A DNA stretch of 64,000 bases from IMG/VR virus record IMGVR_UViG_3300047310_000715. One strand, 5' to 3'. The translations under genes were made by a program, and so were the position numbers. Positions within the stretch are counted from its first letter, which is position 1, and each line of letters starts with the position of its first letter. Of the stretch, positions 1-64,000 are shown one piece after another. The notes under the pieces are model-generated. The model was given only the letters and a program-made list of their open reading frames with translations. It had not been told where the DNA came from and did not search any database. The stretch comes from a virus.

Positions 1-2
1 TG

Positions 3-311
3 GGGCGCCGCAAACAAGCTCCCTACGTGGCGGCTCGGCACGAGCTCTGGGAGACCCTCTATCGGGAGGTCAGCAGCTATCCGTTCGTCGCCGACCTCTT
101 TGAGGTCACGAACGCGTCCGTCGTGCACGGCGTCGCGCGCCATCGAGAGCGGTGCCGGAAGACAAGCACGAACACGCCAACAATTGGGAAACCCGCGAGC
201 TGCGGCTCATCACCCGGTTCCTGCTCTTCTGTCTGTTCTGCCTCTGCTGCTACGTGTCGTGGCTCCGCTACCAGCTCGATTGGAAGCGATTCGAGTCAGA
301 TCTGGAACTGA
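3..311 (+). CDS. DnaA C-terminal (domain IV)-like HTH protein, 5' partial
   Basis: Frame open from window start; VAARHELWETLYRE..SYPFVADLF..NASVVHGVARH resembles the DnaA_C pattern; C-terminal part overlaps the next ORF and is doubtful. Confidence 0.45.
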   Translation, partial: GRRKQAPYVAARHELWETLYREVSSYPFVADLFEVTNASVVHGVARHRERCRKTSTNTPTIGKPASCGSSPGSCSSVCSASAATCRGSATSSIGSDSSQIWN

Positions 312-370
312 AGCAGGAGATCCGGGACCTCAAGGAACTGATCGAGAACCGAAGGAGAATAAAGCTGTGA
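152..370 (+). CDS. Small single-TM hypothetical protein
   Basis: Hydrophobic stretch FLLFCLFCLCCYVSW; GTGA overlap with next gene. Confidence 0.5.
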   Translation: MPEDKHEHANNWETRELRLITRFLLFCLFCLCCYVSWLRYQLDWKRFESDLELKQEIRDLKELIENRRRIKL

Positions 371-639
371 GGATCCTGGTGCGAGTCGAGATAGTGGAGT
401 CGTTCGACGAGAACGGGGACAAGCGCGCCGTCGCGACGCTCTCGTACGAGCCACGCGTCAGCCTATGGCGGTTCAGCGGCTCGTCGCCCAAGAACGCGAT
501 GGCCCGGATCTCGAAAGCAATCGAACCCGAGGCGCACGACCTCCGGGTCGCGGGAGCGGCACGGCGGATTCAGTGCGCGGCCCAGATCGCACTCGACGAG
601 CTCACCGATAGAGGTTTCGTCTGGATAGGGGACGCGTGA
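367..639 (+). CDS. Hypothetical protein
   Basis: GTG at 367; GTGA overlaps at both ends. Confidence 0.55.
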   Translation: MRILVRVEIVESFDENGDKRAVATLSYEPRVSLWRFSGSSPKNAMARISKAIEPEAHDLRVAGAARRIQCAAQIALDELTDRGFVWIGDA

Positions 640-1094
640 TGGCCGTCGTCAGGATCGTGATCGCGACCGCGTTAGTGTTTCCGTGGTCGCTCGCCCTCAT
701 CGGGGCCTGGCGCCTCATCCCGCGGGCCCGCGCGTGGGCTCGCGCCAGAATTCTTTCGCGGGAACTCCGCGACCTCGCGCGCTGGCATGGGGTCGAGAAC
801 TGCGAGTGGGATGCGCTTCTACGGGAGCAGGTCCTCGATGCGTTCGACGAGACGGGCAACACGATCTCGCCGGCGCGGGTTCGGGACTTCGTTCGCCTAT
901 CGCTTCGGGTACTGGACCGCGACGTGAAGATTCAGGAACTTGAATCGGGTCTACTCGGGTACCGGACCGATCTCGTCGTCGATATCTCGCCGGCCGCCGG
1001 CGTCCCGTATCAGCTTTTCAGTACCGTCCGGACCGAGCTCCGGTACCGGATGCCGCGCGGCGTCTCGCTCGAGATGACGATCGGTGCCAGATAG
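636..1094 (+). CDS. Hypothetical protein with N-terminal TM segment
   Basis: Coupled to upstream stop; hydrophobic N-terminus. Confidence 0.6.
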   Translation: MMAVVRIVIATALVFPWSLALIGAWRLIPRARAWARARILSRELRDLARWHGVENCEWDALLREQVLDAFDETGNTISPARVRDFVRLSLRVLDRDVKIQELESGLLGYRTDLVVDISPAAGVPYQLFSTVRTELRYRMPRGVSLEMTIGAR

Positions 1095-1127
1095 TTTGCG
1101 GCCCGTCAGGGCGGACGAGGGAGAACC

Positions 1128-2093
1128 ATGTACAGCTTCCGGCATAGGCCGATCGAGTCGCAGAGGAACTTTTGGGTCGTGTGCGCGCTCACGAACCCGC
1201 AGCGGTACCGGAGCCGGTACGAACTCTATCGGGAGTTCGAAGCTCACGTACTTGCGAGCGGCGCGAACCTCCTGACGGTCGAGGGTGTCTTGGGCGACCG
1301 CCCGTCCGAGATCGACGGCCCGCACGTCCACCGGGTTCAGCTGTTCGATGAGCTCTGGTCGAAGGAGAACCTGATCAACATCGGGATCCAGCGACTCCCG
1401 ACGAACTGGCAATACGTCGCGTGGATCGATGCCGACGTGCAGTTCACCCGCCGGGACTGGATCGAGGAGGCGACCCACGTGCTTCAGCACTACAAGGTCG
1501 CCCAGATGTTCAGCCACGCGATCGATCTCGGTCCGCATGGCGAGCACTCCCAGACGATCGACGGGTTCGTTTGGTCCTGGATAAACAACAAGCCGCGCCC
1601 GTACTCAGAGCAGGCCAAGAACCTGTACCTCCATCCAATCTGGCACCCGGGCTACGCTTGGTGTGCGCGGCGCGACGCGATCGATGCCCTCGGGGGTCTG
1701 ATGGATCACGCGATCCTCGGGTCAGCCGACCACCACATGGCCCATGCGCTGATCGGGGACGTCCATGAGTACTGGCGCGGCACCGACGGGCGCCCGTTCT
1801 CGTCCCCCGGGTATGTCCGGCATCTCGACGCCTGGGAGACCCGAGCCGAAACCCACATCCGACGGAACGTCGGGTACGTGCCGGGAACGATCGTGCATGG
1901 CTGGCACGGGAGTAAGGTCCACCGTCGCTACGGGAGCCGATGGGAGATCTTGAAGCGCTACGCGTACGACCCCGACCAAGACATCAAGCGGGACTGGCAA
2001 GGCGTCATCCGGTTTACGGACCGGGGCGAAAGGATGCGGAATGACTTCCGCGAATACTTCCGCTCCCGCAACGAGGACTCGGTGGACGTATGA
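1128..2093 (+). CDS. GT-A fold glycosyltransferase-like protein
   Basis: RBS GAGGGAG; WSKENLINIG, WIDAD (DxD) motif, GGLMD..GSAD late motif. Confidence 0.65.
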   Translation: MYSFRHRPIESQRNFWVVCALTNPQRYRSRYELYREFEAHVLASGANLLTVEGVLGDRPSEIDGPHVHRVQLFDELWSKENLINIGIQRLPTNWQYVAWIDADVQFTRRDWIEEATHVLQHYKVAQMFSHAIDLGPHGEHSQTIDGFVWSWINNKPRPYSEQAKNLYLHPIWHPGYAWCARRDAIDALGGLMDHAILGSADHHMAHALIGDVHEYWRGTDGRPFSSPGYVRHLDAWETRAETHIRRNVGYVPGTIVHGWHGSKVHRRYGSRWEILKRYAYDPDQDIKRDWQGVIRFTDRGERMRNDFREYFRSRNEDSVDV

Positions 2094-2797
2094 GCAAGAC
2101 AGAACCCGTAAGGCTACTGCTGTGGTTGGACGTCGAGACGACCGGACTCGACCCCGACCGCTGCCAAATACTTGAGCTCGCGTGCTGTGTTACGACTCCT
2201 GACCTTCAGGAACTCGGTCGTAAAAGTTGGCTGATTCCGCTCGAGGATAGCCAATACGTGAACGGGTTCGTCGTCAAGATGCATCAGAAGAGCGGTCTCC
2301 TGGACGATCTCGCGGCCGCAGGCGAGGTTCGGGGACTCGACGTGATCGCTGAGCTCCAATCGTTCTTGAACGAAATGGTGATCGTTGGGGCGAAGAGCGG
2401 TTGCGGGTTCGACGGGTGGACCGACCGCCCCTTCCATCCCGCGGGGTTCTCGGTCCACACCGACATCAATCATCTGAAGCGGTGGGGCTGCCACTCGGTT
2501 CTCCAGATGCTTCATCACCGGCACGCGGACGTATCGGCCCTCAAGCTTTTCTATCGGGCTTGGGTTGGCGAGGTACTGGAGCGGCGCGAGGAGCCCGTCC
2601 ATCGCGCGATGGCGGACGTCGAGGAATCGATCGAGATGGCGAAGTGGTTCCGCGACGTATTCCAACGCGGTGCTCCGCGTCCGAACCCGAAGAACATCGA
2701 AGATATTCGATTCCCACCCGAGCTTTTTCGAGCGTTGGAGGACGAAAGAAAAAACTCGCAGGATCTACAGAACCTCTCGACCCCCTCGACCCTCTAG
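2090..2797 (+). CDS. orn: Oligoribonuclease-like DEDDh 3'-5' exonuclease
   Basis: LWLDVETTGLDPDRCQILELAC (ExoI), HTDINHL (ExoII), HRAMADVEES (ExoIII). Confidence 0.8.
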   Translation: MSKTEPVRLLLWLDVETTGLDPDRCQILELACCVTTPDLQELGRKSWLIPLEDSQYVNGFVVKMHQKSGLLDDLAAAGEVRGLDVIAELQSFLNEMVIVGAKSGCGFDGWTDRPFHPAGFSVHTDINHLKRWGCHSVLQMLHHRHADVSALKLFYRAWVGEVLERREEPVHRAMADVEESIEMAKWFRDVFQRGAPRPNPKNIEDIRFPPELFRALEDERKNSQDLQNLSTPSTL

Positions 2798-2799
2798 CG

Positions 2800-3389
2800 A
2801 TGGGGATCAGCAGGATCCCGCCGATGGGCCGGCTGGTCCGCGGCGCCGGTGGGCGGTTCTGTTGCCGTGAATGCGGGGTCGAGGTCACGCCACCCCGTAG
2901 GACCTTCTGTTCGTCCGAATGCGTCGGTAAGTGGCAGGAGAAAAGGAACCCGGGGCACGCGCGGCGGAAGGTATTCGAGCGTGACCGCGGAGTCTGCGCG
3001 ATTCCGAACTGCCGCCGCGACTGCCATCAACTCGAAAGCCGACTCGGCGGGATGCTGGAGGTTCTGAACGAGCACTACCTGCGGGAGCGGGGAATGCTGA
3101 AGACGAGGACGGCAGACGCACTCCACTACACGCTCGATAGATGCTGGCGTGAAAAGTTCGACATGAGGTGCTCGAGTTTGCCCCGTTCCTTCGCCTCTGT
3201 CGGGCTATAGGGCTTTCGAAACCCTACCGGGGTCAGCATCTCTGGGAGGCCGACCACATCGTGCCGGTCTGCGAGGGTGGGGGCGGAGTCGGGATAGAGG
3301 GACTCCGGACACTCTGCCTGCCGTGCCACCGCCGGGTCACGAAGGAGCTCGCGGGGCGTCGGGCAGCGGCTCGGAAGGCGAACCCGTGA
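2800..3389 (+). pseudogene. HNH endonuclease split by a -1 frameshift near 3151-3156
   Basis: N-half (CRECG, FCSSEC, RRKVFERDRGVC) in frame 1 stops at 3210; HNH core WEADHIVPVCEGGG..LRTLCLPCH is in frame 3. Confidence 0.7.
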
Positions 3390-3619
3390 GGGCCCGATAC
3401 GTAGTCGCGCTGCTCGCCTGGTCCTGCACCGCGCCGCGCGGCGCGGTCGAAGCACTGGACCCCGACCCCAATACCCTAATCCCGTGTGCGCCCGGGTGGC
3501 GGTGCCCACCGCGTGATGACTGCGGTGCCCCCGGGGCGCTATGTCCGGAGGGCTACTGTTGCGGCCCAGAAGGCATCAGCATCCAGAGGAGGAAACGTGG
3601 CGAAGACGGCGGCAGGTAA
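3386..3619 (+). CDS. Small Cys-rich putative lipoprotein
   Basis: GTGA overlap with HNH stop; hydrophobic N-terminus ending LAWSC; CAPGWRC and CPEGYCC motifs. Confidence 0.5.
   Translation: MRARYVVALLAWSCTAPRGAVEALDPDPNTLIPCAPGWRCPPRDDCGAPGALCPEGYCCGPEGISIQRRKRGEDGGR
3428..3447. repeat. 20-bp palindrome ACCGCGCCGCGCGGCGCGGT, copy 1 (in ORF)
   Basis: Exact match; perfect self reverse-complement. Confidence 0.95.
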
Positions 3620-3881
3620 GTTTTCGGCGATGAAGGCCTTGATCGCGGCCGCGATGGCGACCGCCTACAACGGGATTCAGGAACGGTTCCGGACCGCGGA
3701 CGACCCCGCACCGGCGCGACTTCGGCTCCCGGCAGGGTTCGGGTTCAAGGGCGGAAACGTCCGGTATCCGCCGCTCGGGTGGGACCAAACTCCCGACCAG
3801 GTCGCGCGCGCGAAAGAACTCGCGGCTCAGAAGCGCGAAGCGCGCGCTGCCCGGAACCTGATGTTGGCCGGGAAAGCCTAA
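3597..3881 (+). CDS. Hypothetical protein
   Basis: GTG after GAGGAGG; TAATG coupling to next gene. Confidence 0.6.
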   Translation: MAKTAAGKFSAMKALIAAAMATAYNGIQERFRTADDPAPARLRLPAGFGFKGGNVRYPPLGWDQTPDQVARAKELAAQKREARAARNLMLAGKA

Positions 3882-4186
3882 TGTGCTCGTACCCGACCCC
3901 CGAACTCGACGACGAGGTTGAGGCGAAGATCGACCACGAGACCTTTAGTGCGGTCGTGCCGCAGGACGGAAGCGCACGAGCCTCGTACGGGACGGTCCCG
4001 CGGGGCGAGATCGGACACATCACGTACGCGACCTGCGCGGGCTGGTTCACGGTTCTGTGGGCGGGCAGAAGCGCCAGCGTCCGGTATGAGCGTCCCGAGC
4101 TCGGGCGGCTCCTGTTCGTTACGAAACCCCGACGGGGTCGAAAACAAGTTCCGTTCGACGTCGCGCCCTACAAGGGGAGGTTTTGA
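3881..4186 (+). CDS. Hypothetical protein
   Basis: ATG overlaps upstream TAA. Confidence 0.6.
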   Translation: MCSYPTPELDDEVEAKIDHETFSAVVPQDGSARASYGTVPRGEIGHITYATCAGWFTVLWAGRSASVRYERPELGRLLFVTKPRRGRKQVPFDVAPYKGRF

Positions 4187-4554
4187 TGATAAGGGGTGCG
4201 TTCTCGGACGAGATCGAAGAGTTCCTAAAGGGGTTCGAGATCCCGGAGGCGAAGGCGGAGCTCGCACCGGAAGCGTATCCGCTCACGTACCGGGTAGGGC
4301 TCCCGGATCGATGGATGGTCTCGGGAGGAGTGGGGCATCGAAGCCGCGAGCAACTTCAGACTGCCCTAAAGGGCATGTTTAGCGACATCGACTTCTTGTT
4401 CGTACCTCTATCGAGAATCGACGGAATCGATTCGGACGCGAGCTGCTGCTTCTGTAGGTCCGACAACCACTACCGCGACCGACCGAACCACAACGGGAAG
4501 TGGGCCTGCGGGATCTGTCGAATCATCCGTGGGATCCCGTTCGGCCGGTCCTGA
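4183..4554 (+). CDS. Hypothetical protein with C-terminal CxxC..CxxC
   Basis: RBS GGGGAGG; CCFC and CGIC pairs. Confidence 0.6.
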   Translation: MMIRGAFSDEIEEFLKGFEIPEAKAELAPEAYPLTYRVGLPDRWMVSGGVGHRSREQLQTALKGMFSDIDFLFVPLSRIDGIDSDASCCFCRSDNHYRDRPNHNGKWACGICRIIRGIPFGRS

Positions 4555-4991
4555 TGGTTACGGCCGAGGCAGTCCTGCTCGCGATCCTGGCGCTCCCGGC
4601 CCCCATGCGGGCCCCCGAGGGCCAAGCGGAGCGGTACGCGTGCGCGATCGCGTCGGTCGCGGAGTCGACCGAGGAGGCTGCTGCGCTGGTCGTAATCGCG
4701 GCCCGCGAGTCGACCTTCCGCCGCGAGGTCGAGGACTGCCGGGTCGCGGGCCTTGGCGGCATGGGGGCGTTTGGACTCTCGGACCGGAACGGGAGGGCCG
4801 CCCAGTGTGGTCCCCTTTACCGACAGGCCAAGGCGGCCCGGGACCGCTACGTCGCGCGCCTCGACTGGGCGCACCCAACTCTGTCGTTTGGCCGCTACAT
4901 CGGTGCTGTACGCCATTGGCAGGAGGCCCATGAGCGGGCCGTGCTCTACTGGAGGGCCCTATGGGAGATCGAAAACCTCGCGTGTCTCTAG
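4554..4991 (+). CDS. Lysozyme-fold / transglycosylase-like protein
   Basis: TGATG coupling; hydrophobic N-terminus; AALVVIAARESTF resembles the SLT catalytic ES motif, followed by GAFGL. Confidence 0.55.
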   Translation: MVTAEAVLLAILALPAPMRAPEGQAERYACAIASVAESTEEAAALVVIAARESTFRREVEDCRVAGLGGMGAFGLSDRNGRAAQCGPLYRQAKAARDRYVARLDWAHPTLSFGRYIGAVRHWQEAHERAVLYWRALWEIENLACL

Positions 4992-5623
4992 AAGTCCCTC
5001 CAGAGCAGGCGGCGCCTTGTCCGCGTTGTACTGGCGACTGGAGCACGCGGCATACGTGCCCACCGGAAACGCCGGAGCAGGCGGTGCCGAATGAGGTGTG
5101 GATTCGCATCGAAAAGCCTGGCGATCACGGCGGTACCTGGAGCGCAGGCGGCGAAGGCCAGGCGCGATGGTACTCCGGCGATACAATCGTCCACTATGTC
5201 AAAGCCCCGCGCGCCGATGGCGGGTCTCAGGAAGGAGCGTCGCCGGTACGCGCCACGCAAGCCGATCGGGCCGGCGGCGCTCCTCCGTGCGACCGTGACG
5301 TGGCCGATGGGGCGGCGTTGAGTGAGGAGGACTTCCGCCGCATAGAGATACGTCTATCGGATGAGCCGTCCTACGACGACGCCGTTAGGTTACTTGCGGA
5401 GGTGCGTCGACTCCGCGCACGTGAGCGTGAGCTGACGGACGATGTGGATGCTCTGGTCACACAAGGCGATGCTTACTGCAAGACAATCGCAGAGCACCAG
5501 AAGCGCGCCGAAGCTGCCGAAGCACGGGTGCGGGATCTGGAGAATGCGATTCGCGCGGCGCTACCGGACGCCAGCTTCTTCGCCAAGCAAACCCTCCGTG
5601 CCGCACTGAAGACAGATTCGTAA
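4961..5623 (+). CDS. Hypothetical coiled-coil protein (Ead/Ea22-like pattern)
   Basis: LLAEVRRLR..RAEAAEARV heptads; TAATG coupling to dam; start uncertain. Confidence 0.5.
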   Translation: MGDRKPRVSLEVPPEQAAPCPRCTGDWSTRHTCPPETPEQAVPNEVWIRIEKPGDHGGTWSAGGEGQARWYSGDTIVHYVKAPRADGGSQEGASPVRATQADRAGGAPPCDRDVADGAALSEEDFRRIEIRLSDEPSYDDAVRLLAEVRRLRARERELTDDVDALVTQGDAYCKTIAEHQKRAEAAEARVRDLENAIRAALPDASFFAKQTLRAALKTDS

Positions 5624-6456
5624 TGGGTCCCCGACCGTTCCTGAAGTGGGCTGGGGGGAAGCGGAATCTAATACCCGAGATTCTCGCTCGGTTCCCACCC
5701 GGGTATCGGGACTACTACGAGCCGTTCCTCGGAGGCGGTGCTGTCTTTCTCGCGCTCTCACCGGGCGGCAGGATCGGTGGGAGGACCTTTCTCGGTGACC
5801 TGAATCCTGACGTCGCGATCTGCTGGAGCGTAATTCGCGACTCGGTCGACGAGCTCATCGGGCAGCTCCGGGAACTCGCCAACAGGACCTCACGGGAGGA
5901 CTACGAGCGGGTACGGGATCTCGCACCCCAGCAACCCGGATACGGCCCTATTGAGCAAGCGGCCCGAACCATCTACCTGAACCGGCTCTGCTTCAACGGG
6001 CTCTATCGGGTGAACCAAAAGGGCCAGTTCAACGTCCCGTACGGGAAGCAAAAGACGCCGGGCGTCGTCGACGCGCCGAACCTCCGGGTGGTCTCGGAAG
6101 CGCTCCAGGGCGTGTCCATTACTAATGGACACTACGCCGAAACACTCAAGCAGGTCGGGCCCGGTGACCTCGTGTATCTGGATCCGCCCTACGTGCCGAC
6201 CTCCGCGACCGCCAACTACGTCGGGTTTTGCCCCAACGGGTTCGGGCCCGCCGACCAAGAGGAACTCGCCGCGACCTTCGACCGCTGCGCACGCGCCGGC
6301 GCGACAGTCCTACTGTCGAACTCCGATACCCCCGAGGCCCGCTACCTTTACCGGCGCTACCGGATCGACCCAATCGTGGCCCGGCGTTCGATCGCCGCAT
6401 CCGGAACCAAGCGGGAACCGGCCCGCGAGATCCTGGTGCGCCATCCGAATCTATAA
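5623..6456 (+). CDS. dam: DNA adenine methyltransferase (Dam / D12 class)
   Basis: PFLKWAGGK, YYEPFLGGGAV, LNRLCFNGLYRVN, YLDPPY and LSNSD motifs. Confidence 0.95.
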   Translation: MGPRPFLKWAGGKRNLIPEILARFPPGYRDYYEPFLGGGAVFLALSPGGRIGGRTFLGDLNPDVAICWSVIRDSVDELIGQLRELANRTSREDYERVRDLAPQQPGYGPIEQAARTIYLNRLCFNGLYRVNQKGQFNVPYGKQKTPGVVDAPNLRVVSEALQGVSITNGHYAETLKQVGPGDLVYLDPPYVPTSATANYVGFCPNGFGPADQEELAATFDRCARAGATVLLSNSDTPEARYLYRRYRIDPIVARRSIAASGTKREPAREILVRHPNL

Positions 6457-6485
6457 ACCCCCGTCGACGTCGCCACCGAAGAATC

Positions 6486-6746
6486 ATGCGGAAAGCCGGC
6501 CTACCGCGCTTCCAGTACGGCCACTTCACCTCGGACCCCGACGCGATGGTGCCGCAGCGGCTGCTCGAGGCTGTCGCGTGTCGCCCCATCATGCCGGACG
6601 GCTCCCGCCCGCTCCTGCTGGCCCGTGCCTCCACGAGGGCGGCCGCGCGCCAGCGGGTCATCGCGGTCCTGATCGACCGCACCGCCCGCCGACTTCCGAT
6701 CCCGAACGTTCAGGACCGCGCCGCGCGGCGCGGCACAGAGGTATAG
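6486..6746 (+). CDS. Hypothetical protein
   Basis: ATG 6486; fills gap between dam and 6748. Confidence 0.5.
   Translation: MRKAGLPRFQYGHFTSDPDAMVPQRLLEAVACRPIMPDGSRPLLLARASTRAAARQRVIAVLIDRTARRLPIPNVQDRAARRGTEV
6715..6734. repeat. 20-bp palindrome copy 2 (19/20; in ORF)
   Basis: ACCGCGCCGCGCGGCGCGGC; last base T>C. Confidence 0.9.
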
Positions 6747-6747
6747 G

Positions 6748-7020
6748 ATGGTGATCTATTGCCCCGGATGTCTCGGCCGCTCCGTCGCGCTACCGGATCA
6801 CCCGTTCGATCGGGATGCCGCTCTCGAGACCTTCGCGGAGCAGCACTACCGGCACCTTTGCCCGTTGGAGTACTTCCAGATCATCAGTGGTCCAAATGTC
6901 CTTCCGGGGAAGATCCAACGGTGCGATTATGGCCGGTCAGAAGTTCCGGATCCGGATCCGAACAACGGAGCCGAAGACAGCGAGCTTGGGGGTGATCCGG
7001 CCGGAGACCATTCTGCATGA
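6748..7020 (+). CDS. Hypothetical protein
   Basis: In tightly packed + strand run; ATGA overlap downstream. Confidence 0.55.
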   Translation: MVIYCPGCLGRSVALPDHPFDRDAALETFAEQHYRHLCPLEYFQIISGPNVLPGKIQRCDYGRSEVPDPDPNNGAEDSELGGDPAGDHSA

Positions 7021-7322
7021 GCGGGTTCGCCCATAGGTCGCTCGTCGTTGCGGGTCTCGCGGCCGACGCCCTACAGGCAGAGGGCCTCGGGGTCGGGATC
7101 CGACCGGCCCCCCGGGAAGCAGGATGCTCGCCGGGGTGGTTGTTGACCGCGAGCCTGGCGGTCCGGCACGGCGGGAAGTTCGCCACCAGTACGCACTTCG
7201 AGTTCGTACGGGAAGTTGATGCCGACGGCGCCACTCTTGACGCCCCGGGGCTAGCGGTCGGGGTCGCGGCACGGCTTCGGGATCGGGTCCGGAGCGCAGT
7301 AGAGGATCAGCTGGCCCGATGA
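7017..7322 (+). CDS. Hypothetical protein
   Basis: ATGA overlaps at both ends. Confidence 0.6.
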   Translation: MSGFAHRSLVVAGLAADALQAEGLGVGIRPAPREAGCSPGWLLTASLAVRHGGKFATSTHFEFVREVDADGATLDAPGLAVGVAARLRDRVRSAVEDQLAR

Positions 7323-7600
7323 GTACCCAACCTCCTATCTGCCCAATCTGTCGCGACAACCGTCACTGCGCGATCGTTTTTCACGGCAAAAGTTATATCT
7401 CCCGCGCCCGAACTCCATGCGGTTGCAGGTGTCACGTCGTTCCGAAACGGGAACGAGATAACGTGTTCCTGTGGGCGATCCATCACGAGGGGAAGCTCCT
7501 CGGCTGCTACGAGCGCGACACCGGTCCCGACGGCGCTCTTACGGTCGCGCGCCTCGTCCCGGGCTGCCGCGTCACCCGATACCGGAGGGATCCCGCATGA
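7319..7600 (+). CDS. Hypothetical Cys-containing protein
   Basis: ATGA overlaps; CPIC and CGCRC. Confidence 0.6.
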   Translation: MSTQPPICPICRDNRHCAIVFHGKSYISRARTPCGCRCHVVPKRERDNVFLWAIHHEGKLLGCYERDTGPDGALTVARLVPGCRVTRYRRDPA

Positions 7601-7956
7601 CCATTCGCGGCGCGGAACTAGCTAACGAACTACTCGACGAACGCGCCCGCTCGGGATTCCTCGAAGCCGACCGGGACCGACTCCAGCGGGAGAACCGCTT
7701 GATCGACGCGAAGTTCCGGGACCTCCAGAACCTCACGACCGCCCAAGACCAGATCATCGCCCGCCAGGCCGCCCGAATCCGGGAACTCTCGACCGGCTGC
7801 CGCCGAGCCCTCTTGGTGATCCGGACCTATCTGGCGCGCATCGATCGGTTCGCCCGCACTACTCAAGTGGCCCCCGGCCTGTACGTGAGCACCGAATCAC
7901 CCGCCATCAGGACGCTCCGCGATATCGACGCTGCCCTGTTCGCTCCAAAGAAGTAA
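7597..7956 (+). CDS. Hypothetical coiled-coil protein
   Basis: RBS GGAGG; ATGA overlap. Confidence 0.65.
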   Translation: MTIRGAELANELLDERARSGFLEADRDRLQRENRLIDAKFRDLQNLTTAQDQIIARQAARIRELSTGCRRALLVIRTYLARIDRFARTTQVAPGLYVSTESPAIRTLRDIDAALFAPKK

Positions 7957-7991
7957 CGGGCGCCATCTCGTCCCGAACCAGGAGGTTCGGG

Positions 7992-8237
7992 ATGGAACCC
8001 AAAGATATCTCGAGTGAATTGTGGCGGGAGTACGAGTGGCTGATCCCGGGGTCCGGTCAGGTCGACTTAGTCGTCAGGACCTACAGGATCCAAAACCCCA
8101 AATCCCTATTGGTGGGAAAGACGACCCACCGGATCGTGGACCAAGAAGGGATCGTGCATCTCGTGCCGAGCGTCGGTGAACTCGGATGCTGCGTCAGGTG
8201 GCGGCCTCGCGATCCCGTGAACCCAGTCCAGTTCTGA
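7992..8237 (+). CDS. Hypothetical phage protein
   Basis: RBS AGGAGG; globular composition. Confidence 0.7.
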   Translation: MEPKDISSELWREYEWLIPGSGQVDLVVRTYRIQNPKSLLVGKTTHRIVDQEGIVHLVPSVGELGCCVRWRPRDPVNPVQF

Positions 8238-8296
8238 GAGGGACTCTGCGGGATCTACCTGTGCTGGTGGGTCCCGTATGCGTCATCTAGTTTACG

Positions 8297-8767
8297 ATGT
8301 CTAGACAACACCAGATCCCGACCACGTTCCAAGAGGCCAACCGGATCCGCGCTGCCCTCGCGACAGCGCTCCAACGACTCCTAGCCGCGACCGACCACCG
8401 CGAGCTGCCGGCGCTCCAGCAGGAGGCGCGGGAACTCATCGACCTCGTCCCGTACTGCCTGATGCAGATCCACGAGGAGCAGCGCCGGCTCGAACGAGAA
8501 CCACCACCGCGGTTCGTCGTTGGGAGTTCCGAAACGATCCAGATCTCAGCGGTAGCCGCGAAGCTGATTGCTGAGCAGACGTTAGAGCGATTCGGTATCG
8601 CTCAGCTACCCGATAAGTTTTTCGAGGAACTCGCGATCGCGTCGGACCGGTTCCTAGGCGGCGCTGTGCTCGAGGTGTTCCGCGAGCAAGCAGGACTCGG
8701 CGACGATGCGGTCCCGTCGCGGGTGCCGGACGAGATCCCGAACGTAACGAAGGGGGGCCGGAAGTGA
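8297..8767 (+). CDS. Hypothetical protein
   Basis: Start codon overlaps a TGTCTAGACA box; GTGA overlap downstream. Confidence 0.65.
   Translation: MSRQHQIPTTFQEANRIRAALATALQRLLAATDHRELPALQQEARELIDLVPYCLMQIHEEQRRLEREPPPRFVVGSSETIQISAVAAKLIAEQTLERFGIAQLPDKFFEELAIASDRFLGGAVLEVFREQAGLGDDAVPSRVPDEIPNVTKGGRK
8298..8307. promoter_or_regulatory. Single TGTCTAGACA box over the start codon of 8297
   Basis: Exact 10-bp palindrome identical to those in the promoter cassettes. Confidence 0.55.
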
Positions 8768-9129
8768 CGTACCCAACCGTAAAGCTCGTCTTACCGGAAG
8801 TGATGACGGGCCGCATCATCGTGACGGGACCCCGAGAGTATTGTCGGGAAGAAGTCCTACGCCCCTACTTGGTATTCGCGGTCCTACTTGAGCTGACGCT
8901 TCGCGAGTTCCCGGGGTTCTGGTTTCGCGGGACTGACGAGTGGGTCCCGTACTACGAGCACGCGCTCGAAGCGTCCCGGATTAGGGTCGCGCTCGCGAGG
9001 CAGCGCGAAGCAGTGCTAGCCGAGAATGCCCCGACGCTTCTGACCGAACACGCCCGCGCTCGTCGGTACGTCGACCAGCTCCGGCACGACGAGCGGGTCG
9101 CGATGCTGGTCGGGATGGACGCGTCATGA
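8764..9129 (+). CDS. Hypothetical protein
   Basis: Overlapping start/stop at both ends. Confidence 0.6.
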   Translation: MTYPTVKLVLPEVMTGRIIVTGPREYCREEVLRPYLVFAVLLELTLREFPGFWFRGTDEWVPYYEHALEASRIRVALARQREAVLAENAPTLLTEHARARRYVDQLRHDERVAMLVGMDAS

Positions 9130-9347
9130 GTGCCATCCTGGCCGAGATGATCGCGTGCGAGCTCGCCCCCTCGCATCCGGTCACCGAGATCGTACCGGTC
9201 GCCCGCGGTAGCGCGGTCGCGTGCGGGTGCGGGAACCCAACCCCCGTCCTACTGACGGTCGCGACGACCCAGCACTTCGCGATCCTGTTCGGAAAGTGCC
9301 ATCGCTGCCTGCGAATCTTCTGGGCCCCCGCGGAGCGACGCTCGTGA
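9126..9347 (+). CDS. Small putative zinc-binding protein
   Basis: CGCG..CHRC; overlapping start/stop. Confidence 0.6.
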   Translation: MSAILAEMIACELAPSHPVTEIVPVARGSAVACGCGNPTPVLLTVATTQHFAILFGKCHRCLRIFWAPAERRS

Positions 9348-9598
9348 TCGCGTTCCGAAGTATCGCGACGTTTTGGAAGGTCGGTTGGGGACCGCGGAAC
9401 GCTCTCGTGTCCCCAGGTTGGCGGTGCGTCGGGTGGGAGTTGTGGTGGCGGCACGTCGGGTGGGGGTTATGGTGGTTCAGCCGCAGAAGCGAAACCTACT
9501 TCTACGAGATGACCGCACGAAACGTCTATCTGACGCGACTACCGGACGAAACGGACGCCGAACTTCGGGTCGGGATTCGGAAGCAGTACGAACAATGA
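9344..9598 (+). CDS. Trp-rich hypothetical protein
   Basis: GTGA/ATGA overlaps. Confidence 0.55.
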   Translation: MIAFRSIATFWKVGWGPRNALVSPGWRCVGWELWWRHVGWGLWWFSRRSETYFYEMTARNVYLTRLPDETDAELRVGIRKQYEQ

Positions 9599-9942
9599 GT
9601 CAACTTCGACAAGAGGACGCGGCGCTCGCGTACCTGATCGATCGCGCGCACCAGTACAGCCCGTCGAGTGGCCTCCACGGGGCGCTGCTCGAGATCGCGG
9701 GCGACGTCGCCCGGGGCCAGCACATGGACGCGTTCCTTCACGGGGAACTCGACGACCTCGCGGACCAGATCGAACAGCTGAAGGGGGCGCGGCAGCTTGA
9801 GAGCGGGATCTGCCCGAAGTGCGCCGGCGACGGCGAGGTCGAGGGGCCGAGCCGTTACCCGGACGACTCCGGGATCGTGCTGTGCCGGGACTGCGACGGA
9901 AGCGGGAAACGGAAGCAGCGCCATCTCAGGCGGGTAAAGTGA
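9595..9942 (+). CDS. Protein with DnaJ-type zinc finger (CxxCxGxG x2)
   Basis: CPKCAGDG and CRDCDGSG. Confidence 0.7.
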   Translation: MSQLRQEDAALAYLIDRAHQYSPSSGLHGALLEIAGDVARGQHMDAFLHGELDDLADQIEQLKGARQLESGICPKCAGDGEVEGPSRYPDDSGIVLCRDCDGSGKRKQRHLRRVK

Positions 9943-9946
9943 GGTC

Positions 9947-10144
9947 GTGATGGGTGAGGAAGAACGAGAACGGATCATTAAGATTGCGGAGAAGCTTTAC
10001 GGACGGTGGCAGGAACAACTTCTGCGAGTTGGCCTTTCGTTCCGTGAGTTCGATGCGCTGACGAACGACGAGAAGGATAAGTGGTTCAGCGATGCGCGGT
10101 TCGCGATCAAAACAGTCGAGGCGCATCCGCCGGTGCATCGATGA
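9947..10144 (+). CDS. Hypothetical protein
   Basis: Fills gap; ATGA overlap downstream. Confidence 0.55.
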   Translation: MMGEEERERIIKIAEKLYGRWQEQLLRVGLSFREFDALTNDEKDKWFSDARFAIKTVEAHPPVHR

Positions 10145-10662
10145 AGTCGGTCGAACTCGTTAGGCGGGAACTCGAGGCGTTCTGCGAGCTCGCGATCCGG
10201 CGGGGGTGGAGGCTCAAAGCCGGTGGTCTCTTTCACGCGGAAAAAAAGACCTGCTGTCCGTTTGGAGCCGCGGATATCGTACTCGACCCCAACTCATTTT
10301 TCTGCGGAAAGTGCCATCATTCGGTTTGTCCTGACGACCGCGCCCGTCGCGGGGTTAAGGTCGGGTTCGATGGCGTTTTGAACCCGAGGAGTTTACAGAT
10401 CGACGATTGGTATCGACTCGGTCAGTGGTTCCGCGAGCGCTACTTCGTCGGGAACCCGGCCGTCATCGAGGTCGCGTGGGAACCCGAGCTCCATTACTAC
10501 GTCGACCTCGCCGCGACCGACAAGCGCGGGGTCTGGCGGGTCTTCGACACGACGCTCGAGAAGGCGCTCGACGGCGCTCACCGACTCCTCGGCACCGCGC
10601 CGCGCGGCGCGGTGGAGGGCAAGCTTCGGATAAAGTCCGACCAAGGTTGGGTATCGAGATGA
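10141..10662 (+). CDS. Hypothetical protein
   Basis: ATGA overlaps at both ends. Confidence 0.65.
   Translation: MKSVELVRRELEAFCELAIRRGWRLKAGGLFHAEKKTCCPFGAADIVLDPNSFFCGKCHHSVCPDDRARRGVKVGFDGVLNPRSLQIDDWYRLGQWFRERYFVGNPAVIEVAWEPELHYYVDLAATDKRGVWRVFDTTLEKALDGAHRLLGTAPRGAVEGKLRIKSDQGWVSR
10594..10613. repeat. 20-bp palindrome copy 3 (in ORF)
   Basis: Exact match. Confidence 0.95.
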
Positions 10663-10859
10663 AGGACGGGACCGGGCGCCGGAACGGCTGCTACTTCTGC
10701 GACGCACTTGTCGATCTGAAGGTGCCGATCTCGACCAACGGGATCCCGGCCACGATCCCGTCGTGCCGACCCTGCGCGGACCGAGCGGTCCGGCACCGTG
10801 AACACCTCGAGATCCGAGCCTGTCAGGATCGTCGGATCGTCCTAAAGGTGTCGCGGTAA
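10659..10859 (+). CDS. Small CxxC..CxxC protein
   Basis: CYFC and CRPC; TAATG coupling. Confidence 0.6.
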   Translation: MKDGTGRRNGCYFCDALVDLKVPISTNGIPATIPSCRPCADRAVRHREHLEIRACQDRRIVLKVSR

Positions 10860-11065
10860 TGCCGCACAGCAGAGGGTTCGGACAGCATCGCCATGAGGTA
10901 GAGGCAGCGTTCCGGCGATTCGAGGAAGTGGGGGCCGACGGCCTGACGGAGCAGGAGTGGGTCTGGATCGAGCTCCGGTATCGCGAGACAGACGCTCGGT
11001 GGAACGAACAAGACATGCGCCGCCACGGGAAGATCCGGGATGGGCTCGATCGGTTACGGCTATGA
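10859..11065 (+). CDS. Hypothetical protein
   Basis: Coupled at both ends. Confidence 0.6.
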   Translation: MPHSRGFGQHRHEVEAAFRRFEEVGADGLTEQEWVWIELRYRETDARWNEQDMRRHGKIRDGLDRLRL

Positions 11066-11466
11066 CGACGGCAGCGCTCGCGATCGTGACGGACGTCCGG
11101 CATCCCGGCCGTATCTTGTGCGTCTGGAACCGAACCTACGGGACGTTCGGCCTACCGGGTGGGAAGGTCGAGCCAGGGGAGGCCGAACAGACCGCCGTTG
11201 CGCGTGAGCTCTACGAGGAAACGGGAGCGAACCCGGTTCTGAGCACCCAGGTTGTGCGGGCGTTAGGTCGCCTTGAGTCGGCGAGTCTTTACGTGTGGTA
11301 CTTTCGTGTCTATGGGCTCGATCGTGAACCCGACGGTGGACTCGAGGGAACGAGCTTCGCGTGGCTACGGCCGTCTGAGCTCGTCGCGACATCGGGATTC
11401 TCATCCGACCTACGATATGCCTTTACGGCGCTTGGTTTGCTCGACGAGCACGGAGACACGATATGA
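11062..11466 (+). CDS. Nudix hydrolase
   Basis: Complete Nudix box G-KVEPG-E-AEQTAVA-RE-LY-EE-TG. Confidence 0.9.
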   Translation: MTTAALAIVTDVRHPGRILCVWNRTYGTFGLPGGKVEPGEAEQTAVARELYEETGANPVLSTQVVRALGRLESASLYVWYFRVYGLDREPDGGLEGTSFAWLRPSELVATSGFSSDLRYAFTALGLLDEHGDTI

Positions 11467-11663
11467 GGCCGACACGTCACTGGCCGGGAGGACGGTTCCT
11501 CTACGGGTTCTTCGCCGGCGCCGCGGTATCGGGTCCCGGTATCTTCCGCGAGGGGGCAGGGCGCGAGTGGGCCCTGACCGCGATGGCCGCGATCGTCGGG
11601 TACGGGCTTATGGTCGTGCTCGGGACCTTCACCCGTCATCCGTTCCGACAGGGCGATGAATGA
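11463..11663 (+). CDS. Small two-TM membrane protein
   Basis: Two hydrophobic segments; ATGA overlaps. Confidence 0.55.
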   Translation: MRPTRHWPGGRFLYGFFAGAAVSGPGIFREGAGREWALTAMAAIVGYGLMVVLGTFTRHPFRQGDE

Positions 11664-11845
11664 TGTGGCGGATACGAGGTTGGTGCCGAGATTGCTGCGG
11701 GGAAGACTTCCAGGGTTGCTTCGACGGTAGTACTATCGTGCTTGATGGTCGCTACGCATCGAAGGAATTAGCGGAGGATGCTGCCATCGCTTGGGTAGAT
11801 CGCTCCCCATACGAGTTCGAACTTTTTGAAGAACCCGACGAGTAG
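11660..11845 (+). CDS. Hypothetical protein
   Basis: WCRDCC..GCF; overlapped start. Confidence 0.55.
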   Translation: MMWRIRGWCRDCCGEDFQGCFDGSTIVLDGRYASKELAEDAAIAWVDRSPYEFELFEEPDE

Positions 11846-11860
11846 GCGTCATCGGACCCC

Positions 11861-12094
11861 ATGAGTGACGAAGTCAAAACGAAGGGCTTTGCGGTCGTAG
11901 CGCTCGAGATCGAGGTCGACTTCGAACAGCCCTGGTCGGGCGATGAGAAGATGAGCGAGGTCTATCGGGTCGCGGCACGAGAAGTAGTCGACAAGCTCCA
12001 CGGGATGGCGGACGCCTTCGCGCGACAGGGCATTAGGCTCCGGATTACGTCGGCCCCTAAGGTTCGTTCTGTCATCGTCCCGGAAAAGACGTAG
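11861..12094 (+). CDS. Hypothetical protein
   Basis: TAGTG coupling to next gene. Confidence 0.6.
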   Translation: MSDEVKTKGFAVVALEIEVDFEQPWSGDEKMSEVYRVAAREVVDKLHGMADAFARQGIRLRITSAPKVRSVIVPEKT

Positions 12095-12348
12095 TGATCT
12101 TCGATCTCGGCCCCGGGTACCGGGAGCGCGTCCAACCCGACCTCGTCGAGGTCTTTCCGATCGTCGACGTCCGGGAGACCGATCACAACTGGAATCTCTA
12201 CGCGGGCCCGACCGCTGGCTTCGTCACTCCGTGCGCGTTCACGGACCCGGCGTGTCGGCTCTGCCAGCTCCGGTGCTGCGTCCGGCGTGTCATCCGACAT
12301 CCCGACGGCGCGAAACTGGTTGTCGTCCACGGGACCTACGGGGCGTAG
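12094..12348 (+). CDS. Hypothetical protein
   Basis: GTG overlapping upstream TAG; CRLC..CC. Confidence 0.5.
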   Translation: MIFDLGPGYRERVQPDLVEVFPIVDVRETDHNWNLYAGPTAGFVTPCAFTDPACRLCQLRCCVRRVIRHPDGAKLVVVHGTYGA

Positions 12349-12384
12349 CGCGTTATCTTCCTGGCGTGCTCGGGGAACGAGTCG

Positions 12385-12558
12385 ATGGACGAAGCTAACG
12401 TCATCTGCCACGAAACGCAGGAGATGCCGGAGGACCCGGCTCGCCTCGCCCCGAGTGCCCTACCGGTGCTCGCGATCGAGGACCAGTACGATCGCGCGAT
12501 CGTCGACAACGCCGGATGGGTGTACGTGCGGAAGTTAGCTTTCTGGTTCGGTGCCTAG
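12385..12558 (+). CDS. Small hypothetical protein (57 aa, not in ORF track)
   Basis: ATG 12385 after GGGGA; MDEANVICHE..LAFWFGA; fills gap. Confidence 0.45.
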   Translation: MDEANVICHETQEMPEDPARLAPSALPVLAIEDQYDRAIVDNAGWVYVRKLAFWFGA

Positions 12559-12599
12559 GCGCCATCCAGTAGCGTTCCCGGGGCGGGATCGTTGGACGA

Positions 12600-12848
12600 A
12601 TGGAAGTCGCCCGCCCCAAAGCAGGAGACGCCGGACTCGAAGGCGCCGCAGCGCCAGAGACGGTTCCGGCACGATCTGTTCAGCCCCGGGAACACTTCAG
12701 AGGAGACGACATCGTGATCCCGTTTTGGCTCGTGCTCGCGTTGCTCGTTCGCCGCGTCTATCAGGAACCCGACCACCGGATCCTCGCGTGGCCACCCCAG
12801 TACCGCTGGTACGACCGGATCGTTCACCGGTTGTTCTTCGAGGTCTAG
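12600..12848 (+). CDS. Single-TM hypothetical protein
   Basis: IVIPFWLVLALLV hydrophobic segment. Confidence 0.5.
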   Translation: MEVARPKAGDAGLEGAAAPETVPARSVQPREHFRGDDIVIPFWLVLALLVRRVYQEPDHRILAWPPQYRWYDRIVHRLFFEV

Positions 12849-12892
12849 ACAAGACCGCGCCATCCCGAAACATGATGCCGGAGGCTTTCAGG

Positions 12893-13114
12893 ATGGTGTT
12901 CAAGACGCGCAGCGGCTCCGTGTACGAGCTCGACGAAGCAGGGAAACGGTTCCGGTGGCTCGCCGGTGACGATTCACGGGCGGCCCGCTACAGCGAGTGG
13001 ACTACCTATTCGGAGGCGTCCGAGGTCAGGGTCGGACAGAAGGTCACGATCTTCTTCCCGGGCGAAGCCGGGCGGTTCGTCATGACGACCCCGGTCGTCA
13101 GCCTCGGGAACTAG
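12893..13114 (+). CDS. Hypothetical protein
   Basis: GGAGG at 12880, ATG 12893; FKTRSGSVYELD. Confidence 0.65.
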   Translation: MVFKTRSGSVYELDEAGKRFRWLAGDDSRAARYSEWTTYSEASEVRVGQKVTIFFPGEAGRFVMTTPVVSLGN

Positions 13115-13204
13115 GACCCCGAACGGGATGCCGGATCGCCTAAGTTACCGAATCGAGAACGGGCGGAAGCCCGAACGTGGGCAGACGCTCCCGATCGGGG
13201 TCCC

Positions 13205-13348
13205 GTGAGGCATCTCCGGGAGGCGTTCGACATCCTCGGGTTCTCGCCCGAGCAGGAGAAGGCGCTCTCGATCTTCCTCCTCTGCTTGGTCGTCGTGTTC
13301 ATGTGGTACTGGGACGAGCAGGACGAACCGGAAGGGCCGAACGCGTGA
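13205..13348 (+). CDS. Small single-TM protein (47 aa, not in ORF track)
   Basis: GTG 13205; LSIFLLCLVVVFMWYW; GTGA overlap with next gene. Confidence 0.5.
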   Translation: MRHLREAFDILGFSPEQEKALSIFLLCLVVVFMWYWDEQDEPEGPNA

Positions 13349-13968
13349 AGGAACAACCGATCAATAGGCTGACGTGTCGGGTCTGCGGAAAAGAGTTCCT
13401 CGCGAACCGAACCCCTTTTTGCTCGAAGCGGTGTCGGTCCCGCGACCGCTACGAGAGGGAGCGGGCGGCGCTCGGCTGTGAGGTCCGGCACCGGGATGCC
13501 CCGGGGGCGCCGCCGAGACACCGGAAGCCTCCGCCGCCGATCGTTCGCGCACCGGCTGCTCCGACGGCCCAGGAGACACTAGTGGCCCTCCGGGAGGGCC
13601 TCATCGCGTCCGCCAACTCACCGCGCCGCGCGGCGCGGTGGACCCCCGAGCACGAGAACGCGCTCCGGCGGGCCCAGGGACGCCCCGAGCTCCCGCTGCC
13701 GCCCCGGAAGCTCATCAATGGACGCCGGATCCCTCAGAAGCCCGGGATGGGGCCGGGGTCGAACTACTTCGTCCAAAAGGGGCGGGATAAGAACCTGACG
13801 GCCATGACCCACCAGGAGCTCGACCGGTACGAGCGCGAGCACGCCGCGCGGGCCGGGATCCGACACGTCCAGTACCGGGGTCGAGTGGTCCCCCAGGATC
13901 CCCACGGCAACCAGCTCACCAGTACGCTCTCGGGATCTGTCGGGCTCGCGCACGGGCGCCATCGCTGA
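13345..13968 (+). CDS. Zinc-finger (CRVCG..FCSKRC) protein with basic tail
   Basis: GTG 13345; CxxC..CxxxC motif. Confidence 0.6.
   Translation: MKEQPINRLTCRVCGKEFLANRTPFCSKRCRSRDRYERERAALGCEVRHRDAPGAPPRHRKPPPPIVRAPAAPTAQETLVALREGLIASANSPRRAARWTPEHENALRRAQGRPELPLPPRKLINGRRIPQKPGMGPGSNYFVQKGRDKNLTAMTHQELDRYEREHAARAGIRHVQYRGRVVPQDPHGNQLTSTLSGSVGLAHGRHR
13620..13639. repeat. 20-bp palindrome copy 4 (in ORF)
   Basis: Exact match. Confidence 0.95.
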
Positions 13969-13971
13969 CCC

Positions 13972-14244
13972 ATGCGGAAAGACCTACCGGATCTTCTGAA
14001 CGGACTCTTCGAGGCCGGAGGCGCCCTGATGGCGTGGCGGAACGCGCTCCAGCTCCGGCGGGACCGTGCGATCAAAGGCGTCTACTGGCCGATCTACTTC
14101 TTCTACACGGGCTGGGGGTTCTGGAATCTTCTCTACTACCCGGCGCTCGGGCAGTGGTTTAGCTTCGGGGCCGGCGCCGTCCTGGCGCTCGGGAACCTCG
14201 CGTGGATCTGGCAGGCGACGCTTCTGTGGAGACGAGAACGATGA
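13972..14244 (+). CDS. PQ-loop / SemiSWEET-like three-TM protein
   Basis: Three hydrophobic segments; NALQLRRDRAIKGVYW loop resembles the PQ-loop signature. Confidence 0.55.
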   Translation: MRKDLPDLLNGLFEAGGALMAWRNALQLRRDRAIKGVYWPIYFFYTGWGFWNLLYYPALGQWFSFGAGAVLALGNLAWIWQATLLWRRER

Positions 14245-14543
14245 CGATCGACGAGTTCACCGAACGGAAGCAGCTTTACGTGTTCGAGCTCGCGGACGAC
14301 GCGGTCGTGGCGCTCGACTACGAGGATGCGGTCGTGGTTCTGGCCGACCACCTTGGGCTCGAGCCCCAGGATATCGACCTCGAGGACGTCAGGCAGCTAC
14401 CGGACGACGAGGTCCTGAGCATCTTCGTCGTAGGGCCCGATGCCGCCATCACGGACGAATACGACTCGGACGCTACGCTCGAACTGACGGCCCGCGAGTG
14501 GGCCGTGAAGGAAGGACGAGGTCACCTATGTCGAAGAGAGTAG
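14241..14543 (+). CDS. Acidic hypothetical protein
   Basis: ATGA overlap. Confidence 0.65.
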   Translation: MTIDEFTERKQLYVFELADDAVVALDYEDAVVVLADHLGLEPQDIDLEDVRQLPDDEVLSIFVVGPDAAITDEYDSDATLELTAREWAVKEGRGHLCRRE

Positions 14544-15037
14544 TTCCATCGCTCGTTCACGTAACGAGCGAATACCACACGCTACTTCACGCGATCCGCC
14601 AAGCGGTTCCGGAATCCGAGCATCCCGCGAGCGGTACCGCCGACGATTGGGCCTTCCAGATCCGGGCCCTCGGGGAAGACCGACTGGCCTGCTACGCGCA
14701 ACGCGATCGCGCCCGGATCGAACTCGAGGTCGAGCGCCGGAAGGTCGCGGACCTTATACGGCAGAACGAGATCCTCACGGGACGTTACGAGGCGCTGTGG
14801 CAGGCGGCTCAAGAGAAGCGTGGGCTCTGTGCGGGTTGTCGGGACCGCGACAACCTACTTCGGAACGAGAACGAGAATTACCGGCACGCGTCCGACGATA
14901 CCCTCGATCTCAAGCGGGAGCTCCTTGAGGAGAAGCAGAAGACCGCCAGGATCGCGACCCGCCTTACCGGGTTCCTCTCGCGATTCCGCGACTTCGAGGC
15001 AGCGGTCCGGCAGGACGAGCGTCATCAGGGCGAGTAG
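14528..15037 (+). CDS. Coiled-coil hypothetical protein
   Basis: ATG 14528; heptad-rich; CAGC. Confidence 0.6.
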   Translation: MSKRVVPSLVHVTSEYHTLLHAIRQAVPESEHPASGTADDWAFQIRALGEDRLACYAQRDRARIELEVERRKVADLIRQNEILTGRYEALWQAAQEKRGLCAGCRDRDNLLRNENENYRHASDDTLDLKRELLEEKQKTARIATRLTGFLSRFRDFEAAVRQDERHQGE

Positions 15038-15217
15038 GCCCGGAACCCCCCGAGGGGCAGGTCACCAAACCGGCCTAGCGCGTATCGCCGACGGGCCCGG
15101 CTAGACCGGCCGCCAAGAGGGAAGTCCCGTAGGAAGCCGTTTAGGCGGCCTCGCGGAGGCAGCGGGCCTCGTGCTGCTCGATTGGATGCGGCGCGGCGTG
15201 TAGGCGCGGGTGGATGT

Positions 15218-15263
15218 CGAATTGTCTAGACACGATGTCTAGACACGATAGAGTCTACTCATG
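15218..15263 (+). promoter_or_regulatory. Promoter/operator cassette 1 (leaderless)
   Basis: Boxes 15223-32 and 15236-45; TAGACA-N16-TAGAGT-N6-ATG(15261). Confidence 0.8.
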
Positions 15264-15521
15264 AGCAACGCAACCGATAACCGAATCAAGGTTCTTGAGG
15301 GTTACTACGCGGAGATCGATGTCGCGATCGCGCTCCAGGAGCGGGTCCTCGACACCTACGGTGGGATGCTCTCGTACTGTTCCGACGGCGAAGGCTCGGA
15401 CGGTATCGTCGCGGGACTCGATCGGGCCGAAGGCGAGATCGCCCAGCTCGTCGCCCAGCTCGTTCGGGACCGCGCCGAGATCGACCGACTGTGGAACGAA
15501 GACGTGGAGGGACTCCGATGA
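15261..15521 (+). CDS. Hypothetical protein, first gene of cassette 1 operon
   Basis: ATG at predicted +1. Confidence 0.65.
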   Translation: MSNATDNRIKVLEGYYAEIDVAIALQERVLDTYGGMLSYCSDGEGSDGIVAGLDRAEGEIAQLVAQLVRDRAEIDRLWNEDVEGLR

Positions 15522-15697
15522 TCGATTCGAACCAGATGCGGGATCACTCGAATTGGACCGCGATCGAGGTCGCGTGGTGGGACGGGAAGGCGTGGCGACG
15601 AAAGGTCGTCCGGACCGAGAAGGCCCTCGAGCGGCTCGTCGAGAAACTAAACGAAGCGGGTGTGTCGGACATTAGGACGCGGGAGGCGGACGTATGA
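15518..15697 (+). CDS. Hypothetical protein
   Basis: GGAGG RBS; ATGA overlaps. Confidence 0.65.
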   Translation: MIDSNQMRDHSNWTAIEVAWWDGKAWRRKVVRTEKALERLVEKLNEAGVSDIRTREADV

Positions 15698-15891
15698 ACC
15701 AGAACGAGAAACCCAAGTGTGTTTTGATCGGCCAAGACGGTAACGTTTTCAATGTTGTCGGGCGTGTGAGTGCCGCTTTACGAAAGGCGGGACGCCGCGA
15801 CCTCGCGACCGAGTTCACGAGTCGAGCGCTCTCATCGTCGTCCTACGACGCGGTTCTGGCGTTGTGCTCCGAATACGTCGAGGTGTCGTGA
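15694..15891 (+). CDS. Hypothetical protein
   Basis: GGAGG RBS; KPKCVLIGQDGNVFNVVG globular motif. Confidence 0.7.
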   Translation: MNQNEKPKCVLIGQDGNVFNVVGRVSAALRKAGRRDLATEFTSRALSSSSYDAVLALCSEYVEVS

Positions 15892-16178
15892 TGAACGAGT
15901 TCGAAACCCAGGAGATGCGGAACCGAGTCTCGCTCGTCGTGCTGGCCGCGAACCGGCTCCGGGAGGTTCAGGAGGCGACGTTTGGAGAGCCAACGTGGCG
16001 TTACGGGCTCGACGAATTCGAGCTCCGGATCCAGTTCCTCGTCGACCACGTCGTATACGTGGTCCGGATCGCGGGCCTCGAGGAACGCGCCAGTTCGCCC
16101 GACGCCGCGATCGAGCAGCTTCTGCTGAGGATCTCGGCCGTGACCACGAACACGCTTTCGCTCGATCGAATCCGATAG
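15891..16178 (+). CDS. Hypothetical protein
   Basis: TGATG coupling. Confidence 0.65.
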   Translation: MNEFETQEMRNRVSLVVLAANRLREVQEATFGEPTWRYGLDEFELRIQFLVDHVVYVVRIAGLEERASSPDAAIEQLLLRISAVTTNTLSLDRIR

Positions 16179-16213
16179 AGTCAAAAAACGTTTAACGAAA
16201 GGTGGAGGCCAAG

Positions 16214-17200
16214 ATGAGTCACGAAGTTGAATCGATGTTTTACGTGGGCGAGACGCCCTGGCACGGGCTCGGGGTTCAGCTCGAGAGCGCCCCGACGACC
16301 CGCGAGGCGATCGTGGCGGCGGGTCTTGATTGGGAGGTCGGCCAGAAGGAACTCTGGACGGTTCAGAGTAATCCGGACGTGTTCGATTCGAATCTATATG
16401 CGGACCAAAAGGTCCCGGCGCTCGCCAACTACCGAACCACGGACGGCCGAATCCTCGGGGTCGTGGGGCCCGGCACGCACCCGCTCCAGAACCGCGACGC
16501 GTTCGCGTTCTTCGATCCCTTCCTCGCCTCCGGTGATGCCGTTCTCGAGACCGCGGGGTCACTCCGGGATGGCGAACGGATCTGGGCGCTCGCCCGCATC
16601 AACCGCGACCCGTCGGTCGTGGTGCCGGGCGACGAGGTCCTGAAGTACCTACTGCTCTCGAACAGCCACGACGGGAAGGTCGCGGTTAGGGTCGGGTTCA
16701 CGCCCATCCGGGTTGTATGTGCCAATACACTCGCGCTCGCGCACGGCGCCGGCGACGCGCACAAGACGCTCCTGAAGCTCCACCACACCCGGAAGGTGAA
16801 GGAAGCGGTCGTGGCGGCCCGCGACGCGATCAACCTCGCGGACCGAACCTTCGAGGCGACGGCGGAGCGGTATCGGTTCCTTGCGAGCCGACAGATCGAC
16901 CGACCGTCCCTCGAGCTGCTGGTCCGCCGGGTTCTCTCGCCGGCGCCCGGTCAAGAACTCCCGGGGGCCTCCAAGATCACGCTCCCGAAGGTCGTCCGGC
17001 TCTTCGAGCAAGGTCGCGGCAACCAACTCCCGGGAGTCGCCGGCACCTACTGGGCCGCCTACAACGCCCTGACCGAGTACCTCGCGTACGGACGCGGGAA
17101 AGACCGTTCGCGTCGTCTCGACAACCTCTGGTTCGGCAGCGCCGCGAATCAAAACGACCGTGCCCTTACGATCGCGCTCGAGATGGCGAAGGCCGCCTGA
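16214..17200 (+). CDS. DUF932 (phage/plasmid-like) protein
   Basis: MSHEVESMF..PWHGLG, ETAGSL..G, NSHDG, PIRVVCANTL, WAAYNALTEY signatures. Confidence 0.9.
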   Translation: MSHEVESMFYVGETPWHGLGVQLESAPTTREAIVAAGLDWEVGQKELWTVQSNPDVFDSNLYADQKVPALANYRTTDGRILGVVGPGTHPLQNRDAFAFFDPFLASGDAVLETAGSLRDGERIWALARINRDPSVVVPGDEVLKYLLLSNSHDGKVAVRVGFTPIRVVCANTLALAHGAGDAHKTLLKLHHTRKVKEAVVAARDAINLADRTFEATAERYRFLASRQIDRPSLELLVRRVLSPAPGQELPGASKITLPKVVRLFEQGRGNQLPGVAGTYWAAYNALTEYLAYGRGKDRSRRLDNLWFGSAANQNDRALTIALEMAKAA

Positions 17201-17400
17201 TGGAACGCTGGGACGTAAAGCGCGAGGGACAAGAGGGGTCCTTCGCGCTCACGAATCATCAGGCTGATGCGGAGTTGCTCGTGGAGCGCCTGAACCGTAC
17301 GGTCGCGAGCGCCGTTTTGTCGGCCAAGTTCTACGCGCGCCGCAGGACCGCGGTCGAGCTGCTCCGACAGATCGTAGAGATCGGCCGAGGTGGAAAGTGA
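17200..17400 (+). CDS. Hypothetical protein
   Basis: TGATG coupling. Confidence 0.6.
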   Translation: MERWDVKREGQEGSFALTNHQADAELLVERLNRTVASAVLSAKFYARRRTAVELLRQIVEIGRGGK

Positions 17401-17624
17401 AGACCCACATTCCGGTCCGGGTTCCGTTCGGCACGACGACGATCCTGACGTACTGCGGACGGGTTATGCCGGTCGTACTGTGTATCGACAGAACGCGGGA
17501 CTGCATGGAAGATGCGACCTGCCGAGCCTGCCGACGATCGGACGACCGGCGCGTGATCGAGGCGCACAACCGAGATCGCGCCGCCGCGAAGGCGGCCGGC
17601 AAACCGTTTCCGGAGGACCAGTGA
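17397..17624 (+). CDS. Small Cys/His protein
   Basis: GTGA overlaps; H..CG..C..CRAC. Confidence 0.6.
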   Translation: MKTHIPVRVPFGTTTILTYCGRVMPVVLCIDRTRDCMEDATCRACRRSDDRRVIEAHNRDRAAAKAAGKPFPEDQ

Positions 17625-17935
17625 AAGACGATTCCGACTACTCGCGAGCGCTCGCGCTCCTGATGACCGACCAGGCCCGGATCGCGCGCGAAGCCGGATA
17701 TCCGGTTGGTTGTAGTCAGGTATGCTGGTGGGGCTCGATGTGCCCGCACGGCGGTCGGCTCTTGCTCGGTCCGAACGTATACGGGCGTCCGAACCGTAGC
17801 GGCTGGGCGAAGATCACCGAGGCGTGGAAGACCGCGATTCGTTCGCGCGGCGGCGTGCTCGCGGTCGCCCACACCGAGTTTAGGGATGAAGACATCATCT
17901 ACGGGTCGACCGACCAAGAGCCAAAAGGTTCGTAA
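17621..17935 (+). CDS. Hypothetical protein
   Basis: GGAGG RBS; TAATG coupling to sigma gene. Confidence 0.6.
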   Translation: MKDDSDYSRALALLMTDQARIAREAGYPVGCSQVCWWGSMCPHGGRLLLGPNVYGRPNRSGWAKITEAWKTAIRSRGGVLAVAHTEFRDEDIIYGSTDQEPKGS

Positions 17936-18762
17936 TGGAAAACACACGGCGCTACCTGTACGGGCCGACCGCCCCGCTGACGCGCGAGCAGGAGCAGGAA
18001 CTCTTCAGGAAACTAAACCAGCGGGATAGGAGTGCGCGCGACGAGCTCGTTCGACGCCACATTTGGGTCGCGTCCCTGACGGCTCGCCGGTACCGGTTCT
18101 TCGGGATCCCGGTCGACGACCTCGTCCAGCACGCGGTCGAGGGAATCCTGATCGCGCTCGAGTCGTTCGACCCGGCCCGCGGGATCCGGTTCTCGACCTA
18201 CGCCGGAACCGCCTGCCGCTCGAAGGTACAGGATGCAGTCTTCCGACTTCACCGGTGCGTCCGGATCGGCCAGAGCGCCCGGGAGCGGGCCGCCCTTCGA
18301 TGGTGGCGGAAGACTAAGAGCCAGGTCCCGGACGAGATGGCCCGCGAGGTCGGGATGCCGATCGGGAGGGCTAGGGCGCTCCTGCCGCTGCTCGCGACCC
18401 AGTCGATCTCAACCGAGGGCCCGGCACGGCGTGGTCTCGATGGCGTGACGTTCGGCGACTGCCTCGAGAACCCGTCCGGGAGCCCCGAGGACGCGCTGGG
18501 GGATCAGGAACGGCTCCAGCTAGGCCGGGAGGCCATCGGGCGCTTCCGCAGGTCGCTCGGGAAGCGGGACCGGGCGATCTTCGACGCTCGTTGCCTCGCG
18601 GAGGACCCGCCAACACTCCAGGAGCTCGCCGAACAGATGGGGTTATCGCGGGAACGAATCCGGCAGATCGAGGTTCAGCTCCGGTGTAGGCTCCGGGAAG
18701 CTGTCTTGGAGGCGACGAATTGTCTAGACATCGTGTCTAGACACGCTAGTATCGGATCATGA
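17935..18762 (+). CDS. Sigma70-family (RpoH-like) RNA polymerase sigma factor
   Basis: Region 2 DDLVQHAVEGILIALESFDPARGIRFSTYA; region 4 TLQELAEQMGLSRERIRQIE. Confidence 0.9.
   Translation: MENTRRYLYGPTAPLTREQEQELFRKLNQRDRSARDELVRRHIWVASLTARRYRFFGIPVDDLVQHAVEGILIALESFDPARGIRFSTYAGTACRSKVQDAVFRLHRCVRIGQSARERAALRWWRKTKSQVPDEMAREVGMPIGRARALLPLLATQSISTEGPARRGLDGVTFGDCLENPSGSPEDALGDQERLQLGREAIGRFRRSLGKRDRAIFDARCLAEDPPTLQELAEQMGLSRERIRQIEVQLRCRLREAVLEATNCLDIVSRHASIGS
18716..18761 (+). promoter_or_regulatory. Promoter/operator cassette 2 (leaderless)
   Basis: Boxes 18721-30 and 18734-43; TAGACA-N16-TAGTAT-N6-ATG(18759). Confidence 0.85.
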
Positions 18763-19061
18763 CCGAAGACACTATCGAGAAACGAATCAAGGCGTTCGAG
18801 GCGGCTCGCCGGAAGGCTTCGCGCCTCATTCACGCGGTCGCGGACGGCGCGGACCCGAAGCCGCTCTACAGGGCCGTCGAGGCTGCCTACCGGGCCGGTA
18901 ACCGACTCGTCGGGCACGAGCCTTCCGAGGTTCGGGACTTCCGCTGGGCCCAGATGAGTGCGATCCAGTCCCGGATCGGCTGGGCGATTCAACAGGGCGC
19001 GGTAGCGCGTCAGCTCGCTCGTAACGCGGAACTTCGCGAGATTCTCGGGAGGGCCTCGTGA
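18759..19061 (+). CDS. Hypothetical protein, first gene of cassette 2 operon
   Basis: ATG at predicted +1. Confidence 0.65.
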   Translation: MTEDTIEKRIKAFEAARRKASRLIHAVADGADPKPLYRAVEAAYRAGNRLVGHEPSEVRDFRWAQMSAIQSRIGWAIQQGAVARQLARNAELREILGRAS

Positions 19062-19327
19062 GGCTCGCGGACCGCCCCTACCGACTCGTCGTGAATCCGG
19101 TTCCGGCCTACGGGTTCGCGTTCGACCTTCGGGTCGAGTCGGTCCACCAGGCGAAGGAAGCGCTCGTACGCTGGCAGACCGAACGCGGGATCGGTCCCGC
19201 CGACGTCCGGCGCGGCCGCGGCGACTACACCGGGCACGGCGACGTCCTGGACCGCGAAGGGTGTTTGGTCGCCCGGGTCAGCTACGACGGGCGAGTTCGG
19301 TTCCACCGACCCCGGAGGTCCGCGTGA
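19058..19327 (+). CDS. Hypothetical protein
   Basis: GGAGG RBS; G..YTG.G.V.D..G..VARVSYDGRV motif. Confidence 0.65.
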   Translation: MRLADRPYRLVVNPVPAYGFAFDLRVESVHQAKEALVRWQTERGIGPADVRRGRGDYTGHGDVLDREGCLVARVSYDGRVRFHRPRRSA

Positions 19328-19479
19328 TCCCGCGGAAGCTCGACTGGGCGCTCTGGGGTCAACTCGGGGGCTTTACCCCGTACCGACAGCTGATGGCCGA
19401 ACACGAGTGGCGTCGCCGGCAGGTCGAGGGCGCGTGGGTCGAGCAGCGTGGCGGTATCTCGTTCCCGAGGTTCCGATGA
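19324..19479 (+). CDS. Small hypothetical protein
   Basis: GGAGG RBS; overlaps at both ends. Confidence 0.55.
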   Translation: MIPRKLDWALWGQLGGFTPYRQLMAEHEWRRRQVEGAWVEQRGGISFPRFR

Positions 19480-19697
19480 CGGCGCGTCTTCTCGCCCAAC
19501 TCGGGTGGGTCTTCAGCTGCGACGCTGAGGCGATTCGGGACGACTACGCGTTCCCGCGGAAGGTCCTGACGGACCACGACATCGAGCAGGCCGAGCACCT
19601 CGAGCGGACCGCTAACGAGATCTTCGACCGCGTCGCCGCCGCGGACCCCGAGCAGGGGACCGGAACCGACTACTGCTTCAACCGGGAGGGAACGTGA
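19476..19697 (+). CDS. Hypothetical protein
   Basis: ATGA/GTGA overlaps. Confidence 0.6.
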   Translation: MTARLLAQLGWVFSCDAEAIRDDYAFPRKVLTDHDIEQAEHLERTANEIFDRVAAADPEQGTGTDYCFNREGT

Positions 19698-19978
19698 TCG
19701 TTGTCGTTTCGGTCCTCGAGGACGTCCTGCTCGTCGTGACGGACCGCGAGAACGATCCGCGGGGACGGTACGTGACGAAGGGCGGTCGCTATGCTGGGTC
19801 GTTCGCCGCCGGCGACGAGTGCGTGCTCCTCCACGACGGCGAGGTGGTGCTCTCGCCGAGGGAAGCGATGGCGTGCCGGTTCGTGCTCCGGAACGCGCTT
19901 GGGTTCCTCAGCGTCGCGCGTGGAGCCGCTGAGGCGGGAGCGAATCTAGTCGACCACGAGCTCCGGAAACCGAACTGA
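19694..19978 (+). CDS. Hypothetical protein
   Basis: GGAGG RBS. Confidence 0.6.
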   Translation: MIVVVSVLEDVLLVVTDRENDPRGRYVTKGGRYAGSFAAGDECVLLHDGEVVLSPREAMACRFVLRNALGFLSVARGAAEAGANLVDHELRKPN

Positions 19979-20116
19979 GTTGTCCCCAAGAGGGGTGTTG
20001 CGCATCTCGCGCAACAGGGCGCCATAGACAACTAAGGCGTTGGGGCCGCGCCTAGATTCGACCGGGTTAACCCACCTCCCGGAACGAATGAAGGTGTGCA
20101 GAACATCGGCCCTGCT

Positions 20117-20476
20117 TTACCCGACGACGGTCCAGCGGATCCGGGGGAACTCGCGGACGAGTGCCGCGACGAGCGCGCGACCGCCGGGCGTGACGGTCCG
20201 GACCCAGACGGCCCGCGGGCGTGTCTTCCGGAGCAGGTACCGCCAGAGCTCCGCGGCCGCTCCCCTGCGGCGTTCGGTGCTCGCGACCCACGTGCCGGCC
20301 GCGCAGAGCTGTCCGGTGCGGTCGAACTCGTACCGGAGGAACCCAACCGTCTTGCCTTGGTGTCGGCGTACGACCGCGAACTGAACCGGGTCGAGCTGCG
20401 GGAAGTCGCCCGAAGCTTCGGGCGGTAGGATGTTCCGTGGGACGTCGTGGTCGGGACCGACGAGCCGGGTCTGCAT
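20117..20476 (-). CDS. GNAT-family acetyltransferase
   Basis: VGFLRY..LCAAGTWVASTERRRGAAAELW matches acetyl-CoA binding motif A (V..R/QxxGxA). Confidence 0.7.
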   Translation of the reverse strand: MQTRLVGPDHDVPRNILPPEASGDFPQLDPVQFAVVRRHQGKTVGFLRYEFDRTGQLCAAGTWVASTERRRGAAAELWRYLLRKTRPRAVWVRTVTPGGRALVAALVREFPRIRWTVVG

Positions 20477-20521
20477 CCCTACTGGGTAGCGGGCCGCGCC
20501 CGGGCCCCGCAACCCGGTCGG

Positions 20522-20713
20522 TCAAAACCGCGTAACGATTCGGGCGAGCCGGGCGGCATCGGCCGCACGCCGGCGCTCATCTCGCTTTAGGTCCGCTTCC
20601 TGGCGCTGAACCGCATACCGAAGATGAAGCTCGTACCCCCGAACCTTCTGGCGTCGGAACAGCCAAGCGGCCGCCGGGCACGGGGCTTCGCTGGTGCATC
20701 CACACGGCAGCAT
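20522..20713 (-). CDS. Small hypothetical protein
   Basis: ATG 2 nt after upstream stop; PCGC..PC. Confidence 0.55.
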   Translation of the reverse strand: MLPCGCTSEAPCPAAAWLFRRQKVRGYELHLRYAVQRQEADLKRDERRRAADAARLARIVTRF

Positions 20714-20715
20714 CG

Positions 20716-21003
20716 TTACGGCTTGGCTCCCAGCAGGAGCGCCCGGATCACTTCCGCTTCCGCGGCGTCGACGTACCGCTCGTTCTCGCAATACCGGCAT
20801 GGGTTACAGGACGGGCACGGGACCCGCGTCACCTCCTCGTCGAGTTCGAATGGCGCTTGGCCGTTTTCGACCATCCAACGGCGCCGGACCTCCTGGTCGA
20901 CCAGACAAGCCCCACCGCAGAGCCCGCAGGCGCGCTTCGTGTATCCCCGCGGGTCGTGCTCCTCGCCGCTCGCGAGGCACTTCGGGCAGATCGCGATTCC
21001 CAT
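20716..21003 (-). CDS. Multi-CxxC zinc-finger protein
   Basis: CPKC, CGLCGG, CPSC, CRYC. Confidence 0.7.
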   Translation of the reverse strand: MGIAICPKCLASGEEHDPRGYTKRACGLCGGACLVDQEVRRRWMVENGQAPFELDEEVTRVPCPSCNPCRYCENERYVDAAEAEVIRALLLGAKP

Positions 21004-21016
21004 CCCGCACCCTACC

Positions 21017-21036
21017 ACCGCGCCGCGCGGCGCGGT
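21017..21036. repeat. 20-bp palindrome copy 5 (between divergent starts)
   Basis: Exact match. Confidence 0.95.
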
Positions 21037-21060
21037 CATCCGGGGCGCCATCCCGGGGCA

Positions 21061-21372
21061 ATGGAACAGAACCCGTGCTGCCGAGCGTTCGTCGGAACTC
21101 TAAAGACGGAAGATCTTTACGCTGCCGTTTATCTCGCGTGCCCGACGTGCGGAACGACGATCAAAGATCGAATCCAAACGGCAGCGCGCCCCTCGCTTGC
21201 GCCGCGGGACGCCTGGCATAACGCCGGAGCCGCGATCTCGTTTGTGAGTCTGCTTTCACCACCACCTCCCCCGAGCTGGGCGAGCTCTCGCGCGGCGGCG
21301 CTTCATCACCGAACGCTCGGGAAGGTTCGGAGGCGACAGCGCCGCCTTCACACGAACTCGAGGGCATTCTGA
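21061..21372 (+). CDS. Hypothetical protein carrying LAPRDAWHN motif
   Basis: ATG 21061; TGATG coupling to next gene; CPTC. Confidence 0.45.
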   Translation: MEQNPCCRAFVGTLKTEDLYAAVYLACPTCGTTIKDRIQTAARPSLAPRDAWHNAGAAISFVSLLSPPPPPSWASSRAAALHHRTLGKVRRRQRRLHTNSRAF

Positions 21373-21704
21373 TGACGTTCGAGGTCAGCGGGATCGGCCG
21401 CCGGGTCGGGGCGATCGGAATCTTCCACGCCTTTTCCTGTACCGTGGAGGCGCAGGACGACGCGGAAGCTCGCCTCAACGTGTACGGGGGGTACGAGCAC
21501 ATCACGGAGATGAAGGTAACGCCGGCGCTGGAACGCCAGACGATCGTCGTGTCGCCGAAGGAACTCGTCCGGTGCTGCTGGTGCGGGGCCGAGGAATCCC
21601 GGCAGGTCGCGTTCTCGATCGGGTGGCTCGAACACACGGACGAGAACGGGCGAGCGTACGGATGCCCGAACCACCCTCAGCGTCTTCTGCCGGCCCGCCG
21701 ATGA
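21372..21704 (+). CDS. Hypothetical protein
   Basis: GAGGG RBS; CCWC..GCP. Confidence 0.6.
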   Translation: MTFEVSGIGRRVGAIGIFHAFSCTVEAQDDAEARLNVYGGYEHITEMKVTPALERQTIVVSPKELVRCCWCGAEESRQVAFSIGWLEHTDENGRAYGCPNHPQRLLPARR

Positions 21705-22087
21705 GCCGACAAGCACGTAGGAGACGCATCGCGAAGCAGGTTGAGTATTGTGGCCTTACGTACACGGGGCCCTTCCGGAACACGTGGCTCGAACCCGGTC
21801 CCGACACGATGCCGTATGGGGCCCGGAAGCGCCTCATGATGTTGATCGTCCAGGCCAAGATTCTCGCGAAGCTTCTGCCGCTGAAGGGGACCCAAACCAT
21901 TCCCGACTATCGGGCGGCTGCGCGCGAAGCGTCCGCCGAGTCGATCCGCGAGACGACCCAGACGCTCAACTACCGGTGGCTCATGCGGGATCCGAAGGAT
22001 TCCCGTCGCCGTCGAGGATCGAAGGGTCGTCCCGAAGCGCTTCCGCGATTGCCTCTGCCCCGCGTGCCTGTGCCTCGGCCGCGCTGA
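21701..22087 (+). CDS. Basic hypothetical protein
   Basis: ATGA overlap; 3' end overlaps the endolysin 3' end. Confidence 0.5.
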   Translation: MSRQARRRRIAKQVEYCGLTYTGPFRNTWLEPGPDTMPYGARKRLMMLIVQAKILAKLLPLKGTQTIPDYRAAAREASAESIRETTQTLNYRWLMRDPKDSRRRRGSKGRPEALPRLPLPRVPVPRPR

Positions 22088-22712
22088 CGTCGACGGGCGC
22101 ATCCGGAACATCGACGCGAGGATTCTGCGCCGCCCGCGACTGAACTTCTCGGATCGTTCGGCAGACGTCGCCTCGGGTGACGAACCCGGTATCGCCGGAG
22201 TCGAACCCGGCGTTCTGCCGGTAGATGGCCTTTGAGCGATCCCGCTCCGCCGGCGTAACGGTGTCGTGGTTGTTCAGCTTCGACCCATCGCGGGCCGCCA
22301 CGACCCACGAATCTTCCTGTCCGATCGCGGCCGGGTAGAAGACCCCCAGGTACGTGTTCTCGAGCGAGTCCATCCGGCCGCGGTACGAGCCGAGGTATCG
22401 CTCGACGAACGGGAGCTGCTCCAGGACCGTCATCTGGGCGAGCCCGTAGGGGGACGTGCCGAGCAGCTTCGCGGTCGAGGGCATGAACTGGATCAGCCCG
22501 ACGGCCCCCTGATACGGAACGCCGCGCTTCTGCGCGTCGATGACGGCCCACCGGTTCCGCTGACTCGGGCTGAAGGTCCCGGCGGTTTCGAACGAGACGA
22601 CGCATGCGAGCCAATCCGGCTGTATCGAGAGTTGGTCGGCGGTCCCGCAGAACCCCCGTAGTTCGTCCGGCGTTAGGTGCTCGATCCCGGGGGCCCCGCA
22701 GATAGTTCGCAT
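21981..22712 (-). CDS. Endolysin / lytic transglycosylase (SLT-like)
   Basis: WLACVVSFETAGTFSP (catalytic Glu), GAVGLIQFMPSTA, EQLPFVERY; GGAGG RBS on minus strand. Confidence 0.85.
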   Translation of the reverse strand: MRTICGAPGIEHLTPDELRGFCGTADQLSIQPDWLACVVSFETAGTFSPSQRNRWAVIDAQKRGVPYQGAVGLIQFMPSTAKLLGTSPYGLAQMTVLEQLPFVERYLGSYRGRMDSLENTYLGVFYPAAIGQEDSWVVAARDGSKLNNHDTVTPAERDRSKAIYRQNAGFDSGDTGFVTRGDVCRTIREVQSRAAQNPRVDVPDAPVDVSAAEAQARGAEAIAEALRDDPSILDGDGNPSDPA

Positions 22713-22757
22713 GACCGGATCCTCCCCCGGTCCCCCAGGTAGGTCAACGGAGGCTGT

Positions 22758-22804
22758 CGAATTGTCTAGACACCGTGTCTAGACACGCTAGTATGAGGTT
22801 CATG
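22758..22804 (+). promoter_or_regulatory. Promoter/operator cassette 3 (leaderless)
   Basis: Boxes 22763-72 and 22776-85; TAGACA-N16-TAGTAT-N7-ATG(22802). Confidence 0.85.
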
Positions 22805-23125
22805 AAGACGACGAATTGTTCGTGTGGATGTTCGGCTCCCCATATCATCTTTTCTCGCCGAACGGCTGATAACGTGCTCGTCCAGGGCTGGTCGGACGGG
22901 TACCTGACGACCACGATTATCGGCCAGGTCGTTGCCCGCTCGTTGCCCACGAATCTACTTTGGATTCTCGCCGACGAGATCGGACTATATGAGAAGTCGG
23001 AACTCCGCTCCCTAGTTAAGGGAGCTCGGAAAGCTCTCGATAAGCACGTCCGAGAGCCCCATCGCACGCGCCTATCCGACCTACCGCGGCTCGTTCGTGC
23101 CTATGCACCGGCGGTGGTCTCGTGA
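22802..23125 (+). CDS. Hypothetical protein, first gene of cassette 3 operon
   Basis: ATG at predicted +1; CSCGC. Confidence 0.65.
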   Translation: MKTTNCSCGCSAPHIIFSRRTADNVLVQGWSDGYLTTTIIGQVVARSLPTNLLWILADEIGLYEKSELRSLVKGARKALDKHVREPHRTRLSDLPRLVRAYAPAVVS

Positions 23126-23808
23126 AAACGACGGTAGACGAATCGGGGCGAACGACCTGGCACTTCTCGAAGCAGGAGCTCGTCGCGCTCCTCGCGTTCA
23201 TGTCGACGGATGTTACGCGCCCCGGGATATCGATCCTGGTGCTCGACCAGAAGACGGGTCGCTGCTGGGCTACGGACGGGCACCGCGGCGCGATCCTGAA
23301 GGGGGAGCGGGTCGACCACGACCGCGCGATCGAGCGCCCCGTCGAGGGCGTTAAGCGCGAGACCGTCGAGAGCGCGATCAAGCATGCGGCTCCGAAGGAC
23401 GAGATCCGGATCACGGGGCCCGGTTCCGCGTCCGAGATCGCGAAGTGCCGCGTCGAGGTGATGGAGCCCATCTCGCCCGGATCGAACTTCTGCCGCGCCT
23501 CCTACGAGGCGTTCCTGTCGGACGAAGCGCCGAACCATCTCGACGCGGTCGTACCGGAACGGCGCGACCCGAAGCACAAGGGGGGCGCGACGGCCTGCTT
23601 CAACGGTCCGTACCTGGCGGACCTCGCGCTTGTGACGAAGGCGTGCCCGCCGACGATCATTAAACGTTCCGACCGGGGGACCGATAAACTCTACCCGGGA
23701 GTCGAGATCCAACCGCCCGCGAGCGATCTGGATCCGCTCCTCGGGACGGTCCGGTGTCCCGCGAATGGGTCCGAATGGTCGATCGTCGTCATGCCGATGC
23801 GGATGTAG
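23122..23808 (+). CDS. DNA polymerase III beta-clamp-like protein (short)
   Basis: FMSTDVTRPGI..WATDGHRGAI and FNGPYLADL resemble DnaN motifs; only 228 aa. Confidence 0.6.
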   Translation: MKTTVDESGRTTWHFSKQELVALLAFMSTDVTRPGISILVLDQKTGRCWATDGHRGAILKGERVDHDRAIERPVEGVKRETVESAIKHAAPKDEIRITGPGSASEIAKCRVEVMEPISPGSNFCRASYEAFLSDEAPNHLDAVVPERRDPKHKGGATACFNGPYLADLALVTKACPPTIIKRSDRGTDKLYPGVEIQPPASDLDPLLGTVRCPANGSEWSIVVMPMRM

Positions 23809-23866
23809 GCGCAAGTTTTGCGGAAGAAAAGTACGGTTGCTGTGAACCAAAAAAGGAGAGAGAACA

Positions 23867-24118
23867 ATGCCTAAACCGACGGTAGGGTTGTTGATTGCAC
23901 TCGCACGCCTAATCGAGCTCGAAACGGGTCGGAAGCCCGAAGCGCTCTTGGTCGGCCATCTCGTGATGCATGATGTCTGGCGGGAGCTCCTTCCGACGAT
24001 CCAGGAGTCCCAACCGGGCGCCCGGATCGACGTAACCGACACCGTCCACCTCGGCGGGACTGCGATCCGGTGGGGCAGTCATCTTGAGCTGAACACGGTC
24101 CAATTCAAGATTCGTTAG
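23867..24118 (+). CDS. Hypothetical protein
   Basis: AAAGGAG RBS. Confidence 0.65.
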   Translation: MPKPTVGLLIALARLIELETGRKPEALLVGHLVMHDVWRELLPTIQESQPGARIDVTDTVHLGGTAIRWGSHLELNTVQFKIR

Positions 24119-24127
24119 GGGGAGATG

Positions 24128-24173
24128 CGAATTGTCTAGACACGGTGTCTAGACACGCTAGTGTTGGATCATG
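24128..24173 (+). promoter_or_regulatory. Promoter/operator cassette 4 (leaderless)
   Basis: Boxes 24133-42 and 24146-55; TAGACA-N16-TAGTGT-N6-ATG(24171). Confidence 0.85.
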
Positions 24174-24404
24174 AAGACGATGACGACGGCAGCCAAAACG
24201 ACGGTTCAGAATCCCAACCTCTACGTGGTCCGCTCCTGTAACTTCTCGTGGCACGAGCCGATCGAAACCGCTTCCTACGAGGAGGCCCTGACGGCTGCTC
24301 GCGGTCGCGGGTTCGAGGCTCGGATCGACCGCGCTGGGACGCTCGTCGCGACCTGGAGCCCGCTCTACGGGACCCACACGTACTCGCGCGAGCTCGCCCG
24401 ATGA
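24171..24404 (+). CDS. Hypothetical protein, first gene of cassette 4 operon
   Basis: ATG at predicted +1. Confidence 0.65.
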   Translation: MKTMTTAAKTTVQNPNLYVVRSCNFSWHEPIETASYEEALTAARGRGFEARIDRAGTLVATWSPLYGTHTYSRELAR

Positions 24405-24673
24405 GGGCCGCGTTCCCGCCCCGTAGGGCTTCCGAGCCGACCCGAACGATGGGGGGCGAGCTCCCGGGCGGCATCGAGCTCGAAGTTCGCTGGTGGGCCG
24501 GCTCCGGCCGGGTAGAGGTCGATCAGAATGTTGCGGGCGAGTGGGTTGGGTTCGCGGTCGGCTGCTGGGACTACGAGAGCGACCGGGTCATCTGGTCCCG
24601 GCACGAAGGGTGCTCCCCTACCCGTATCGCGGGCGCCGTCACCGATATGATCCGGATCGAGGCGCAGTCGTGA
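24401..24673 (+). CDS. Hypothetical protein
   Basis: ATGA/GTGA overlaps. Confidence 0.6.
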   Translation: MRAAFPPRRASEPTRTMGGELPGGIELEVRWWAGSGRVEVDQNVAGEWVGFAVGCWDYESDRVIWSRHEGCSPTRIAGAVTDMIRIEAQS

Positions 24674-25158
24674 GCGCGTTCCCTACCGGGAAGGACATCG
24701 CTCACCTCCTCGGGGTCGAGACCGGCATCGCGTCGTCTATCTCGTGGGCGTTCGACTGCATGGGGGTCGCGGAAAAAGAGATCGCGCGCGCGAAGCGGGC
24801 GCACCCGAAACGAGCCGATGCGATCCACGGGGCGTTCCGGATCCTCTACCCGGGAATGCTGTCTGAGTTCCGGAACGAGCGCCTGTACCGGCACCACGTT
24901 CAAGAGCTCCTCGACCGCGTAGCGCGCGATGAAGATCTCAAGCCTGGGACGACCGCCGAGTGCCTCGCTAGCCTGTCGAAAACGAGCCTAGTGGCCCCGC
25001 TCCGGGCCGACCCGACGAACCTCGCGTACCGGTTGTTTCAGCAGGTACTGGGGCGCTCCATCGCCGGCGAGACCATTCGGGAGTCGTTCCCGGGAGCGCT
25101 CGACGAACTCGAGCAGGATATGCGGCGGAAGCTGTCGAGCGAAAGGGATCCGGCGTGA
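24670..25158 (+). CDS. Hypothetical protein
   Basis: GTGA overlaps; helical composition. Confidence 0.65.
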   Translation: MSAFPTGKDIAHLLGVETGIASSISWAFDCMGVAEKEIARAKRAHPKRADAIHGAFRILYPGMLSEFRNERLYRHHVQELLDRVARDEDLKPGTTAECLASLSKTSLVAPLRADPTNLAYRLFQQVLGRSIAGETIRESFPGALDELEQDMRRKLSSERDPA

Positions 25159-25481
25159 TCGAACGACGCGCCCACCTGTACCGGTGCATGTTGCGGGACT
25201 GGCGCGCGGGCCGCGCGTTCTGGGACCAGCGTGGGTTCTACCGGATCTTCGCGCTCGTCCGGGGGACCGACGGAGTCGTCCGGAAGTCGAGCTCGGCCCG
25301 GAAGGCACCTTGGTCGGACCTCGCGCTCGAGTTGTTCCCGGGGTCATCCGGGGGACTTCACGCGGCGGCCGAGCTCGAGTACCCGCTGACTCGTAGGACC
25401 GCATTCGGACGCCTTCACGCGCTCGACCCGGTTGCGTCAAAACTGCTGTGTGAGATCGCGAAAGAGGAACTCGATGTGTGA
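25155..25481 (+). CDS. Hypothetical protein
   Basis: GTGA overlap. Confidence 0.55.
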   Translation: MIERRAHLYRCMLRDWRAGRAFWDQRGFYRIFALVRGTDGVVRKSSSARKAPWSDLALELFPGSSGGLHAAAELEYPLTRRTAFGRLHALDPVASKLLCEIAKEELDV

Positions 25482-25677
25482 AGACGAATCCTACCGGGTT
25501 ATCGGGACGCACCACCGAGAGGGAAGCCGGAACGTGACGCTGACCCGACAGGGTGGGTTCGTTGACCTCGCGGTCTCACAGCTCCGCCGGATCGGCTACC
25601 GCCGGATCCTCGTGAGGCCAGCGGGCGCAATGTCGTCCTTTCCCCCTCCCGCGATGCCGCAAGAAAGCGTTAAAGGT

Positions 25678-25687
25678 TGTCTAGACA
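25678..25687. promoter_or_regulatory. Single TGTCTAGACA box upstream of 25706 and the RHH gene
   Basis: Exact 10-bp palindrome preceded by T, as in the cassettes. Confidence 0.6.
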
Positions 25688-25705
25688 GCGCCGTTCCTAA
25701 GGGGC

Positions 25706-25909
25706 ATGGAACGAACGCAGGAGGGACGGAAGATGGAAACGGAGTTGATCGCGGGGTTGCAGGAGGAGTGGAAGCTCGCGATGCGGGCGGGGCGAGCCGA
25801 GGACGCGGGCCGGATCGCGGCTCGGATCTGGGAGATCCGAAGATCGTCGGCGAAAGTCCGGGCGGCTCGTACGACGACCCGCCTAGCTCTCGCGTCCGTC
25901 CTTCGTTAG
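25706..25909 (+). CDS. Small helical protein
   Basis: AAGGGG RBS; alternative start ATG 25733 after GGAGGG. Confidence 0.55.
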   Translation: MERTQEGRKMETELIAGLQEEWKLAMRAGRAEDAGRIAARIWEIRRSSAKVRAARTTTRLALASVLR

Positions 25910-25972
25910 TACCCCGCGCCCTCTGGTACTGGAGGGGTGTACGGGAGGGTTGAAAGCCCGTATAGACATCCC

Positions 25973-26158
25973 ATGAGAACCAAAAAACAGAAGTCCGTTC
26001 CGCCGGACCCGACTCCGCCGACTCCCGAGAGCTCGAAGATGAGAGGGTTCCGGTTCCGGCATTCCGAGTATGAGACCTGGCGGGTCCGGGCCCTTCAGGA
26101 AGGCATCGGGATCACGGATCTGATCCGGAAGGCGATGTCGTCCTACCTTTCTTCTTAA
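25973..26158 (+). CDS. Ribbon-helix-helix (CopG/Arc/MetJ-like) DNA-binding protein
   Basis: RGFRF (strand) - HSEYETWRVRALQEG (helix A) - ITDLIRKAMSSYL (helix B). Confidence 0.7.
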   Translation: MRTKKQKSVPPDPTPPTPESSKMRGFRFRHSEYETWRVRALQEGIGITDLIRKAMSSYLSS

Positions 26159-26204
26159 CCGCGCCCACTCTCGTCAAAAAAGAAAGCGCTTACGGCGCTT
26201 AAGA

Positions 26205-26247
26205 TTGTCTAGACAACGTCGTCTAGACAAGTATGATGAGAGACATG
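26205..26247 (+). promoter_or_regulatory. Promoter/operator cassette 5 (leaderless, variant)
   Basis: Boxes 26206-15 and 26220-29 (CGTCTAGACA); TAGACA-N16-TATGAT-N7-ATG(26245). Confidence 0.8.
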
Positions 26248-26832
26248 AAGAAGATGATTCTGGTGGCGACGATGATGCTGGCGAACGCGTGCGCCTACGG
26301 GGCCGGCCCGGTCCCGACGGTCGACCCGGCGCCCCAGGCCGGGCAGGTAGTCGCGAGGGCCGCGGACGTCATCGTGGAGGCGGACGAGACCTTTTTTCAA
26401 CCGGTCCAGGAAGCCGCGACCGAGTGGTCGGCCGCGACCGGGATGTCGTTCCTCGTCGTCTCGGTTCCGGCGGGGTCGGAGTGGCACGACGGGACCTGGC
26501 GGGTCGAGTCGGAAGCGGTAGCGCCCCACTTGGCCGGCACGGGCTGGCGAGCCGAGAACCCGGAGCCCCTGACGGCCCACATCGGGATCGACCCCGCGAT
26601 CGTGGCGGGGTTCGGGTTCACGGAGGACGAGCTCCGCCGGGCGATGCTTCACGAGTTCGGCCACGCGCTCGGGCTCCGGTTCGCCGGTGGCGACCTTCAC
26701 TACGAGGGCCCGCTCCCGAGCGTGATGTATAGCGGGCTCCGGGACGGCCCGAACTGCTCGCTTCACCTCGGGACCCCCGAGCTCGACGCGTGGGACGTAG
26801 CGTCACCGGCCTTCCCCCGAACGGCTCGCTAA
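26245..26832 (+). CDS. Putative lipoprotein zinc metalloprotease (matrixin/M10-like)
   Basis: MKK + hydrophobic + ANAC lipobox-like; AMLHEFGHALGL (HExxHxxGxxH-like) and SVMY Met-turn. Confidence 0.8.
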   Translation: MKKMILVATMMLANACAYGAGPVPTVDPAPQAGQVVARAADVIVEADETFFQPVQEAATEWSAATGMSFLVVSVPAGSEWHDGTWRVESEAVAPHLAGTGWRAENPEPLTAHIGIDPAIVAGFGFTEDELRRAMLHEFGHALGLRFAGGDLHYEGPLPSVMYSGLRDGPNCSLHLGTPELDAWDVASPAFPRTAR

Positions 26833-26879
26833 CCTGGGGATAACTTGTAGGGGTCCGGTGGGGGCGTCATAGACCCCTC

Positions 26880-27263
26880 GTGGCGAAGCTGAAGCCGGTC
26901 TTCTGGTTCGGGTTCCGCGACGACCGCCACCGCGCGTGGCGGGTCTACTTCGCGACCCCCGAGATAGTCGCCGGCTTCGGTCGTAACGCTGACGGGATCG
27001 ACGACCACGCGTTCGTCGAGTTCACCGCCCGGCGGATCTACCTGAATCCCCGGGCTCCCCGTGGGACCTGGGAAACGACGCTCCTCCACGAACTCGGGCA
27101 CGTTGCGCTCGAGGACACCGGGTTCGAATACAAGGAGCAGTTCATCGAATGTCACGCCGTTCATCAGCTACCGATCCTAAGGTCCGTCGGGTTCCGGTTC
27201 CCAAGTCCTCCGCGGGCAGCGTTCACGCTCCGGAGGCGGAAGTCTCCGCGACCCCGTTCCTAG
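26880..27263 (+). CDS. Zincin-like HExxH protein
   Basis: IYLNP..TTLLHELGHVAL..EQFIE. Confidence 0.65.
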   Translation: MAKLKPVFWFGFRDDRHRAWRVYFATPEIVAGFGRNADGIDDHAFVEFTARRIYLNPRAPRGTWETTLLHELGHVALEDTGFEYKEQFIECHAVHQLPILRSVGFRFPSPPRAAFTLRRRKSPRPRS

Positions 27264-27280
27264 GGGTTCGGCGAGGCGGA

Positions 27281-28663
27281 GTGCCGAGCGCGAGCGTCGG
27301 CGAGCTCGAACAGCTCAAGCAGTTCGTCACGACTCCAACGCAGCTTGCGAAGATCGACCTTACGATTGAGTGCGGTGGGAACGCGCACGAAGCAGCGCGC
27401 CGCATGGGGATATCGCCGTCGAGCATCCTGCACGCGCTCGGAGTCGTCCGGAAGTTCGCAGCCTCGCAGGGGCTCGCGCCCGCGTACGGATGGCAGAAGC
27501 CGGTTCCGGAACCGATGCGGCTGAAGGGGAACTCGGACCATTACGAGAAGGGAAAGCTGACGAAGCAGTGGGTGAAGAGCGAGCGCGGCCCCTCGGGGAA
27601 ACCAAAGGTCGATCCGCTCCCGCCGAACTTCTCGCTCGAGCGTGTCTCGACCATGTATGGGCGTCAGGGCGAGGTCCTGATCCAGCACCAGCGCGCGGTC
27701 GCGGACAAGAACCAGAAGAACCTGGAGGAGTTCTGGCGACAGGCGAAGCAGCACGCGAAGCAGTACCGGGGGCTCTCGAAGCCTTCGAAGCCGATGCCGA
27801 TGAAGCGTCTCGACCTCCTGAGCACGTACGTGCTCGGCGATCCCCACATCGGGATGCTGGCGTGGGGGCGCGAGACCGGCGGCCGCGACTTCGACTTGAA
27901 GATCGCGCAGGAGCAGCTTTACCGGTGCGTCGAGATGCTGGTCGAGATGGCCCCGCCGGCGAAGGAAGCCTTCATCGTCGATGTCGGAGACTTCTTTCAC
28001 GCCGATGACGACAACCAACTGACGCCCCGCGGTCATAACAAGGTCGACGTCGACTCCCGCCAGGGGAAGGTGATCCGGGTCGGGCTCGACCTGTTTCGTC
28101 GCCTCATCGACCTCTGCAAGCAGAAGCACGAGCTCGTGACGGTCGATATCCGGCGGGGCAACCACGACCCGAAGCTCTCGACGGTCCTCCAGATGTTGCT
28201 GCTCGAGATGTACCGGAACGACGACCGGGTCGTGATCGAGGAGAACCTGAATCCGTTCGCCTACAAGCTGTTCGGGAAGAATCTGATCGGGACCTGCCAC
28301 GGCGACGAGACGCGGCCCGAACAACTCCCGGGCGTGATGGCGACCGACTGCGGTCCGAACGGGATCCCGGGTTGCCGGAGCTACTGGGGTAAGGCGAACT
28401 ACAAGGTCTGGATCCTCGGGCACATCCATCACAAGAAGGTCGTGAAGGTCGAGGAATACCCGGACGTAAAGATGGAGTACTTCAACACGTTAGCCCCACG
28501 CGACGCTTGGCATAACGGAGCCGCGTACCGGTCGAGCCAGTACCTCCAGGTGATCAGCTTCGACCGCGAGTACGGCGAATGCCATAGGGCGACGGTCGAC
28601 GCGCGGCGCGTTGACGCCTACATCGAGCAGCGCCTGAAGGGCGCGAAGGAACGAAAGCGATGA
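27281..28663 (+). CDS. HTH + calcineurin-like metallophosphoesterase
   Basis: GDPHIG, DVGDFFH, RGNHD, CHGD, GHIHH; N-terminal NAHEAARRMGISPSSI HTH. Confidence 0.85.
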   Translation: MPSASVGELEQLKQFVTTPTQLAKIDLTIECGGNAHEAARRMGISPSSILHALGVVRKFAASQGLAPAYGWQKPVPEPMRLKGNSDHYEKGKLTKQWVKSERGPSGKPKVDPLPPNFSLERVSTMYGRQGEVLIQHQRAVADKNQKNLEEFWRQAKQHAKQYRGLSKPSKPMPMKRLDLLSTYVLGDPHIGMLAWGRETGGRDFDLKIAQEQLYRCVEMLVEMAPPAKEAFIVDVGDFFHADDDNQLTPRGHNKVDVDSRQGKVIRVGLDLFRRLIDLCKQKHELVTVDIRRGNHDPKLSTVLQMLLLEMYRNDDRVVIEENLNPFAYKLFGKNLIGTCHGDETRPEQLPGVMATDCGPNGIPGCRSYWGKANYKVWILGHIHHKKVVKVEEYPDVKMEYFNTLAPRDAWHNGAAYRSSQYLQVISFDREYGECHRATVDARRVDAYIEQRLKGAKERKR

Positions 28664-28818
28664 TCAAGAAAACGAAACAGGGGCACCAGGTCACGAGCGA
28701 AGCGGGGAAGCCGCTCAGCCGCCCGGACCTGACGATGAGCGAGGCGAAGGAACGGTTGGCCGAAGTCGAACACTTCAAGCGAAAGGGAGCGGGCCGTGGC
28801 GCAAAGAAGGCACGCTAG
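28660..28818 (+). CDS. Small basic phage protein (52 aa, not in ORF track)
   Basis: ATGA overlap; MIKKTKQGHQVTSEAGKPL..EAKERLAEVEHFK. Confidence 0.65.
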   Translation: MIKKTKQGHQVTSEAGKPLSRPDLTMSEAKERLAEVEHFKRKGAGRGAKKAR

Positions 28819-29035
28819 AGGCAGCGCTCCGAAGTCCCGGGGGCCGAAGGAGCACGAGTGCGCGGTCCCGCCGGATCGCCCTATTCCGTGGGAGGCGACC
28901 CGGACGTCGTGCGGCCAACCCGTCGAAGGGTCGGCTCCGTTCCGCGTGATGGCCCAGACGTGGTTCGAGGCCCGTAAGGCTGCGCTCATTCACTTCGGGG
29001 TCGGGCAGGCCGAGATTACGGTCCGGCAGGTCTGA
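28796..29035 (+). CDS. Hypothetical protein
   Basis: GGGAG RBS; its TGA supplies the first base of palindrome copy 6. Confidence 0.55.
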   Translation: MAQRRHARGSAPKSRGPKEHECAVPPDRPIPWEATRTSCGQPVEGSAPFRVMAQTWFEARKAALIHFGVGQAEITVRQV

Positions 29036-29054
29036 CCGCGCCGCGCGGCGCGGT
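29035..29054. repeat. 20-bp palindrome copy 6 (within 32-bp repeat 29032-29063)
   Basis: Exact match; CTG-palindrome-GGTTGAACG. Confidence 0.95.
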
Positions 29055-29091
29055 GGTTGAACGGCCCCCCGGGGGGTGCGAGGCTCCCGAG

Positions 29092-29322
29092 ATGGCAGAT
29101 CCCCGCGACGACCTCGACCCGGCCGACGGCGGGGAAGTTCACGACCTCGAGATTCGGAAGATCACTGACGACGAGTTCGGGCTCGTCGTCACGCTCAACG
29201 AGGACCCGGGACCGGACGAGCGGAAGGGATTCTGGATCCAGCTCGATCGCGAGTCTCTCGAGGAGCTCGTTCAAGACGCGACAGAAGCGCTCCGCCGGGA
29301 TCCGCCCCAGCGCCCCAACTGA
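29092..29322 (+). CDS. Acidic hypothetical protein
   Basis: ATG 29092 after GAGG. Confidence 0.6.
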   Translation: MADPRDDLDPADGGEVHDLEIRKITDDEFGLVVTLNEDPGPDERKGFWIQLDRESLEELVQDATEALRRDPPQRPN

Positions 29323-29325
29323 GCC

Positions 29326-29706
29326 GTGGCTTCCGACTTCGAGGACGTGACGCTCCCGTACCGGGACGGGAAGAAGGGGTACGGGGGGAAGATCACGCGT
29401 TCCCAGTTCGACGCCGCGGATATTCGCGACGTGCCGATCCGGGATCTTCACGCGGTCCAGCACACGGTTCGAAAGTCGCGCGTCCAGCACTACGTCGAGC
29501 GGGGCGGGAAAGGCGAACCGGACGACGTCTCGAAGAACGGTTTCGCGCAGGACCTACCGATCGTGGTCGCGAGCGGGGGCGTCCTGTACCTGCACAACGG
29601 TCATCACCGGGTCGAGGCCAACCGGATTCTCGGGAACCGAACCGTCAGGGCTCGCGTCGTCCGGGTCCCACGGCCGGGACTCCAGGCCTGGGCGGAACGC
29701 GAATAA
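29326..29706 (+). CDS. Stand-alone ParB/Srx N-terminal domain protein
   Basis: VPIRDL..LPIVV..G.LYLHNGHHRVEANRILG..V.ARVV. Confidence 0.75.
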   Translation: MASDFEDVTLPYRDGKKGYGGKITRSQFDAADIRDVPIRDLHAVQHTVRKSRVQHYVERGGKGEPDDVSKNGFAQDLPIVVASGGVLYLHNGHHRVEANRILGNRTVRARVVRVPRPGLQAWAERE

Positions 29707-29986
29707 CGACGGGGGCGATCGCTTTTTCTTTCCCGACCGATATCGGAGTGATTACGATCTGATCATCAAGCGGGAGCTCGCGCAGAAGGGCCCAGGATCG
29801 CCACTCGATGACGTCCTGGTAGCAGAGGTCGCAGAGCTCCGGCATATCGTCGCCGCAGCCCTGGCAGAAGCCGCGCCAGCGCTCGCACCCCCCGCAGAGG
29901 AATTCGAGGCATCCGCGGCAGTCCCCCTTGTGGACTTCGGGATGAAGGGGTAACTGCGCGGAACGGTGAAGCTCTTGCGTTGCCAT
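29645..29986 (-). CDS. Cys-rich hypothetical protein
   Basis: Four CxxC pairs (CRGC, CGGC, CQGC, CDLC); fills gap on minus strand. Confidence 0.5.
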   Translation of the reverse strand: MATQELHRSAQLPLHPEVHKGDCRGCLEFLCGGCERWRGFCQGCGDDMPELCDLCYQDVIEWRSWALLRELPLDDQIVITPISVGKEKAIAPVVIRVPPRPGVPAVGPGRREP

Positions 29987-30020
29987 TGACCCCGGATGGC
30001 GCCCGCGGCATGGTCGGGCG

Positions 30021-30296
30021 ATGGCGAAACGATTCGAAGAAGTACATCAGGCGCCCCAGGAACAGAGCGCTCTCGCGGAGCTCAAGATCCTGAATCAGAA
30101 GGTCGACGAAGCGATCGCGACCGACACGAGACTCGCGGACGAATGCGCCCGACTCGAGTCGCACCGAAAGCAGGCCTGGGATGACTTCCAAGCCACGAAG
30201 CAGATCCTGACCCGGATGGTCACGGCCGCTCAACGGTCGAAGGACTTCCCCCCCTCGCTCTGCGAGGAAGCAGCCGACTTTCTCACCCGGAGGTAA
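30021..30296 (+). CDS. Coiled-coil hypothetical protein
   Basis: Heptad pattern; ends with GGAGG RBS for next gene. Confidence 0.65.
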   Translation: MAKRFEEVHQAPQEQSALAELKILNQKVDEAIATDTRLADECARLESHRKQAWDDFQATKQILTRMVTAAQRSKDFPPSLCEEAADFLTRR

Positions 30297-30298
30297 CG

Positions 30299-31006
30299 AT
30301 GCTGATCGCGATCCTGAACAAGTCGGCGCACTTTACCGGACTACCGAACCTCGTCGAAGCGATGGCGGAAGCGGTCCAGCAACAGATTCAGCGCCACGCG
30401 AGCGTCGCGTGGGGACGAGCCGCCTGGGCGGTCCAGTACTTCCGCGACGTCACCGCGGTCCCGAAGTCGGCATCGCGGCTCTGGTTGCTCGACAATCCGG
30501 ATGTCGCGGGCGCCCTCGGGTATCACGACCAAGATCCGCACGGGTATCCGTACGGGAAGGTTTTCGTCGATCTGATTCTCCAGAACGGCGGGACCGAGAT
30601 TGATGGTCCGAATTCCGTGTCCGTGACGCTCTCGCACGAGGCGCTCGAGATCTACGGGGACCCGATCGCGAACCGCTGGGCCCAGATGCCGAACGGAACC
30701 CTGATCGCGCTCGAGCTTTGCGACCCCGTCGAAGGCGACAGCTATCCGATGAAGCTCTCGACCGGGACCTCACCGGTGAGCGTGTCGAACTTCGTGTTCC
30801 CCGAGTACTTCGACGGAAAACCAACGAGCCGAAGATTCGACCAACTCGGAAAACTCGCGGCTCCCTACTCGATGGACGCGGGTGGTTACCAGATCCTGAT
30901 GGACGGCGGCCAGGTCCGGAGCGTCTTTGGGGCCGCGTTCCCGGCCTGGAAGCACGGCGCGAAGCAATTCGCCGGTTCCCGTACGGCTCGCCGGCGCCAT
31001 CCCTGA
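30299..31006 (+). CDS. Zincin-like (HExxE) hypothetical protein
   Basis: GALGYHD..SVTLSHEALEIYGDP..ELCDPVE. Confidence 0.65.
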   Translation: MLIAILNKSAHFTGLPNLVEAMAEAVQQQIQRHASVAWGRAAWAVQYFRDVTAVPKSASRLWLLDNPDVAGALGYHDQDPHGYPYGKVFVDLILQNGGTEIDGPNSVSVTLSHEALEIYGDPIANRWAQMPNGTLIALELCDPVEGDSYPMKLSTGTSPVSVSNFVFPEYFDGKPTSRRFDQLGKLAAPYSMDAGGYQILMDGGQVRSVFGAAFPAWKHGAKQFAGSRTARRRHP

Positions 31007-31010
31007 CCTG

Positions 31011-31154
31011 ATGAAGCTCGACCGAGCCGCCGACGACGCAGCCTGGATCCTCTTGGCCGTCTTCGTCGTGGTCGCGTACGCGGGCGCCGTGACGGCCCTG
31101 ACGGGCTTGGCGCTCGCGTCCTGGGTCGAGGAAAAGGCAAAGGGACGAACATGA
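31011..31154 (+). CDS. Small single-TM protein
   Basis: Long hydrophobic stretch; ATGA overlap. Confidence 0.5.
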   Translation: MKLDRAADDAAWILLAVFVVVAYAGAVTALTGLALASWVEEKAKGRT

Positions 31155-31711
31155 GCAACCAACACGTTGTACTTAGCGATCCGACGGGGAACTTCTGGAA
31201 CGGCGCGTTCGTCTCGCGCGAGAAGGCGACCGCGCTCGAGGCGATGGGGGCGACGACGATCCCGGTCGTGCCCGAGATGATGCTCCGGAACGGCGCTGGT
31301 GGTTACGTGGTGCGGTCCTGGGGAGCCGGGTGGCCACTCTCGCAACATCCGTCGGCGGTCGCGAAGCTTTTGATGTTCTGCGACCCGGCGTTCCCGCGGT
31401 TTCACTGGCGAGCCCGTGTGCGGCTCAACGCCGGCGTGAAGATCGAGGACGTCACGCAGGACGCGTCCGTTAGGTTCGCGCCCGACGGCGCCCAGCATAT
31501 GTCGATGCTGGTTGGGGTTCAGGCCGGTGGGGAGCAGGGGGCGCTCGCCCGAATCTCGGACGCCGTCACGATTCACCCGAGCGATGATTCTTGGATCGTC
31601 GGGGGAGAGGTCGCGATGGCGGTCCGGACGATCGGGTACGCGGGGTTCGCGCTCTTCGGCCACGGCAAGGGCCTCTCGGTCGAATGGGCAGCCGTCTCCC
31701 AGACGGCGTAA
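31151..31711 (+). CDS. Hypothetical, possibly structural, protein
   Basis: AAGGGA RBS; beta-rich C-terminus. Confidence 0.65.
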   Translation: MSNQHVVLSDPTGNFWNGAFVSREKATALEAMGATTIPVVPEMMLRNGAGGYVVRSWGAGWPLSQHPSAVAKLLMFCDPAFPRFHWRARVRLNAGVKIEDVTQDASVRFAPDGAQHMSMLVGVQAGGEQGALARISDAVTIHPSDDSWIVGGEVAMAVRTIGYAGFALFGHGKGLSVEWAAVSQTA

Positions 31712-31720
31712 CATCCCGGG

Positions 31721-32104
31721 ATGGAGCAGAAGGACATCTCGTTCCCGCGCGGCGACACGTACGCGTTCGAGGTCGTCGCGAAGCGGCCGGATCCCGCGAC
31801 CGGGTTCCTACAGGTAATCGACCTGACGGCCGGCAAGGCGTGGTTCACGGCCAAGCGGACCGTATCGGACCAGGACGCATCCGCGACGATCGCGCTCTCG
31901 ACCACGACCTCGGGAGTCGCGATCGTCGATGCTCTCGGGGGCCGGGTTCGGGTCACGATCCCGCCGGCCCCGACGCTCGCGTTGCCCGATAACCCCGTGA
32001 ACCTCCGGTACGACGTCCAGGTGATGGACTCGACCGGGAACGTCACGACCGTCCAGACCGGGATCTGTTCGGTCGTACCGGACGTCACGCGCGCTACCTC
32101 CTGA
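31721..32104 (+). CDS. BppU N-terminal-like Ig-fold structural protein
   Basis: RGDT..DLT..AWFTAK..GRVRVTIP..YDVQV..V.T pattern. Confidence 0.7.
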   Translation: MEQKDISFPRGDTYAFEVVAKRPDPATGFLQVIDLTAGKAWFTAKRTVSDQDASATIALSTTTSGVAIVDALGGRVRVTIPPAPTLALPDNPVNLRYDVQVMDSTGNVTTVQTGICSVVPDVTRATS

Positions 32105-32123
32105 CCGCGCCGCGCGGCGCGGT
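32104..32123. repeat. 20-bp palindrome copy 7 (within 32-bp repeat 32101-32132)
   Basis: Exact match; CTG-palindrome-GGTTGAACG, again starting on a TGA stop. Confidence 0.95.
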
Positions 32124-32159
32124 GGTTGAACGCCCGCGGGGCGGCTGCCACGGTAGGGG

Positions 32160-32990
32160 ATGCGATTCGGCAAGGCCTTCAGCCGCTCCGTCGGCGCCGC
32201 TACGTTTCCGACGCTCGGGACCGACTCGGCCCCGACCGACGCCCCTCAGAACACGTCGAACAACCCCGAGTTCGACTGCGTAATCAGCAACATCAACGGG
32301 TTCCCGATCCAAAACATCGTGGTCGGGTACCAGTACGTTGGGTCGGGAAGTCCGAACTCGATGTCGGTCGCGCTTTACGTGTACGACGACATCACGCAGG
32401 CCTGGTACCTGAGCGCGACCCAAACGGTCGACCCCGGGAAGCTCTCGTACTTCACGGTGCCGGCGCTGACGAACAGGGCCGAGAATTCGGCCGGATCGAT
32501 CAGCGCGTTCCTGCTCGTGACGCCTCCCGGGGGAGACGCCACCGGCACCTATACGTTCACGATGGGGGGAGACCTCGGGGCCGGAACCGTCAACGTCACG
32601 GCGACTGTTTCGACGGCGGGACTCGCGACGAGCGCGCTTCAGACGAGCGCGAACACGAAGCTCGATACCCTCCATGCCGACCTCGGGACAACCCTTCACA
32701 CGGATCTCGCGACGACGCTCGCGGGAAAACTCGATACCCTTCACACCGACATACTCGCGCTGAAGGACCCCAACACCCTTACGGCGATCACGCCGAGCGA
32801 TTCTACGGACGTCACCGCTACTTGTACCAAGGGGCTGTTCGTAGCCGTGACGGGCAACGTCAACGTCACGGGCGTTGGCGGAACTGCTCAATCGCTCGGT
32901 ACCCAGGTTGCCGGCACGCGGATCCGGATCGCCCTCAGCAAGGTCAATGCAGCAACGACCGCGACGGTATTTGGTCTATCGGGGCCCTGA
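32160..32990 (+). CDS. Structural protein with C-terminal head-spike-base-like (Rcc01079-like) domain
   Basis: AITPSDSTD..GLFVAVTGNVNV..AGTRIRI..KVNAATTA pattern. Confidence 0.6.
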   Translation: MRFGKAFSRSVGAATFPTLGTDSAPTDAPQNTSNNPEFDCVISNINGFPIQNIVVGYQYVGSGSPNSMSVALYVYDDITQAWYLSATQTVDPGKLSYFTVPALTNRAENSAGSISAFLLVTPPGGDATGTYTFTMGGDLGAGTVNVTATVSTAGLATSALQTSANTKLDTLHADLGTTLHTDLATTLAGKLDTLHTDILALKDPNTLTAITPSDSTDVTATCTKGLFVAVTGNVNVTGVGGTAQSLGTQVAGTRIRIALSKVNAATTATVFGLSGP

Positions 32991-33710
32991 ATGCCGCAAG
33001 ACTGGCAAGACTGGCGGGGTTGGTCTCCGTTTGATGTCCCCGAAACAGTCGCGTGGTTCGGGGCACGTGAACGCGTTACGAATGTTTCGGGCGCCGCAAG
33101 CGCATGGGCTACAACGGCACCACCCGCTGCTTTCACGGGCACACAGAGCAACGCTAGCTTGCGCCCCGCAATCGCGAACGGTATTAATGGCCGACCCACG
33201 ATCGCTTTCACTATCGGCAGTAATCAGCTCTTAGCCGACACCACCGACATCCTAGCGGCAGGAGCCCCTCGCTACGCGCTAGCAGTCGCGAAAGCCAGCA
33301 CCTCGGTAGGCGGCACGATCTTTCAATTCAGAACGACGGGTGCAGTATCGATCCTATACCCTACCAACATAGGCGGTGCTTGTTACTATTGGAACGACGG
33401 TGTCGGAGGACTTGCTTCCGAACTCACGGCGACCGCACCAGACATCACTCAACCATTCTTGATCGAATGGGAATTGACAGTAGGCGCTCCAGTAGTCGTG
33501 CGCGTGAACGGCGTAACGCGCGTATTGACGTCGTCAAATGTGTCGTCGGATATTGGCACGTCTGGGTTTAAGATCGGCGAGAGCTACGCCGGTCAGCCGT
33601 GGGGGGGTGACGTCGCCGATATCTACATCGCGTCTGGAATCCCTTCTGCATCGGACCGCGCAAAACTTCGAACATTCTTCTCTACAGCGAACGGATTGAC
33701 ACCCCTATGA
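32991..33710 (+). CDS. LamG/concanavalin-A-like fibre domain protein
   Basis: AWF..P..NGINGRPTIAF..FKIG..WGGDVADIYI..KLRTF pattern. Confidence 0.65.
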   Translation: MPQDWQDWRGWSPFDVPETVAWFGARERVTNVSGAASAWATTAPPAAFTGTQSNASLRPAIANGINGRPTIAFTIGSNQLLADTTDILAAGAPRYALAVAKASTSVGGTIFQFRTTGAVSILYPTNIGGACYYWNDGVGGLASELTATAPDITQPFLIEWELTVGAPVVVRVNGVTRVLTSSNVSSDIGTSGFKIGESYAGQPWGGDVADIYIASGIPSASDRAKLRTFFSTANGLTPL

Positions 33711-36700
33711 GCGGCGCTCATTTCACGGTAAGCCAGGAAGACAGTCCCGGTACACAGGATATCGCACGCGTCGATCTTCGGTCCGGGACTACGATCGACT
33801 TCGTTGCGCAATCGTCGAGCGGGCAGACGAATCCGATCTGGACCTTCACGGCGTGGCCTGCGGGAGCCGCCCAGACACAACCGTCGAGTCCGAACTCGTT
33901 TCACGCTACCTATTTGGCGACAACGCCCGGGACCTATCGAGCGCAGTTGACGGTCGGAGATGGGCTTGGGGCAAACCTCAAAAGTTTCATCTTCGCGGTA
34001 ACGCGCGATCCGAACGGTCTATTGTGGGATGATGGTGGGCGCGAGCCGGCATTTCGAGAAGTTTTGGGTGAGGACAATTCCTCCTCAAACGCTCGTGGGT
34101 GGGCTCAAGCGACGGAAGGGGATCGCACTGCCCTCACGCCGACGTTCGCGACGATCGCGGCTCTTGTGGGGGCTCGATCCAACAGAGCCAAAACCGTCGA
34201 GGTCGCGAACTTCGCAGCAGCGGGCGATAACGGGGGTGGGACGTTCCGATGGAACGCGACCTCGACCGCACTTCACGACGGCGGAGTCGTAATCCAACCA
34301 GGGTTCGGAACCGCAGCGGCTCTTACGACGGGGCGCTGGGAGCGGCAGTATTCGGGAGCTATCAGCACCGCTTGGTTCGGGGCAGGTCGTGGAATCGACG
34401 CTGCCGATACAGCGGGAATTCAAGCTGCGATCAATCTCGCCGCGACTCTGACGAGTACGAAAAGTCTCGAGATCCGGATTCCGTTTCCTGTCGCGGGTTC
34501 GGGGTTTTACGGCATCAACCAGACGCTTACGATTCAGGGTCATCCGAATCAAACAATTCGACTCATAGGTGAGACCGCGTCGGGTGCGGGTAACATGGGC
34601 GTGCGGCTCCGTTGGACAGGCGCGACCGATGGCACGTTATTGGATTGTCCGGGAGTGAATGGTCTACGGATTCAAAACCTATGGTTAGACGGTGCGGGCG
34701 TTGCTAAGCGCGTCCTTTGGATCCGTCCCGACCAAGTGAACGCGATCGGCGCATCAGGTGTCGACATTCACGACTGCCAGATCACAAGCCCCAGGAACGT
34801 GGCAGGCGGCGCCGCCGTAGCCCTCGGTCCCAACACCGGAGGTATCACCCAAACAGACAACATCCGTTTTTACGGATGCACGATCCAGACGACCTACTTG
34901 GTCGGGCAACTTGCCGACGGCATCGTGAACCTAGCCGGGAACAATACGAAAAACGTTGCGCTGTTTGGAAGCGCACTCAACTACTTTCGCTATGGGCTTA
35001 ACATGGCGTTGTCGTCGGGCCCGACATCCATGTTCGGTGGCGTAATCAACGGATGCGTGGGGGCGGCGGTTCTGGCGGGCGGTAACGCGCGCCTTGCCCT
35101 GTACGATGTCGAAGCCGAGGGCAACAACGCAATCGTGAATAGTGGAGGCGGAGTCGGGTCGGGCGCTGGCTCGATTCTGATGAAGAATTGCGAGTGGTAC
35201 ATGTCACCCGTCAACGCCAGCGCGTATACGGGCGACTGGGACGTCGCGATCGACTTTCTCGGTGGTGCCGTCGATATCGAAGGTGGTTTGATCTGGAACC
35301 AACGTAACTTTGCCATTACGGCTGCGACGAACACAGCCCCTATCGTATGCACGGCGGCGGCGCACCTTCTCAAAACAGGCGATCGGATCGAAGTCTTCGG
35401 AGCGCTAGGCAACACCAGCGCCAACGGTTTCTGGACCGTGACGGTGTCCGATGCCAACACCTTCACACTCGTTGGGTCTGTCGGCAACGGTACTTATTCC
35501 GGGTCTGGTTTCGTGTACGTCGAAGCCAAAACCCAGATCGGTTCGCAGGAGCTCCCGACCAATTCGGCATTCCGCGCGACCGGGTGCCAGTTCTGGATCT
35601 CGCAGGACCACCCGTCGGTGTACGACACGCAAGGGAACGATCTGTTTGGGTCTGTTTACGCACAAGCCCACGACGTCCGGGTCGCGTTGAAGTCTTGTAT
35701 CGGCGCCAGTATCGCGTCTTCTGGTAACTCGACCGCGATGCCCGATATCGATATGCGGGCGCAGCGGCTTGGTCGATACGGCGCGGGATCGTTGATCACC
35801 GACACAACAGGTCAACTGGTCGTCAGTGGTCCCGTGGACGTTCTGAGTTTCGGAGCTATCTCCGATGTCGCGGGGGCCGCTGACGGTGTGTTGTCGGGCG
35901 GAAGCGTCAACAACCTCCAGTCGACCGCGACGACCTTCACGGCGGCCGACGTCGGCAAGATCGTCCTGATTCACACGCCGAAAACTGTCGGGACCGGAAC
36001 CGTCACGACTAGTACTTCGTTCGTCGCGAATGAAGGCTATTTGCTCACAGGGTCCGGTACTCTGTTCACGACGGAGTTTTTTACGGGCCAGCGGATCAAG
36101 ATTGCGTCTGCCGAATACAACGTCGTCTCGGTCGCGAGCAACACCAGCGCATACATCTACCCGGCGCCGCCGAGTCTTTCGGGGCAGACGTTCTACCGGA
36201 GTGTTCAACACGCGGCGACGATCTCTGCGCTCGTCAACTCGCACAACGTCACGATCTCCCCAGGTGCAACTGTCGCCGGGAGCTCCCTGCGATTCTGCTA
36301 CGGCACCGACAATCTCGCGTCGTTCAACGACGCGATCGCCTTCGCACAGGCTCGAGGTAAAGAGGTTCTGATACCGGGTAGTGCGCGCGCGTACGCGCTG
36401 TCGGGTCCGCTTGATCAGATTACGATTCCCGGGCTTAAGATCAGCGGACATGGCGCCGCTACACTCGCCCAGTCGGTATTTGGTTCAGACGACTGGCTAA
36501 GAACCGATCTGCAATACGGCTCGACCGTACGCGTGTTTTCGGGTGGTTTCTTAGAAGTGGACGGCCAACCGTACGTGGGACCGACGCTCGCGCACTTCGC
36601 CGTTGTTGGACCGGGTTATGGTACGGGTACCGGACTTGGACGGAATACAGGACTCGCTCACGATTGGGTCAATTGCAAGTTGACCGATGTCATATTCGCG

Positions 36701-37996
36701 AACTTCAAAATTGGTATCGACTTCGACACAACGTTCGCCTGTACGCAAGACGATCTTGCGGTCGTAGGGTGCGGGCGAGGGCTTCACTACATCGGCTCGA
36801 ATACACACAAGTCGATCGGCCTATCGGCCCAAGCATGTGGGGTCGGTCTCGATCTGGAGGGACTAGGTGAGTCGTCTTTTACTGGTGCGCTGTTTCAGGC
36901 GAACATCGGGCAGGCCAGCACGTTCTTTCGACCGGCCGATAACAACAACGCCTGTAACCAGCTCAAGTTTCAAACGTGCCATTGGGAGAACAACGCGGAC
37001 AGCCTGCACCTAGGCAACTTTATCCGCATGCATGCGGCGAACAATACGACCATCGCGGCGATCGAGTTCGACATGTGTCACTCGGGGGACCTCTATACGT
37101 TCGAACCTACGCAGGCCGGTACTGGCACGATCGTACACATCACGACGATCGGGTCGCAGTTCGCCGGTACCGTTAAACCGCGTTGGTCTGTCTGGACGAA
37201 CGGTGGGTCGTGGTCTCTCGTCGATCTGTCGAACATGACGGACACAACGATGCAGCTTCTCTCCAAGGGGGGAAGCGCAACCCCCGACGGGACGTTCGGA
37301 AACTACTACCTGTGCCCGATCAACACCGGGCCGACGCCTGATGAGATCTCGCCCGATCTACTGAATGGGTTCGAGCAACACGTCATCTATTCCAGCAGCC
37401 TCAAGGTCAACCAGCCGAAGTTCAACGGTGTGAATCCTCCACTTTGGTGGACGCTCACACTTTACTTCCGCCCTCAAGCCGGGGGAACCGAAATTACCTG
37501 GAATGGGAACTTCATCACGAACCCCTGGACCGATGCCGGTTCGGTATCGGGCAAATCGTCGTTCATCACCTGGATCCATATCGGGTCGGGTGTGTGGGTC
37601 GTTAAGGAGTATCAGCAGTTTGACGGTTCCCAAGTTCCGCCGGAACTTCAGGTACAGATCATCTCGGGCGATACATCCGCCGGCTATGGAACCACACACG
37701 ACATTCGCCTGACGGCATCGATCACCGAGCTCGCGCTTTCACCTGATGGCGAGGGGCACATCGTTACCTTCTACAACGACGTTCCGGTTAAACCGGGGGC
37801 GATCGTCAAGATCTTCAACTTCTCCGGACTCTTCGACCTGACGATCAAAAACGCGGGGGCCGTTACGCTCTGTCACGTTCCGGGGGCTCCTACGTTTGGA
37901 CCCGGGTACGCCGAGATCGTCTATACGATCAACGCAACCCTCGGAGGCGGTGCCGCCAACTGGGTCCTGATGAATCCGGGAAACTGCTCGACCTGA
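33707..37996 (+). CDS. Large fibre/spike protein with two pectate-lyase-like beta-helix regions (putative depolymerase)
   Basis: GDNGGGTFRW..DGGVVI..GRWER..AWFGA..DTAGIQAAI; FCCH-like ITAATNTAPIVCT..HLLKTGD; second VDVLSFGA..DNLASFNDAI. Confidence 0.85.
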   Translation: MSGAHFTVSQEDSPGTQDIARVDLRSGTTIDFVAQSSSGQTNPIWTFTAWPAGAAQTQPSSPNSFHATYLATTPGTYRAQLTVGDGLGANLKSFIFAVTRDPNGLLWDDGGREPAFREVLGEDNSSSNARGWAQATEGDRTALTPTFATIAALVGARSNRAKTVEVANFAAAGDNGGGTFRWNATSTALHDGGVVIQPGFGTAAALTTGRWERQYSGAISTAWFGAGRGIDAADTAGIQAAINLAATLTSTKSLEIRIPFPVAGSGFYGINQTLTIQGHPNQTIRLIGETASGAGNMGVRLRWTGATDGTLLDCPGVNGLRIQNLWLDGAGVAKRVLWIRPDQVNAIGASGVDIHDCQITSPRNVAGGAAVALGPNTGGITQTDNIRFYGCTIQTTYLVGQLADGIVNLAGNNTKNVALFGSALNYFRYGLNMALSSGPTSMFGGVINGCVGAAVLAGGNARLALYDVEAEGNNAIVNSGGGVGSGAGSILMKNCEWYMSPVNASAYTGDWDVAIDFLGGAVDIEGGLIWNQRNFAITAATNTAPIVCTAAAHLLKTGDRIEVFGALGNTSANGFWTVTVSDANTFTLVGSVGNGTYSGSGFVYVEAKTQIGSQELPTNSAFRATGCQFWISQDHPSVYDTQGNDLFGSVYAQAHDVRVALKSCIGASIASSGNSTAMPDIDMRAQRLGRYGAGSLITDTTGQLVVSGPVDVLSFGAISDVAGAADGVLSGGSVNNLQSTATTFTAADVGKIVLIHTPKTVGTGTVTTSTSFVANEGYLLTGSGTLFTTEFFTGQRIKIASAEYNVVSVASNTSAYIYPAPPSLSGQTFYRSVQHAATISALVNSHNVTISPGATVAGSSLRFCYGTDNLASFNDAIAFAQARGKEVLIPGSARAYALSGPLDQITIPGLKISGHGAATLAQSVFGSDDWLRTDLQYGSTVRVFSGGFLEVDGQPYVGPTLAHFAVVGPGYGTGTGLGRNTGLAHDWVNCKLTDVIFANFKIGIDFDTTFACTQDDLAVVGCGRGLHYIGSNTHKSIGLSAQACGVGLDLEGLGESSFTGALFQANIGQASTFFRPADNNNACNQLKFQTCHWENNADSLHLGNFIRMHAANNTTIAAIEFDMCHSGDLYTFEPTQAGTGTIVHITTIGSQFAGTVKPRWSVWTNGGSWSLVDLSNMTDTTMQLLSKGGSATPDGTFGNYYLCPINTGPTPDEISPDLLNGFEQHVIYSSSLKVNQPKFNGVNPPLWWTLTLYFRPQAGGTEITWNGNFITNPWTDAGSVSGKSSFITWIHIGSGVWVVKEYQQFDGSQVPPELQVQIISGDTSAGYGTTHDIRLTASITELALSPDGEGHIVTFYNDVPVKPGAIVKIFNFSGLFDLTIKNAGAVTLCHVPGAPTFGPGYAEIVYTINATLGGGAANWVLMNPGNCST

Positions 37997-38054
37997 TTCG
38001 TTGCGGCGTCTGCCGGGCTCTGACATCATTGGGTACTCCCGAGGAGAACCCAAG

Positions 38055-38816
38055 ATGGCGACCTACTTTTTGATCAACACCGTCACGTTCGCGGGCGGCA
38101 AACTGCTTCCTGGTGTCACGCTCGATAGCGTCGTCGACGCGTTCTCCTACAGTCAGGCCACCGGGGCTGGCGCCTTGCTGGTGCCGACAACGGACCCGAC
38201 GGTCGCGGCAGCAGCCGCCAAAGCGGTTGCGGCGCACGCAAAAGGGGCGAACGAAGTCGAACTCGAAGAGATCATGATGGTCGGGCTCAACGCCAGCCTC
38301 GCGTCGACCGCGACTGGTTCGGGCGCCTCAGCCGTCGGAATCGAAGATGCCGGTTCGCTCTTCACGGCGCAGAACGTTGAGACCGCACTCGCGGAAGTGA
38401 AAGCATCGGCAGACGCCGCGATTGCGCTCCAGAAGCGCACCGTGACGGTGACGGACGCGACCCTGACGGACGCGGTCGCGGGCGAAGCCCAAGTAGTCGC
38501 GATCGGCGCTGCCCTGCCGGCGAACGCGATCGTGCTCGCGCACGAAGTACTCGTCACGACCCTGTTCTCGGGCGGCTCGGTCTCGGCCGTGAAGCTCGAC
38601 ATCGGCGGCACCGTCGCGGCCGCGATCGTGAGCCAGATGGACGTCTTCACGGGCGCCGCGACCGGTTCCCTATCGCCCCGCACCGGTGCTCACGCGCAAG
38701 GGAAGTTCTCGGCCCAGCAACTCAACGCGACCTTCACGCCCGATGGAGGCCACACGCTCGCGGCTCTCACGGCCGGTAGCGTCACGATCACGGTTTGGTT
38801 CTCGGTCCTCGCCTGA
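38055..38816 (+). CDS. Structural (decoration/fibre) protein
   Basis: GAGGAG RBS; GASAVGIEDAGSLFTAQNVETALAEV fibre motif; jelly-roll-like C-terminus LPANAIVL..F.GG. Confidence 0.65.
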   Translation: MATYFLINTVTFAGGKLLPGVTLDSVVDAFSYSQATGAGALLVPTTDPTVAAAAAKAVAAHAKGANEVELEEIMMVGLNASLASTATGSGASAVGIEDAGSLFTAQNVETALAEVKASADAAIALQKRTVTVTDATLTDAVAGEAQVVAIGAALPANAIVLAHEVLVTTLFSGGSVSAVKLDIGGTVAAAIVSQMDVFTGAATGSLSPRTGAHAQGKFSAQQLNATFTPDGGHTLAALTAGSVTITVWFSVLA

Positions 38817-38857
38817 GCCGTTTGAGTCCCCGGTCCCCGGGGGCTAGAAGGGAACAG

Positions 38858-39136
38858 ATGAGGTTCAGGACGCTCGTCGGCGACGTCGCGGGACTCGCCC
38901 TGTACGGGGCCGGTCTCGCGCTCCTCGAGGTTGGGTGCCGGTTGTCGCCGGCGCTCGACCGGGCCGGTACCGCGCCGCGCGGCGCGGTCGAGGAGCCGGA
39001 CGAGATCCTCGGCGTATCGCTCTCGGCAGAAGCCGAGCGAATGATCGAAGAAGGACGAGCCGAACGCGCGCGTCCGATGCCGGCCGCTGCCGCGCCGCTC
39101 GCGGGCTCCGCGGCCGCCCGCGCGAGGGCCCGGTGA
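38858..39136 (+). CDS. Small protein with N-terminal hydrophobic segment
   Basis: AAGGGA RBS; TGATG coupling to portal. Confidence 0.55.
   Translation: MRFRTLVGDVAGLALYGAGLALLEVGCRLSPALDRAGTAPRGAVEEPDEILGVSLSAEAERMIEEGRAERARPMPAAAAPLAGSAAARARAR
38969..38988. repeat. 20-bp palindrome copy 8 (in ORF)
   Basis: Exact match. Confidence 0.95.
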
Positions 39137-40962
39137 TGGCGGACGACGACTTTAAAGCATCCGCGATCATCAAGAGCGAGCGGTACTTCGAGCTCACCAG
39201 GATGCTCCAGTACTTCGACTGCACCCAACACGATTACAAGCAGTACGACTTCGACGGCCGAATTCAGCGCCGCGGCTCGGAGGCCATGCAGCCGCTCATC
39301 ACGGCCGAGGTCGCGAGCTTCTACATCCCGCTTCGTCAGCGTCGGCCGTCGGCGCCGATCCGGATCGGCAAAACGATCGTCGAAGCCTTCACCAACATGC
39401 TGTTCGGGGAAGACCGCTGGCCCCGACTTCTCTGCTCGGGCGACCCCGACACGCAAGATTACGCGGAAGCGCTCGCGAAAGAAGAGGGCCTGAGGGTCGC
39501 GATGGTGCAGGCCCGAAACCTCGGGGGCGCCACCGGGTCCGTCGGAATCTCGTGGGCGTTCGACCGCGGTAAGCCGCGGGTCGAGGTCCACAACGTCCGG
39601 AACCTTTACGTGCACGAGTGGGAAGACCGGAAGAAGCAGATCGTCGCGCACGTCTCGGAGTTCACCATCACGCACGAAGACGAGTACGACGCTCTGAAGA
39701 AGCGTATCGTTCGGAACTACTACTGGCAGCGTCAGGACTGGACCCCGGACGCGACGGTGTCGTTCTTGCCGGCGCCTTTCAAACCGGGCGTCGAGCCGAT
39801 GTGGATCGAGGATCCCCAAGGTAAAGTCCAACACGGGTTCGGGTTCTGCCCGTTTGTTTGGATTCAAAATCAGCCGTCGAGCGACCCCGAGGGGGTTCCG
39901 GACTACCACGGGCAGTACGACGCGATGGACTCGCTCGACCTCCTGAACTCCGTCATCTCGCGCGGCACGATCCTCAACCTCGACCCAACCGTGGTCCTGA
40001 AGATGAACGCGATCGTCGCGGGCCGGACCGGGATCAAGAAGGGGTCGGACAACGCCCTGACGGTCGGCGAGAACGGCGATGCCCACTACCTCGAGATTGC
40101 TGGCTCGGGCGTCACGGCCGGACTCGCCGCGAAGGCGGACGCGCGCGCGTCGATCCTCGAGGCCTGCCAGTGCGTGATCCCGGACCCCGATCAGGTCGCG
40201 GCGGCCGGTACGAGCTCGGTCGCGATCAAAGCGATCTACGCTCCGATGCTCGGGAAGGCAGCCGTTCACCGAGAGCTCTATGGGGCCGGGATCAAGCTGC
40301 TCATCGAGCAGCAGCTCCGGGTCGCGCGCGAGCGTAACGGCCGACCCGTCACGATTCAGGTTCCGGCCGACCCGAAGTCGGAATCAGAAAGCGAATCTTC
40401 TGAGGCTGAATCCAATTCGGTCGAAGCAGTCGAATCGATCGATCTGCCGCCCAAGATGGTGCCGGTTCCGAAGCCTCCCCCGGACCCCCCGAAGATCGGA
40501 CCAGACGGGATCCCGGAACCGAAGTCAGAAGAACCCGAACCCGATATCCCGATGTTCGAAGAAGTCGAACGGGTTCCGGGCAAAGGCGAGCGGATCGACC
40601 TCGGGTGGGGCGAATGGTTCCCGCTGACGGCCCAGGACAAGAACCAGGCCGTACAGGCAGTCCAGCTCGCGTCGGGCGGCAAAGCGGTTCTGTCGCAGCA
40701 AACGGCGGTCGAGGAAGCCGCGACGATCTTCAACCGCGACCCCGCCGAGGAGTGGGGGAAGGTTCAGAAGTCGAACCAAGAAGACCAGGTCCGGCAGGCC
40801 ACGATGTTCCCGCCCGCGGGTGGCCCGGTTGGGAAAGACGACGCTCCCGGGGAAGATGACGACGAGGACGACGAGAGCGAACCCGAGCCGAAACCCGGGA
40901 TGCCCAAAAGGCCGCCGAATCCGTTCGCACCGAAAGCTCCGAAGCCACCCGGTTTGAAGTAG
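39136..40962 (+). CDS. Portal protein (SPP1 gp6-like)
   Basis: Size and position before head morphogenesis gene; HGFGFCPFVWIQN..G..D..DSLD; SSVAIKAIYAPML. Confidence 0.85.
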   Translation: MADDDFKASAIIKSERYFELTRMLQYFDCTQHDYKQYDFDGRIQRRGSEAMQPLITAEVASFYIPLRQRRPSAPIRIGKTIVEAFTNMLFGEDRWPRLLCSGDPDTQDYAEALAKEEGLRVAMVQARNLGGATGSVGISWAFDRGKPRVEVHNVRNLYVHEWEDRKKQIVAHVSEFTITHEDEYDALKKRIVRNYYWQRQDWTPDATVSFLPAPFKPGVEPMWIEDPQGKVQHGFGFCPFVWIQNQPSSDPEGVPDYHGQYDAMDSLDLLNSVISRGTILNLDPTVVLKMNAIVAGRTGIKKGSDNALTVGENGDAHYLEIAGSGVTAGLAAKADARASILEACQCVIPDPDQVAAAGTSSVAIKAIYAPMLGKAAVHRELYGAGIKLLIEQQLRVARERNGRPVTIQVPADPKSESESESSEAESNSVEAVESIDLPPKMVPVPKPPPDPPKIGPDGIPEPKSEEPEPDIPMFEEVERVPGKGERIDLGWGEWFPLTAQDKNQAVQAVQLASGGKAVLSQQTAVEEAATIFNRDPAEEWGKVQKSNQEDQVRQATMFPPAGGPVGKDDAPGEDDDEDDESEPEPKPGMPKRPPNPFAPKAPKPPGLK

Positions 40963-40987
40963 AGGCGCCGCGTGTTCACGATCGTGA

Positions 40988-41188
40988 ATGCGTCGCCGCG
41001 TTCAACCGCCTGCTCCCGAGCAGATCGAGATCGACAGGCTCATCCGGTTAATCTCCGACCACGCGGCACGCCGGTGCCAGAGCGGGGTCCTGAAGACCTG
41101 TCTGTGCGACCTCTGCTGGGCCGCGACCCGCCGACTCGAGAGGATCCGTAATGGCCAAGCGGGACGAGGCCCTACTCGACGTCGTTAA
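40988..41188 (+). CDS. Small hypothetical protein (CLCDLC)
   Basis: Fills gap; overlaps next start. Confidence 0.4.
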   Translation: MRRRVQPPAPEQIEIDRLIRLISDHAARRCQSGVLKTCLCDLCWAATRRLERIRNGQAGRGPTRRR

Positions 41189-42170
41189 GCGCAACCGCGC
41201 CGAGGCGATCGACCTTTCGAGCCGGGTCGGGCAGAAACGACTTCAGAAGCTCCTCGACCGGGCCGCGGCCGACCTGACGAAACGGATCGCAGCGTCGACG
41301 CGTGCCGGTGGAGGGCCCGGTCAGGGGTCGTTCACACACGAGCAACTTCAGGCGACGCTCCGGCAGGTCCGGGATGTCTCGAAGGGACTCCAGAAGGGCC
41401 TGGGGCGGCTCGTGGTCGACCAAGGGCACGACGCGGTCGACCGGTCCGTCGGTAACCTCGTCGACTACCTCGGACGCGCCGAGAAGGCATTCAGGGGGGT
41501 TGGGGCGCGACCGCTCGCGCTGAAGGAAGCCGCGATCCTCGACCGTGCCTATTCCGGGACCGATTCGTCGATGCTGCGCCGGCTGATGTCGACCGGCGAT
41601 GAGACGCCTGAGCATCCGGCCAAGAAGGGGATCCTGGACCGGTACGGCGAAGAGGTGGTGGGGCAGTTCGAGGAGTCGCTTCAGGTCGGGCTCGTGGCCC
41701 GCAAGTCATGGGCGGAAGTCCGGCAGGACCTCGTCGAAAACTCGCCTTTCCTCCAGGGGGCTCCGAAACACTGGGCGGAACGGATCGTTCGCACTGAGTC
41801 GATGTACGCGTACAACGCTGCCGCGCACGAGGGGATGCAGGAGGCGGACAAGCAGCTTGGCGATATGACGAAGATCCTGTGCGCGGTGTTCGACGACCGC
41901 ACCTCGTGGGACTCCTACCAGGTTCATGGCCAGATCCGTCGAATGCAGGAACCGTTCGGTTGGTACCTCGGGCTTTACCAACACCCACCGAATCGACCGA
42001 ACGATCGCGAGACCGTCATCCCGCACCGGGTTTCGTGGCCGATCCCCGCGACGCTCGCGTGGCGTCCGGCCGAGCAGGTAAGCGCGCGCTGGCGCGCGGA
42101 GGGCCGGAAGGGCCCCGTACCGCCGCGGCCCAAGATGACGACGATCCCGCTCGAGAAGTTCGGAAAGTAG
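41151..42170 (+). CDS. Head morphogenesis protein (SPP1 gp7 / Mu gpF-like)
   Basis: AERIVRTESMYAYN, DDRTS..HGQI, HPPNRPNDR. Confidence 0.85.
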   Translation: MAKRDEALLDVVKRNRAEAIDLSSRVGQKRLQKLLDRAAADLTKRIAASTRAGGGPGQGSFTHEQLQATLRQVRDVSKGLQKGLGRLVVDQGHDAVDRSVGNLVDYLGRAEKAFRGVGARPLALKEAAILDRAYSGTDSSMLRRLMSTGDETPEHPAKKGILDRYGEEVVGQFEESLQVGLVARKSWAEVRQDLVENSPFLQGAPKHWAERIVRTESMYAYNAAAHEGMQEADKQLGDMTKILCAVFDDRTSWDSYQVHGQIRRMQEPFGWYLGLYQHPPNRPNDRETVIPHRVSWPIPATLAWRPAEQVSARWRAEGRKGPVPPRPKMTTIPLEKFGK

Positions 42171-42210
42171 CGCCCCTTGCACCGCTCCCCTGGGGGCGCG
42201 AAGCTACGGG

Positions 42211-42230
42211 ACCGCGCCGCGCGGCGCGGT
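42211..42230. repeat. 20-bp palindrome copy 9 (abuts GGAGG RBS of 42241)
   Basis: Exact match. Confidence 0.95.
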
Positions 42231-42240
42231 GGAGGCCAGG

Positions 42241-42486
42241 ATGGCGACGAAACCTTACAAGCTGAGAGACGCAACCGGACTACGGGACCACACGGGGCAG
42301 TACTCGCTCAGCGGGAAACCGGCACCCGGCAAGATGCCCGACCCACCGGCCGCCGTTGCTCCAACCAAGGTCTACCCGGGGTATCCGCCCGGCGAGGTGA
42401 AACGTGACCCCGGCCCCGACGGCGAGACCCCGCTCAAGCCTCCCGCGAAAGAAGCCCCCAAGAAGTCTTATCGGTTGCGTGGTTGA
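42241..42486 (+). CDS. Small Pro/Lys-rich head-region protein
   Basis: GGAGG RBS; KPYKL at N-terminus, KSYRL at C-terminus. Confidence 0.7.
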   Translation: MATKPYKLRDATGLRDHTGQYSLSGKPAPGKMPDPPAAVAPTKVYPGYPPGEVKRDPGPDGETPLKPPAKEAPKKSYRLRG

Positions 42487-42529
42487 ACCACTCCGCGCCC
42501 CCATCCATGATTGGCCTGCGAGGTGACAG

Positions 42530-42889
42530 ATGAACGCTGACGGCAAATATCCCGGTACCGGTAAAGAGAGCCCCTTCGGAAACGGCAAGGGAGCCTCGAC
42601 CGCGACCGGCCCGACGACCGGTGGAAACGACTTCGTCAAAAACCCGGGCGGCGTCAAGACCGGCGCCGGCAACGACTTCACCCGCAATCCGGGCGGTATG
42701 AAGACCGGCGAGGGCCGCGACTTCACGAAGGGTGAGCAGAAGAAGCAACCCCAGGGTGAGTCGTCCGACCTCAATACCGAAACGTCACCCTCCGGCGAGC
42801 TCCTGAAAAAACTCGACGCGCCGGCGTCCCCCGAGCGCGGTGCTGGCTCGATGGGGAATCCCCGCAAATCGTACAGGCTCGGGAAGTAA
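42530..42889 (+). CDS. Gly-rich head-region protein with 15-aa repeats
   Basis: GAGGTG RBS; GNDF..NPGG.KTG repeats; KSYRL C-terminus. Confidence 0.7.
   Translation: MNADGKYPGTGKESPFGNGKGASTATGPTTGGNDFVKNPGGVKTGAGNDFTRNPGGMKTGEGRDFTKGEQKKQPQGESSDLNTETSPSGELLKKLDAPASPERGAGSMGNPRKSYRLGK
42623..42732 (+). repeat. 45-bp-period imperfect tandem repeat (about 2.4 units)
   Basis: Units start at 42623, 42668, 42713. Confidence 0.8.
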
Positions 42890-42892
42890 CCC

Positions 42893-43312
42893 GTGTCGAT
42901 CGCGGTCCTGGACGGCAGTCTCTCGGTCGGACCCGACGTGGTCTCTGACTCGTCGTTCCCGTCCGGGACCCATACGGAACCGCTTTCGCTCGCCCCGCAA
43001 AAGAAGCTCGTCAACGCCTCAACCGGAACCCTCGAGCGGAACCTCGCGAGCGCCGGATCGTTCGCAACCCTCTCGGGGGTCGGCCCGACCGATACGGTTC
43101 AGCAGGGGACGCTCCTGTACGTGAGGGTCGCGGGCGGGTCGGGGTTTCAGATCCGGCTCACGCTACAGGACCCGGGGGGCGGATCCGATATCGTGTCGAT
43201 CCTTCCGATCGACGGCACGCAGATGTTCGAATTCCCCTCGAACGGCTACCTGAAGGGCCTCGAGGCCAAGGGGAACGGCAAGATCGTTTACTTGATCGCC
43301 GGACCGCAGTGA
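42893..43312 (+). CDS. Structural protein (beta-rich)
   Basis: Position in head cluster; beta-sandwich-like composition. Confidence 0.65.
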   Translation: MSIAVLDGSLSVGPDVVSDSSFPSGTHTEPLSLAPQKKLVNASTGTLERNLASAGSFATLSGVGPTDTVQQGTLLYVRVAGGSGFQIRLTLQDPGGGSDIVSILPIDGTQMFEFPSNGYLKGLEAKGNGKIVYLIAGPQ

Positions 43313-43349
43313 ATCACGTTCTGGGGGCCCACCCCGAGGAGAATGCCCA

Positions 43350-44030
43350 ATGAGCCTGAAGGACGCTTTCAACCGAGCCAACCCGAACCATCTCGCTGAC
43401 GAGTTCCGCACCGCAAAACTCGGCGACGTCCTGCGGTCCCTCTCGGTTCACCTCTACAAGCAGGCCCCCAGCGCGCCCGTGCCGCTCGACCAGATTGCCT
43501 CGACCCACACGCTCAAGCTCCCGAACGACGCGAAGGCGTGTCGGATTCATCGAGCGGTCGCGGTCGCGGGTTCCGGCACTCCTGCCGAGTTGGTGATCGA
43601 CACTCCCCCGATGACGAGCGCCACCGCCGCCGGTCACATCAACATCTCGGCCGCCGGCGACCTGACGTTCGCGTCCGCTGACGCCTGGACTCGCGTCGAC
43701 GTCGACTACTTGCCGGCCGTCATGGATACCGTAACGCTCACGCTCCCGGTCGTGACGAGTGATATTGCACTCCCGACATCCGTGACCGCGATCGGCGCCG
43801 TGATGTTGCTCCGGGCCGTTCTGACGGTCGGGACCGTGACGGGTGAGGGCAAAGTGATTGCGCCGGGTTCGCGCTCCAGCACGACCCTTCAGTGCAACCT
43901 CAACCTCGCGAAGGACACGGTTCAGTTCGTTTCCGCCGATGCCGTCACGCAAGCGACCATCACGCTCGGTCTCGTGCCCGGTACGAACCTCGATACGCTC
44001 CTGAAGGCTTCCGAAGGCGTCCTGACCTGA
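43350..44030 (+). CDS. Structural protein (possible decoration)
   Basis: GAGGAG RBS; Ala/Thr/Val-rich. Confidence 0.65.
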   Translation: MSLKDAFNRANPNHLADEFRTAKLGDVLRSLSVHLYKQAPSAPVPLDQIASTHTLKLPNDAKACRIHRAVAVAGSGTPAELVIDTPPMTSATAAGHINISAAGDLTFASADAWTRVDVDYLPAVMDTVTLTLPVVTSDIALPTSVTAIGAVMLLRAVLTVGTVTGEGKVIAPGSRSSTTLQCNLNLAKDTVQFVSADAVTQATITLGLVPGTNLDTLLKASEGVLT

Positions 44031-44096
44031 GAGGGTCTCGCGTGTTCGCCCCGCGGGGTCGGGGGATAAACGACCCCTGACCCCGTGGAGGAATCA

Positions 44097-44951
44097 ATGG
44101 CTGAAGAAGAAAAGCCGGTTGAGAAACCGGTCGAGAAGACGCTCGAAGAGAAACCGAAGGATCCCCCGAAGGCTTCCGAAGAGAAGCCGAAAGATCCGCC
44201 GAAAGCCGCGAAGGGTGACGACGACGATCTCGTCCCGGATGACGACGGCGTCTACAAGATCCCGCAGGCCCAGTTCCTCAAGCGGGTCGCCCAGATGTCG
44301 GCGAAGGAACTCCGCCGGATCTTCGGAACGAGCGATCTCGACAAGATCGCCGAAGAGCGCAAGGAAGCCCAGTCGCTCAAGAAGGCGAAAGAAGCCGCCG
44401 ACGCAAAGGCGGATGAAGAGCGCCGGGCGAAGCTCGACGAGGAGACGCGACTCAAGGAGGACCTCAAGAAGAAGGAGGACCGGATCGCGGAACTCGAGCG
44501 CCTCAATTCCGAGAAGGAAGAGGGGATGTTGGCCGATCGCCAGGAGCAGGTCCTGACGAAGATCGCCGCGAAGCTGTTCGAGGAAGACTACGTCGATGTC
44601 GCGCTCGACCGATTCCGTCGCCACGTCCGGGGGCTCTCAAGCTCGAAGGTCAGGGCGATGGACGAAGAAGATGTTTCGACCTGGTTCCGGCAGTACGCGG
44701 AGAAGCACCCGAAGATTGCGCGCGGGGCCGATTCGACCGAGACCGACGACGACAAGAAGAAGCGCGAGACGGCCGAGGCGGCCAAGAAACCGAAGGTGCC
44801 GCTCGATACGAAACCGAAGGACCGCAAGACCGCAACGTCTTCTCTCGACATGGGGAAGTTCGGCGGTAAGACCCCGCGGCCCGGTCAGCCGAACTCGATG
44901 AACAGCACCGAGCTCGCCGAGTACAAGCGGGCGCGCGGTATGTCCTGGTAA
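44097..44951 (+). CDS. Capsid scaffolding protein
   Basis: GGAGG RBS; highly charged E/K coiled coil directly upstream of capsid gene. Confidence 0.8.
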   Translation: MAEEEKPVEKPVEKTLEEKPKDPPKASEEKPKDPPKAAKGDDDDLVPDDDGVYKIPQAQFLKRVAQMSAKELRRIFGTSDLDKIAEERKEAQSLKKAKEAADAKADEERRAKLDEETRLKEDLKKKEDRIAELERLNSEKEEGMLADRQEQVLTKIAAKLFEEDYVDVALDRFRRHVRGLSSSKVRAMDEEDVSTWFRQYAEKHPKIARGADSTETDDDKKKRETAEAAKKPKVPLDTKPKDRKTATSSLDMGKFGGKTPRPGQPNSMNSTELAEYKRARGMSW

Positions 44952-44970
44952 CGAGGACGTCCTGATCCCC

Positions 44971-45006
44971 GGAGGGGCAAGCGATCGAGAGGTCGTTTGC
45001 CCCTTC
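44971..45006 (+). other. 16-bp hairpin with GAGA tetraloop in capsid leader
   Basis: GGAGGGGCAAGCGATC/GGTCGTTTGCCCCTTC fully paired allowing G-U; followed by TGCTTTT. Confidence 0.7.
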
Positions 45007-45187
45007 TGCTTTTGGGGGCGGCTTGCGCGGGCTCGGGACGAATGCCACGGTTCCGGTGTCCAGACGCGAACAGGCAGACCCAGTCCCCCAATACGCGCAC
45101 GACGGCGGTTAACGGTCGGTCCCGGGAGGAGTGGCAGAGGCCCAGTAGCGAAGGCTACCAGAACCCCCACCCGAAAGATCCATCCCA

Positions 45188-46597
45188 ATGGCCATCCAAG
45201 GCTCTATCGTCTCTGCCCTCCCGGAGGGCATTCAGTCGCTCATCCAAGAGGGGATGCTCGAGAGGGCATTCCACGACGGTCTTGTGCCGGCGCTCCAGTA
45301 CCGCGCCGAGGGTATGTTTCAGCGCTTCGAGGGTAACCTCGGCACCGAGAAGCTGGAGACCCGCCCGGGCCTTCTGCGCCCCAAGACAACCCCGCTCGTC
45401 GCGGGCGTCGACCCCAATCCCCAGGCCCTGACGTACGAGCAGTGGTACGCGCGCATCGACCAATACGGCGATTCGATCGACACCCACATGCCGACCAGCG
45501 CCGTTTCGATCGGCGACCAGTTCGGCCGGAACGTTCACCAACTCGGCATCCAGGCCGGTATGTCGGTCAACCGAATGGCCCGCAACGCGTTCTTCAAGCC
45601 CTACTTGGGAGGCTCGACGAACCTGATCGCCGCAACCGGTACCGGCGACACCACGATCCGGGTCGCGGCCCTCAACGGGTTCACGACCGTCATCGGTTCG
45701 ACGAACGCTCAGGTTCGCCCGGTTCCGATCGGTCCCTCCTCGCCGCTCTCGATCACGATCATGAACGGCGCGACCCCGATCGTCCGCAACGCGATCGGTT
45801 TCGCTCCCGACGACCCCACGGACCCGTTCGGGCCCGGTACCTTGACGCTCTCCGCGACCGTCGGGTCGGTCGTCGCGACCCGCTCGCCCGTGCTTTCGGC
45901 GCTCCGCCCGAAGATCCTCCGCAGCGGCGGTGGTGACTCGGTCGACGCGCTTTCAAGCTCGGACACGATCGCGCTTCAGGACGTCATCAATGCCTGCGCG
46001 GAACTCCGCCAGCGCAACGTGCCGCCCCACGAGGACGGGTTCTATCACGCTCACCTGTCGAGCCTGACGAACGCTCAAGTGTTCCAGGACCCGGTCTACC
46101 AGCGCCTTCAGCAATCGCTGCCCGAGAACGCCCCCTACAAGCAGGCGTACATCGGGACCGTCGCGGGCGTCTCGTTCTACATGAACACCGAGTCGCCTGA
46201 CTCGGGGAACTCCGGGACCCTGACCGGAACTTCGGCGAATGCGTTCTACGCGGCCGACATCGGCGCCGAAGTCGTCAACAACGGCGGCGTAAAGGTCGGA
46301 CGCGTGATCGTATGTGGCCGCGGCGCCCTCTACGAGCACGGGCTCGACGAGTCCGCCTACGTGAGCGAAGCGGGCGTCAACGGGAAGATCGGCGAGTTCG
46401 ACATCGTGAACAACGGCGTCCAGATCTCGACCGACCGTATCCGGCTGATCATCCGGGCTCCCGTGAACCGCATGCAGGACCTCGTCAGTTCGAGCTGGTC
46501 CATCACGGCCGGCTGGTCGGCCCCGACCGACTTCACCGCGCAGGGTGGCAGCGAGCTCTACAAGCGCGCTGTCGTGATTGAGCACGCATTGGGCTAG
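45188..46597 (+). CDS. Major capsid protein
   Basis: 469 aa after scaffold; N4-gp56-like features (IDQYGD.I, ALQDVINACAEL..NVPP..DGFY.A.L); followed by terminator. Confidence 0.85.
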   Translation: MAIQGSIVSALPEGIQSLIQEGMLERAFHDGLVPALQYRAEGMFQRFEGNLGTEKLETRPGLLRPKTTPLVAGVDPNPQALTYEQWYARIDQYGDSIDTHMPTSAVSIGDQFGRNVHQLGIQAGMSVNRMARNAFFKPYLGGSTNLIAATGTGDTTIRVAALNGFTTVIGSTNAQVRPVPIGPSSPLSITIMNGATPIVRNAIGFAPDDPTDPFGPGTLTLSATVGSVVATRSPVLSALRPKILRSGGGDSVDALSSSDTIALQDVINACAELRQRNVPPHEDGFYHAHLSSLTNAQVFQDPVYQRLQQSLPENAPYKQAYIGTVAGVSFYMNTESPDSGNSGTLTGTSANAFYAADIGAEVVNNGGVKVGRVIVCGRGALYEHGLDESAYVSEAGVNGKIGEFDIVNNGVQISTDRIRLIIRAPVNRMQDLVSSSWSITAGWSAPTDFTAQGGSELYKRAVVIEHALG

Positions 46598-46623
46598 CGC
46601 TTAGTCGCTTCCCGTAAGCCGCG

Positions 46624-46660
46624 AAGGGCCACCTGGTTTACGCCGGGTGGCCTTTTGCTT
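46624..46660 (+). terminator. Rho-independent terminator after capsid gene
   Basis: AAGGGCCACCTGG-TTTACG-CCGGGTGGCCTTT hairpin with TTTTGCTT tail. Confidence 0.8.
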
Positions 46661-46708
46661 GTCCGCCCTTCGCGGGGGCGGTAAAGGAACCGCGGAGGTA
46701 CAGACGAG

Positions 46709-47032
46709 ATGGCCAGATCAGCACCGAAGCCGCAGCAGGCCCAGCAGGCAGAATCCCAGATCCCCGGGGGAAGTTCGGGGGCACCGTTCGTCGAACACGA
46801 CTCGGCAACGATCCCGCTCGCGCCCCCCGACCTCGTCAGGGCCGCGCGCGAGGAACGCGAGCCCGATGAGCCCGTCGTACCGGTCGCCCGCTACCGGGTC
46901 CTTCAAGAACGTCGGATCATGCACCGCGGTTCCCTGACGATGCTGAAGCCCGGCAAGATCGTCGACGAGTCGAACTACCGGATCGAGGACCTCATCGGTC
47001 AGGGAGTTCAGCTCCAGAAGCTGGAGGAGTAG
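46709..47032 (+). CDS. Small head-associated protein
   Basis: GGAGG RBS; C-terminal YRVL..I.H.G..LKPG.IV motif. Confidence 0.65.
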   Translation: MARSAPKPQQAQQAESQIPGGSSGAPFVEHDSATIPLAPPDLVRAAREEREPDEPVVPVARYRVLQERRIMHRGSLTMLKPGKIVDESNYRIEDLIGQGVQLQKLEE

Positions 47033-47033
47033 G

Positions 47034-47444
47034 GTGGCGCTTTCGGAGGACGAACGGGTCCGGATTCGGCATCACCTCGGCTACCTCAACGTCGCGGAGG
47101 TCGCGACGTTCGTGTTAGGTGTCCCGGCGTCGGTCCAGACCCAGTTCATGATCGAGCCCGCGATGGACAAGATCCTGTTGCCGGCCGAGGCGAAGGCGCG
47201 ACAGCTCCTCGATCAACTCGACGCGGTCGAGTTCCAACTGTTCGACGACACCGAGACGCTCGTCGCAAGCAAGGTCGGGTCGATCGACCTGAACCCGGAC
47301 GAGTTCGAGAAGGTCATCCAGCGGTACGACTTCATCCGGAACGGGCTCGCCAACATCTTGGGTGTGATCCCGAACCCGTACGACAAGCGATTTTGGCAAT
47401 CCGGTGGGGGAGCGGTCGGCATCAACGTGCCGATCGTTCACTGA
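47034..47444 (+). CDS. Head-tail adaptor
   Basis: ALSEDERVRIRHHLGY N-terminus; position. Confidence 0.65.
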   Translation: MALSEDERVRIRHHLGYLNVAEVATFVLGVPASVQTQFMIEPAMDKILLPAEAKARQLLDQLDAVEFQLFDDTETLVASKVGSIDLNPDEFEKVIQRYDFIRNGLANILGVIPNPYDKRFWQSGGGAVGINVPIVH

Positions 47445-47447
47445 CGG

Positions 47448-47981
47448 ATGCCGAAGGTCGGACCGCTCCCGCCGGGTAAGGTCGGCCGAACCCTCATCGA
47501 CAAGCTCGTCGGGAAGGCCGACAAGATTCGTCAGCTCGCGACCAAGCTCGGGATCCGGCCATACCGGGTATTCTTGGTTCACTCGGGGTGGACGGGGGAG
47601 GAACGCGGCGAAGGACGCGAGCGCGAGCTCAGCCGGGTAGAGCTGCTCCCGACCCCGCGCGTCAGCCCGCTCGACGCGGTCTCGCGGGTACCGTTCCACG
47701 CCGGCGCGTACCCGGTCGGATCCATCCGGGTCGACGAGATCTCGATGCGGTACACGGAGGACCAGCTCAATGGGCTCGGATACCCGCGCACGGGCGCGGA
47801 CGAAGTTCCGGAGCGGTTCGACTTCTGGTACGAGCTCGTCGAGGACGGTCGCTCTGGGGGGCCGGTTCGACCGCAGAAGTACCGGATCCTGGGGCAGCCG
47901 TTCCGGAATGCCGAGCAGGTCTTTTGGGCGGTCGCACTCGAGAGAATCTCGGACGACCCACCGGCGCGTCAGCTGCCTTAG
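47448..47981 (+). CDS. Head closure / neck protein
   Basis: Position; LGIRPYRVFLV..LPTPRV..G.I.V..IS pattern. Confidence 0.6.
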   Translation: MPKVGPLPPGKVGRTLIDKLVGKADKIRQLATKLGIRPYRVFLVHSGWTGEERGEGRERELSRVELLPTPRVSPLDAVSRVPFHAGAYPVGSIRVDEISMRYTEDQLNGLGYPRTGADEVPERFDFWYELVEDGRSGGPVRPQKYRILGQPFRNAEQVFWAVALERISDDPPARQLP

Positions 47982-48187
47982 CTGGTGAGCCAGCGCTGGA
48001 CGGCACCGCCGGCGCGCGCCGCGCCCGAGATAGCCGCGAACAAGACCATCACGAGCACGATCCCGAACCAGACCGACGCCTGAAGGACCAGGAGCGGTCG
48101 GTCCCACCGCCCGTGCTCCACGAGGTCAGCATCCCAGTGTTGGTAGAACCCAAACGCGGCCGCGACGTAAACGATTAGCGTAACCAT
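47978..48187 (-). CDS. Two-TM small protein, antisense within neck operon
   Basis: MVTLIVYVAAAFGFY and LLVLQASVWFGIVLVMVLFAAI; fills the gap exactly. Confidence 0.6.
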   Translation of the reverse strand: MVTLIVYVAAAFGFYQHWDADLVEHGRWDRPLLVLQASVWFGIVLVMVLFAAISGAARAGGAVQRWLTS

Positions 48188-48197
48188 CGTTGAACCG

Positions 48198-48773
48198 ATG
48201 GCGCGGGGCCGCCAAGCTTCCGGCATGCCCTCGACCGTTATCCCGATCGAAGAGGCCGGCGCCTGGGCGGCCGGGATCGGGCGCGCGATGCCGGATGCGG
48301 CCCGGCGGGGACTCTTGGCGGCCGCTTACCGAATCGTAGGGGCGATCAAAACCCTCGACCTCCCGCTCGACCGCGGAACCGCGCGAGCCGGGTGGCGAGC
48401 CGAACAGGTTCCGGCGGGAGCCGCGATCTTCAATACGGTCCTGGAGGCGGTCCTGATGGAAGGTGGGGTCAGGCCCCAAAACATCAAGATCGGTCGGAAG
48501 ATGATCGATGCCCTCGCGGAGTGGGCCCGCCGAAAGGGCATTGGGTCTCAGCGAAACCAGACCGCGTCCGGCAGGGTCACGAAGGGCCGGCCTGCTGATG
48601 AACTGTACCGGTCGGTCGCGTGGGCGATCGCGACCAAGATGAAGCGGACCGGCATCTTCCACCCCGAGAAGGGGGGCCTCCAGCCGCTCGCCAAAACGAC
48701 TCGTCGACTCGGTCCCCAGTACATTCGCGAAGAGGTCGCGCGCGAGCTCCGCCGGGCCTTCGGGGCAACCTGA
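48198..48773 (+). CDS. Neck protein (HK97 gp10-like)
   Basis: PLDRGTARAGW..E.G..P..I..ALAEWARRKG..AWAIA..MKR.G pattern. Confidence 0.7.
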   Translation: MARGRQASGMPSTVIPIEEAGAWAAGIGRAMPDAARRGLLAAAYRIVGAIKTLDLPLDRGTARAGWRAEQVPAGAAIFNTVLEAVLMEGGVRPQNIKIGRKMIDALAEWARRKGIGSQRNQTASGRVTKGRPADELYRSVAWAIATKMKRTGIFHPEKGGLQPLAKTTRRLGPQYIREEVARELRRAFGAT

Positions 48774-49480
48774 TGAGTACCCGCGAACGAGCCCACGACC
48801 TGATGAACGGCGCGACGCCCAACACGGCGCCGTGGCCGGCCCGCCCCGAGGTAGCGCTTCAGGCGGTCGACGGCCGTACGGTCGCGCTCAGGATCCTGGC
48901 CCGCTACATCTCGGAGCTCATCTTTCAGCTCCCGGGTGACAAGGGATCGCCCGTCACGATCCCGTACCGGATCAAACCGGAGGACGTCCACATCGAGCAG
49001 CCCGACAACGTCGACAAGCTCCGGTTCCCGTCGATCGTATTCTTGCCGGGTGCGGGTGAATACCAGCCGGTCGGTCTGACCCCCTACGTGGTTGAGTCGA
49101 CGCGAGACGAGGAACGGAAGGACTGTGCGCTCCAGGTGATGGGGGAGTACTTCGAGGCCTTTACGGTCGAGTGCTGGGCCGACTCGATGCCGCTCCGGCG
49201 GTCACTCGTCGCGGCACTCGAGGACGCGTTCGTCCCGTCGGAAGCGATCTACGGGCTCCGGTTCCGGATGCCCGACTACCACGACCAAACGGTCTGTTTC
49301 ACGCTCGCGACCTCAATGCGGCCCGACGACCCGGATGCGGTCCGGAACCGGCGCTGGGCCCACCTGGGGCTCGAGATGAGGTTCGAGGTCGTCAAACTGG
49401 TTCCGGTCGAGGGGTTCCGACCCGAAGTCGAGGTCGGGACATTCGAGTTTGGCCTCGGGGGTCCCGACTCGGACGTTTGA
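48773..49480 (+). CDS. Tail completion/terminator protein
   Basis: TGATG coupling; directly upstream of sheath. Confidence 0.6.
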   Translation: MSTRERAHDLMNGATPNTAPWPARPEVALQAVDGRTVALRILARYISELIFQLPGDKGSPVTIPYRIKPEDVHIEQPDNVDKLRFPSIVFLPGAGEYQPVGLTPYVVESTRDEERKDCALQVMGEYFEAFTVECWADSMPLRRSLVAALEDAFVPSEAIYGLRFRMPDYHDQTVCFTLATSMRPDDPDAVRNRRWAHLGLEMRFEVVKLVPVEGFRPEVEVGTFEFGLGGPDSDV

Positions 49481-49532
49481 AGCCTGGGAGCGTGCGTGCC
49501 ACGATTCGATCGCGCGCGAGGGAAACCGAACC

Positions 49533-51734
49533 ATGGCGAACTTCATCAGGCGTTTTACGACCGATCCCGGCAACGATATCCTGCTGAACATCGAGTCGGT
49601 CAACGTGATCGACCGGGATCCGCCGGCCGCCATCACGGGGGTCGGGACCGGCACCGCGATGCTGGTGGGGGAGTTCGAAAACGGACCCTTCAATCTCGCG
49701 ACCGAGATCACGGGCGCCGAGGACATGCAGCAGACGTTCGGATCACTCGGCTACACGTACGGGGGAACGACCGGCCAGAATCCGTCGGCCCGCACCCGCA
49801 ATGCCGACTCGGCCGTCGCACCCGAATACTGGAACGGCAACGGAGCCGTTCAGCTCTCGGGGAAGCGATTCAGCCGACTCGTGCTCGTTCGGGTCGACAC
49901 GAGCGTTGGGAGCGTCAGCTTTTCGCGGCTCGGCTCGTCCACAGGAGTCGCGAAGCCGAGCTACCAGATCACGACGGCCGACACGCTCTCGTTCAAGATC
50001 AACGGCGCCGGCGCCGTAACCGCGACTTTCACGGCCGTCGCGGCCGTCACGACCGGAGCATCGGCCACCTACGCGATCGTCGGGGGCGAGACCGTCACGC
50101 TCCAGTACGACTCAGCGCCGGCCTTCACCGTCACGTTCCTCTCGACCGACACGACCCAGGCCGCCGTGATCGCGCGGATTAACCAGTACGCGGGTTTCAC
50201 GTACGCGTCGACCTCAACCACCGAAGTTCGGCTGACGTCCCGCCAAAAGGGCAGCGGCGCAAAGAACGTCGTCGTCGGGTTCGACACCGGTGCGACCGCG
50301 GCGAAGCTCGGCCTGACGGCCGGCACGGTCAGTGGGTCCGGGAACGTAGCGAACTCGAACGCCGTGACGTTCGCGGAGCTGAAGCTGATCGTCGAAACCG
50401 CCCTAACGGGTACGACGATGGACCAGACTTCGAGCGGCGCACCGCGCCTCTCGAGCAACACGGCCCTCACGGGGACCGTCGAACTCAGTACGCCGACGAC
50501 CGCGACCGACTTCGGGTTTTCGGCCGGCGTCGGCACCGCCGTAACGGGTGACGCTGGGAAGATCCCGGCCGGGACGGTCGTCAAAACGAGCGGTCCGGTC
50601 AAATACGTCACGATGCAGGACGTCGCCGTGACGGCGGCATCGGCCGGACCCTACACGGTCAAGGTGCGGCACGCGACCGACGACGGGACCGGTACGGCAT
50701 CGATCGCCGGCTCCATCACGCTCGTCGACTCGGTTTCGCCGATCGACCTCGCGGCGTTCTCCGTTATCAACCTCACGCCGACCGTCGCGGCCCTGACGGA
50801 ATCCCAGATCGACGCCGCGTACTCGGCTGCGTTCGACGCGACCCTCGACATCAACACGGTCGCGAAGGTCATCAACGTTGCGTGGTCGGCTCGTCAGTCG
50901 AACTCGGTGCGCCGCAAGGGCAAGGACAACGCACTCAGCGCGAGTGCAAACGGCTGTTTCGGCCGCATGTTCCTCGCGCGGTCCCCGATGGCACTCGCGA
51001 AGGCAATCGCGAAGGGCACCTCTGAACCGGGCGTTGGCCCGTACCGGGATCAGCGGGTCGTCTACTGCTACCCGAACGCTCGCACGAACGTACCCGGGAT
51101 CGCACGCCTCGGACTCTCGGGCGGCACTGGCTTCACGGTCGATGGCAACGTCGACGTGGGGGCCGACGGGTTCCTCGCGAGCGTTCTGAGCCAGCTCCCG
51201 CCGGAGGAAAACCCCGGCCAGGACGCGGGGCTCCTCGGGAACATCATCGGGATCGAGTCGGGGCTCTCGTCTCAATCCCTAACGATGTCGGACTACATCG
51301 CGTTCAAGGCCGCCGGTATCTGCGCGCTCCGGATGGACGCCGGCACCGCGAGCTTTCAGTCGGGCGTGACGTCGGTCGATCCGCTCGCGTACCCGAACCT
51401 GAAGAACATCGCGCGTCGCCGGATGGCGGACTTCATCCAAGATACGCTCGCGAACCGCATCACGGGCTTCGGGAAAAAGCTCTCGACGATCCGTCGCCGC
51501 AAGGCTCTTTTGGCCGAGGTTCGCGGATTCCTGAAGGGGCTCTTGTCGCCGGACGATCTCGCGAGTCAGCGGATCGCGGCGTTCTCGGCTTCCGACAAGC
51601 AGGGCAACACGCCGACGACGCTCGGCCAGGGCCTCTATCGGGTCAAGGTCGCGGTCACGACGATCTCGTCACTCGATTCGATCGTGCTCGATACGACGAT
51701 CGGCGAAACCGTCGACGTAACGGAAGCCGCGTAA
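49533..51734 (+). CDS. Contractile tail sheath protein
   Basis: GVGTGTAMLVGEFENGP N-terminus; FQSGVT..NIARRRMADFI and conserved sheath C-terminus. Confidence 0.9.
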   Translation: MANFIRRFTTDPGNDILLNIESVNVIDRDPPAAITGVGTGTAMLVGEFENGPFNLATEITGAEDMQQTFGSLGYTYGGTTGQNPSARTRNADSAVAPEYWNGNGAVQLSGKRFSRLVLVRVDTSVGSVSFSRLGSSTGVAKPSYQITTADTLSFKINGAGAVTATFTAVAAVTTGASATYAIVGGETVTLQYDSAPAFTVTFLSTDTTQAAVIARINQYAGFTYASTSTTEVRLTSRQKGSGAKNVVVGFDTGATAAKLGLTAGTVSGSGNVANSNAVTFAELKLIVETALTGTTMDQTSSGAPRLSSNTALTGTVELSTPTTATDFGFSAGVGTAVTGDAGKIPAGTVVKTSGPVKYVTMQDVAVTAASAGPYTVKVRHATDDGTGTASIAGSITLVDSVSPIDLAAFSVINLTPTVAALTESQIDAAYSAAFDATLDINTVAKVINVAWSARQSNSVRRKGKDNALSASANGCFGRMFLARSPMALAKAIAKGTSEPGVGPYRDQRVVYCYPNARTNVPGIARLGLSGGTGFTVDGNVDVGADGFLASVLSQLPPEENPGQDAGLLGNIIGIESGLSSQSLTMSDYIAFKAAGICALRMDAGTASFQSGVTSVDPLAYPNLKNIARRRMADFIQDTLANRITGFGKKLSTIRRRKALLAEVRGFLKGLLSPDDLASQRIAAFSASDKQGNTPTTLGQGLYRVKVAVTTISSLDSIVLDTTIGETVDVTEAA

Positions 51735-51768
51735 GCGACAGGGAAGCGAAGAAGGAAGGAACCGGACA

Positions 51769-52209
51769 ATGCCGACCCCGCAGAGGATCAAGGGCCAAGA
51801 GGTCGTGATCAACATCGTTTCGGATGGGGTCCTCGAGGACACGTTGAACTCGATCAGTGAGTTCAACGACGAGGACATGCTCGAGATCAAACAACTCGGG
51901 TACCTGGGCGAGGTCAGCAACCGCGGCGACTCGATCTACAACGGGACGAAGTTCGACCTCTCGCTTCACCTTCAGAGCCAGGAGTGGTTCCGGTTCAAGC
52001 AAAAGGTGATCGCGAAGGCTCAGCGAACGCTTCCGGACCTCGTCTTCAACGTCACCGTCACGTACTTTTTTCCGAACGGCGATACCCCGACCGTCACGTA
52101 CGCGGACGTATCGTGGGGCCCGATCCCGAAGAACGTCGCGAGCCGCGGCGACTACGTGAAGGCCAAGATGGAGGGTTTCGTCAGCTCGGTTGACGAGAAC
52201 CTCGTTTGA
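51769..52209 (+). CDS. Tail tube protein
   Basis: AGGAAGG RBS; 146 aa after sheath; RIKGQEV N-terminus. Confidence 0.8.
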   Translation: MPTPQRIKGQEVVINIVSDGVLEDTLNSISEFNDEDMLEIKQLGYLGEVSNRGDSIYNGTKFDLSLHLQSQEWFRFKQKVIAKAQRTLPDLVFNVTVTYFFPNGDTPTVTYADVSWGPIPKNVASRGDYVKAKMEGFVSSVDENLV

Positions 52210-52218
52210 TCCCGGGGG

Positions 52219-52239
52219 CCGGAGCCCGACGGGCTCCGG
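52219..52239 (+). other. GC hairpin after tail tube gene
   Basis: CCGGAGCCC-GAC-GGGCTCCGG; no U-tract. Confidence 0.5.
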
Positions 52240-52335
52240 TAGTGGAGGACGCAACGCGCGACGGGCCTCTGGTTCCCGTACCCCTTCGGGAGTACCTCCA
52301 CCGGGAACTGGGGGCCCGGCCAAGTGGAGGCCGCC

Positions 52336-52953
52336 GTGAGAGAACATAAGAAGCCCGGACCGGGCACGATGAAGGACCTCGCCGACAAGGTGAGGGAACG
52401 GCCGGCAACGCCGGAAGAAGAGCAGGAGCTTCAGGAGCTCGATGGGGACGACGATACCCCGCAGGTGCTGCCAGGGCGGCTCCAGAGCTCGGAAGCGGTC
52501 GGGATGCCGGACTGGGTCAGGATCCCGGCTGACCTCCCGATTCCGCCCGCTGGTGTCACGATGACGGCAATGCGGTTCGAACCCGAGTGGACCGACCGGC
52601 CCGCGCTCGGGGAGCGGCAGTGCATCGTCTGGAACCTTTCGGTTGGGGACGAGAAGTTCTCGCGCCGGCGCGCGAAGGGGGATCCGGACGGCGTGATGGA
52701 CGAGCAGGCCAAACAGATGATCCGGGCGATCGACGGCCAGGTCGTGAACTGGGGACTCGATACGGCCCCCAATAGCCCGAACCGTTTCTGGGACGAGATC
52801 GGCAAGAAGTGCCGGCTCTTGATCCTGAACCACTACATGAAGGTCCACACGCTCGGGCAGGACGAGAAGCTGCATTTTTTAGGGAATTGCCTCGCTGTCA
52901 GGACGGTCGGTCCTTCGCCGAGGCAGCAGACCCCTCGGGGGCGTGGCCGCTAG
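52336..52953 (+). CDS. Tail assembly chaperone (G)
   Basis: GGAGG RBS; between tube and tape measure; contains in-phase slippery site. Confidence 0.8.
   Translation: MREHKKPGPGTMKDLADKVRERPATPEEEQELQELDGDDDTPQVLPGRLQSSEAVGMPDWVRIPADLPIPPAGVTMTAMRFEPEWTDRPALGERQCIVWNLSVGDEKFSRRRAKGDPDGVMDEQAKQMIRAIDGQVVNWGLDTAPNSPNRFWDEIGKKCRLLILNHYMKVHTLGQDEKLHFLGNCLAVRTVGPSPRQQTPRGRGR
52875..52925 (+). promoter_or_regulatory. -1 programmed ribosomal frameshift signal
   Basis: T TTT TTA in phase at 52875-81; 6-nt spacer; stem TGCCTCG/CGAGGCA with inner AGGAC/GTCCT hairpin. Confidence 0.85.
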
Positions 52954-53282
52954 ACCCCGACACGCTCGACGATATCCTGGACGCGATCTTCGTTCCGGGG
53001 GCACACGACCAGTCGTTCGCGTCGGACCGGCACCGCCATACGGCGCGGTCCCGGCGCGTCTTCTGCTGCCTTTGGCCGCTCCACGTCAGCATCGATCCGG
53101 AGGAACAGGAGCAGGATCGCCGGCGAATGTTCTCCTACATGGCCCGGTACGGTCGCCAGAGTCTGCTCGACCGCGACTGGCAGGACGAAGACCTTGAGGA
53201 GTTCAAGGCCAAGTACCACGATCTGGCGGAGGTGATCCGGCTCGAAAGCCAGGTCGGAAGGAAAGAAGAAGACCATGGCTGA
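52881..53282 (+). CDS. Frameshifted C-terminal part of tail chaperone (G-T)
   Basis: -1 frame open from slippery site to 53282, overlapping the tape measure start. Confidence 0.8.
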   Translation, partial: RELPRCQDGRSFAEAADPSGAWPLDPDTLDDILDAIFVPGAHDQSFASDRHRHTARSRRVFCCLWPLHVSIDPEEQEQDRRRMFSYMARYGRQSLLDRDWQDEDLEEFKAKYHDLAEVIRLESQVGRKEEDHG

Positions 53283-55209
53283 GTCGGTCGAGATCAGGTC
53301 AATACTCAAACTCGACGACCAATCGAGTCACGTCGTCGAGAAGGTAAAGGGCGGGTTCGAGCACATGTCGGAGCGGGTCCACGAGGCCCAACACGAGATG
53401 GCGGGGCTCTTCAAGACCTCTCTCGCGATGGCGGCTGGCTTTCAGATCGACCATGGGATCGAGTCGATCAAGGAGTTCGGGCACGAGGTCTTCAACGCCG
53501 CGAAGAACCTCGGGGAAGAACAGAAGCAGCTCGCGGGATCGATCGCGATCGGCGACAAGAGCGGGCGTTCGTACGAGGAGATCAAAGCCCAAGCGGGTGA
53601 GCTTCACGAGGAGCTCGAGGGGCTCGGGATCGCGGCGGGAGCGTCGACGGAATCGATCATCGATGCGTTCTCGACGATCCAGGCGAGAAGTCAGCGGTCG
53701 ATCGAACAGACGAAAGAGCTGACCGAGAACATGGTCTACGCGAGTCGCGCGGTCCCGGGCGGGATGGAGGGAATGGCGAACGCGTTCCGCGATCTCGAAA
53801 CCGGGATCGTCCGGCCCCGCAACGCGCTCGTTCAGCTGATGATCATGACCGGCACCGTCGAAGGGAACGCGAAGAAGGTCTCGAAGGGCCTATCGGCGAT
53901 GTTTCAGTCCGGCGAGGGCGGGCAGGAAAAGGTGATGAAGCTCGCCGAGCAGGCCGTCGAGCGGATGTCGGAAAAAATGAAGAAAGCACCCGTGACGTTC
54001 GGGCAGGCGGTCGAGTCGCTCAAGTCGATGCGGGAAGAAGTGTTCGAGCAGATGGGGGCCCCGATCCTGAAGGCCATGACGGGCCCGCTCGTGAAGCTGA
54101 AGGAGTACTTCGTTCAGAATCGCGAGGCGATCTCGAAGTGGGCTCACGAGGTGGGGGTAAAGGTCGGGGTTTGGATCAAGGAAGCGGCCGAGAAGATCCG
54201 GGAGGGATTCCAGTACCTTCAGAACCACGCCGAGGAGATCAAAAAAGCGATTCAGGAGGGGTTCGACGCCGCGAAGGCGGTCGTGCAGTGGATCCTGGCC
54301 CACAAGGAGGAGATCGCGATCGCGTTCGGCGCGAAGGCGGTTCTGCCGGGCGCGATCGGGGCCGCGAAGGGCGGTATCGAGGTCGCGAGCTCACTCGCCG
54401 GCATGGGCGGCATGGGGCTGAAGGGCGGCAGCCTGATGAGTGCCGGGGGGCTCGCGTCGTTCGGGCTCGCGGTCGCGGCGTTCGCGGCCGCCGTTGGGGC
54501 CTGGAAGCTCGCGATCGACCAGTGGAACAAGCTCCGCGACATGACGCACGGAAAGTCGGATGCTGAGCAGAACGAAGAGGCTCGCAACGTCAGGCTCCGC
54601 GACATGGGGGGTTCAGCCGAGAAGATCGACACGAAGGAGTTCGACAAGCTTCGGGCCGCCTACATCGACCAGGCGGACGCGATGGGGATGTCGCAACGCG
54701 CGGCCGGCGAATACGCGGATGCGGTCTGGGAGCATCACCGGATCCTCCGGCAGTCGGCCGAGGAGGTCGACGAGATCGCACAGCGGGCCGGTCAGGGCGA
54801 CGAAGTCGAGAGCGCGAAACGTTGGGTCGATATCTTCAACGGCGCGGTGCTTCAGCAGAACGAAGCGGTTCAGCGGTACGCGGCGAACGCGCTCGCGGGA
54901 TCCGAGATGCTCCAGAATGCGTTCCTCGCGAGCGGGGCGAACGTCGAGGGTGGGTTCGATCACCTCGCGGAACTCGTCGGCGGGAAGTCGGAGGAATTCG
55001 CCAAGATCCTCAAGGGAATGGGGACCGACGCCGCGCACGGGAAGCTGCCTGACAAGGTCCAGATGAACTTCAACGGCAACACCTTCAACATCAAGCAGGA
55101 CTTTAAAGACTCGGACCCGGACCGGATTCTACTGACGTTCCGCCGCGACCTTGTCCGGAACGCGATCGCGCGTAACCAGAGCCGACTCGGGACTCCGTTC
55201 GGCATCTAG
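53275..55209 (+). CDS. Tape measure protein
   Basis: 644 aa, Ala/Gly-rich helical; position after chaperone. Confidence 0.85.
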   Translation: MAESVEIRSILKLDDQSSHVVEKVKGGFEHMSERVHEAQHEMAGLFKTSLAMAAGFQIDHGIESIKEFGHEVFNAAKNLGEEQKQLAGSIAIGDKSGRSYEEIKAQAGELHEELEGLGIAAGASTESIIDAFSTIQARSQRSIEQTKELTENMVYASRAVPGGMEGMANAFRDLETGIVRPRNALVQLMIMTGTVEGNAKKVSKGLSAMFQSGEGGQEKVMKLAEQAVERMSEKMKKAPVTFGQAVESLKSMREEVFEQMGAPILKAMTGPLVKLKEYFVQNREAISKWAHEVGVKVGVWIKEAAEKIREGFQYLQNHAEEIKKAIQEGFDAAKAVVQWILAHKEEIAIAFGAKAVLPGAIGAAKGGIEVASSLAGMGGMGLKGGSLMSAGGLASFGLAVAAFAAAVGAWKLAIDQWNKLRDMTHGKSDAEQNEEARNVRLRDMGGSAEKIDTKEFDKLRAAYIDQADAMGMSQRAAGEYADAVWEHHRILRQSAEEVDEIAQRAGQGDEVESAKRWVDIFNGAVLQQNEAVQRYAANALAGSEMLQNAFLASGANVEGGFDHLAELVGGKSEEFAKILKGMGTDAAHGKLPDKVQMNFNGNTFNIKQDFKDSDPDRILLTFRRDLVRNAIARNQSRLGTPFGI

Positions 55210-55258
55210 TTGTGCGGGCGCCTCAGCAGCGGTAGGGTTCTGGCCAGGAGAATCCAAC

Positions 55259-55435
55259 ATGGCGATGCCCCCGTTCCTCAAGAAAAAGCTCGATGCGTCG
55301 AGCGAGTCCGAAAGCTCCGCCAGCGAGTCCGAAAGCTCGGCTAGCGAGTCGGAGTCCGAAAGCTCGGCTTCTCCCGCCCCCAAGAAAAAGGCATCGTTCG
55401 GCAAGGGCCTCGCGGCCTGGGCCGGCAAGAAGTAG
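55259..55435 (+). CDS. 58-aa protein with Ser/Glu repeats and Lys-rich ends
   Basis: CAGGAG RBS; (SESESSA)n encoded by 21-bp tandem units. Confidence 0.6.
   Translation: MAMPPFLKKKLDASSESESSASESESSASESESESSASPAPKKKASFGKGLAAWAGKK
55301..55369 (+). repeat. 21-bp tandem repeat x3 (third unit has 6-bp insert)
   Basis: AGCGAGTCCGAAAGCTCSGCY at 55301, 55322, 55343. Confidence 0.85.
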
Positions 55436-55439
55436 GGGG

Positions 55440-55459
55440 ACCGCGCCGCGCGGCGCGGT
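55440..55459. repeat. 20-bp palindrome copy 10 (5 nt before GTG 55465)
   Basis: Exact match. Confidence 0.95.
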
Positions 55460-55464
55460 GAGCC

Positions 55465-56685
55465 GTGGCGATCCTCAGCACGCTTGTGATCGAGGACCTT
55501 GGTCCGTCCGGCGAGCGTGTTGAGCTCCGGGGGGCCGGCCTGCCGCTGAAGGGCGCGAGCTGGAAGGGTACCCAGAACGTCAAGACGACCTGGTACCCGG
55601 GGAACTCGATCGAGGCGACCCAGCAGGTTCTGGGTCCCCAGGAGGAACCCTCCGAATGGGAGGGGGAGTGGAACCGCACCCGTCTGGCCAAGACCCCGTG
55701 TGTGATCTCGACCCCCGAGGGGGACCAGAAGGTCGTGTCGCCGTTCGACCTCTGGGATGCGCTCGACGAATTCCGAATCAAGGGCACGAAGCTTCGGGTC
55801 CAGTGGATCGTTCAGGACGAGAACGGGTCGACGCGCGCGACGCGCTCACGCGAGGGGCGCCTGACGTCGCTCGAGGGGCTCGCCGACACCGCGTACGACG
55901 TCCGGTGGAAAGCCCGCTTCGACTGGTCTGGCCGCGGTGGTGCCCAACAGAAGGCGGTCTCGACCCGCGAGGGTGACCTCGCGAGCGCGACCCGGGGGCT
56001 CGCGAGCTCCGCGAACGAGATCGCGGGTGTGGCGGCCCGGTCGGCCGCACAACTCGAGCGAAGCGCGGCCGCCCAGGCAGCGGCCGACAACACGGCGCCA
56101 CCGATCGCGACCTCAACATTCCTGACGCTCGGGTCACTCGAAACGATCGCGCTCGGGCCGGCCGCGATCGTCGATACGATGATCGATCAGACGACCCGGA
56201 TCGCGAACGACGTCGGCCGAATCATCGGGGTCGCGCAGAAAGCCGCCACGATCCCGAGCCAGATCGCGAGCGCTGGCAAGACCCTCGCGGCGAGCATGAG
56301 GCTCGCGGTCAATCAGGGGAAGGACCAGATCGACCGAACTCCGGTCGAGACCATGACGCATATTCAGGACGTCGTCGCGATCGGTCGCTCGATGCGGTAC
56401 TTCGGTCGCGTCCACGACGCGGCGAATCAGCTCGGCACGGACGCGTCCAAGATGGAGGATCGTCTCATCGCGTCCGGTCCCCGCGCGCTCGTTCCTCGGA
56501 AAACGGTCGAGGTTCACGTGTGCAAGGATGGCGACACCATGGCGAGCGTCTCGCAGAAGCACTACGGGACCCCGGACCGGGCCGTCGATATCGCGCGCGC
56601 GAACCACCTTCCGTGGCATCAGCGGACCCTGACGCCCGGCCGAACCCTAGTCATCCCGATCCTCGATCCGCAGCGGACCGCTTGA
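55465..56685 (+). CDS. Tube-initiator / baseplate protein with C-terminal LysM
   Basis: HVCKDGDTMASVSQKHYG..DIARAN..TPGRTLVIP LysM; YPG..ATQQVLG N-terminus. Confidence 0.8.
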   Translation: MAILSTLVIEDLGPSGERVELRGAGLPLKGASWKGTQNVKTTWYPGNSIEATQQVLGPQEEPSEWEGEWNRTRLAKTPCVISTPEGDQKVVSPFDLWDALDEFRIKGTKLRVQWIVQDENGSTRATRSREGRLTSLEGLADTAYDVRWKARFDWSGRGGAQQKAVSTREGDLASATRGLASSANEIAGVAARSAAQLERSAAAQAAADNTAPPIATSTFLTLGSLETIALGPAAIVDTMIDQTTRIANDVGRIIGVAQKAATIPSQIASAGKTLAASMRLAVNQGKDQIDRTPVETMTHIQDVVAIGRSMRYFGRVHDAANQLGTDASKMEDRLIASGPRALVPRKTVEVHVCKDGDTMASVSQKHYGTPDRAVDIARANHLPWHQRTLTPGRTLVIPILDPQRTA

Positions 56686-56716
56686 CGGCTCCGGCCCCCC
56701 GCTGGGACCCTTAGGG

Positions 56717-58477
56717 GTGCCGGATCCCGAACAGCCTGAACAGTCCTACTACCCGCTTGCGAAGGCGCGGCTGATCGTCCGGTTCGAAGAGTTCGGATCG
56801 CCGGTCGTAAAGGGAGACGCGCCGCGGAAGCTCGTCCAAACGCTCCGGGGAACGAAGTCATCCCGGAACGCGCTCGAGGTCCGGCAGGATCCGGATGCGC
56901 CCGCCGGAACGAAGCGGCTCGTCCTATCGCCGAAGTCGGGTTCCGCCGACAGCCCCCAGCAGGAAGACAAGAGCGCCGATGGCCTATCGTGGTCGATCGG
57001 TGGGGTCGTGCCGAAACAGGCGTCGTGGAAGGAGAACGGGATCCGGAGTGCGAACGAACTGAAGTTGGTCCTGAAGTTCGTCGACGCACCGTTCGACCCG
57101 AGGGCGATCCGGACCTGCGCGGTCGAGCTTTACGTCGGAACCATCAAGGCGTCCGACTACGAGGCCGCGATGCAGGGGGACGAACACTCGGCCGCCGACC
57201 GAACGCCGGGCGCCGCCGGCGCGTTCCTACTCCCGGACGGTTGGGTCGACGCGACCGGTCGACCGCGGTCGAATCTTCGGTTTCAGGGCTGGGTCGACGA
57301 GTGGGAGGTCGACTGGGACGAGGACAACGAACCGATCGCGACCCTAACGTGCCGGGACAATACGAAGGTTCTGATCGACCAGGATGCGCCCCCGAGACTC
57401 GTCTTGGCGGCCAACAAGCCAATCGATGAAGCGATCGCGACGTACCTGTCGAACTTCCCCCAGTTCGCCGGTATGGCGGTCGAGTACCGGCCCGCCGGCG
57501 AGCAGGTTCCGTCGCTCGACGGAGCGCTTTCCAAGACGTCCTACAAGCCCAAGCTCGGGCCGGCCCCAACGAAAGCCGGTGGGTCGCCGAACAAGATGTC
57601 GGTCTGGGACTACCTGACGGATGCCTGCGGGGCGCTCGGACACGTCGTGATGGTCGAGGGGACCGTCGTGGTGATTCAGCGGGCCCGTTCGATGCTATCG
57701 AGCACGGTATCGCAGCGACCCGAGGATCCGTTCACGACCCGCACGCTCCCGTCGGGCCTCCAGATGGAGCGCCGTCACTTCATCTACGGGCGAAACGTCC
57801 TGGGCTACAAGGTCGCGCGCCGGTACGCGAAGACGGCCCCAACGAATGTCGAGGTTCGGTCCTACATCGCGAAGCGAAAGAAGGTGTTGGTCGTTCGGTT
57901 TCCGGCGAGCGCGATCGTGACGAGCGCGAACCCCGGGGACGGTCACAGCGAGCAGAAGTATCTCGTCTGGCGAGTCTCGGGAATCGAGGACGAGAAAACG
58001 ATGCGGGTCATCGCGCAGTCGATCTACGAAACGGTCGGTCGGAACGAGCTCGCCGTGACGCTCAAGACCCGGAACCTCGCTTCGTTCGGCGGTGGGAACG
58101 AAGATCCCGATATCTTCGACATGAAGCCGGGGGATGCGTTCGAGATCCTGGTCAATCGCGATGCGGACTACTCGACCCTTACGGGGATCGAGCAGGAGAT
58201 GTTGGTCGCGGACGGGGCCCGCCGATTCCTCGAGGCAGCCGGTTACTCGGCCGACCTCGCGAACGCCTATGCGGCCGCGTACGCGAACGCGGGGTTTCAA
58301 TCGACGTTCCGACTTCGCGAGTACTCCGGCGAATGGTCGATCGACGATGGGGTCTCGTTCACGATCGGCGGCGTGAACTACGTCGAGGTCAGGATGGACC
58401 AAGAGCTTCCGCAGGGTGAAGAGCAGAAGAGTCCGAAAGGGGCCGGCCCGACGAAGCGTCAGCCGAAGGTGTCCTGA
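56717..58477 (+). CDS. Baseplate hub protein
   Basis: FQGWVDEW..TLTCRDNTKVLID; position. Confidence 0.75.
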   Translation: MPDPEQPEQSYYPLAKARLIVRFEEFGSPVVKGDAPRKLVQTLRGTKSSRNALEVRQDPDAPAGTKRLVLSPKSGSADSPQQEDKSADGLSWSIGGVVPKQASWKENGIRSANELKLVLKFVDAPFDPRAIRTCAVELYVGTIKASDYEAAMQGDEHSAADRTPGAAGAFLLPDGWVDATGRPRSNLRFQGWVDEWEVDWDEDNEPIATLTCRDNTKVLIDQDAPPRLVLAANKPIDEAIATYLSNFPQFAGMAVEYRPAGEQVPSLDGALSKTSYKPKLGPAPTKAGGSPNKMSVWDYLTDACGALGHVVMVEGTVVVIQRARSMLSSTVSQRPEDPFTTRTLPSGLQMERRHFIYGRNVLGYKVARRYAKTAPTNVEVRSYIAKRKKVLVVRFPASAIVTSANPGDGHSEQKYLVWRVSGIEDEKTMRVIAQSIYETVGRNELAVTLKTRNLASFGGGNEDPDIFDMKPGDAFEILVNRDADYSTLTGIEQEMLVADGARRFLEAAGYSADLANAYAAAYANAGFQSTFRLREYSGEWSIDDGVSFTIGGVNYVEVRMDQELPQGEEQKSPKGAGPTKRQPKVS

Positions 58478-59478
58478 TGGAGCGCGAGCTCAGCGATATG
58501 ACGAGTTTTCCTGGCGCCGATACGCGCCAGTGGGTCTCGTACGGTACCGTCGATCCGGACGGACCCGATTCCCGATCCGTTACGTTCGAGAAAGGGCTCG
58601 GCCCGATCGTCGACGTGACGCTTCAGCCGTCCGGGATCCCGTGCCGGTGCCGGGTCGCGGGGGGTGTCGCGGGCGCCGGCGAAGGCGAGTACTATCCGTT
58701 CGCGGCGAACGACGAAGTCTTGGTCCTGATCCCGGAAGGGGACGAACGCGCCCATCCCGTGATCGTCGCGCGGATGAACAACGAGCTCGACGCGTGGCCC
58801 GATACGGTCGCGGCGAACGATCCGACTCAAAACAACTTCGGGTTCCGGCGCATGAAGGCGCCCTGGATGGTCGAAACCGCGCAGGCCTGGGGGGTCCGGA
58901 ACGCCGTCACGGGAGCGCTCCTGATGATGGAGGCCGCCGGCTCAACGACGGCCCGGGATGGGTTCGGTGACTTCCTTCATCTCGGGCCCGACTTCGCTGG
59001 TCTTCAGACGACCGACGATACCGACAAGACGTCCCCCGTCACGACCCCCGGGTCGACCGTGATGGTCCTTCAGCTCGACAAGAAGAACAAGCAGGTCAGG
59101 GCAGAAGTAACGGGCAAAGCCATCATGCTGCTCGGCGAACAGGGGAGCGTCGTCGGAACGACCGGGGCGCTCCAGGTCTCGACCCAGGGAGCCACCGCGA
59201 GCGAACACGTCGCGACAACCGAACAGGTCCTCAACATTCTGAACAACTTTCTGCTCCTACTCTCGGGGTTCTCGGCCCCGGGGGCACTCGCGGCGCTATC
59301 GGCTCCGCCGGCGCGTGATGCGTTCCTCGCGAGCGTATTGTCGGCCGCCGGCGTACCGGGTACCGGAACCGTATCGCCGGCCGTCATGTCGGCCCTCGCG
59401 GGCGCAATGGCGGGAAAACTTCCAAACCCAACGGGAAACAATCCGGGCGTCACGTGCCCGGGGTTTCTGGCAGGCTAA
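58477..59478 (+). CDS. Baseplate central spike (gpV/gp45-like)
   Basis: OB-fold-like CRV..YYP..NDEVLV..P.GD..PVI; beta-helix-like repeats follow. Confidence 0.75.
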   Translation: MERELSDMTSFPGADTRQWVSYGTVDPDGPDSRSVTFEKGLGPIVDVTLQPSGIPCRCRVAGGVAGAGEGEYYPFAANDEVLVLIPEGDERAHPVIVARMNNELDAWPDTVAANDPTQNNFGFRRMKAPWMVETAQAWGVRNAVTGALLMMEAAGSTTARDGFGDFLHLGPDFAGLQTTDDTDKTSPVTTPGSTVMVLQLDKKNKQVRAEVTGKAIMLLGEQGSVVGTTGALQVSTQGATASEHVATTEQVLNILNNFLLLLSGFSAPGALAALSAPPARDAFLASVLSAAGVPGTGTVSPAVMSALAGAMAGKLPNPTGNNPGVTCPGFLAG

Positions 59479-59481
59479 CGG

Positions 59482-59859
59482 ATGTCGGGATTCCAACCGC
59501 CCCCGAACGCTCCGCCGCCGGCCGTCCAAGATCTGGCGGACGAGGCCGCGGCGTTCTCGTTATCGCTGAAGCTCCCTCCGATCCCGGCATTCCCAGGCGC
59601 CGCTGGGGGCGCAGGAATACGGGTCCCGACGCTTCCGTTCTCGATCTGTGGGTTCAAGCTTCCGGGACCACTCCCGTTTGGGCTCAGTTTCTCGATCCCC
59701 CCGTTCGCGATCCCTCTCCCGAAGTTCGCGCTCGCGGTCGGGATCTCGTGCGACGGTGTTTTGAACGAGCACCCCCTCAACTTCGCCGCGGGGGTCGCGT
59801 GGGGTGGGGGTCGGATCTCGCGCGCAGACCCCGACCCGGACGCGGAAGCCGACAGCTGA
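59482..59859 (+). CDS. Pro-rich baseplate-region protein
   Basis: Position; LP.IP repeats and CGFKLP motif. Confidence 0.6.
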   Translation: MSGFQPPPNAPPPAVQDLADEAAAFSLSLKLPPIPAFPGAAGGAGIRVPTLPFSICGFKLPGPLPFGLSFSIPPFAIPLPKFALAVGISCDGVLNEHPLNFAAGVAWGGGRISRADPDPDAEADS

Positions 59860-59872
59860 TACCATCTGGGGC

Positions 59873-60775
59873 GTGACGACCGTCGATACCGGCTGGGGTA
59901 GTGGACCGTGGGGCGTTTTCCCGTGGGCGGGGCTCGGCCCGACCGACGTACCGGTCAGTCCGGCCCTCTCGAACGCGTTCGCGATCCGCGAAAACGTCGT
60001 GCAGCTCTTCTTTTCGCTAGACCTTGTCGTGACGGGACTCCTCGACTCGAACGACGCCGGCGACCCACTCCACTACGTGGTCACGCCCGATACGTCGACG
60101 ATCGGGTACGATGGGCTCCCGGCCCGAACCGTCGGGGTCATCCGGGTCGATCTCGTCGATGATCAAGGGCTCGCCGGTACGATTCTGAATCTGATTCTCG
60201 ACCGCCCCCTGAGCCCCTACCCGGCCCTTTACGACGTAACGGTTCACGACCTCGTTGGGCTTTCGCCGGCGAACGCGCACGCGACTTTCTACGGGGTCCG
60301 GCAGCCGTTCCGGGACCCAACCCCTGACGGACTCCTTCCGTCGCGCGATATCGCACACCCCGATACGCTCTCGAGCGCACTCGACCCGCTTCCGAATGGA
60401 ACCGATCCGCTCGTTCTCGGAACGATCCCGGTCGATTCGTCGGGCGACTACGCGTTCGACGAGGGCATCGCGTCCCTCCGCAAACGGGTCTTCCGCCGGA
60501 TGCTCTCGATCCCGGGTAGTTTCCTTCATCTCGGGAACGCCTACGGGGTCGGGACCGCCAGCTTTCTGAAGCTCCTCGCCAGCCCAGCAAACCGTCAAAA
60601 GATCGCGACAGCCGCGGAAGCTCAGATCCGGCAGGAGCCGGACGTTTCGAGGGTCAAGGTCAAGATTCAGTACGACCCCGCGACCCCGCAGCTCGCCCGA
60701 TACGTCGTGTTGGTCAAACCGGTCGTAGGGGCCGCGAAGCGGTTCGACGTTCCGGTCGTGATTGTAGCCGGGTAG
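59873..60775 (+). CDS. Baseplate protein with C-terminal gp25/gpW-like domain
   Basis: SLRKRVFRRML..PG.F.H..YG.G..I..EP.V..V.V pattern. Confidence 0.7.
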   Translation: MTTVDTGWGSGPWGVFPWAGLGPTDVPVSPALSNAFAIRENVVQLFFSLDLVVTGLLDSNDAGDPLHYVVTPDTSTIGYDGLPARTVGVIRVDLVDDQGLAGTILNLILDRPLSPYPALYDVTVHDLVGLSPANAHATFYGVRQPFRDPTPDGLLPSRDIAHPDTLSSALDPLPNGTDPLVLGTIPVDSSGDYAFDEGIASLRKRVFRRMLSIPGSFLHLGNAYGVGTASFLKLLASPANRQKIATAAEAQIRQEPDVSRVKVKIQYDPATPQLARYVVLVKPVVGAAKRFDVPVVIVAG

Positions 60776-60815
60776 GGGTTTTGCCGGCACGGCCCCCAGG
60801 GGTCACGATCCGACC

Positions 60816-61955
60816 ATGGATCTGCCCTCCCGGCTCGACCTCTTTGCGGTAGGGCGCCAGTACGTCGTCGAACGGGCGAACAAGATCGACCCGAAACAGA
60901 TCGACGTCCAGGGGAGCGACGTCAACGTTTTCGTCGGCTCGACGAGCGTCGTCGCGTTCGAGATCGTCAAACAGCTCGCGTACTCGGTCAATCGCCTCCT
61001 GCTCGATGGGGCCGAGGACGAGGACCTCGACCGCTTCGCCTGGGACCGGTACCAGACGGCGCGGTTCGGCGCGTCTCCTGCCGTCGGGACCGTTCAGTTT
61101 TCGCGAGTATCGGCCACCGTGGGGGCCGGGTCGATCCTGGTCGGCACGAAAGTCACGACGAACGACGGGATCGAGTACGTCACGACCTCAACGGCTGCGT
61201 TCTCGGGTACTGACCTGACGTCGAGCGCTGACGTTCAGGCGGTTCAGGCCGGGCGCGACTTTCAGGTCGGGGCGAACCAGATCCGGAGAATCCCACCGCA
61301 GGCGCCGGCGAACGTTCCGTTCGACCCGACCCTGACGGTGAACAATCCGGTCGCGACCGCGGGAGGCGCGGACCGCGAACAAGACGAGGACTTCCGAAAC
61401 CGTGTTCGTGACTTCTGGCTGACGGCTCGCCGCGGGACCCTCAAGGCGATCGAGCTCGGGGCCCGCCAGGTTCCGGGAGTCGTATCGGCTCAGGCGTCGG
61501 AGGTCACGACGGTCGGGTCGACGCCCGCTCGGGTCGTGATCCTGTACGTGGCGGACGGTTCAGGTGTTTCGAATCAAGCGCTCGCGAACCGCGTCTCGAC
61601 ATCCCTCGGTGAGTATCGGGCGGCCGGGATTGCCGTCATCGTCGTGACGAGCCAGCCCGAGATCGTCGACGTCGTCCTGAGGCTCGCGTTCGAGGCGAAC
61701 GTCGACACGGTTTCGCTGACCCAGGCCGTCTTGTCGGCGGTCGTTGGGTTCATCAATTCGATTCCGGTCAACAACCCGCTCAGAATCGCGGACCTTCAGG
61801 CGGTTTTGGCCCGCTTCCGAAGTGATGGGCTCGTCGTCACGACCGATCCGACAACGCCCGCCAACAGCACGATCGTCGCGCCTGTCGGCGACGTAATACC
61901 GGACGCCGGTAAGACGATCCGGACGACTTCGCAGAACGTGACGCTAGCGGCATGA
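60816..61955 (+). CDS. Baseplate J-like wedge protein
   Basis: AEDEDLDRFA..R..A..A.G.V; GGADREQDEDFRNRV; GT..AIE..VPGV. Confidence 0.9.
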   Translation: MDLPSRLDLFAVGRQYVVERANKIDPKQIDVQGSDVNVFVGSTSVVAFEIVKQLAYSVNRLLLDGAEDEDLDRFAWDRYQTARFGASPAVGTVQFSRVSATVGAGSILVGTKVTTNDGIEYVTTSTAAFSGTDLTSSADVQAVQAGRDFQVGANQIRRIPPQAPANVPFDPTLTVNNPVATAGGADREQDEDFRNRVRDFWLTARRGTLKAIELGARQVPGVVSAQASEVTTVGSTPARVVILYVADGSGVSNQALANRVSTSLGEYRAAGIAVIVVTSQPEIVDVVLRLAFEANVDTVSLTQAVLSAVVGFINSIPVNNPLRIADLQAVLARFRSDGLVVTTDPTTPANSTIVAPVGDVIPDAGKTIRTTSQNVTLAA

Positions 61956-63778
61956 CGGTTCCGATCGTCGCCGCACAGGGTCCCCTGACGATCGCGGACC
62001 TTCAGGCGGTCTGGGAATCGTCGGTCGATAACCAGTTTTCCGCTTCGCTCTTCGAGAAGGGGGACGGGTCCGGGATCGAGGCATACGCGCAGACTTGGGC
62101 GATGCTGGAGCGTCTCTCGAGGGCCGTCGACGTCACGACGCAGGCCATGTACATCCTGCCGTGGAGCGGCCAGACATCAGATCCGGCCGCCGGCGAGAAG
62201 CGCGCGACCGTCACGCTCTCGGTCTCGCGGAGCGGGCTCCCCAATATCCCGCTGGTCCTGATGGCGGGTCCGTTTTTGGTCGGCGAAACCACGACCGATT
62301 GGGGCGCGACCCCGGGAGCAGAAGGCGAAGCCTTCGAGTCGGGGCGCCTCTATCACCTAACGAGCGCGTATTGCTTCGCGCCCGGCGATACCGCCGAAGT
62401 CGACCTCACGGCAGAAGCCGAACTCGTTGGGTGGGGATACAACAACCCGCTACCCGACACGCTTCGGGCGATCCGACAGATCGCGGCGAACTTCGCGAAT
62501 AACGACGCGACGGTCACGCCCCCCCTCGTACGCTGCGCCCAAAAACCCGACACATTCGTGCCGGATCACGTCGGCCAGTACCTTCGGTTCACGGCCGGGT
62601 CGAACGTCGGCCGCGTCGCAAGAGTCGTCGGGTACGCGAGGCCGGGTCCGACGGACGGGGGTGTTCTGTCGGTCGCGCGCGATATCGCGTTCGATGCGTC
62701 CGGGATTGGGAACTTCATCGAAGGCGAACCCGTAACCCAATTTGGTTCCGGCGCGACCGGCACGTTTCTCGGCGCGACCGCGACGTCGTTCGTCGTCCAG
62801 TGGACATCCGGAACCTTCACGGGAGCCGGTGTCATCACGGGCGCGACATCACTCGCGACAGCCGCGCCGAGCACGATTTCGTACGACTCCACCCTCACGC
62901 CGGAATCCGGCACGGCCGCTTGGGAGTTCGTTCCCTGGGGAGCCGGGGGCTGGGGAATCGAGACGACCAATCAGGAACAACCAACTGGTGGTCGCCTCGG
63001 GTTCCTTGATGCCCTCGGGCGCGAGCGTAACATTCACCGCGGACCAGCAGAAGGTGACTTTTCGTATCGCCGCAAGATCGCGGTTCCGTCGGATGTCGTC
63101 TCGCCAGGCGCGGTCATTAGAGCATTCAACCGCGTACTGGCGCCTGTCGGGATCCAGGGATGCCTGCGCGAAGCGGGGCTCGCGTCGCTCCCGGGGTTTT
63201 ATTACGACCGCCCGGACCTCGGGGACTGGTACGACATGGAGGCCGTGCTGATCGACGGAGCCGTTGCGGCTCCAAACTTCAACTTCTTCGAAGGCGAACG
63301 AATCGAACAGCGGGATCCTACGACCGGGATCACGGCGGTCGGGAAGGCGATTCTTGCGTTTCAGGTATCGGGAGTCGGTCCCGTTACGCCTCGGTTCCTC
63401 GAATCGATCGCGGTCGTTCAGGGAACGTTCGTCAATACACTGCCGCTTCACGGAACCGTCAGCGGCCAAGTCTACACGCCTCCTTCGACGCTTTCGGGTG
63501 GGCCCGACCATACCCTCCGGTACCGGTATCTGTTCAGTTTCTTGGAGATGCGGGCTTTTTTCCTCGTTACGGTCCAGGGGGTCAATTACGGCGAATTTGG
63601 GTTCGCGTACGACTCGGGGACCAGCAACGCATACGACTCGTCGCCAGCCGTCACGTTCTACGACGGCTATCCGGCCTCCGCGGGTAACTTTTACCAAACG
63701 GTCTGGCAGGTAATCGACACCGTGCGGGCCGGTGGGGTCGGGTTCGATCTTGTTCGTGACGACCTAGGTTGCCCGTAA
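61952..63778 (+). CDS. Baseplate wedge (gpI-like) protein with insertions
   Basis: ATGA overlap with J; LDALGRER..R..E.D..YRRKI; RAGGVGF C-terminus. Confidence 0.7.
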   Translation: MTVPIVAAQGPLTIADLQAVWESSVDNQFSASLFEKGDGSGIEAYAQTWAMLERLSRAVDVTTQAMYILPWSGQTSDPAAGEKRATVTLSVSRSGLPNIPLVLMAGPFLVGETTTDWGATPGAEGEAFESGRLYHLTSAYCFAPGDTAEVDLTAEAELVGWGYNNPLPDTLRAIRQIAANFANNDATVTPPLVRCAQKPDTFVPDHVGQYLRFTAGSNVGRVARVVGYARPGPTDGGVLSVARDIAFDASGIGNFIEGEPVTQFGSGATGTFLGATATSFVVQWTSGTFTGAGVITGATSLATAAPSTISYDSTLTPESGTAAWEFVPWGAGGWGIETTNQEQPTGGRLGFLDALGRERNIHRGPAEGDFSYRRKIAVPSDVVSPGAVIRAFNRVLAPVGIQGCLREAGLASLPGFYYDRPDLGDWYDMEAVLIDGAVAAPNFNFFEGERIEQRDPTTGITAVGKAILAFQVSGVGPVTPRFLESIAVVQGTFVNTLPLHGTVSGQVYTPPSTLSGGPDHTLRYRYLFSFLEMRAFFLVTVQGVNYGEFGFAYDSGTSNAYDSSPAVTFYDGYPASAGNFYQTVWQVIDTVRAGGVGFDLVRDDLGCP

Positions 63779-63803
63779 CGATCCTACCGCGGTACCCTCC
63801 CGC

Positions 63804-64000
63804 ATGAGCGCGAGCGGACGGAAGACTGAGATCTATAACCCGCGCGAACGCGCACTGTCGTCTGACCTGAACCGGATGCAGGCCTTCCAGGGGATGGACC
63901 TTTCGTCGATCCTCGCGTACCTGCTCGACTACCAGGGGGACTTTTCGAACTCGAACGGGGCTGGTTCCGTCGGGGCCGCCAGTACGAGTCCGATGAGGGC
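63804..64000 (+). CDS. Baseplate/fibre protein, 3' partial
   Basis: ATG 63804; frame open to window end (MSASGRKTEIYNPRERALSSDLNRMQ). Confidence 0.6.
   Translation, partial: MSASGRKTEIYNPRERALSSDLNRMQAFQGMDLSSILAYLLDYQGDFSNSNGAGSVGAASTSPMR

What the first reader, a model, noticed from the sequence alone, without database searches (positions are those of the whole stretch)
3428..55459. Dispersed 20-bp perfect palindrome ACCGCGCCGCGCGGCGCGGT, ten copies, kept inside genes in all three frames
Seen: copies at 3428, 6715 (19/20), 10594, 13620, 21017, 29035, 32104, 38969, 42211 and 55440. Five lie in ORFs, read as TAPRGAV, RAARRG or PRRAAR, apparently at termini or linkers, so selection acts on the DNA rather than the peptide. 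Five are intergenic and close to stop or start codons. Copies are never clustered: gaps are 3287, 3879, 3026, 7397, 8018, 3069, 6865, 3242 and 13229 bp. Internally the motif is a 5-bp periodic (CCGCG)2/(CGCGG)2 structure that can extrude as a cruciform. Ten copies of one 20-mer in 64 kb are far beyond chance. Inference: a genome-wide phage-specific site system. Candidates are parS-like or nucleoid-organising protein sites, stoperator-like transcription blocks, programmed nick or processing sites (cf. GCGC-containing T5 nicks), or recombination hot spots. I do not recognise it as a described element.
Basis: partly seen in the sequence, partly recalled or inferred. Interest (0 to 1): 0.88.

Follow-up and report, generated by a model that had tools for sequence, protein, structure and literature searches.

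The report
Lineage-specific palindromic operator sites in phage
An uncultured soil phage carries ten copies of one 20-base mirror-symmetric DNA word at its gene boundaries, and each related phage carries a different word of its own, so the copies are most likely docking sites for a paired phage protein that controls most of the phage's genes at once.

Summary
Confirmed. Nine exact copies and one 19/20 copy of ACCGCGCCGCGCGGCGCGGT lie at the stated coordinates (0.06 expected). Half-sites never occur alone. The window is part of an uncultured soil phage, probably 90-100 kb.

The main result is comparative. Twelve related contigs (capsid protein 45-69% identical) each carry their own dispersed, gap-free 16-24-bp perfect palindrome, about one per 5 kb. 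There are eleven sequences, all symmetric through the centre. Four relatives have none.

- 71% of 126 copies are intergenic.
- They abut the upstream stop codon.
- They precede TANNNT/leaderless-start signatures about four times more often than other genes do.
- They occupy 6 of 14 well-supported divergent junctions but 0 of 14 convergent ones.
- They lack T-tracts and are not a host repeat.
- No transposase or recombinase was found.

Best reading (about 0.55): duplex-DNA operator sites for an unidentified, co-evolving dimeric phage regulator that controls most transcription units. RNA hairpins or terminators, ParB-type organising sites, enzyme substrates and selfish repeats are less likely.

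The closest published parallels are the Cluster O mycobacteriophage 17-bp dyad repeats (function unknown) and KorB-OB. This scan has already noted similar dispersed palindromes in many other phage genomes.

The parts
3428..3447 (.). Palindrome copy 1, exact, intergenic. TACCCT (3472-3477) lies 24 nt downstream and GTG 3486 lies 8 nt after that.
6715..6734 (.). Palindrome copy 2, 19/20 (last base C). It lies in the last codons of ORF 6486-6746, 13 nt before the next start at 6748.
10594..10613 (.). Palindrome copy 3, exact. It lies 16 codons before the stop of ORF 10141-10662, and the next gene starts at 10647.
13620..13639 (.). Palindrome copy 4, exact. It lies in the linker or start region of ORF 13177/13582-13968.
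21017..21036 (.). Palindrome copy 5, exact, in a divergent gap. On the minus strand TAGGGT (21014-21009), 5 nt and ATG 21003 follow it directly.
29035..29054 (.). Palindrome copy 6, exact. It shares its first A with the upstream TGA. It is followed by GGTTGAAC, a GC hairpin, GAGGCT (29080-29085), 6 nt and ATG 29092. It is part of a 32-bp stretch identical to that at 32101.
32104..32123 (.). Palindrome copy 7, exact. It shares its first A with the TGA of gene 31721-32104, 37 nt before start 32160. A relative (G001) has its own palindrome at the same gene junction.
38969..38988 (.). Palindrome copy 8, exact, in the variable linker of small ORF 38858-39136 upstream of the portal gene. The relative G001 has its palindrome just upstream of the homologous ORF.
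42211..42230 (.). Palindrome copy 9, exact, intergenic after the head-morphogenesis gene 41151-42170. GGAGG and ATG 42241 follow directly. This junction carries a palindrome in most relatives.
55440..55459 (.). Palindrome copy 10, exact, intergenic. It lies 5 nt after stop 55435 and 5 nt before GTG 55465. The relative G001 has its palindrome at the same junction.

Best explanation
The 20-bp palindrome is this phage's version of a clade-wide, lineage-specific set of operator sites. These would be two-fold-symmetric sites on double-stranded DNA, each bound across both 10-bp halves by a homodimer of one phage-encoded, sequence-specific DNA-binding protein that has co-evolved with its sites.

The sites sit at the boundaries of transcription units. 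They lie directly after the stop codon of the gene upstream and 0-30 bp upstream of -10-type (TANNNT) elements and leaderless starts, including divergent promoter gaps. A bound dimer would cover the -35/upstream region. It could therefore gate initiation, and read-through from upstream, at most phage operons together. Repression or roadblock is more likely than activation, because the spacing to the -10 element is variable.

Shown here:
- the sites exist, and relatives carry their own versions;
- symmetry runs through the centre of every version;
- the sequence is under strong purifying selection;
- the sites are placed at promoter-type junctions.

Inferred, not shown:
- that a protein binds;
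- that the effect is on transcription;
- the sign of that effect.

The binder is not identified and is not evidently encoded in the window. In relatives, a protein with a ParB/KorB-type DNA-binding domain, encoded next to the phage sigma factor, is one candidate.
For: 1. Reality and specificity. Ten copies against 0.06 expected, no degenerate copies and no isolated half-sites.

2. Clade-wide, with a different sequence in each lineage. Relatives found through the capsid protein each carry their own perfect palindrome, for example ACCGCGCATCGATGCGCGGT, ACCGCGGATCGATCCGCGGT, ACGTCGGATCGATCCGACGT, TCCTCGGAACGTTCCGAGGA, TTGGAAACCCGGGTTTCCAA, ACGTAAACCGCGGTTTACGT, TTTAGACAGATCGATCTGTCTAAA and GAGATAACACCGGTGTTATCTC. 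Near-complete genomes hold 8-20 copies each.

3. Symmetry includes the centre. All six different central hexamers are self-complementary. An RNA or ssDNA hairpin leaves its loop free, whereas a symmetric dimer on duplex DNA does not.

4. Purifying selection. Contigs G007 and G008 are only 74% identical in nucleotides, yet share the identical 22-mer at the same junctions.

5. Position.
- 90 of 126 copies are intergenic, in genomes called 80-93% coding.
- Genes with a copy 45 nt or less upstream show a TANNNT-N5-8-ATG/GTG signature in 17/57 cases, against 68/865 for other genes (p = 4e-6).
- That signature is on the sense side for 23 copies and on the antisense side for 1.
- 6 of 14 well-supported divergent junctions hold a copy, against 0 of the 14 matching convergent junctions and 9% of co-directional ones.

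6. Junctions conserved across lineages with different motifs. These include the junction after the head-morphogenesis gene, the one before the portal, one inside the tail module, and the same linker of the DNA polymerase gene in three genomes.

7. Not terminators.
- No T-tract follows the copies.
- In the 55.6% GC relative the flanks are TTTA...TAAA, the wrong polarity for a terminator.
- The window has a conventional hairpin plus T-tract terminator at 44971-45016.

8. Not a host or mobile repeat. Genome and metagenome collections give only scattered single copies. No Y1 transposase, tyrosine integrase or serine recombinase is found in five near-complete relatives.

9. A published precedent of the same architecture exists (PMC4351075; PMC11790492).
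Against: - No binding protein is identified.
- The two ParB-related families in relatives do not track the motif, or they also occur in palindrome-free relatives.
- Identity of 18 of 18 copies over 22 bp is stricter than typical operator sets. This hints at homogenisation or at a more demanding recognition, such as by an enzyme.
- Only about 30% of palindrome-adjacent genes show a recognisable -10 signature. Several copies sit in compact stop-palindrome-RBS-start junctions with no room for a separate promoter.
- Some copies lie deep in genes.
- Gene calls are my own codon-usage calls, not a validated gene finder.
- No RNA or binding data exist for these uncultured phages.
Confidence: 0.55

Rival explanations
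1. The element works as an RNA hairpin. The transcribed palindrome folds into an 8-10-bp stem with a 4-nt loop and acts as a terminator or attenuator, an RNase processing site, or a 3'-end stabiliser between cistrons.
For: - The sequence folds as an 8-bp GC stem with a 4-nt loop in local context.
- Most copies lie just after stop codons and before the next ribosome-binding site, the classic place for intercistronic hairpins.
- Arm changes between lineages keep complementarity.
Against: - The would-be loop is self-complementary in every lineage (six different centres), and none is a stable tetraloop type.
- No T-tract follows, and flanks have the wrong polarity in the lower-GC relative.
- No copy sits at any of the 14 well-supported convergent junctions, while 6 of 14 divergent gaps hold one, where no upstream transcript arrives.
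- The window has an ordinary T-tract terminator elsewhere.
- A structure alone does not explain identity of all copies over 20-24 nt.
- No Rfam family matches.
Confidence: 0.12
2. The copies are loading or docking sites of a ParB/KorB-type protein that organises, condenses or partitions the phage chromosome, or silences at a distance by sliding. On this reading they are not local promoter operators.
For: - Spacing is more even than random in most genomes.
- Relatives encode ParB N-terminal-domain proteins.
- Relatives also encode a protein whose modelled central domain matches ParB/Spo0J/KorB DNA-binding domains: Z 10 to 1vz0 and 6s6h, Z 7.2 to the KorB-operator complex 1r71.
- KorB operators lie at variable distances from promoters (PMC11790492).
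- Earlier notes of this scan propose the same for other phages.
Against: - The ParB N-domain family does not follow the motif. The protein of G003 groups with that of G011 although the motifs differ.
- Both families have homologues in palindrome-free relatives.
- The window's own ParB-like ORF lacks an HTH.
- The candidate with the ParB-type DNA-binding domain has no CTPase domain.
- The model is of low overall confidence (mean pLDDT 55.6), and Z 10 is modest for a helical domain.
Confidence: 0.13
3. The copies are substrate sites of a symmetric DNA enzyme. This could be programmed nicking or cleavage, site-specific recombination that exchanges gene cassettes, or initiation sites for replication or packaging.
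For: - Perfect, full-length conservation of every copy is typical of enzyme targets.
- The clade encodes RecA, SbcCD-like and ParB-nuclease-like proteins.
Against: - No integrase, resolvase or Y1 enzyme is found in five near-complete relatives.
- Contigs from many samples run through the sites uninterrupted apart from de Bruijn repeat breaks.
- 10-20 double-strand targets per genome would be hazardous.
- Nothing in this reading explains the preference for promoter-type junctions over convergent ones.
Confidence: 0.1
4. The palindrome is a selfish, REP- or MITE-like mini-element that spreads by insertion and is merely tolerated.
For: - One genic copy is a clean insertion into a conserved SbcC-like protein relative to three orthologues.
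- Other genic copies sit in indel-rich linkers.
- Copies are identical, and no decayed copies are seen.
Against: - The sequence is conserved across 26% nucleotide divergence at the same junctions.
- Junctions are shared between lineages with different sequences.
- There are no target-site duplications in the flanks and no transposase.
- Copies are absent from convergent gaps, which are normally the most permissive places.
- It is not a host repeat.
Confidence: 0.05

Closest known systems
17-bp dyad repeats of Cluster O mycobacteriophages (TGTTCGGNNNCCGAACA; PMC4351075)
   Same: - One short dyad-symmetric word, with invariant arms, is repeated tens of times throughout a lytic-looking phage genome.
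- Many copies are intergenic and about a third are inside genes.
- Most copies are at the same places in related genomes.
- The authors predict binding by a dimeric DNA-binding protein.
- The function is unknown.
- ParB-like domain proteins are present in the genome.
   Different: - Here the palindrome is gap-free and symmetric through the centre, and it is longer (16-24 bp).
- It is rarer, about one per 5 kb against about one per 2 kb.
- It differs in sequence between lineages of one clade, which the five near-identical Cluster O genomes could not show.
- There is no sequence similarity, and the phages are unrelated.
KorB and its OB operators on IncP plasmid RK2 (PMC11790492)
   Same: - A dozen copies of one palindrome are dispersed over a roughly 60-kb mobile genome, at variable distance (4 bp to more than 1 kb) upstream of promoters.
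- One dimeric protein coordinates most operons.
- A protein in relatives has a modelled domain of the KorB/ParB DNA-binding fold.
   Different: - No KorB-type protein (CTPase domain plus DNA-binding domain plus dimerisation domain) is identified here.
- The ParB-related families present do not track the motif.
- This is a phage, not a plasmid.
- The sites are longer.
Stoperators of Cluster A mycobacteriophages and the dispersed C1 operators of phage P1 (from my own knowledge; stoperators are also discussed in PMC4351075)
   Same: Many near-identical repressor sites are spread through a phage genome, within and between operons. They co-evolve with the repressor and silence transcription globally.
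   Different: - Those sites are asymmetric and oriented with transcription.
- They belong to temperate phages with an immunity repressor.
- Here the sites are perfectly symmetric.
- No integrase or partition system was found in near-complete relatives.
REP elements with RAYT (TnpA-REP) transposases (PMC8266576 listed; otherwise from my own knowledge)
   Same: These are short GC-rich palindromes, species-specific in sequence, extragenic, and often just after stop codons.
   Different: - REPs are imperfect palindromes of host chromosomes, present in hundreds of copies and tied to a Y1 transposase.
- Here there is no host genome with multiple copies and no Y1 transposase.
- Here symmetry is perfect, including the centre.

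Membership tests
Intrinsic (Rho-independent) terminator | GC-rich hairpin in the transcript | tested here: met
   An 8-bp stem with a 4-nt loop is predicted in local context.
Intrinsic (Rho-independent) terminator | Run of T directly after the stem | tested here: not met
   No T-run follows any of the 10 window copies or the relatives' copies. Flanks are TTTA...TAAA in the 55.6% GC relative. The scan finds a real hairpin plus T-tract site elsewhere, at 44971-45016.
Intrinsic (Rho-independent) terminator | Placed at 3' ends of transcription units, including convergent gene pairs | tested here: not met
   0 of 14 well-supported convergent junctions hold a copy, against 6 of 14 divergent junctions.
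REP/RAYT elements | High copy number in the host chromosome | tested here: not met
   The exact 20-mer gives only scattered single hits in one genome each of 185,579 species, and in metagenome contigs. The host itself is unknown, so the host species may not be represented.
REP/RAYT elements | Cognate Y1 (IS200/IS605-like) transposase | tested here: not met
   PF01797 is absent from five near-complete relatives, and the control genomes ring. The window phage's full genome was not available.
ParB-parS / KorB-OB systems | Palindromic site repeated on the replicon | tested here: met
   10 copies in the window and 8-20 per related genome.
ParB-parS / KorB-OB systems | Cognate ParB-family protein (CTP-binding N-domain plus HTH) that co-varies with the site | tested here: inconclusive
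   - The window ORF 29326 has a ParB-nuclease-type domain only.
- Relatives have a ParB N-domain family that does not follow the motif.
- Relatives also have a separate protein with a ParB/KorB-like DNA-binding fold.
- Both families also occur in palindrome-free relatives.
ParB-parS / KorB-OB systems | Protein binds the site, loads as a clamp and spreads | not testable with these tools
   This needs EMSA, ChIP or CTPase assays.
Cluster A stoperators | Asymmetric 13-14-bp site oriented with transcription | tested here: not met
   All versions are perfect palindromes.
Cluster A stoperators | Temperate phage with an immunity repressor and integrase or parABS | tested here: not met
   No tyrosine or serine recombinase is found in five near-complete relatives. 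A repressor was not identified.
Cluster O-type dyad repeats | Invariant inverted arms repeated throughout a phage genome, mostly intergenic, with conserved positions | tested here: met
   compared with PMC4351075. This is an analogy of architecture only. There is no sequence or phage homology, so I do not file the element as a member.
CRISPR repeats / solitary repeat units or other known RNA families | Match to a curated RNA family | tested here: not met
   No Rfam match at gathering score anywhere in the window.

The most novel reading that the evidence does not exclude
The palindromes are genome 'identity tags'. Each lineage of this widespread soil-phage clade would have a private regulator-operator code of 16-24-bp perfect palindromes. 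With it, the phage's own transcription or genome-handling machinery would recognise and coordinate only its own chromosome, and perhaps exclude or silence co-infecting relatives. The clade would then be a natural library of orthogonal protein-DNA specificity pairs that diversified by stepwise, symmetric changes in all sites of a genome.
Probability: 0.15. Interest if true: 0.8.

Novelty: new variant of a known kind. Interest (0 to 1): 0.58.

Why it matters
If the sites are operators, one unidentified protein coordinates nearly every operon of a roughly 95-kb lytic-type phage. That would be a plasmid-style (KorB-like) or P1-style global circuit in a group of abundant, uncultured soil phages.

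The lineage series shows how a whole set of sites and its binder can change specificity together while staying perfectly symmetric. Some steps differ by single symmetric substitutions: ACCGCGC-CGCGCG, ACCGCGC-ATCGAT, ACCGCGG-ATCGAT and ACGTCGG-ATCGAT.

Two practical uses follow:
- The series could serve as a set of orthogonal regulator-operator parts.
- It could serve as a marker for sorting metagenomic contigs into phage lineages.

The comparison also gives the long-unexplained Cluster O repeats a clade-scale parallel that can be tested.

Tried and rejected
- **Host REP element.** Rejected. The exact 20-mer is only a scattered single-copy word in genome, viral and metagenome collections, and none of those loci resembles the window.
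- **Restriction-site story.** Rejected. The central hexamers are as frequent as expected elsewhere in each genome.
- **Promoter for the phage sigma factor.** Rejected. 20 bp is too short to hold -35 and -10 elements, and no element lies at a fixed distance in the flanks.
- **Apparent CATGATG boxes after the palindromes in some relatives.** These turned out to be start codons of paralogous genes, not -10 elements.
- **Microdiversity test.** Uninformative. The four runs laid on the window hold an almost identical strain, and their contigs merely break at the repeat.
- **RNA evidence.** None was listed.
- **Filled-versus-empty-site comparison.**
  - G016 is 99.9% identical to G010, but it covers only one copy.
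  - All other genome pairs are 74% identical or less.
- **Finding the binder.**
  - Pfam and PHROGs on about 60 proteins gave no HTH or RHH protein in the window.
  - Presence/absence profiling against four palindrome-free relatives left only the sigma factor and ThyX as universally palindrome-linked families. The palindrome-free contigs are incomplete.
  - The ParB N-domain family is rejected as the specific binder because of incongruent grouping.
  - The protein with the ParB-type DNA-binding fold stays a candidate only.
- **Closest cultured phage by capsid protein.** Streptomyces phage Kromp has no such repeat.

Full report
**Observation**

The pattern search finds nine exact copies of ACCGCGCCGCGCGGCGCGGT and one 19/20 copy at exactly the coordinates given. 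There is nothing else within three mismatches, against 0.06 matches expected from dinucleotide-preserving shuffles. The flanks share no further sequence, with one exception: the copies at 29035 and 32104 are identical over 32 bp, covering the upstream TGA, the palindrome and GGTTGAACG. The 10-nt half-site never occurs outside the ten copies (19 hits against 1.1 expected).

Six-frame reading and my own codon-usage gene calls place the copies as follows:
- Four copies lie inside ORFs near an end or in a linker (6715, 10594, 13620, 38969). They are read in three different frames.
- One copy lies in a divergent gap (21017).
- Five copies lie in short intergenic spacers.

The stretch is present in 24 soil and rhizosphere DNA runs, and independent contigs span a copy unchanged. 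It is not an assembly artefact.

**What the window is**

The window is a tailed phage with nearly all genes on the + strand.
- Structural genes: portal 39133-40962, head-morphogenesis protein 41151-42170, major capsid protein 45188-46597, baseplate J 60816-61955.
- Other genes: a sigma factor with regions 2 and 4 (17935-18762), a D12 adenine methyltransferase (5623-6456), an RNase T-type exonuclease (2126-2797) and a DUF932 protein (16202-17200).

No cultured phage is close. The best capsid match is 31% identity, to Streptomyces phage Kromp, and Kromp has no such repeat. No whole genome is held for the window.

**The decisive comparison**

Capsid-protein relatives in IMG/VR are 45-69% identical. 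Each turned out to carry its own dispersed perfect palindrome.

| Relative(s) | Palindrome | Copies |
|---|---|---|
| Closest relative (G001) | ACCGCGCATCGATGCGCGGT | 6 in 42 kb |
| G009 | ACCGCGGATCGATCCGCGGT | 9 in 15 kb |
| G007, G008 | (G)ACGTCGGATCGATCCGACGT(C) | 3 and 8 |
| G010 | TCCTCGGAACGTTCCGAGGA | 9 in 53 kb |
| G002-G005 | GGAAACCCGGGTTTCC core with lineage-specific outer bases | 18 in a 100.6-kb genome, 20 in an 86.8-kb one, 17 in a 76.9-kb one |
| G006 | ACGTAAACCGCGGTTTACGT | 12 in 94.6 kb |
| G011 (terminally redundant, 55.6% GC, 94 kb) | TTTAGACAGATCGATCTGTCTAAA | 8 |
| More distant relative (L268) | GAGATAACACCGGTGTTATCTC | 4 in 21 kb |

Four relatives have no repeated palindrome at all. 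They are contigs of 88, 53, 42 and 30 kb, two of them low-GC.

So the feature belongs to a clade of roughly 90-100-kb phages. Within a genome the sequence is fixed, and it differs between lineages, in part by single symmetric steps. The window's internal 5-bp periodicity is incidental.

**DNA or RNA**

Every version is symmetric through its centre. The central hexamers are CGCGCG, ATCGAT, AACGTT, CCCGGG, CCGCGG and ACCGGT. A hairpin in RNA or single-stranded DNA puts no constraint on its loop, and none of the would-be loops is a stable tetraloop type. A homodimer on duplex DNA requires exactly this symmetry.

Other points:
- The RNA hairpin is physically possible, with an 8-bp stem.
- No copy is followed by a T-run.
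- In the lower-GC relative the flanks are TTTA...TAAA, the opposite of a terminator.
- The window does contain an ordinary hairpin plus T-tract terminator, at 44971-45016 before the capsid gene.
- No Rfam family matches.

**Selection**

G007 and G008 are only 74% identical in nucleotides where they align. They still have the identical 22-mer at the same junctions. In G002, all 18 copies are identical over 22 bp. The central hexamers are not avoided elsewhere, so this is not a restriction-site effect.

**Where the copies lie**

Of 126 copies in 12 genomes, 90 are intergenic, although 80-93% of each genome is called as coding. The usual layout is:
- a stop codon, often TGA overlapping the outer arm;
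- the palindrome;
- 15-30 nt;
- the next start.

Genic copies sit in indel-rich linkers. One is a clean insertion into a conserved SbcC-like protein. The C-terminal linker of the family-B DNA polymerase holds a copy at the same place in three genomes whose motifs differ.

Several junctions carry a copy in many lineages despite different sequences. These are the junction after the head-morphogenesis gene, the one before the portal, and one between two tail-module genes. The window shares three junctions with its closest relative.

Spacing is more even than random in most genomes.

**Link to promoters**

Twenty-three copies are followed within 30 nt, on the sense side, by TANNNT, then 5-8 nt, then ATG or GTG opening a long ORF. 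This is the leaderless-promoter layout common in high-GC Gram-positive bacteria (that it is common there is from my own knowledge). Only one copy has it on the antisense side.

Genes with a copy 45 nt or less upstream show this signature in 17 of 57 cases, against 68 of 865 for other genes (odds ratio 5, p = 4e-6), and they have Shine-Dalgarno-like sequences less often.

Junction types compare as follows:

| Junction type | Junctions with a copy |
|---|---|
| Divergent, next to well-supported minus-strand genes | 6 of 14 |
| Matching convergent | 0 of 14 |
| Co-directional | 81 of 887 |

In divergent gaps no transcript arrives to be terminated or processed, and in some of them the palindrome fills almost the whole gap between two starts.

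In the window:
- Copy 21017 is followed on the minus strand by TAGGGT, 5 nt and ATG 21003.
- Copy 29035 is followed by TTGAAC, 17 nt, GAGGCT, 6 nt and ATG 29092.
- Copy 3428 is followed by TACCCT, 8 nt and GTG 3486.

The distance from palindrome to -10 element varies from 0 to 29 nt. That suits occlusion or roadblock better than a spacing-dependent activator.

**Not a host or mobile repeat**

- The exact 20-mer occurs only as scattered single copies in one genome per 185,579 species, in IMG/VR and in JGI metagenome contigs, and none of those loci resembles the window.
- Five near-complete relatives have no Y1 transposase, tyrosine integrase or serine recombinase, while the control genomes ring.
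- No target-site duplications flank the copies.

**Who binds?**

The binder is not settled.

In the window:
- The ParB-like ORF (29326-29706) is a 126-aa DGHHR nuclease-type domain without an HTH, and it has a homologue in a palindrome-free relative.
- The RHH-like ORF more plausibly serves the separate TGTCTAGACA boxes, which are noted and in earlier notes of this scan.

Relatives encode a replication and recombination module that lies outside the window's span: helicases, DnaB, primase, family-B polymerase, RecA, SbcCD-like proteins and ThyX. They also encode a sigma factor and the large terminase.
- The sigma factor family is present in all five near-complete palindrome-bearing genomes. It is missing at the syntenic place in a palindrome-free one. 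The window has a different sigma factor.
- Next to that sigma gene lies a 350-400-aa protein. Its modelled central domain matches ParB/Spo0J and KorB DNA-binding domains: Z 10.0 to 1vz0 and 6s6h, and Z 7.2 to the KorB-operator complex. It also has an N-terminal SAP-like domain and a zinc ribbon.
  - The model is of low overall confidence.
  - Homologues also occur in two palindrome-free relatives.
  - The protein therefore remains a candidate only.
- A ParB N-domain family does not group according to motif.

**Comparison with known systems**

- The nearest published description is the 17-bp dyad repeat of Cluster O mycobacteriophages. It has more than 30 copies, invariant arms, mostly intergenic positions and conserved places, is predicted to bind a dimeric protein, and has no known function (PMC4351075).
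- In function, the best-understood analogue is KorB with its OB operators on RK2. These are dispersed at variable distances from promoters (PMC11790492).
- Stoperators and P1 C1 operators share the dispersed architecture, but they are asymmetric and belong to temperate phages.
- The element fails the tests for intrinsic terminators and for REP/RAYT elements.
- Earlier notes of this scan report similar dispersed palindromes in many other phage genomes and reach similar readings. I treated these as leads only.

**Verdict**

The best-supported mechanism is a lineage-specific operator network for an unidentified dimeric DNA-binding regulator at transcription-unit boundaries (confidence about 0.55). 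What is new relative to published cases is the clade-wide view: perfect gap-free palindromes whose sequence differs between lineages while position and symmetry are kept.

The main weaknesses are:
- The binder is not identified.
- There are no RNA or binding data.
- The analysis relies on my own gene calls.

Noticed in passing
window 18732-18745, 22774-22787, 24145-24156 (and neighbours in 15-26 kb): A second, unrelated palindrome family with core GTGTCTAGACAC recurs in the early region. Earlier notes of this scan link it to leaderless early promoters and to an RHH-like ORF at 25937-26158.
   Followed up: partly
window 17935-18762 (+): A phage-encoded sigma factor with regions 2 and 4 (Pfam E 5e-9 and 1e-8). 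It is only faintly related to the sigma family of the relatives (phmmer E 9e-4).
   Followed up: partly
window 44971-45016 (+): A conventional intrinsic-terminator-like site, with a 16-bp stem followed by a T-rich tail, lies between gene 44085-44951 and the major capsid gene. The phage therefore does use ordinary terminators.
   Followed up: no
window 29032-29063 and 32101-32132: A 32-bp identical stretch (TGA, the palindrome, GGTTGAACG) brackets a 3.07-kb block that includes the ParB-nuclease-like ORF. Each copy is followed by a short GC hairpin before the next start.
   Followed up: partly
window 5623-6456 (+), 2126-2797 (+), 16202-17200 (+): A D12-class N6-adenine DNA methyltransferase (E 1e-54), an RNase T/DnaQ-type exonuclease, and a DUF932 protein.
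   Followed up: no
window 33707-37996 (+): A 1429-aa protein just upstream of the portal region has no Pfam match and only a weak PHROG hit to a major tail protein.
   Followed up: no
L142:9954-12938 and L142:15977-19945 (relative G004): A UvrD-like helicase carries a Hint plus LAGLIDADG intein. The family-B DNA polymerase shows an intein-splicing-domain hit.
   Followed up: no
L142:14378-15583 and its orthologues (relatives G002, G003, G004, G006, G011): A protein next to the phage sigma gene combines a SAP-like N-terminal domain, a zinc ribbon, a ParB/KorB-type DNA-binding fold and a C-terminal beta domain, without a ParB CTPase domain. Pfam gives no match.
   Followed up: partly
relatives G012 (88 kb), G014 (53 kb), G013 (42 kb), G015 (30 kb): These members of the same capsid-defined clade have no repeated palindrome at all. 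Two are low-GC (41-44%). G014 keeps the replication module but lacks the sigma gene at the syntenic place.
   Followed up: partly
relative G004, downstream of palindromes at 9560, 13580, 35910 and 71222: A repeated sigma-70-type promoter (TTGACA or TTTACA, with similar spacers) follows the palindrome at 11-32 nt in four places.
   Followed up: no
window 28500-48400 in runs X21-X24: Public unitigs of independent soil samples break at the palindrome copies, for example at 32101-32132. Contig G016 begins exactly at a palindrome of its near-identical relative G010. The repeat fragments short-read assemblies.
   Followed up: no

Follow-up and report, generated by a model that had tools for sequence, protein, structure and literature searches.

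In the immI region of phage P22, the ribbon-helix-helix (RHH) repressors Arc and Mnt act at Pant, where a dimer of dimers occupies an operator lying across a sigma-70 promoter. There is one such operator, with Arc subsites approximately 11 bp apart, and repression by RHH proteins limits early expression in lytic growth.

In the Bacillus plasmid p576, the RHH protein Reg576 represses four promoters, its own included, with two dimers per operator (PMC6294495). This circuit governs entry, or "establishment", genes; its dual-motif operators are bound cooperatively, their layouts lead to graded responses, and expression is transient after entry (PMC6294495). In Streptococcus pneumoniae, TGTCTAGACA lying over a -35 is a proven operator of the GntR-type regulator BguR, for which repression has been demonstrated (PMC3585215). 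The stoperators of cluster A mycobacteriophages are numerous asymmetric sites of 13–14 bp that are bound by a monomeric repressor and block elongation (PMC9283540, PMC6550527). Finally, the PeSLs of T4-type phages consist of a terminator stem-loop ahead of an early promoter and mark indel junctions (PMC2839356, PMC4122927).

The phage genome analyzed here (96.3 kb, GC content 64%) was stitched from metagenome contigs; it is that of a virulent-looking soil phage and belongs to a lineage of uncultured phages that is almost without annotated genes. The window, i.e., the whole starting stretch of DNA (64 kb), contains five cassettes, each carrying a pair of 10-bp boxes followed by a TAnnnT hexamer and an ATG:

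15218–15263, plus strand: cassette 1 (c1); boxes 15223–15232 and 15236–15245; -10 TAGAGT 15249–15254; ATG 15261.
18716–18761, plus strand: cassette 2 (c2); boxes at 18721 and 18734, spacer TCG; -10 TAGTAT 18747–18752; ATG 18759.
22758–22804, plus strand: cassette 3 (c3); boxes at 22763 and 22776, spacer CCG; -10 TAGTAT 22789–22794; ATG 22802.
24128–24173, plus strand: cassette 4 (c4); boxes at 24133 and 24146, spacer CGG; -10 TAGTGT 24159–24164; ATG 24171.
26203–26247, plus strand: cassette 5 (c5), a variant; TGTCTAGACA at 26206 and CGTCTAGACA at 26220; -10 TATGAT 26232–26237; ATG 26245.

The string of c1 is CGAAT TGTCTAGACA CGA TGTCTAGACA CGA TAGAGT CTACTC ATG, with the -35 (TAGACA) located within box 1, and that of c5 (26206–26247) is TGTCTAGACA ACGT CGTCTAGACA AG TATGAT GAGAGAC ATG, with a box period of 14 bp. 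The four cassettes and the variant had been described in a sequence-only reading, and sequence reads confirmed their exact strings, as well as the order of TAGACA, 16 bp, TAnnnT, and an ATG 6–7 nt further on in all five. That reading counted five promoters and confined the regulon to the 15–27 kb accessory region. Both points required revision, as there are six: a motif scan beyond the window and in relatives, which it had suggested, added a sixth tandem cassette (c6, -10 TACCCT) in the genome, beyond the window and upstream of a UvrD helicase gene, and established that the repeats were absent from the relatives examined. c6 retains the -35/16 bp/-10 geometry, which is thus kept in 6/6 cassettes, and is followed by a normal leader of approximately 30 nt with a Shine–Dalgarno site.

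The boxes are perfect palindromes with identical bases at 20/20 positions across c1–c4 and c6, whereas the N3 spacer differs each time (CGA, TCG, CCG, CGG, and CGT) and the discriminator is variable among the same copies. At up to one mismatch, TGTCTAGACA had 13 matches in the 64-kb window vs. 0.60 expected, a number reached in 0 of 100 shuffles. It ranks second in frequency among 10-bp palindromes and is itself 40% GC in a 64% GC genome. The complete inventory over 96.3 kb comprises six pairs, sited at promoters, and four singles.

A sigma-70 promoter was sought as hexamers near TTGACA and TATAAT separated by 16–18 bp, with a scan threshold of 9/12. In the cassettes, the -35 TAGACA matches the consensus at 5/6 positions, the spacer is 16 bp, and the -10 keeps A2 and T6 in 6/6 copies. 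The four sites found by the scan between 14 and 28 kb are all cassettes, as are four of the five plus-strand matches of at least 9/12 across the stitched genome. In c5, a gap of 2 nt instead of 3 between box 2 and the -10 offsets the longer box spacing, and the total is still 16; the conservation of spacing in six copies, including this compensated one, argues for the sigma70-type geometry proposed earlier. Counting against a promoter-operator function are the weak -10 hexamers (3–5/6), the spacer of 16 bp rather than 17, and the scores of c4 and c6 (8/12), which fall under the threshold while the other four cassettes reach 9–10/12. In addition, the similarity of the four best copies may reflect a recent common origin. 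A TAnnnT hexamer 5–8 nt ahead of the start codon was found for 6 of 113 predicted genes vs. 1.3 expected, and five of these six are cassette genes.

The mRNAs of c1–c5 are probably leaderless, if the term is applied to an AUG at or no more than 1–2 nt from +1 without a Shine–Dalgarno site. These five cassettes leave no room for such a site or for an N-terminal extension, and the search for an alternative start preceded by a Shine–Dalgarno sequence found none. The -10 hexamers of c1, c2, and c4 each open with a TAG that serves as a stop codon in the frame of the ATG, 12 nt ahead of it, which supports the earlier proposal of leaderless transcripts, the +1 position being the predicted one. All five genes start with ATG, vs. 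69% of genes genome-wide. The product of the c5 gene is a secreted HExxH metalloprotease, the signal peptide of which begins at the c5 ATG. c3 has 7 nt between the -10 and the ATG and occupies an 89-bp gap separating divergent genes; a plus-strand promoter must therefore be located there. Since c6 combines the same promoter geometry with a leader and a Shine–Dalgarno site, the conserved unit is a promoter-operator and not a translation signal.

The cassettes had also been regarded as boundaries splitting the region into operons. c1 does head an operon, which extends to a sigma factor gene:

17935–18762, plus strand: phage sigma-70-family factor of 275 aa with regions 2 and 4, closest models of the RpoH/RpoS type; the final gene of the c1 operon.

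However, c2 falls within the last 15 codons of this gene, the TGA of which overlaps the c2 ATG (ATGA), and c4 starts 14 nt past a stop codon; neither is preceded by a terminator. Such placement indicates internal or booster promoters and not boundaries of insulated operons.

An operator function is argued for by box 2, which is invariant although it lies in the promoter spacer that RNA polymerase leaves unconstrained. Boxes located outside the cassettes, three of which (8298, 12842, and 25678) were missing from the earlier list, are as follows:

8298–8307, no strand assigned: single exact match to the box, in overlap with the start codon (ATG, 8297) of a 156-aa ORF.
12842–12851, no strand assigned: single box GGTCTAGACA with one mismatch, at the end of a small ORF.
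25678–25687, no strand assigned: single exact box, 55 nt upstream of the gene 25733–25909.
25959–25968, no strand assigned: degenerate box CGTATAGACA with two mismatches, overlapping TATAGA, 7 nt ahead of the ATG of the RHH gene.

The presence of isolated single boxes indicates that the recognition unit is the 10-bp palindrome, and a unit of this size suits the beta-ribbon of an RHH protein better than a helix-turn-helix dimer. One candidate gene of this type lies among the boxes:

25973–26158, plus strand: putative Arc-like RHH protein of 61 aa, candidate box-binding repressor.

It is the last gene of the operon headed by c4 and is flanked by the single box at 25678, which shares its intergenic block, and by the degenerate box, a possible autoregulatory site of the gene. 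An alternative start at 26039 would leave a 39-aa core. The only profile match above the threshold was the PHROG "Arc-like repressor" (E = 2.6 × 10^-5), and the sub-threshold Pfam match was NikA-like (E = 0.055), which counts against the assignment. The AlphaFold model has a strand-helix-helix order (strand 21–28, helices 30–43 and 47–59). The top Foldseek matches of this model were NikA, ParG, PutA, CopG, omega, and Arc, with E values of at least 0.74, i.e., not significant; every atlas neighbour with a named family belonged to an RHH family. No homologues were detected in the homologue search. The protein is predicted to be a homodimer with an interface formed by the strand and both helices (score 0.74, the best of three controls being 0.02); among proteins of solved structure, 21 of 30 pairs of one chain and 0 of 23 single chains reach the mark for a homodimer. 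This protein is the likeliest binder of the boxes, and the operator over the -35 and spacer envisaged by the sequence-only reading thereby gains a plausible repressor. Counting against an RHH protein is the centre-to-centre distance of the boxes (13–14 bp), which is longer than the spacing of approximately 11 bp in Arc.

On balance, the cassettes are probably composite promoter-operators that host polymerase fires and RHH dimers close, after which a phage sigma factor takes over. Host RNA polymerase, also proposed by the sequence-only reading to start what it took for an immediate-early regulon, would carry the housekeeping sigma and take the TAGACA in box 1 for its -35; the -10, 16 bp on, would be TAG(W)(R)T, TATGAT, or TACCCT, and transcription would start 7–8 nt past it. 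In five units, the start would coincide with the A of the ATG or precede it by 1 nt, giving transcripts with neither leader nor Shine–Dalgarno site, and in the sixth the same rule would yield the leader of approximately 30 nt. One dimer of the small protein would bind each 10-bp palindrome; with a dimer on both boxes of a pair, the -35 and the spacer would be covered and polymerase would be shut out. The early burst would then be self-limiting: the promoters would fire on phage entry, the RHH repressor would build up and shut all six cassettes, including that of its own operon, and the sigma factor from the c1 operon would take over. The fuller scenario, with the whole early programme resting on six promoter-operators, five of them leaderless, all closed by a 61-aa Arc-like protein without homologues before an RpoH-like sigma takes over, is tentative and rather doubtful.

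The same promoter-operators might be bound by a host factor of the GntR/HutC type (e.g., BguR or DasR) or the TetR/EthR type, in which case the metabolic state of the host would gate early transcription of the phage; we consider this unlikely. BguR represses via AAAAATGTCTAGACAAATTT overlapping a -35 (PMC3585215), and the exact TGTCTAGACA-N3-TGTCTAGACA adjoins TetR-family (EthR_C) genes at four actinobacterial and soil loci. The scanned phage proteins, including precomputed Pfam families, contained no GntR, TetR, or XRE domain, a result that fits a host-encoded binder; an operator of the GntR/HutC or TetR class would have its cognate regulator gene in the same genome or beside the site, and none was found among these proteins. 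The 23-bp pattern adjoins TetR-family genes and a cI-like gene in other genomes; hence, the box alone does not identify its binder. However, the Arc-like protein is encoded by the phage itself amid the boxes, the 10-bp palindrome, which also occurs as isolated singles, is short for helix-turn-helix dimers, and the boxes of the host loci sit inside longer palindromes that are lacking in the phage copies.

The phage's own sigma factors could read the cassettes instead, which counts against the promoter-operator reading. The cassettes would then be middle-class promoters for the 275-aa RpoH/RpoS-like factor or for the second, ECF-like one, and the boxes would be promoter or activator elements and not repressor sites. 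There are two sigma-like genes in the genome, an unusual TAG is common to the -10 hexamers, and the conservation of the cassettes far exceeds the needs of a host promoter. Nevertheless, this seems quite improbable: the 275-aa sigma gene is downstream of c1 and must be transcribed beforehand, the hexamers match the housekeeping consensus (-35 5/6; -10 A2 and T6; 16-bp spacer), and sites with perfect dyad symmetry typically serve dimeric regulators, not sigma recognition. Moreover, the one RpoH-like promoter motif of the genome is located at 25950, away from the cassettes.

That the repeats are mainly nucleic acid structures or recombination substrates, i.e., a read-through RNA hairpin for pausing, processing, or stabilising or a module for PeSL-like shuffling, is very unlikely. 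In its favour, boxes 1 and 2 are predicted to pair in all five units, forming a stem of 10 bp closed by a loop of 3 nt (about -13 kcal/mol for the isolated stem in the c4 centroid fold, -15 to -21.6 kcal/mol for whole units), the variable regions of T4-like phages carry PeSLs as composite repeats of promoter and terminator (PMC2839356, PMC4122927), and the 45-bp direct repeats flank small genes without assigned function. Against it, a U-tract is absent, z-scores are modest (-1.5 to -3.1), the hairpin would lie outside a transcript beginning at the ATG, four soil populations contain no cassette-to-cassette joints, relatives are without the repeats, and isolated single boxes cannot form a hairpin. 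The repeats could have such a structural role and still serve as operators.

If confirmed, the promoter-operator arrangement would define the early regulon of this phage and reveal the timing with which a large lytic phage replaces host sigma factors by its own. It would also make available, for work in high-GC hosts, an orthogonal pair of repressor and operator in which leaderless expression is built in; the module is compact and fully specified, with a promoter-operator of 45 bp and a candidate repressor of 61 aa. The nearest relatives of the exonuclease and the sigma factor hint at a Gram-negative host, in which a leaderless phage regulon would be unusual.

Control of repeated early promoters by one small repressor is in principle well known. 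Like PeSLs, the cassettes are short composite repeats with a promoter and a stem-loop that punctuate small variable genes, but in this phage the stem-loop coincides with the putative operator, has no U-tract, and shows no cassette rearrangement in four populations. With stoperators they share repressor sites repeated genome-wide and, as proposed here, control of the early lytic programme; the cluster A stoperator class was rejected, as the phage boxes are palindromic, paired, at promoters, and limited to six pairs and four singles, in contrast to many asymmetric sites that follow the direction of transcription inside transcribed regions. The core TGTCTAGACA of the BguR operator is identical to the phage box and likewise overlaps a -35, whereas it is a single site of a host GntR regulator and the phage boxes are paired, with no phage GntR gene found. 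Reg576 is similar as a small RHH repressor of several promoters with paired sites, the binding being a prediction in the phage; it differs in belonging to a plasmid, in recognizing the heptamer TTATCCC and not a 10-bp palindrome, in transcripts not reported as leaderless, and in having no sequence homology with the phage RHH protein. P22 immI resembles the present locus in a phage-encoded RHH protein (here a candidate) and an operator over a sigma-70-like promoter; where P22 has one operator with a spacing of approximately 11 bp, this genome has six with a period of 13–14 bp, perfect 10-bp dyads, and five putatively leaderless units.

On re-reading all five sites in the window, the cassette anatomy described in the sequence-only reading was matched letter for letter. 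Each cassette carries two copies of the 10-bp palindrome TGTCTAGACA (the box), the TAGACA of the first copy being the putative -35 hexamer. Cassettes c1-c4 follow the consensus CGAAT-TGTCTAGACA-N3-TGTCTAGACA-CG(A/C)-TAG(A/T)(G/A)T-N6/7-ATG, and c5 is a variant.

Box pairs of the cassettes (sequence reading) and lone boxes (window scan)
15223/15236, plus strand: box pair of c1
18721/18734, plus strand: box pair of c2
22763/22776, plus strand: box pair of c3
24133/24146, plus strand: box pair of c4
26206/26220, plus strand: box pair of c5, with a box period of 14 bp, one mismatch in box 2, -10 TATGAT and ATG at 26245
8298, 12842 (one mismatch) and 25678: lone boxes

Allowing at most one mismatch, the window contains 13 copies of TGTCTAGACA, where 0.6 would be expected; all shuffles gave far lower counts. 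A sigma-70 scan of the 14-28 kb region returned four sites, every one a cassette. Among plus-strand sigma-70 matches of at least 9/12 in the whole genome, four of five were cassettes. According to the genome-wide census, one further tandem pair (c6) is located between the genes of dCMP deaminase and UvrD helicase (6697-6719 in L065, a contig of the same phage). The five cassettes described earlier are all present, and their count rises to six. The position of c6, ahead of the UvrD helicase gene, means that the regulon extends past the "accessory" region to which it had been limited. The suggestion that the cassettes split this region into operons was partly right, c2 and c4 having no preceding terminator.

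The predicted role of the cassettes as promoter plus operator is well supported at the sequence level. TAGACA, the 16-bp spacing and TAnnnT are kept in all six copies, and in c5 an additional base between the boxes is balanced by the loss of one base ahead of the -10. The box positions are identical (20/20) in five copies, while the three inter-box bases are different each time and the discriminator is variable. Since box 2 lies within the promoter spacer, where RNA polymerase imposes no constraint, something else must read it. Cassette c3 occupies the 89 bp that separate a minus-strand gene (21981-22712) from a plus-strand gene starting at 22802; the plus-strand promoter therefore has to be in c3, and no Shine-Dalgarno site was found within reach of the c3 ATG. 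The -10 of c1, c2 and c4 supplies, with its TAG, an in-frame stop four codons upstream of the ATG, and there is no later start codon with a Shine-Dalgarno site ahead of it. In addition, the signal peptide of the c5 product begins precisely at ATG 26245. A TAnnnT hexamer 5-8 nt upstream of the start codon was found for 6 of 113 predicted genes, five of them cassette genes. The weak points are the modest match of the cassette -10 hexamers to the consensus and, for a promoter read by host polymerase, the presence of phage sigma factors.

Cassette c6 has the structure TGTCTAGACA-CGT-TGTCTAGACA-CGC-TACCCT, followed by ~30 nt with AGGAGACGAGG and then ATG. Its -35/16 bp/-10 layout is intact (-10 TACCCT), and an ordinary leader of ~30 nt with a Shine-Dalgarno site is predicted. 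Thus, the conserved unit seems to be a promoter-operator and not a translation signal, and the leaderless layout is frequent, not obligatory. The c6 region (L065 6697-6766) corresponds in reverse complement to the IMG/VR locus L002 760-782; this locus, the only viral exact-pattern match of similar GC, is a fragment of the same phage.

As for read-through RNA, the paired boxes are predicted to form a hairpin (stem 10 bp, loop 3 nt), which may add pausing or processing; it has no U-tract. In cassettes with the 13-bp period, one frame is open throughout and ends at a TGA overlapping the next ATG (conserved TCATGA). In c1 (15215-15263) it forms a 16-codon mini-ORF with ATG at 15215, and c2 (18716-18762) encodes the C-terminal 15 residues of the phage sigma factor, whose TGA overlaps the next ATG. 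Such frames could permit coupled translation on read-through transcripts. A different mini-ORF, MSRH(R/D/G)V* with GGAGG 7-8 nt upstream of the TTG in CGAATTG, was discarded as coincidence, because it is absent in c5 and c6 and the GGAGG of c2 is sigma coding sequence. Paralogy of the first c1 and c2 genes was rejected: an RIK motif is common to their N-termini, but BLASTP detected no similarity.

The window belongs to a new phage; it encodes portal, capsid and baseplate proteins, has a GC content of 64-65% and carries nearly all genes on the plus strand. Megablast against 50,697 phage records gave no near match to the window. The phage is present in 24 or more metagenome runs from soil and rhizosphere, and a search for transcript evidence listed no RNA run. 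Metagenome contig walking yielded a stitched circular map of 96,299 bp, consistent with contigs of 96.4-96.7 kb. Beyond the window, helicases, DnaB, a family-B DNA polymerase, a RecA-like protein, nucleotide-metabolism genes, a ParB-like protein and a second, weakly ECF-like sigma factor (228 aa; 20696-21382 in contig L062) are encoded. The phage looks virulent, since no integrase family is among those found in it. Its first sigma factor (17935-18762, plus strand, 275 aa) is a full sigma-70 family member with Pfam regions 2 and 4; the nearest NCBIfam models belong to the RpoH/RpoS type, with scores far under the model cut-offs, and searches of IMG/VR and of five related records gave no relative. 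The phage is nearly clonal across contigs from four soil runs; the boxes show no informative variation, the contigs end at repeats, and no cassette-mediated rearrangements were seen in the four populations. In the population of soil run X21, 210 bp (15701-15912, gene 15694-15891 covered) are swapped for 13 other letters. A weak RusA-like resolvase match lies at 23122-23808, and a secreted HExxH metalloprotease at 26245 is followed by an IrrE/ImmA-like peptidase at 26880 (26245-27263).

Binding of the boxes by a host factor is a real rival to a phage-encoded repressor. An identical 23-bp TGTCTAGACA-N3-TGTCTAGACA recurs in unrelated genomes (L001, L039, L042, L029, L028). In actinobacterial and soil loci it adjoins TetR/EthR-type genes within longer palindromes, and the GntR-type repressor BguR has a proven operator in which TGTCTAGACA overlaps a -35 (PMC3585215). 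In the AT-rich IMG/VR phage L001 (9583-9620), the pattern adjoins a cI-like HTH_3 gene, with the same layout as in the cassettes (TAGACA-17 bp-TATCAT). The box by itself does not identify the protein that binds it. The other exact-pattern matches (unrelated AT-rich phage, actinobacterial TetR loci, streptococci and eukaryote-like satellites) were rejected as relatives. No boxes were found in IMG/VR relatives identified by capsid protein (22 loci, at most 69% identity), and no tandem cassette in the full records of two capsid relatives.

Among nearly all phage proteins, searches of Pfam, NCBIfam, PHROG and precomputed families revealed no GntR, TetR or XRE regulators. The sole candidate binder is a putative 61-aa ribbon-helix-helix (RHH) protein (25973-26158, plus strand), encoded by the last gene of the c4 operon and flanked by the lone box at 25678, a degenerate box at 25959 and c5. 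It matched the PHROG "Arc-like repressor" with E=2.6e-5, and its AlphaFold model has the strand-helix-helix topology. The top Foldseek list consisted nearly entirely of RHH proteins, none of them significant, and every Atlas neighbour with a named family belonged to an RHH family. Homodimer prediction gave a score of 0.74 against 0.02 for the best of three controls, the dimer-score mark being attained by 21 of the 30 proteins whose solved structure is a pair of one chain and by 0 of the 23 with a single-chain structure. Among 5.8 billion proteins, the only homologue was the protein itself. An isolated 10-bp palindromic box would suit one RHH dimer, which is preferred because a helix-turn-helix dimer would require a longer site. 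An RpoH-type promoter-like motif, TTGAAA-N13-TCCCAT, extends across the first ATG of the RHH ORF (25950-25976). Its use would shift the protein start to 26039 (39 aa) and place expression under the phage sigma factor. A match of this type occurs once in the genome against 0.11 expected, and with this single match an RpoH-type promoter family for the phage sigma factor was rejected. The divergent 243-aa gene (21981-22712) was dismissed as the repressor, its product having a lysozyme-like domain of the type found in baseplate-hub and lytic tail proteins.

Several other elements were mapped. A candidate leftward promoter of the lysozyme-like gene (minus strand 22745-22710, TTGACC-17 bp-GAGGAT-6 nt-ATG) shares the leaderless geometry of the cassettes, at a distance of 17 bp from c3 box 1. 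Just left of c5, the minus strand contains two canonical terminator-like hairpins with T-runs (26200-26184 and 26010-25991), near which no minus-strand gene was found; they may mark the end of an antisense transcript or be due to chance. Exact copies of a perfect 20-bp palindrome, ACCGCGCCGCGCGGCGCGGT, number ten in the window (3428-55459; 0.9 expected) and 13 in the stitched genome, often at gene ends or directly upstream of a start codon and its Shine-Dalgarno site. The closest relative, G001 (L071-L073; capsid 69% identical), contains six copies of the variant ACCGCGCATCGATGCGCGGT, with identical arms and a different centre; this conservation argues for a function as a GC hairpin or protein site.

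Taken as a circuit, we infer that host polymerase would fire all six promoters on phage entry, as an "immediate-early" class. The operons would supply small proteins without assigned function, a DUF932 protein, the phage sigma factor and UvrD, as well as the secreted metalloprotease and the RHH protein. Each cassette would then be occupied by two RHH dimers that mask the -35 and spacer, shutting all six promoters, including that of the RHH protein's own operon, and later classes would be driven by the phage sigma factor. The regulatory principle is not new. Arc of phage P22 follows the same repressor logic. The same repression logic was experimentally shown for Reg576 of plasmid p576 (PMC6294495), whereas here it is proposed from sequence.
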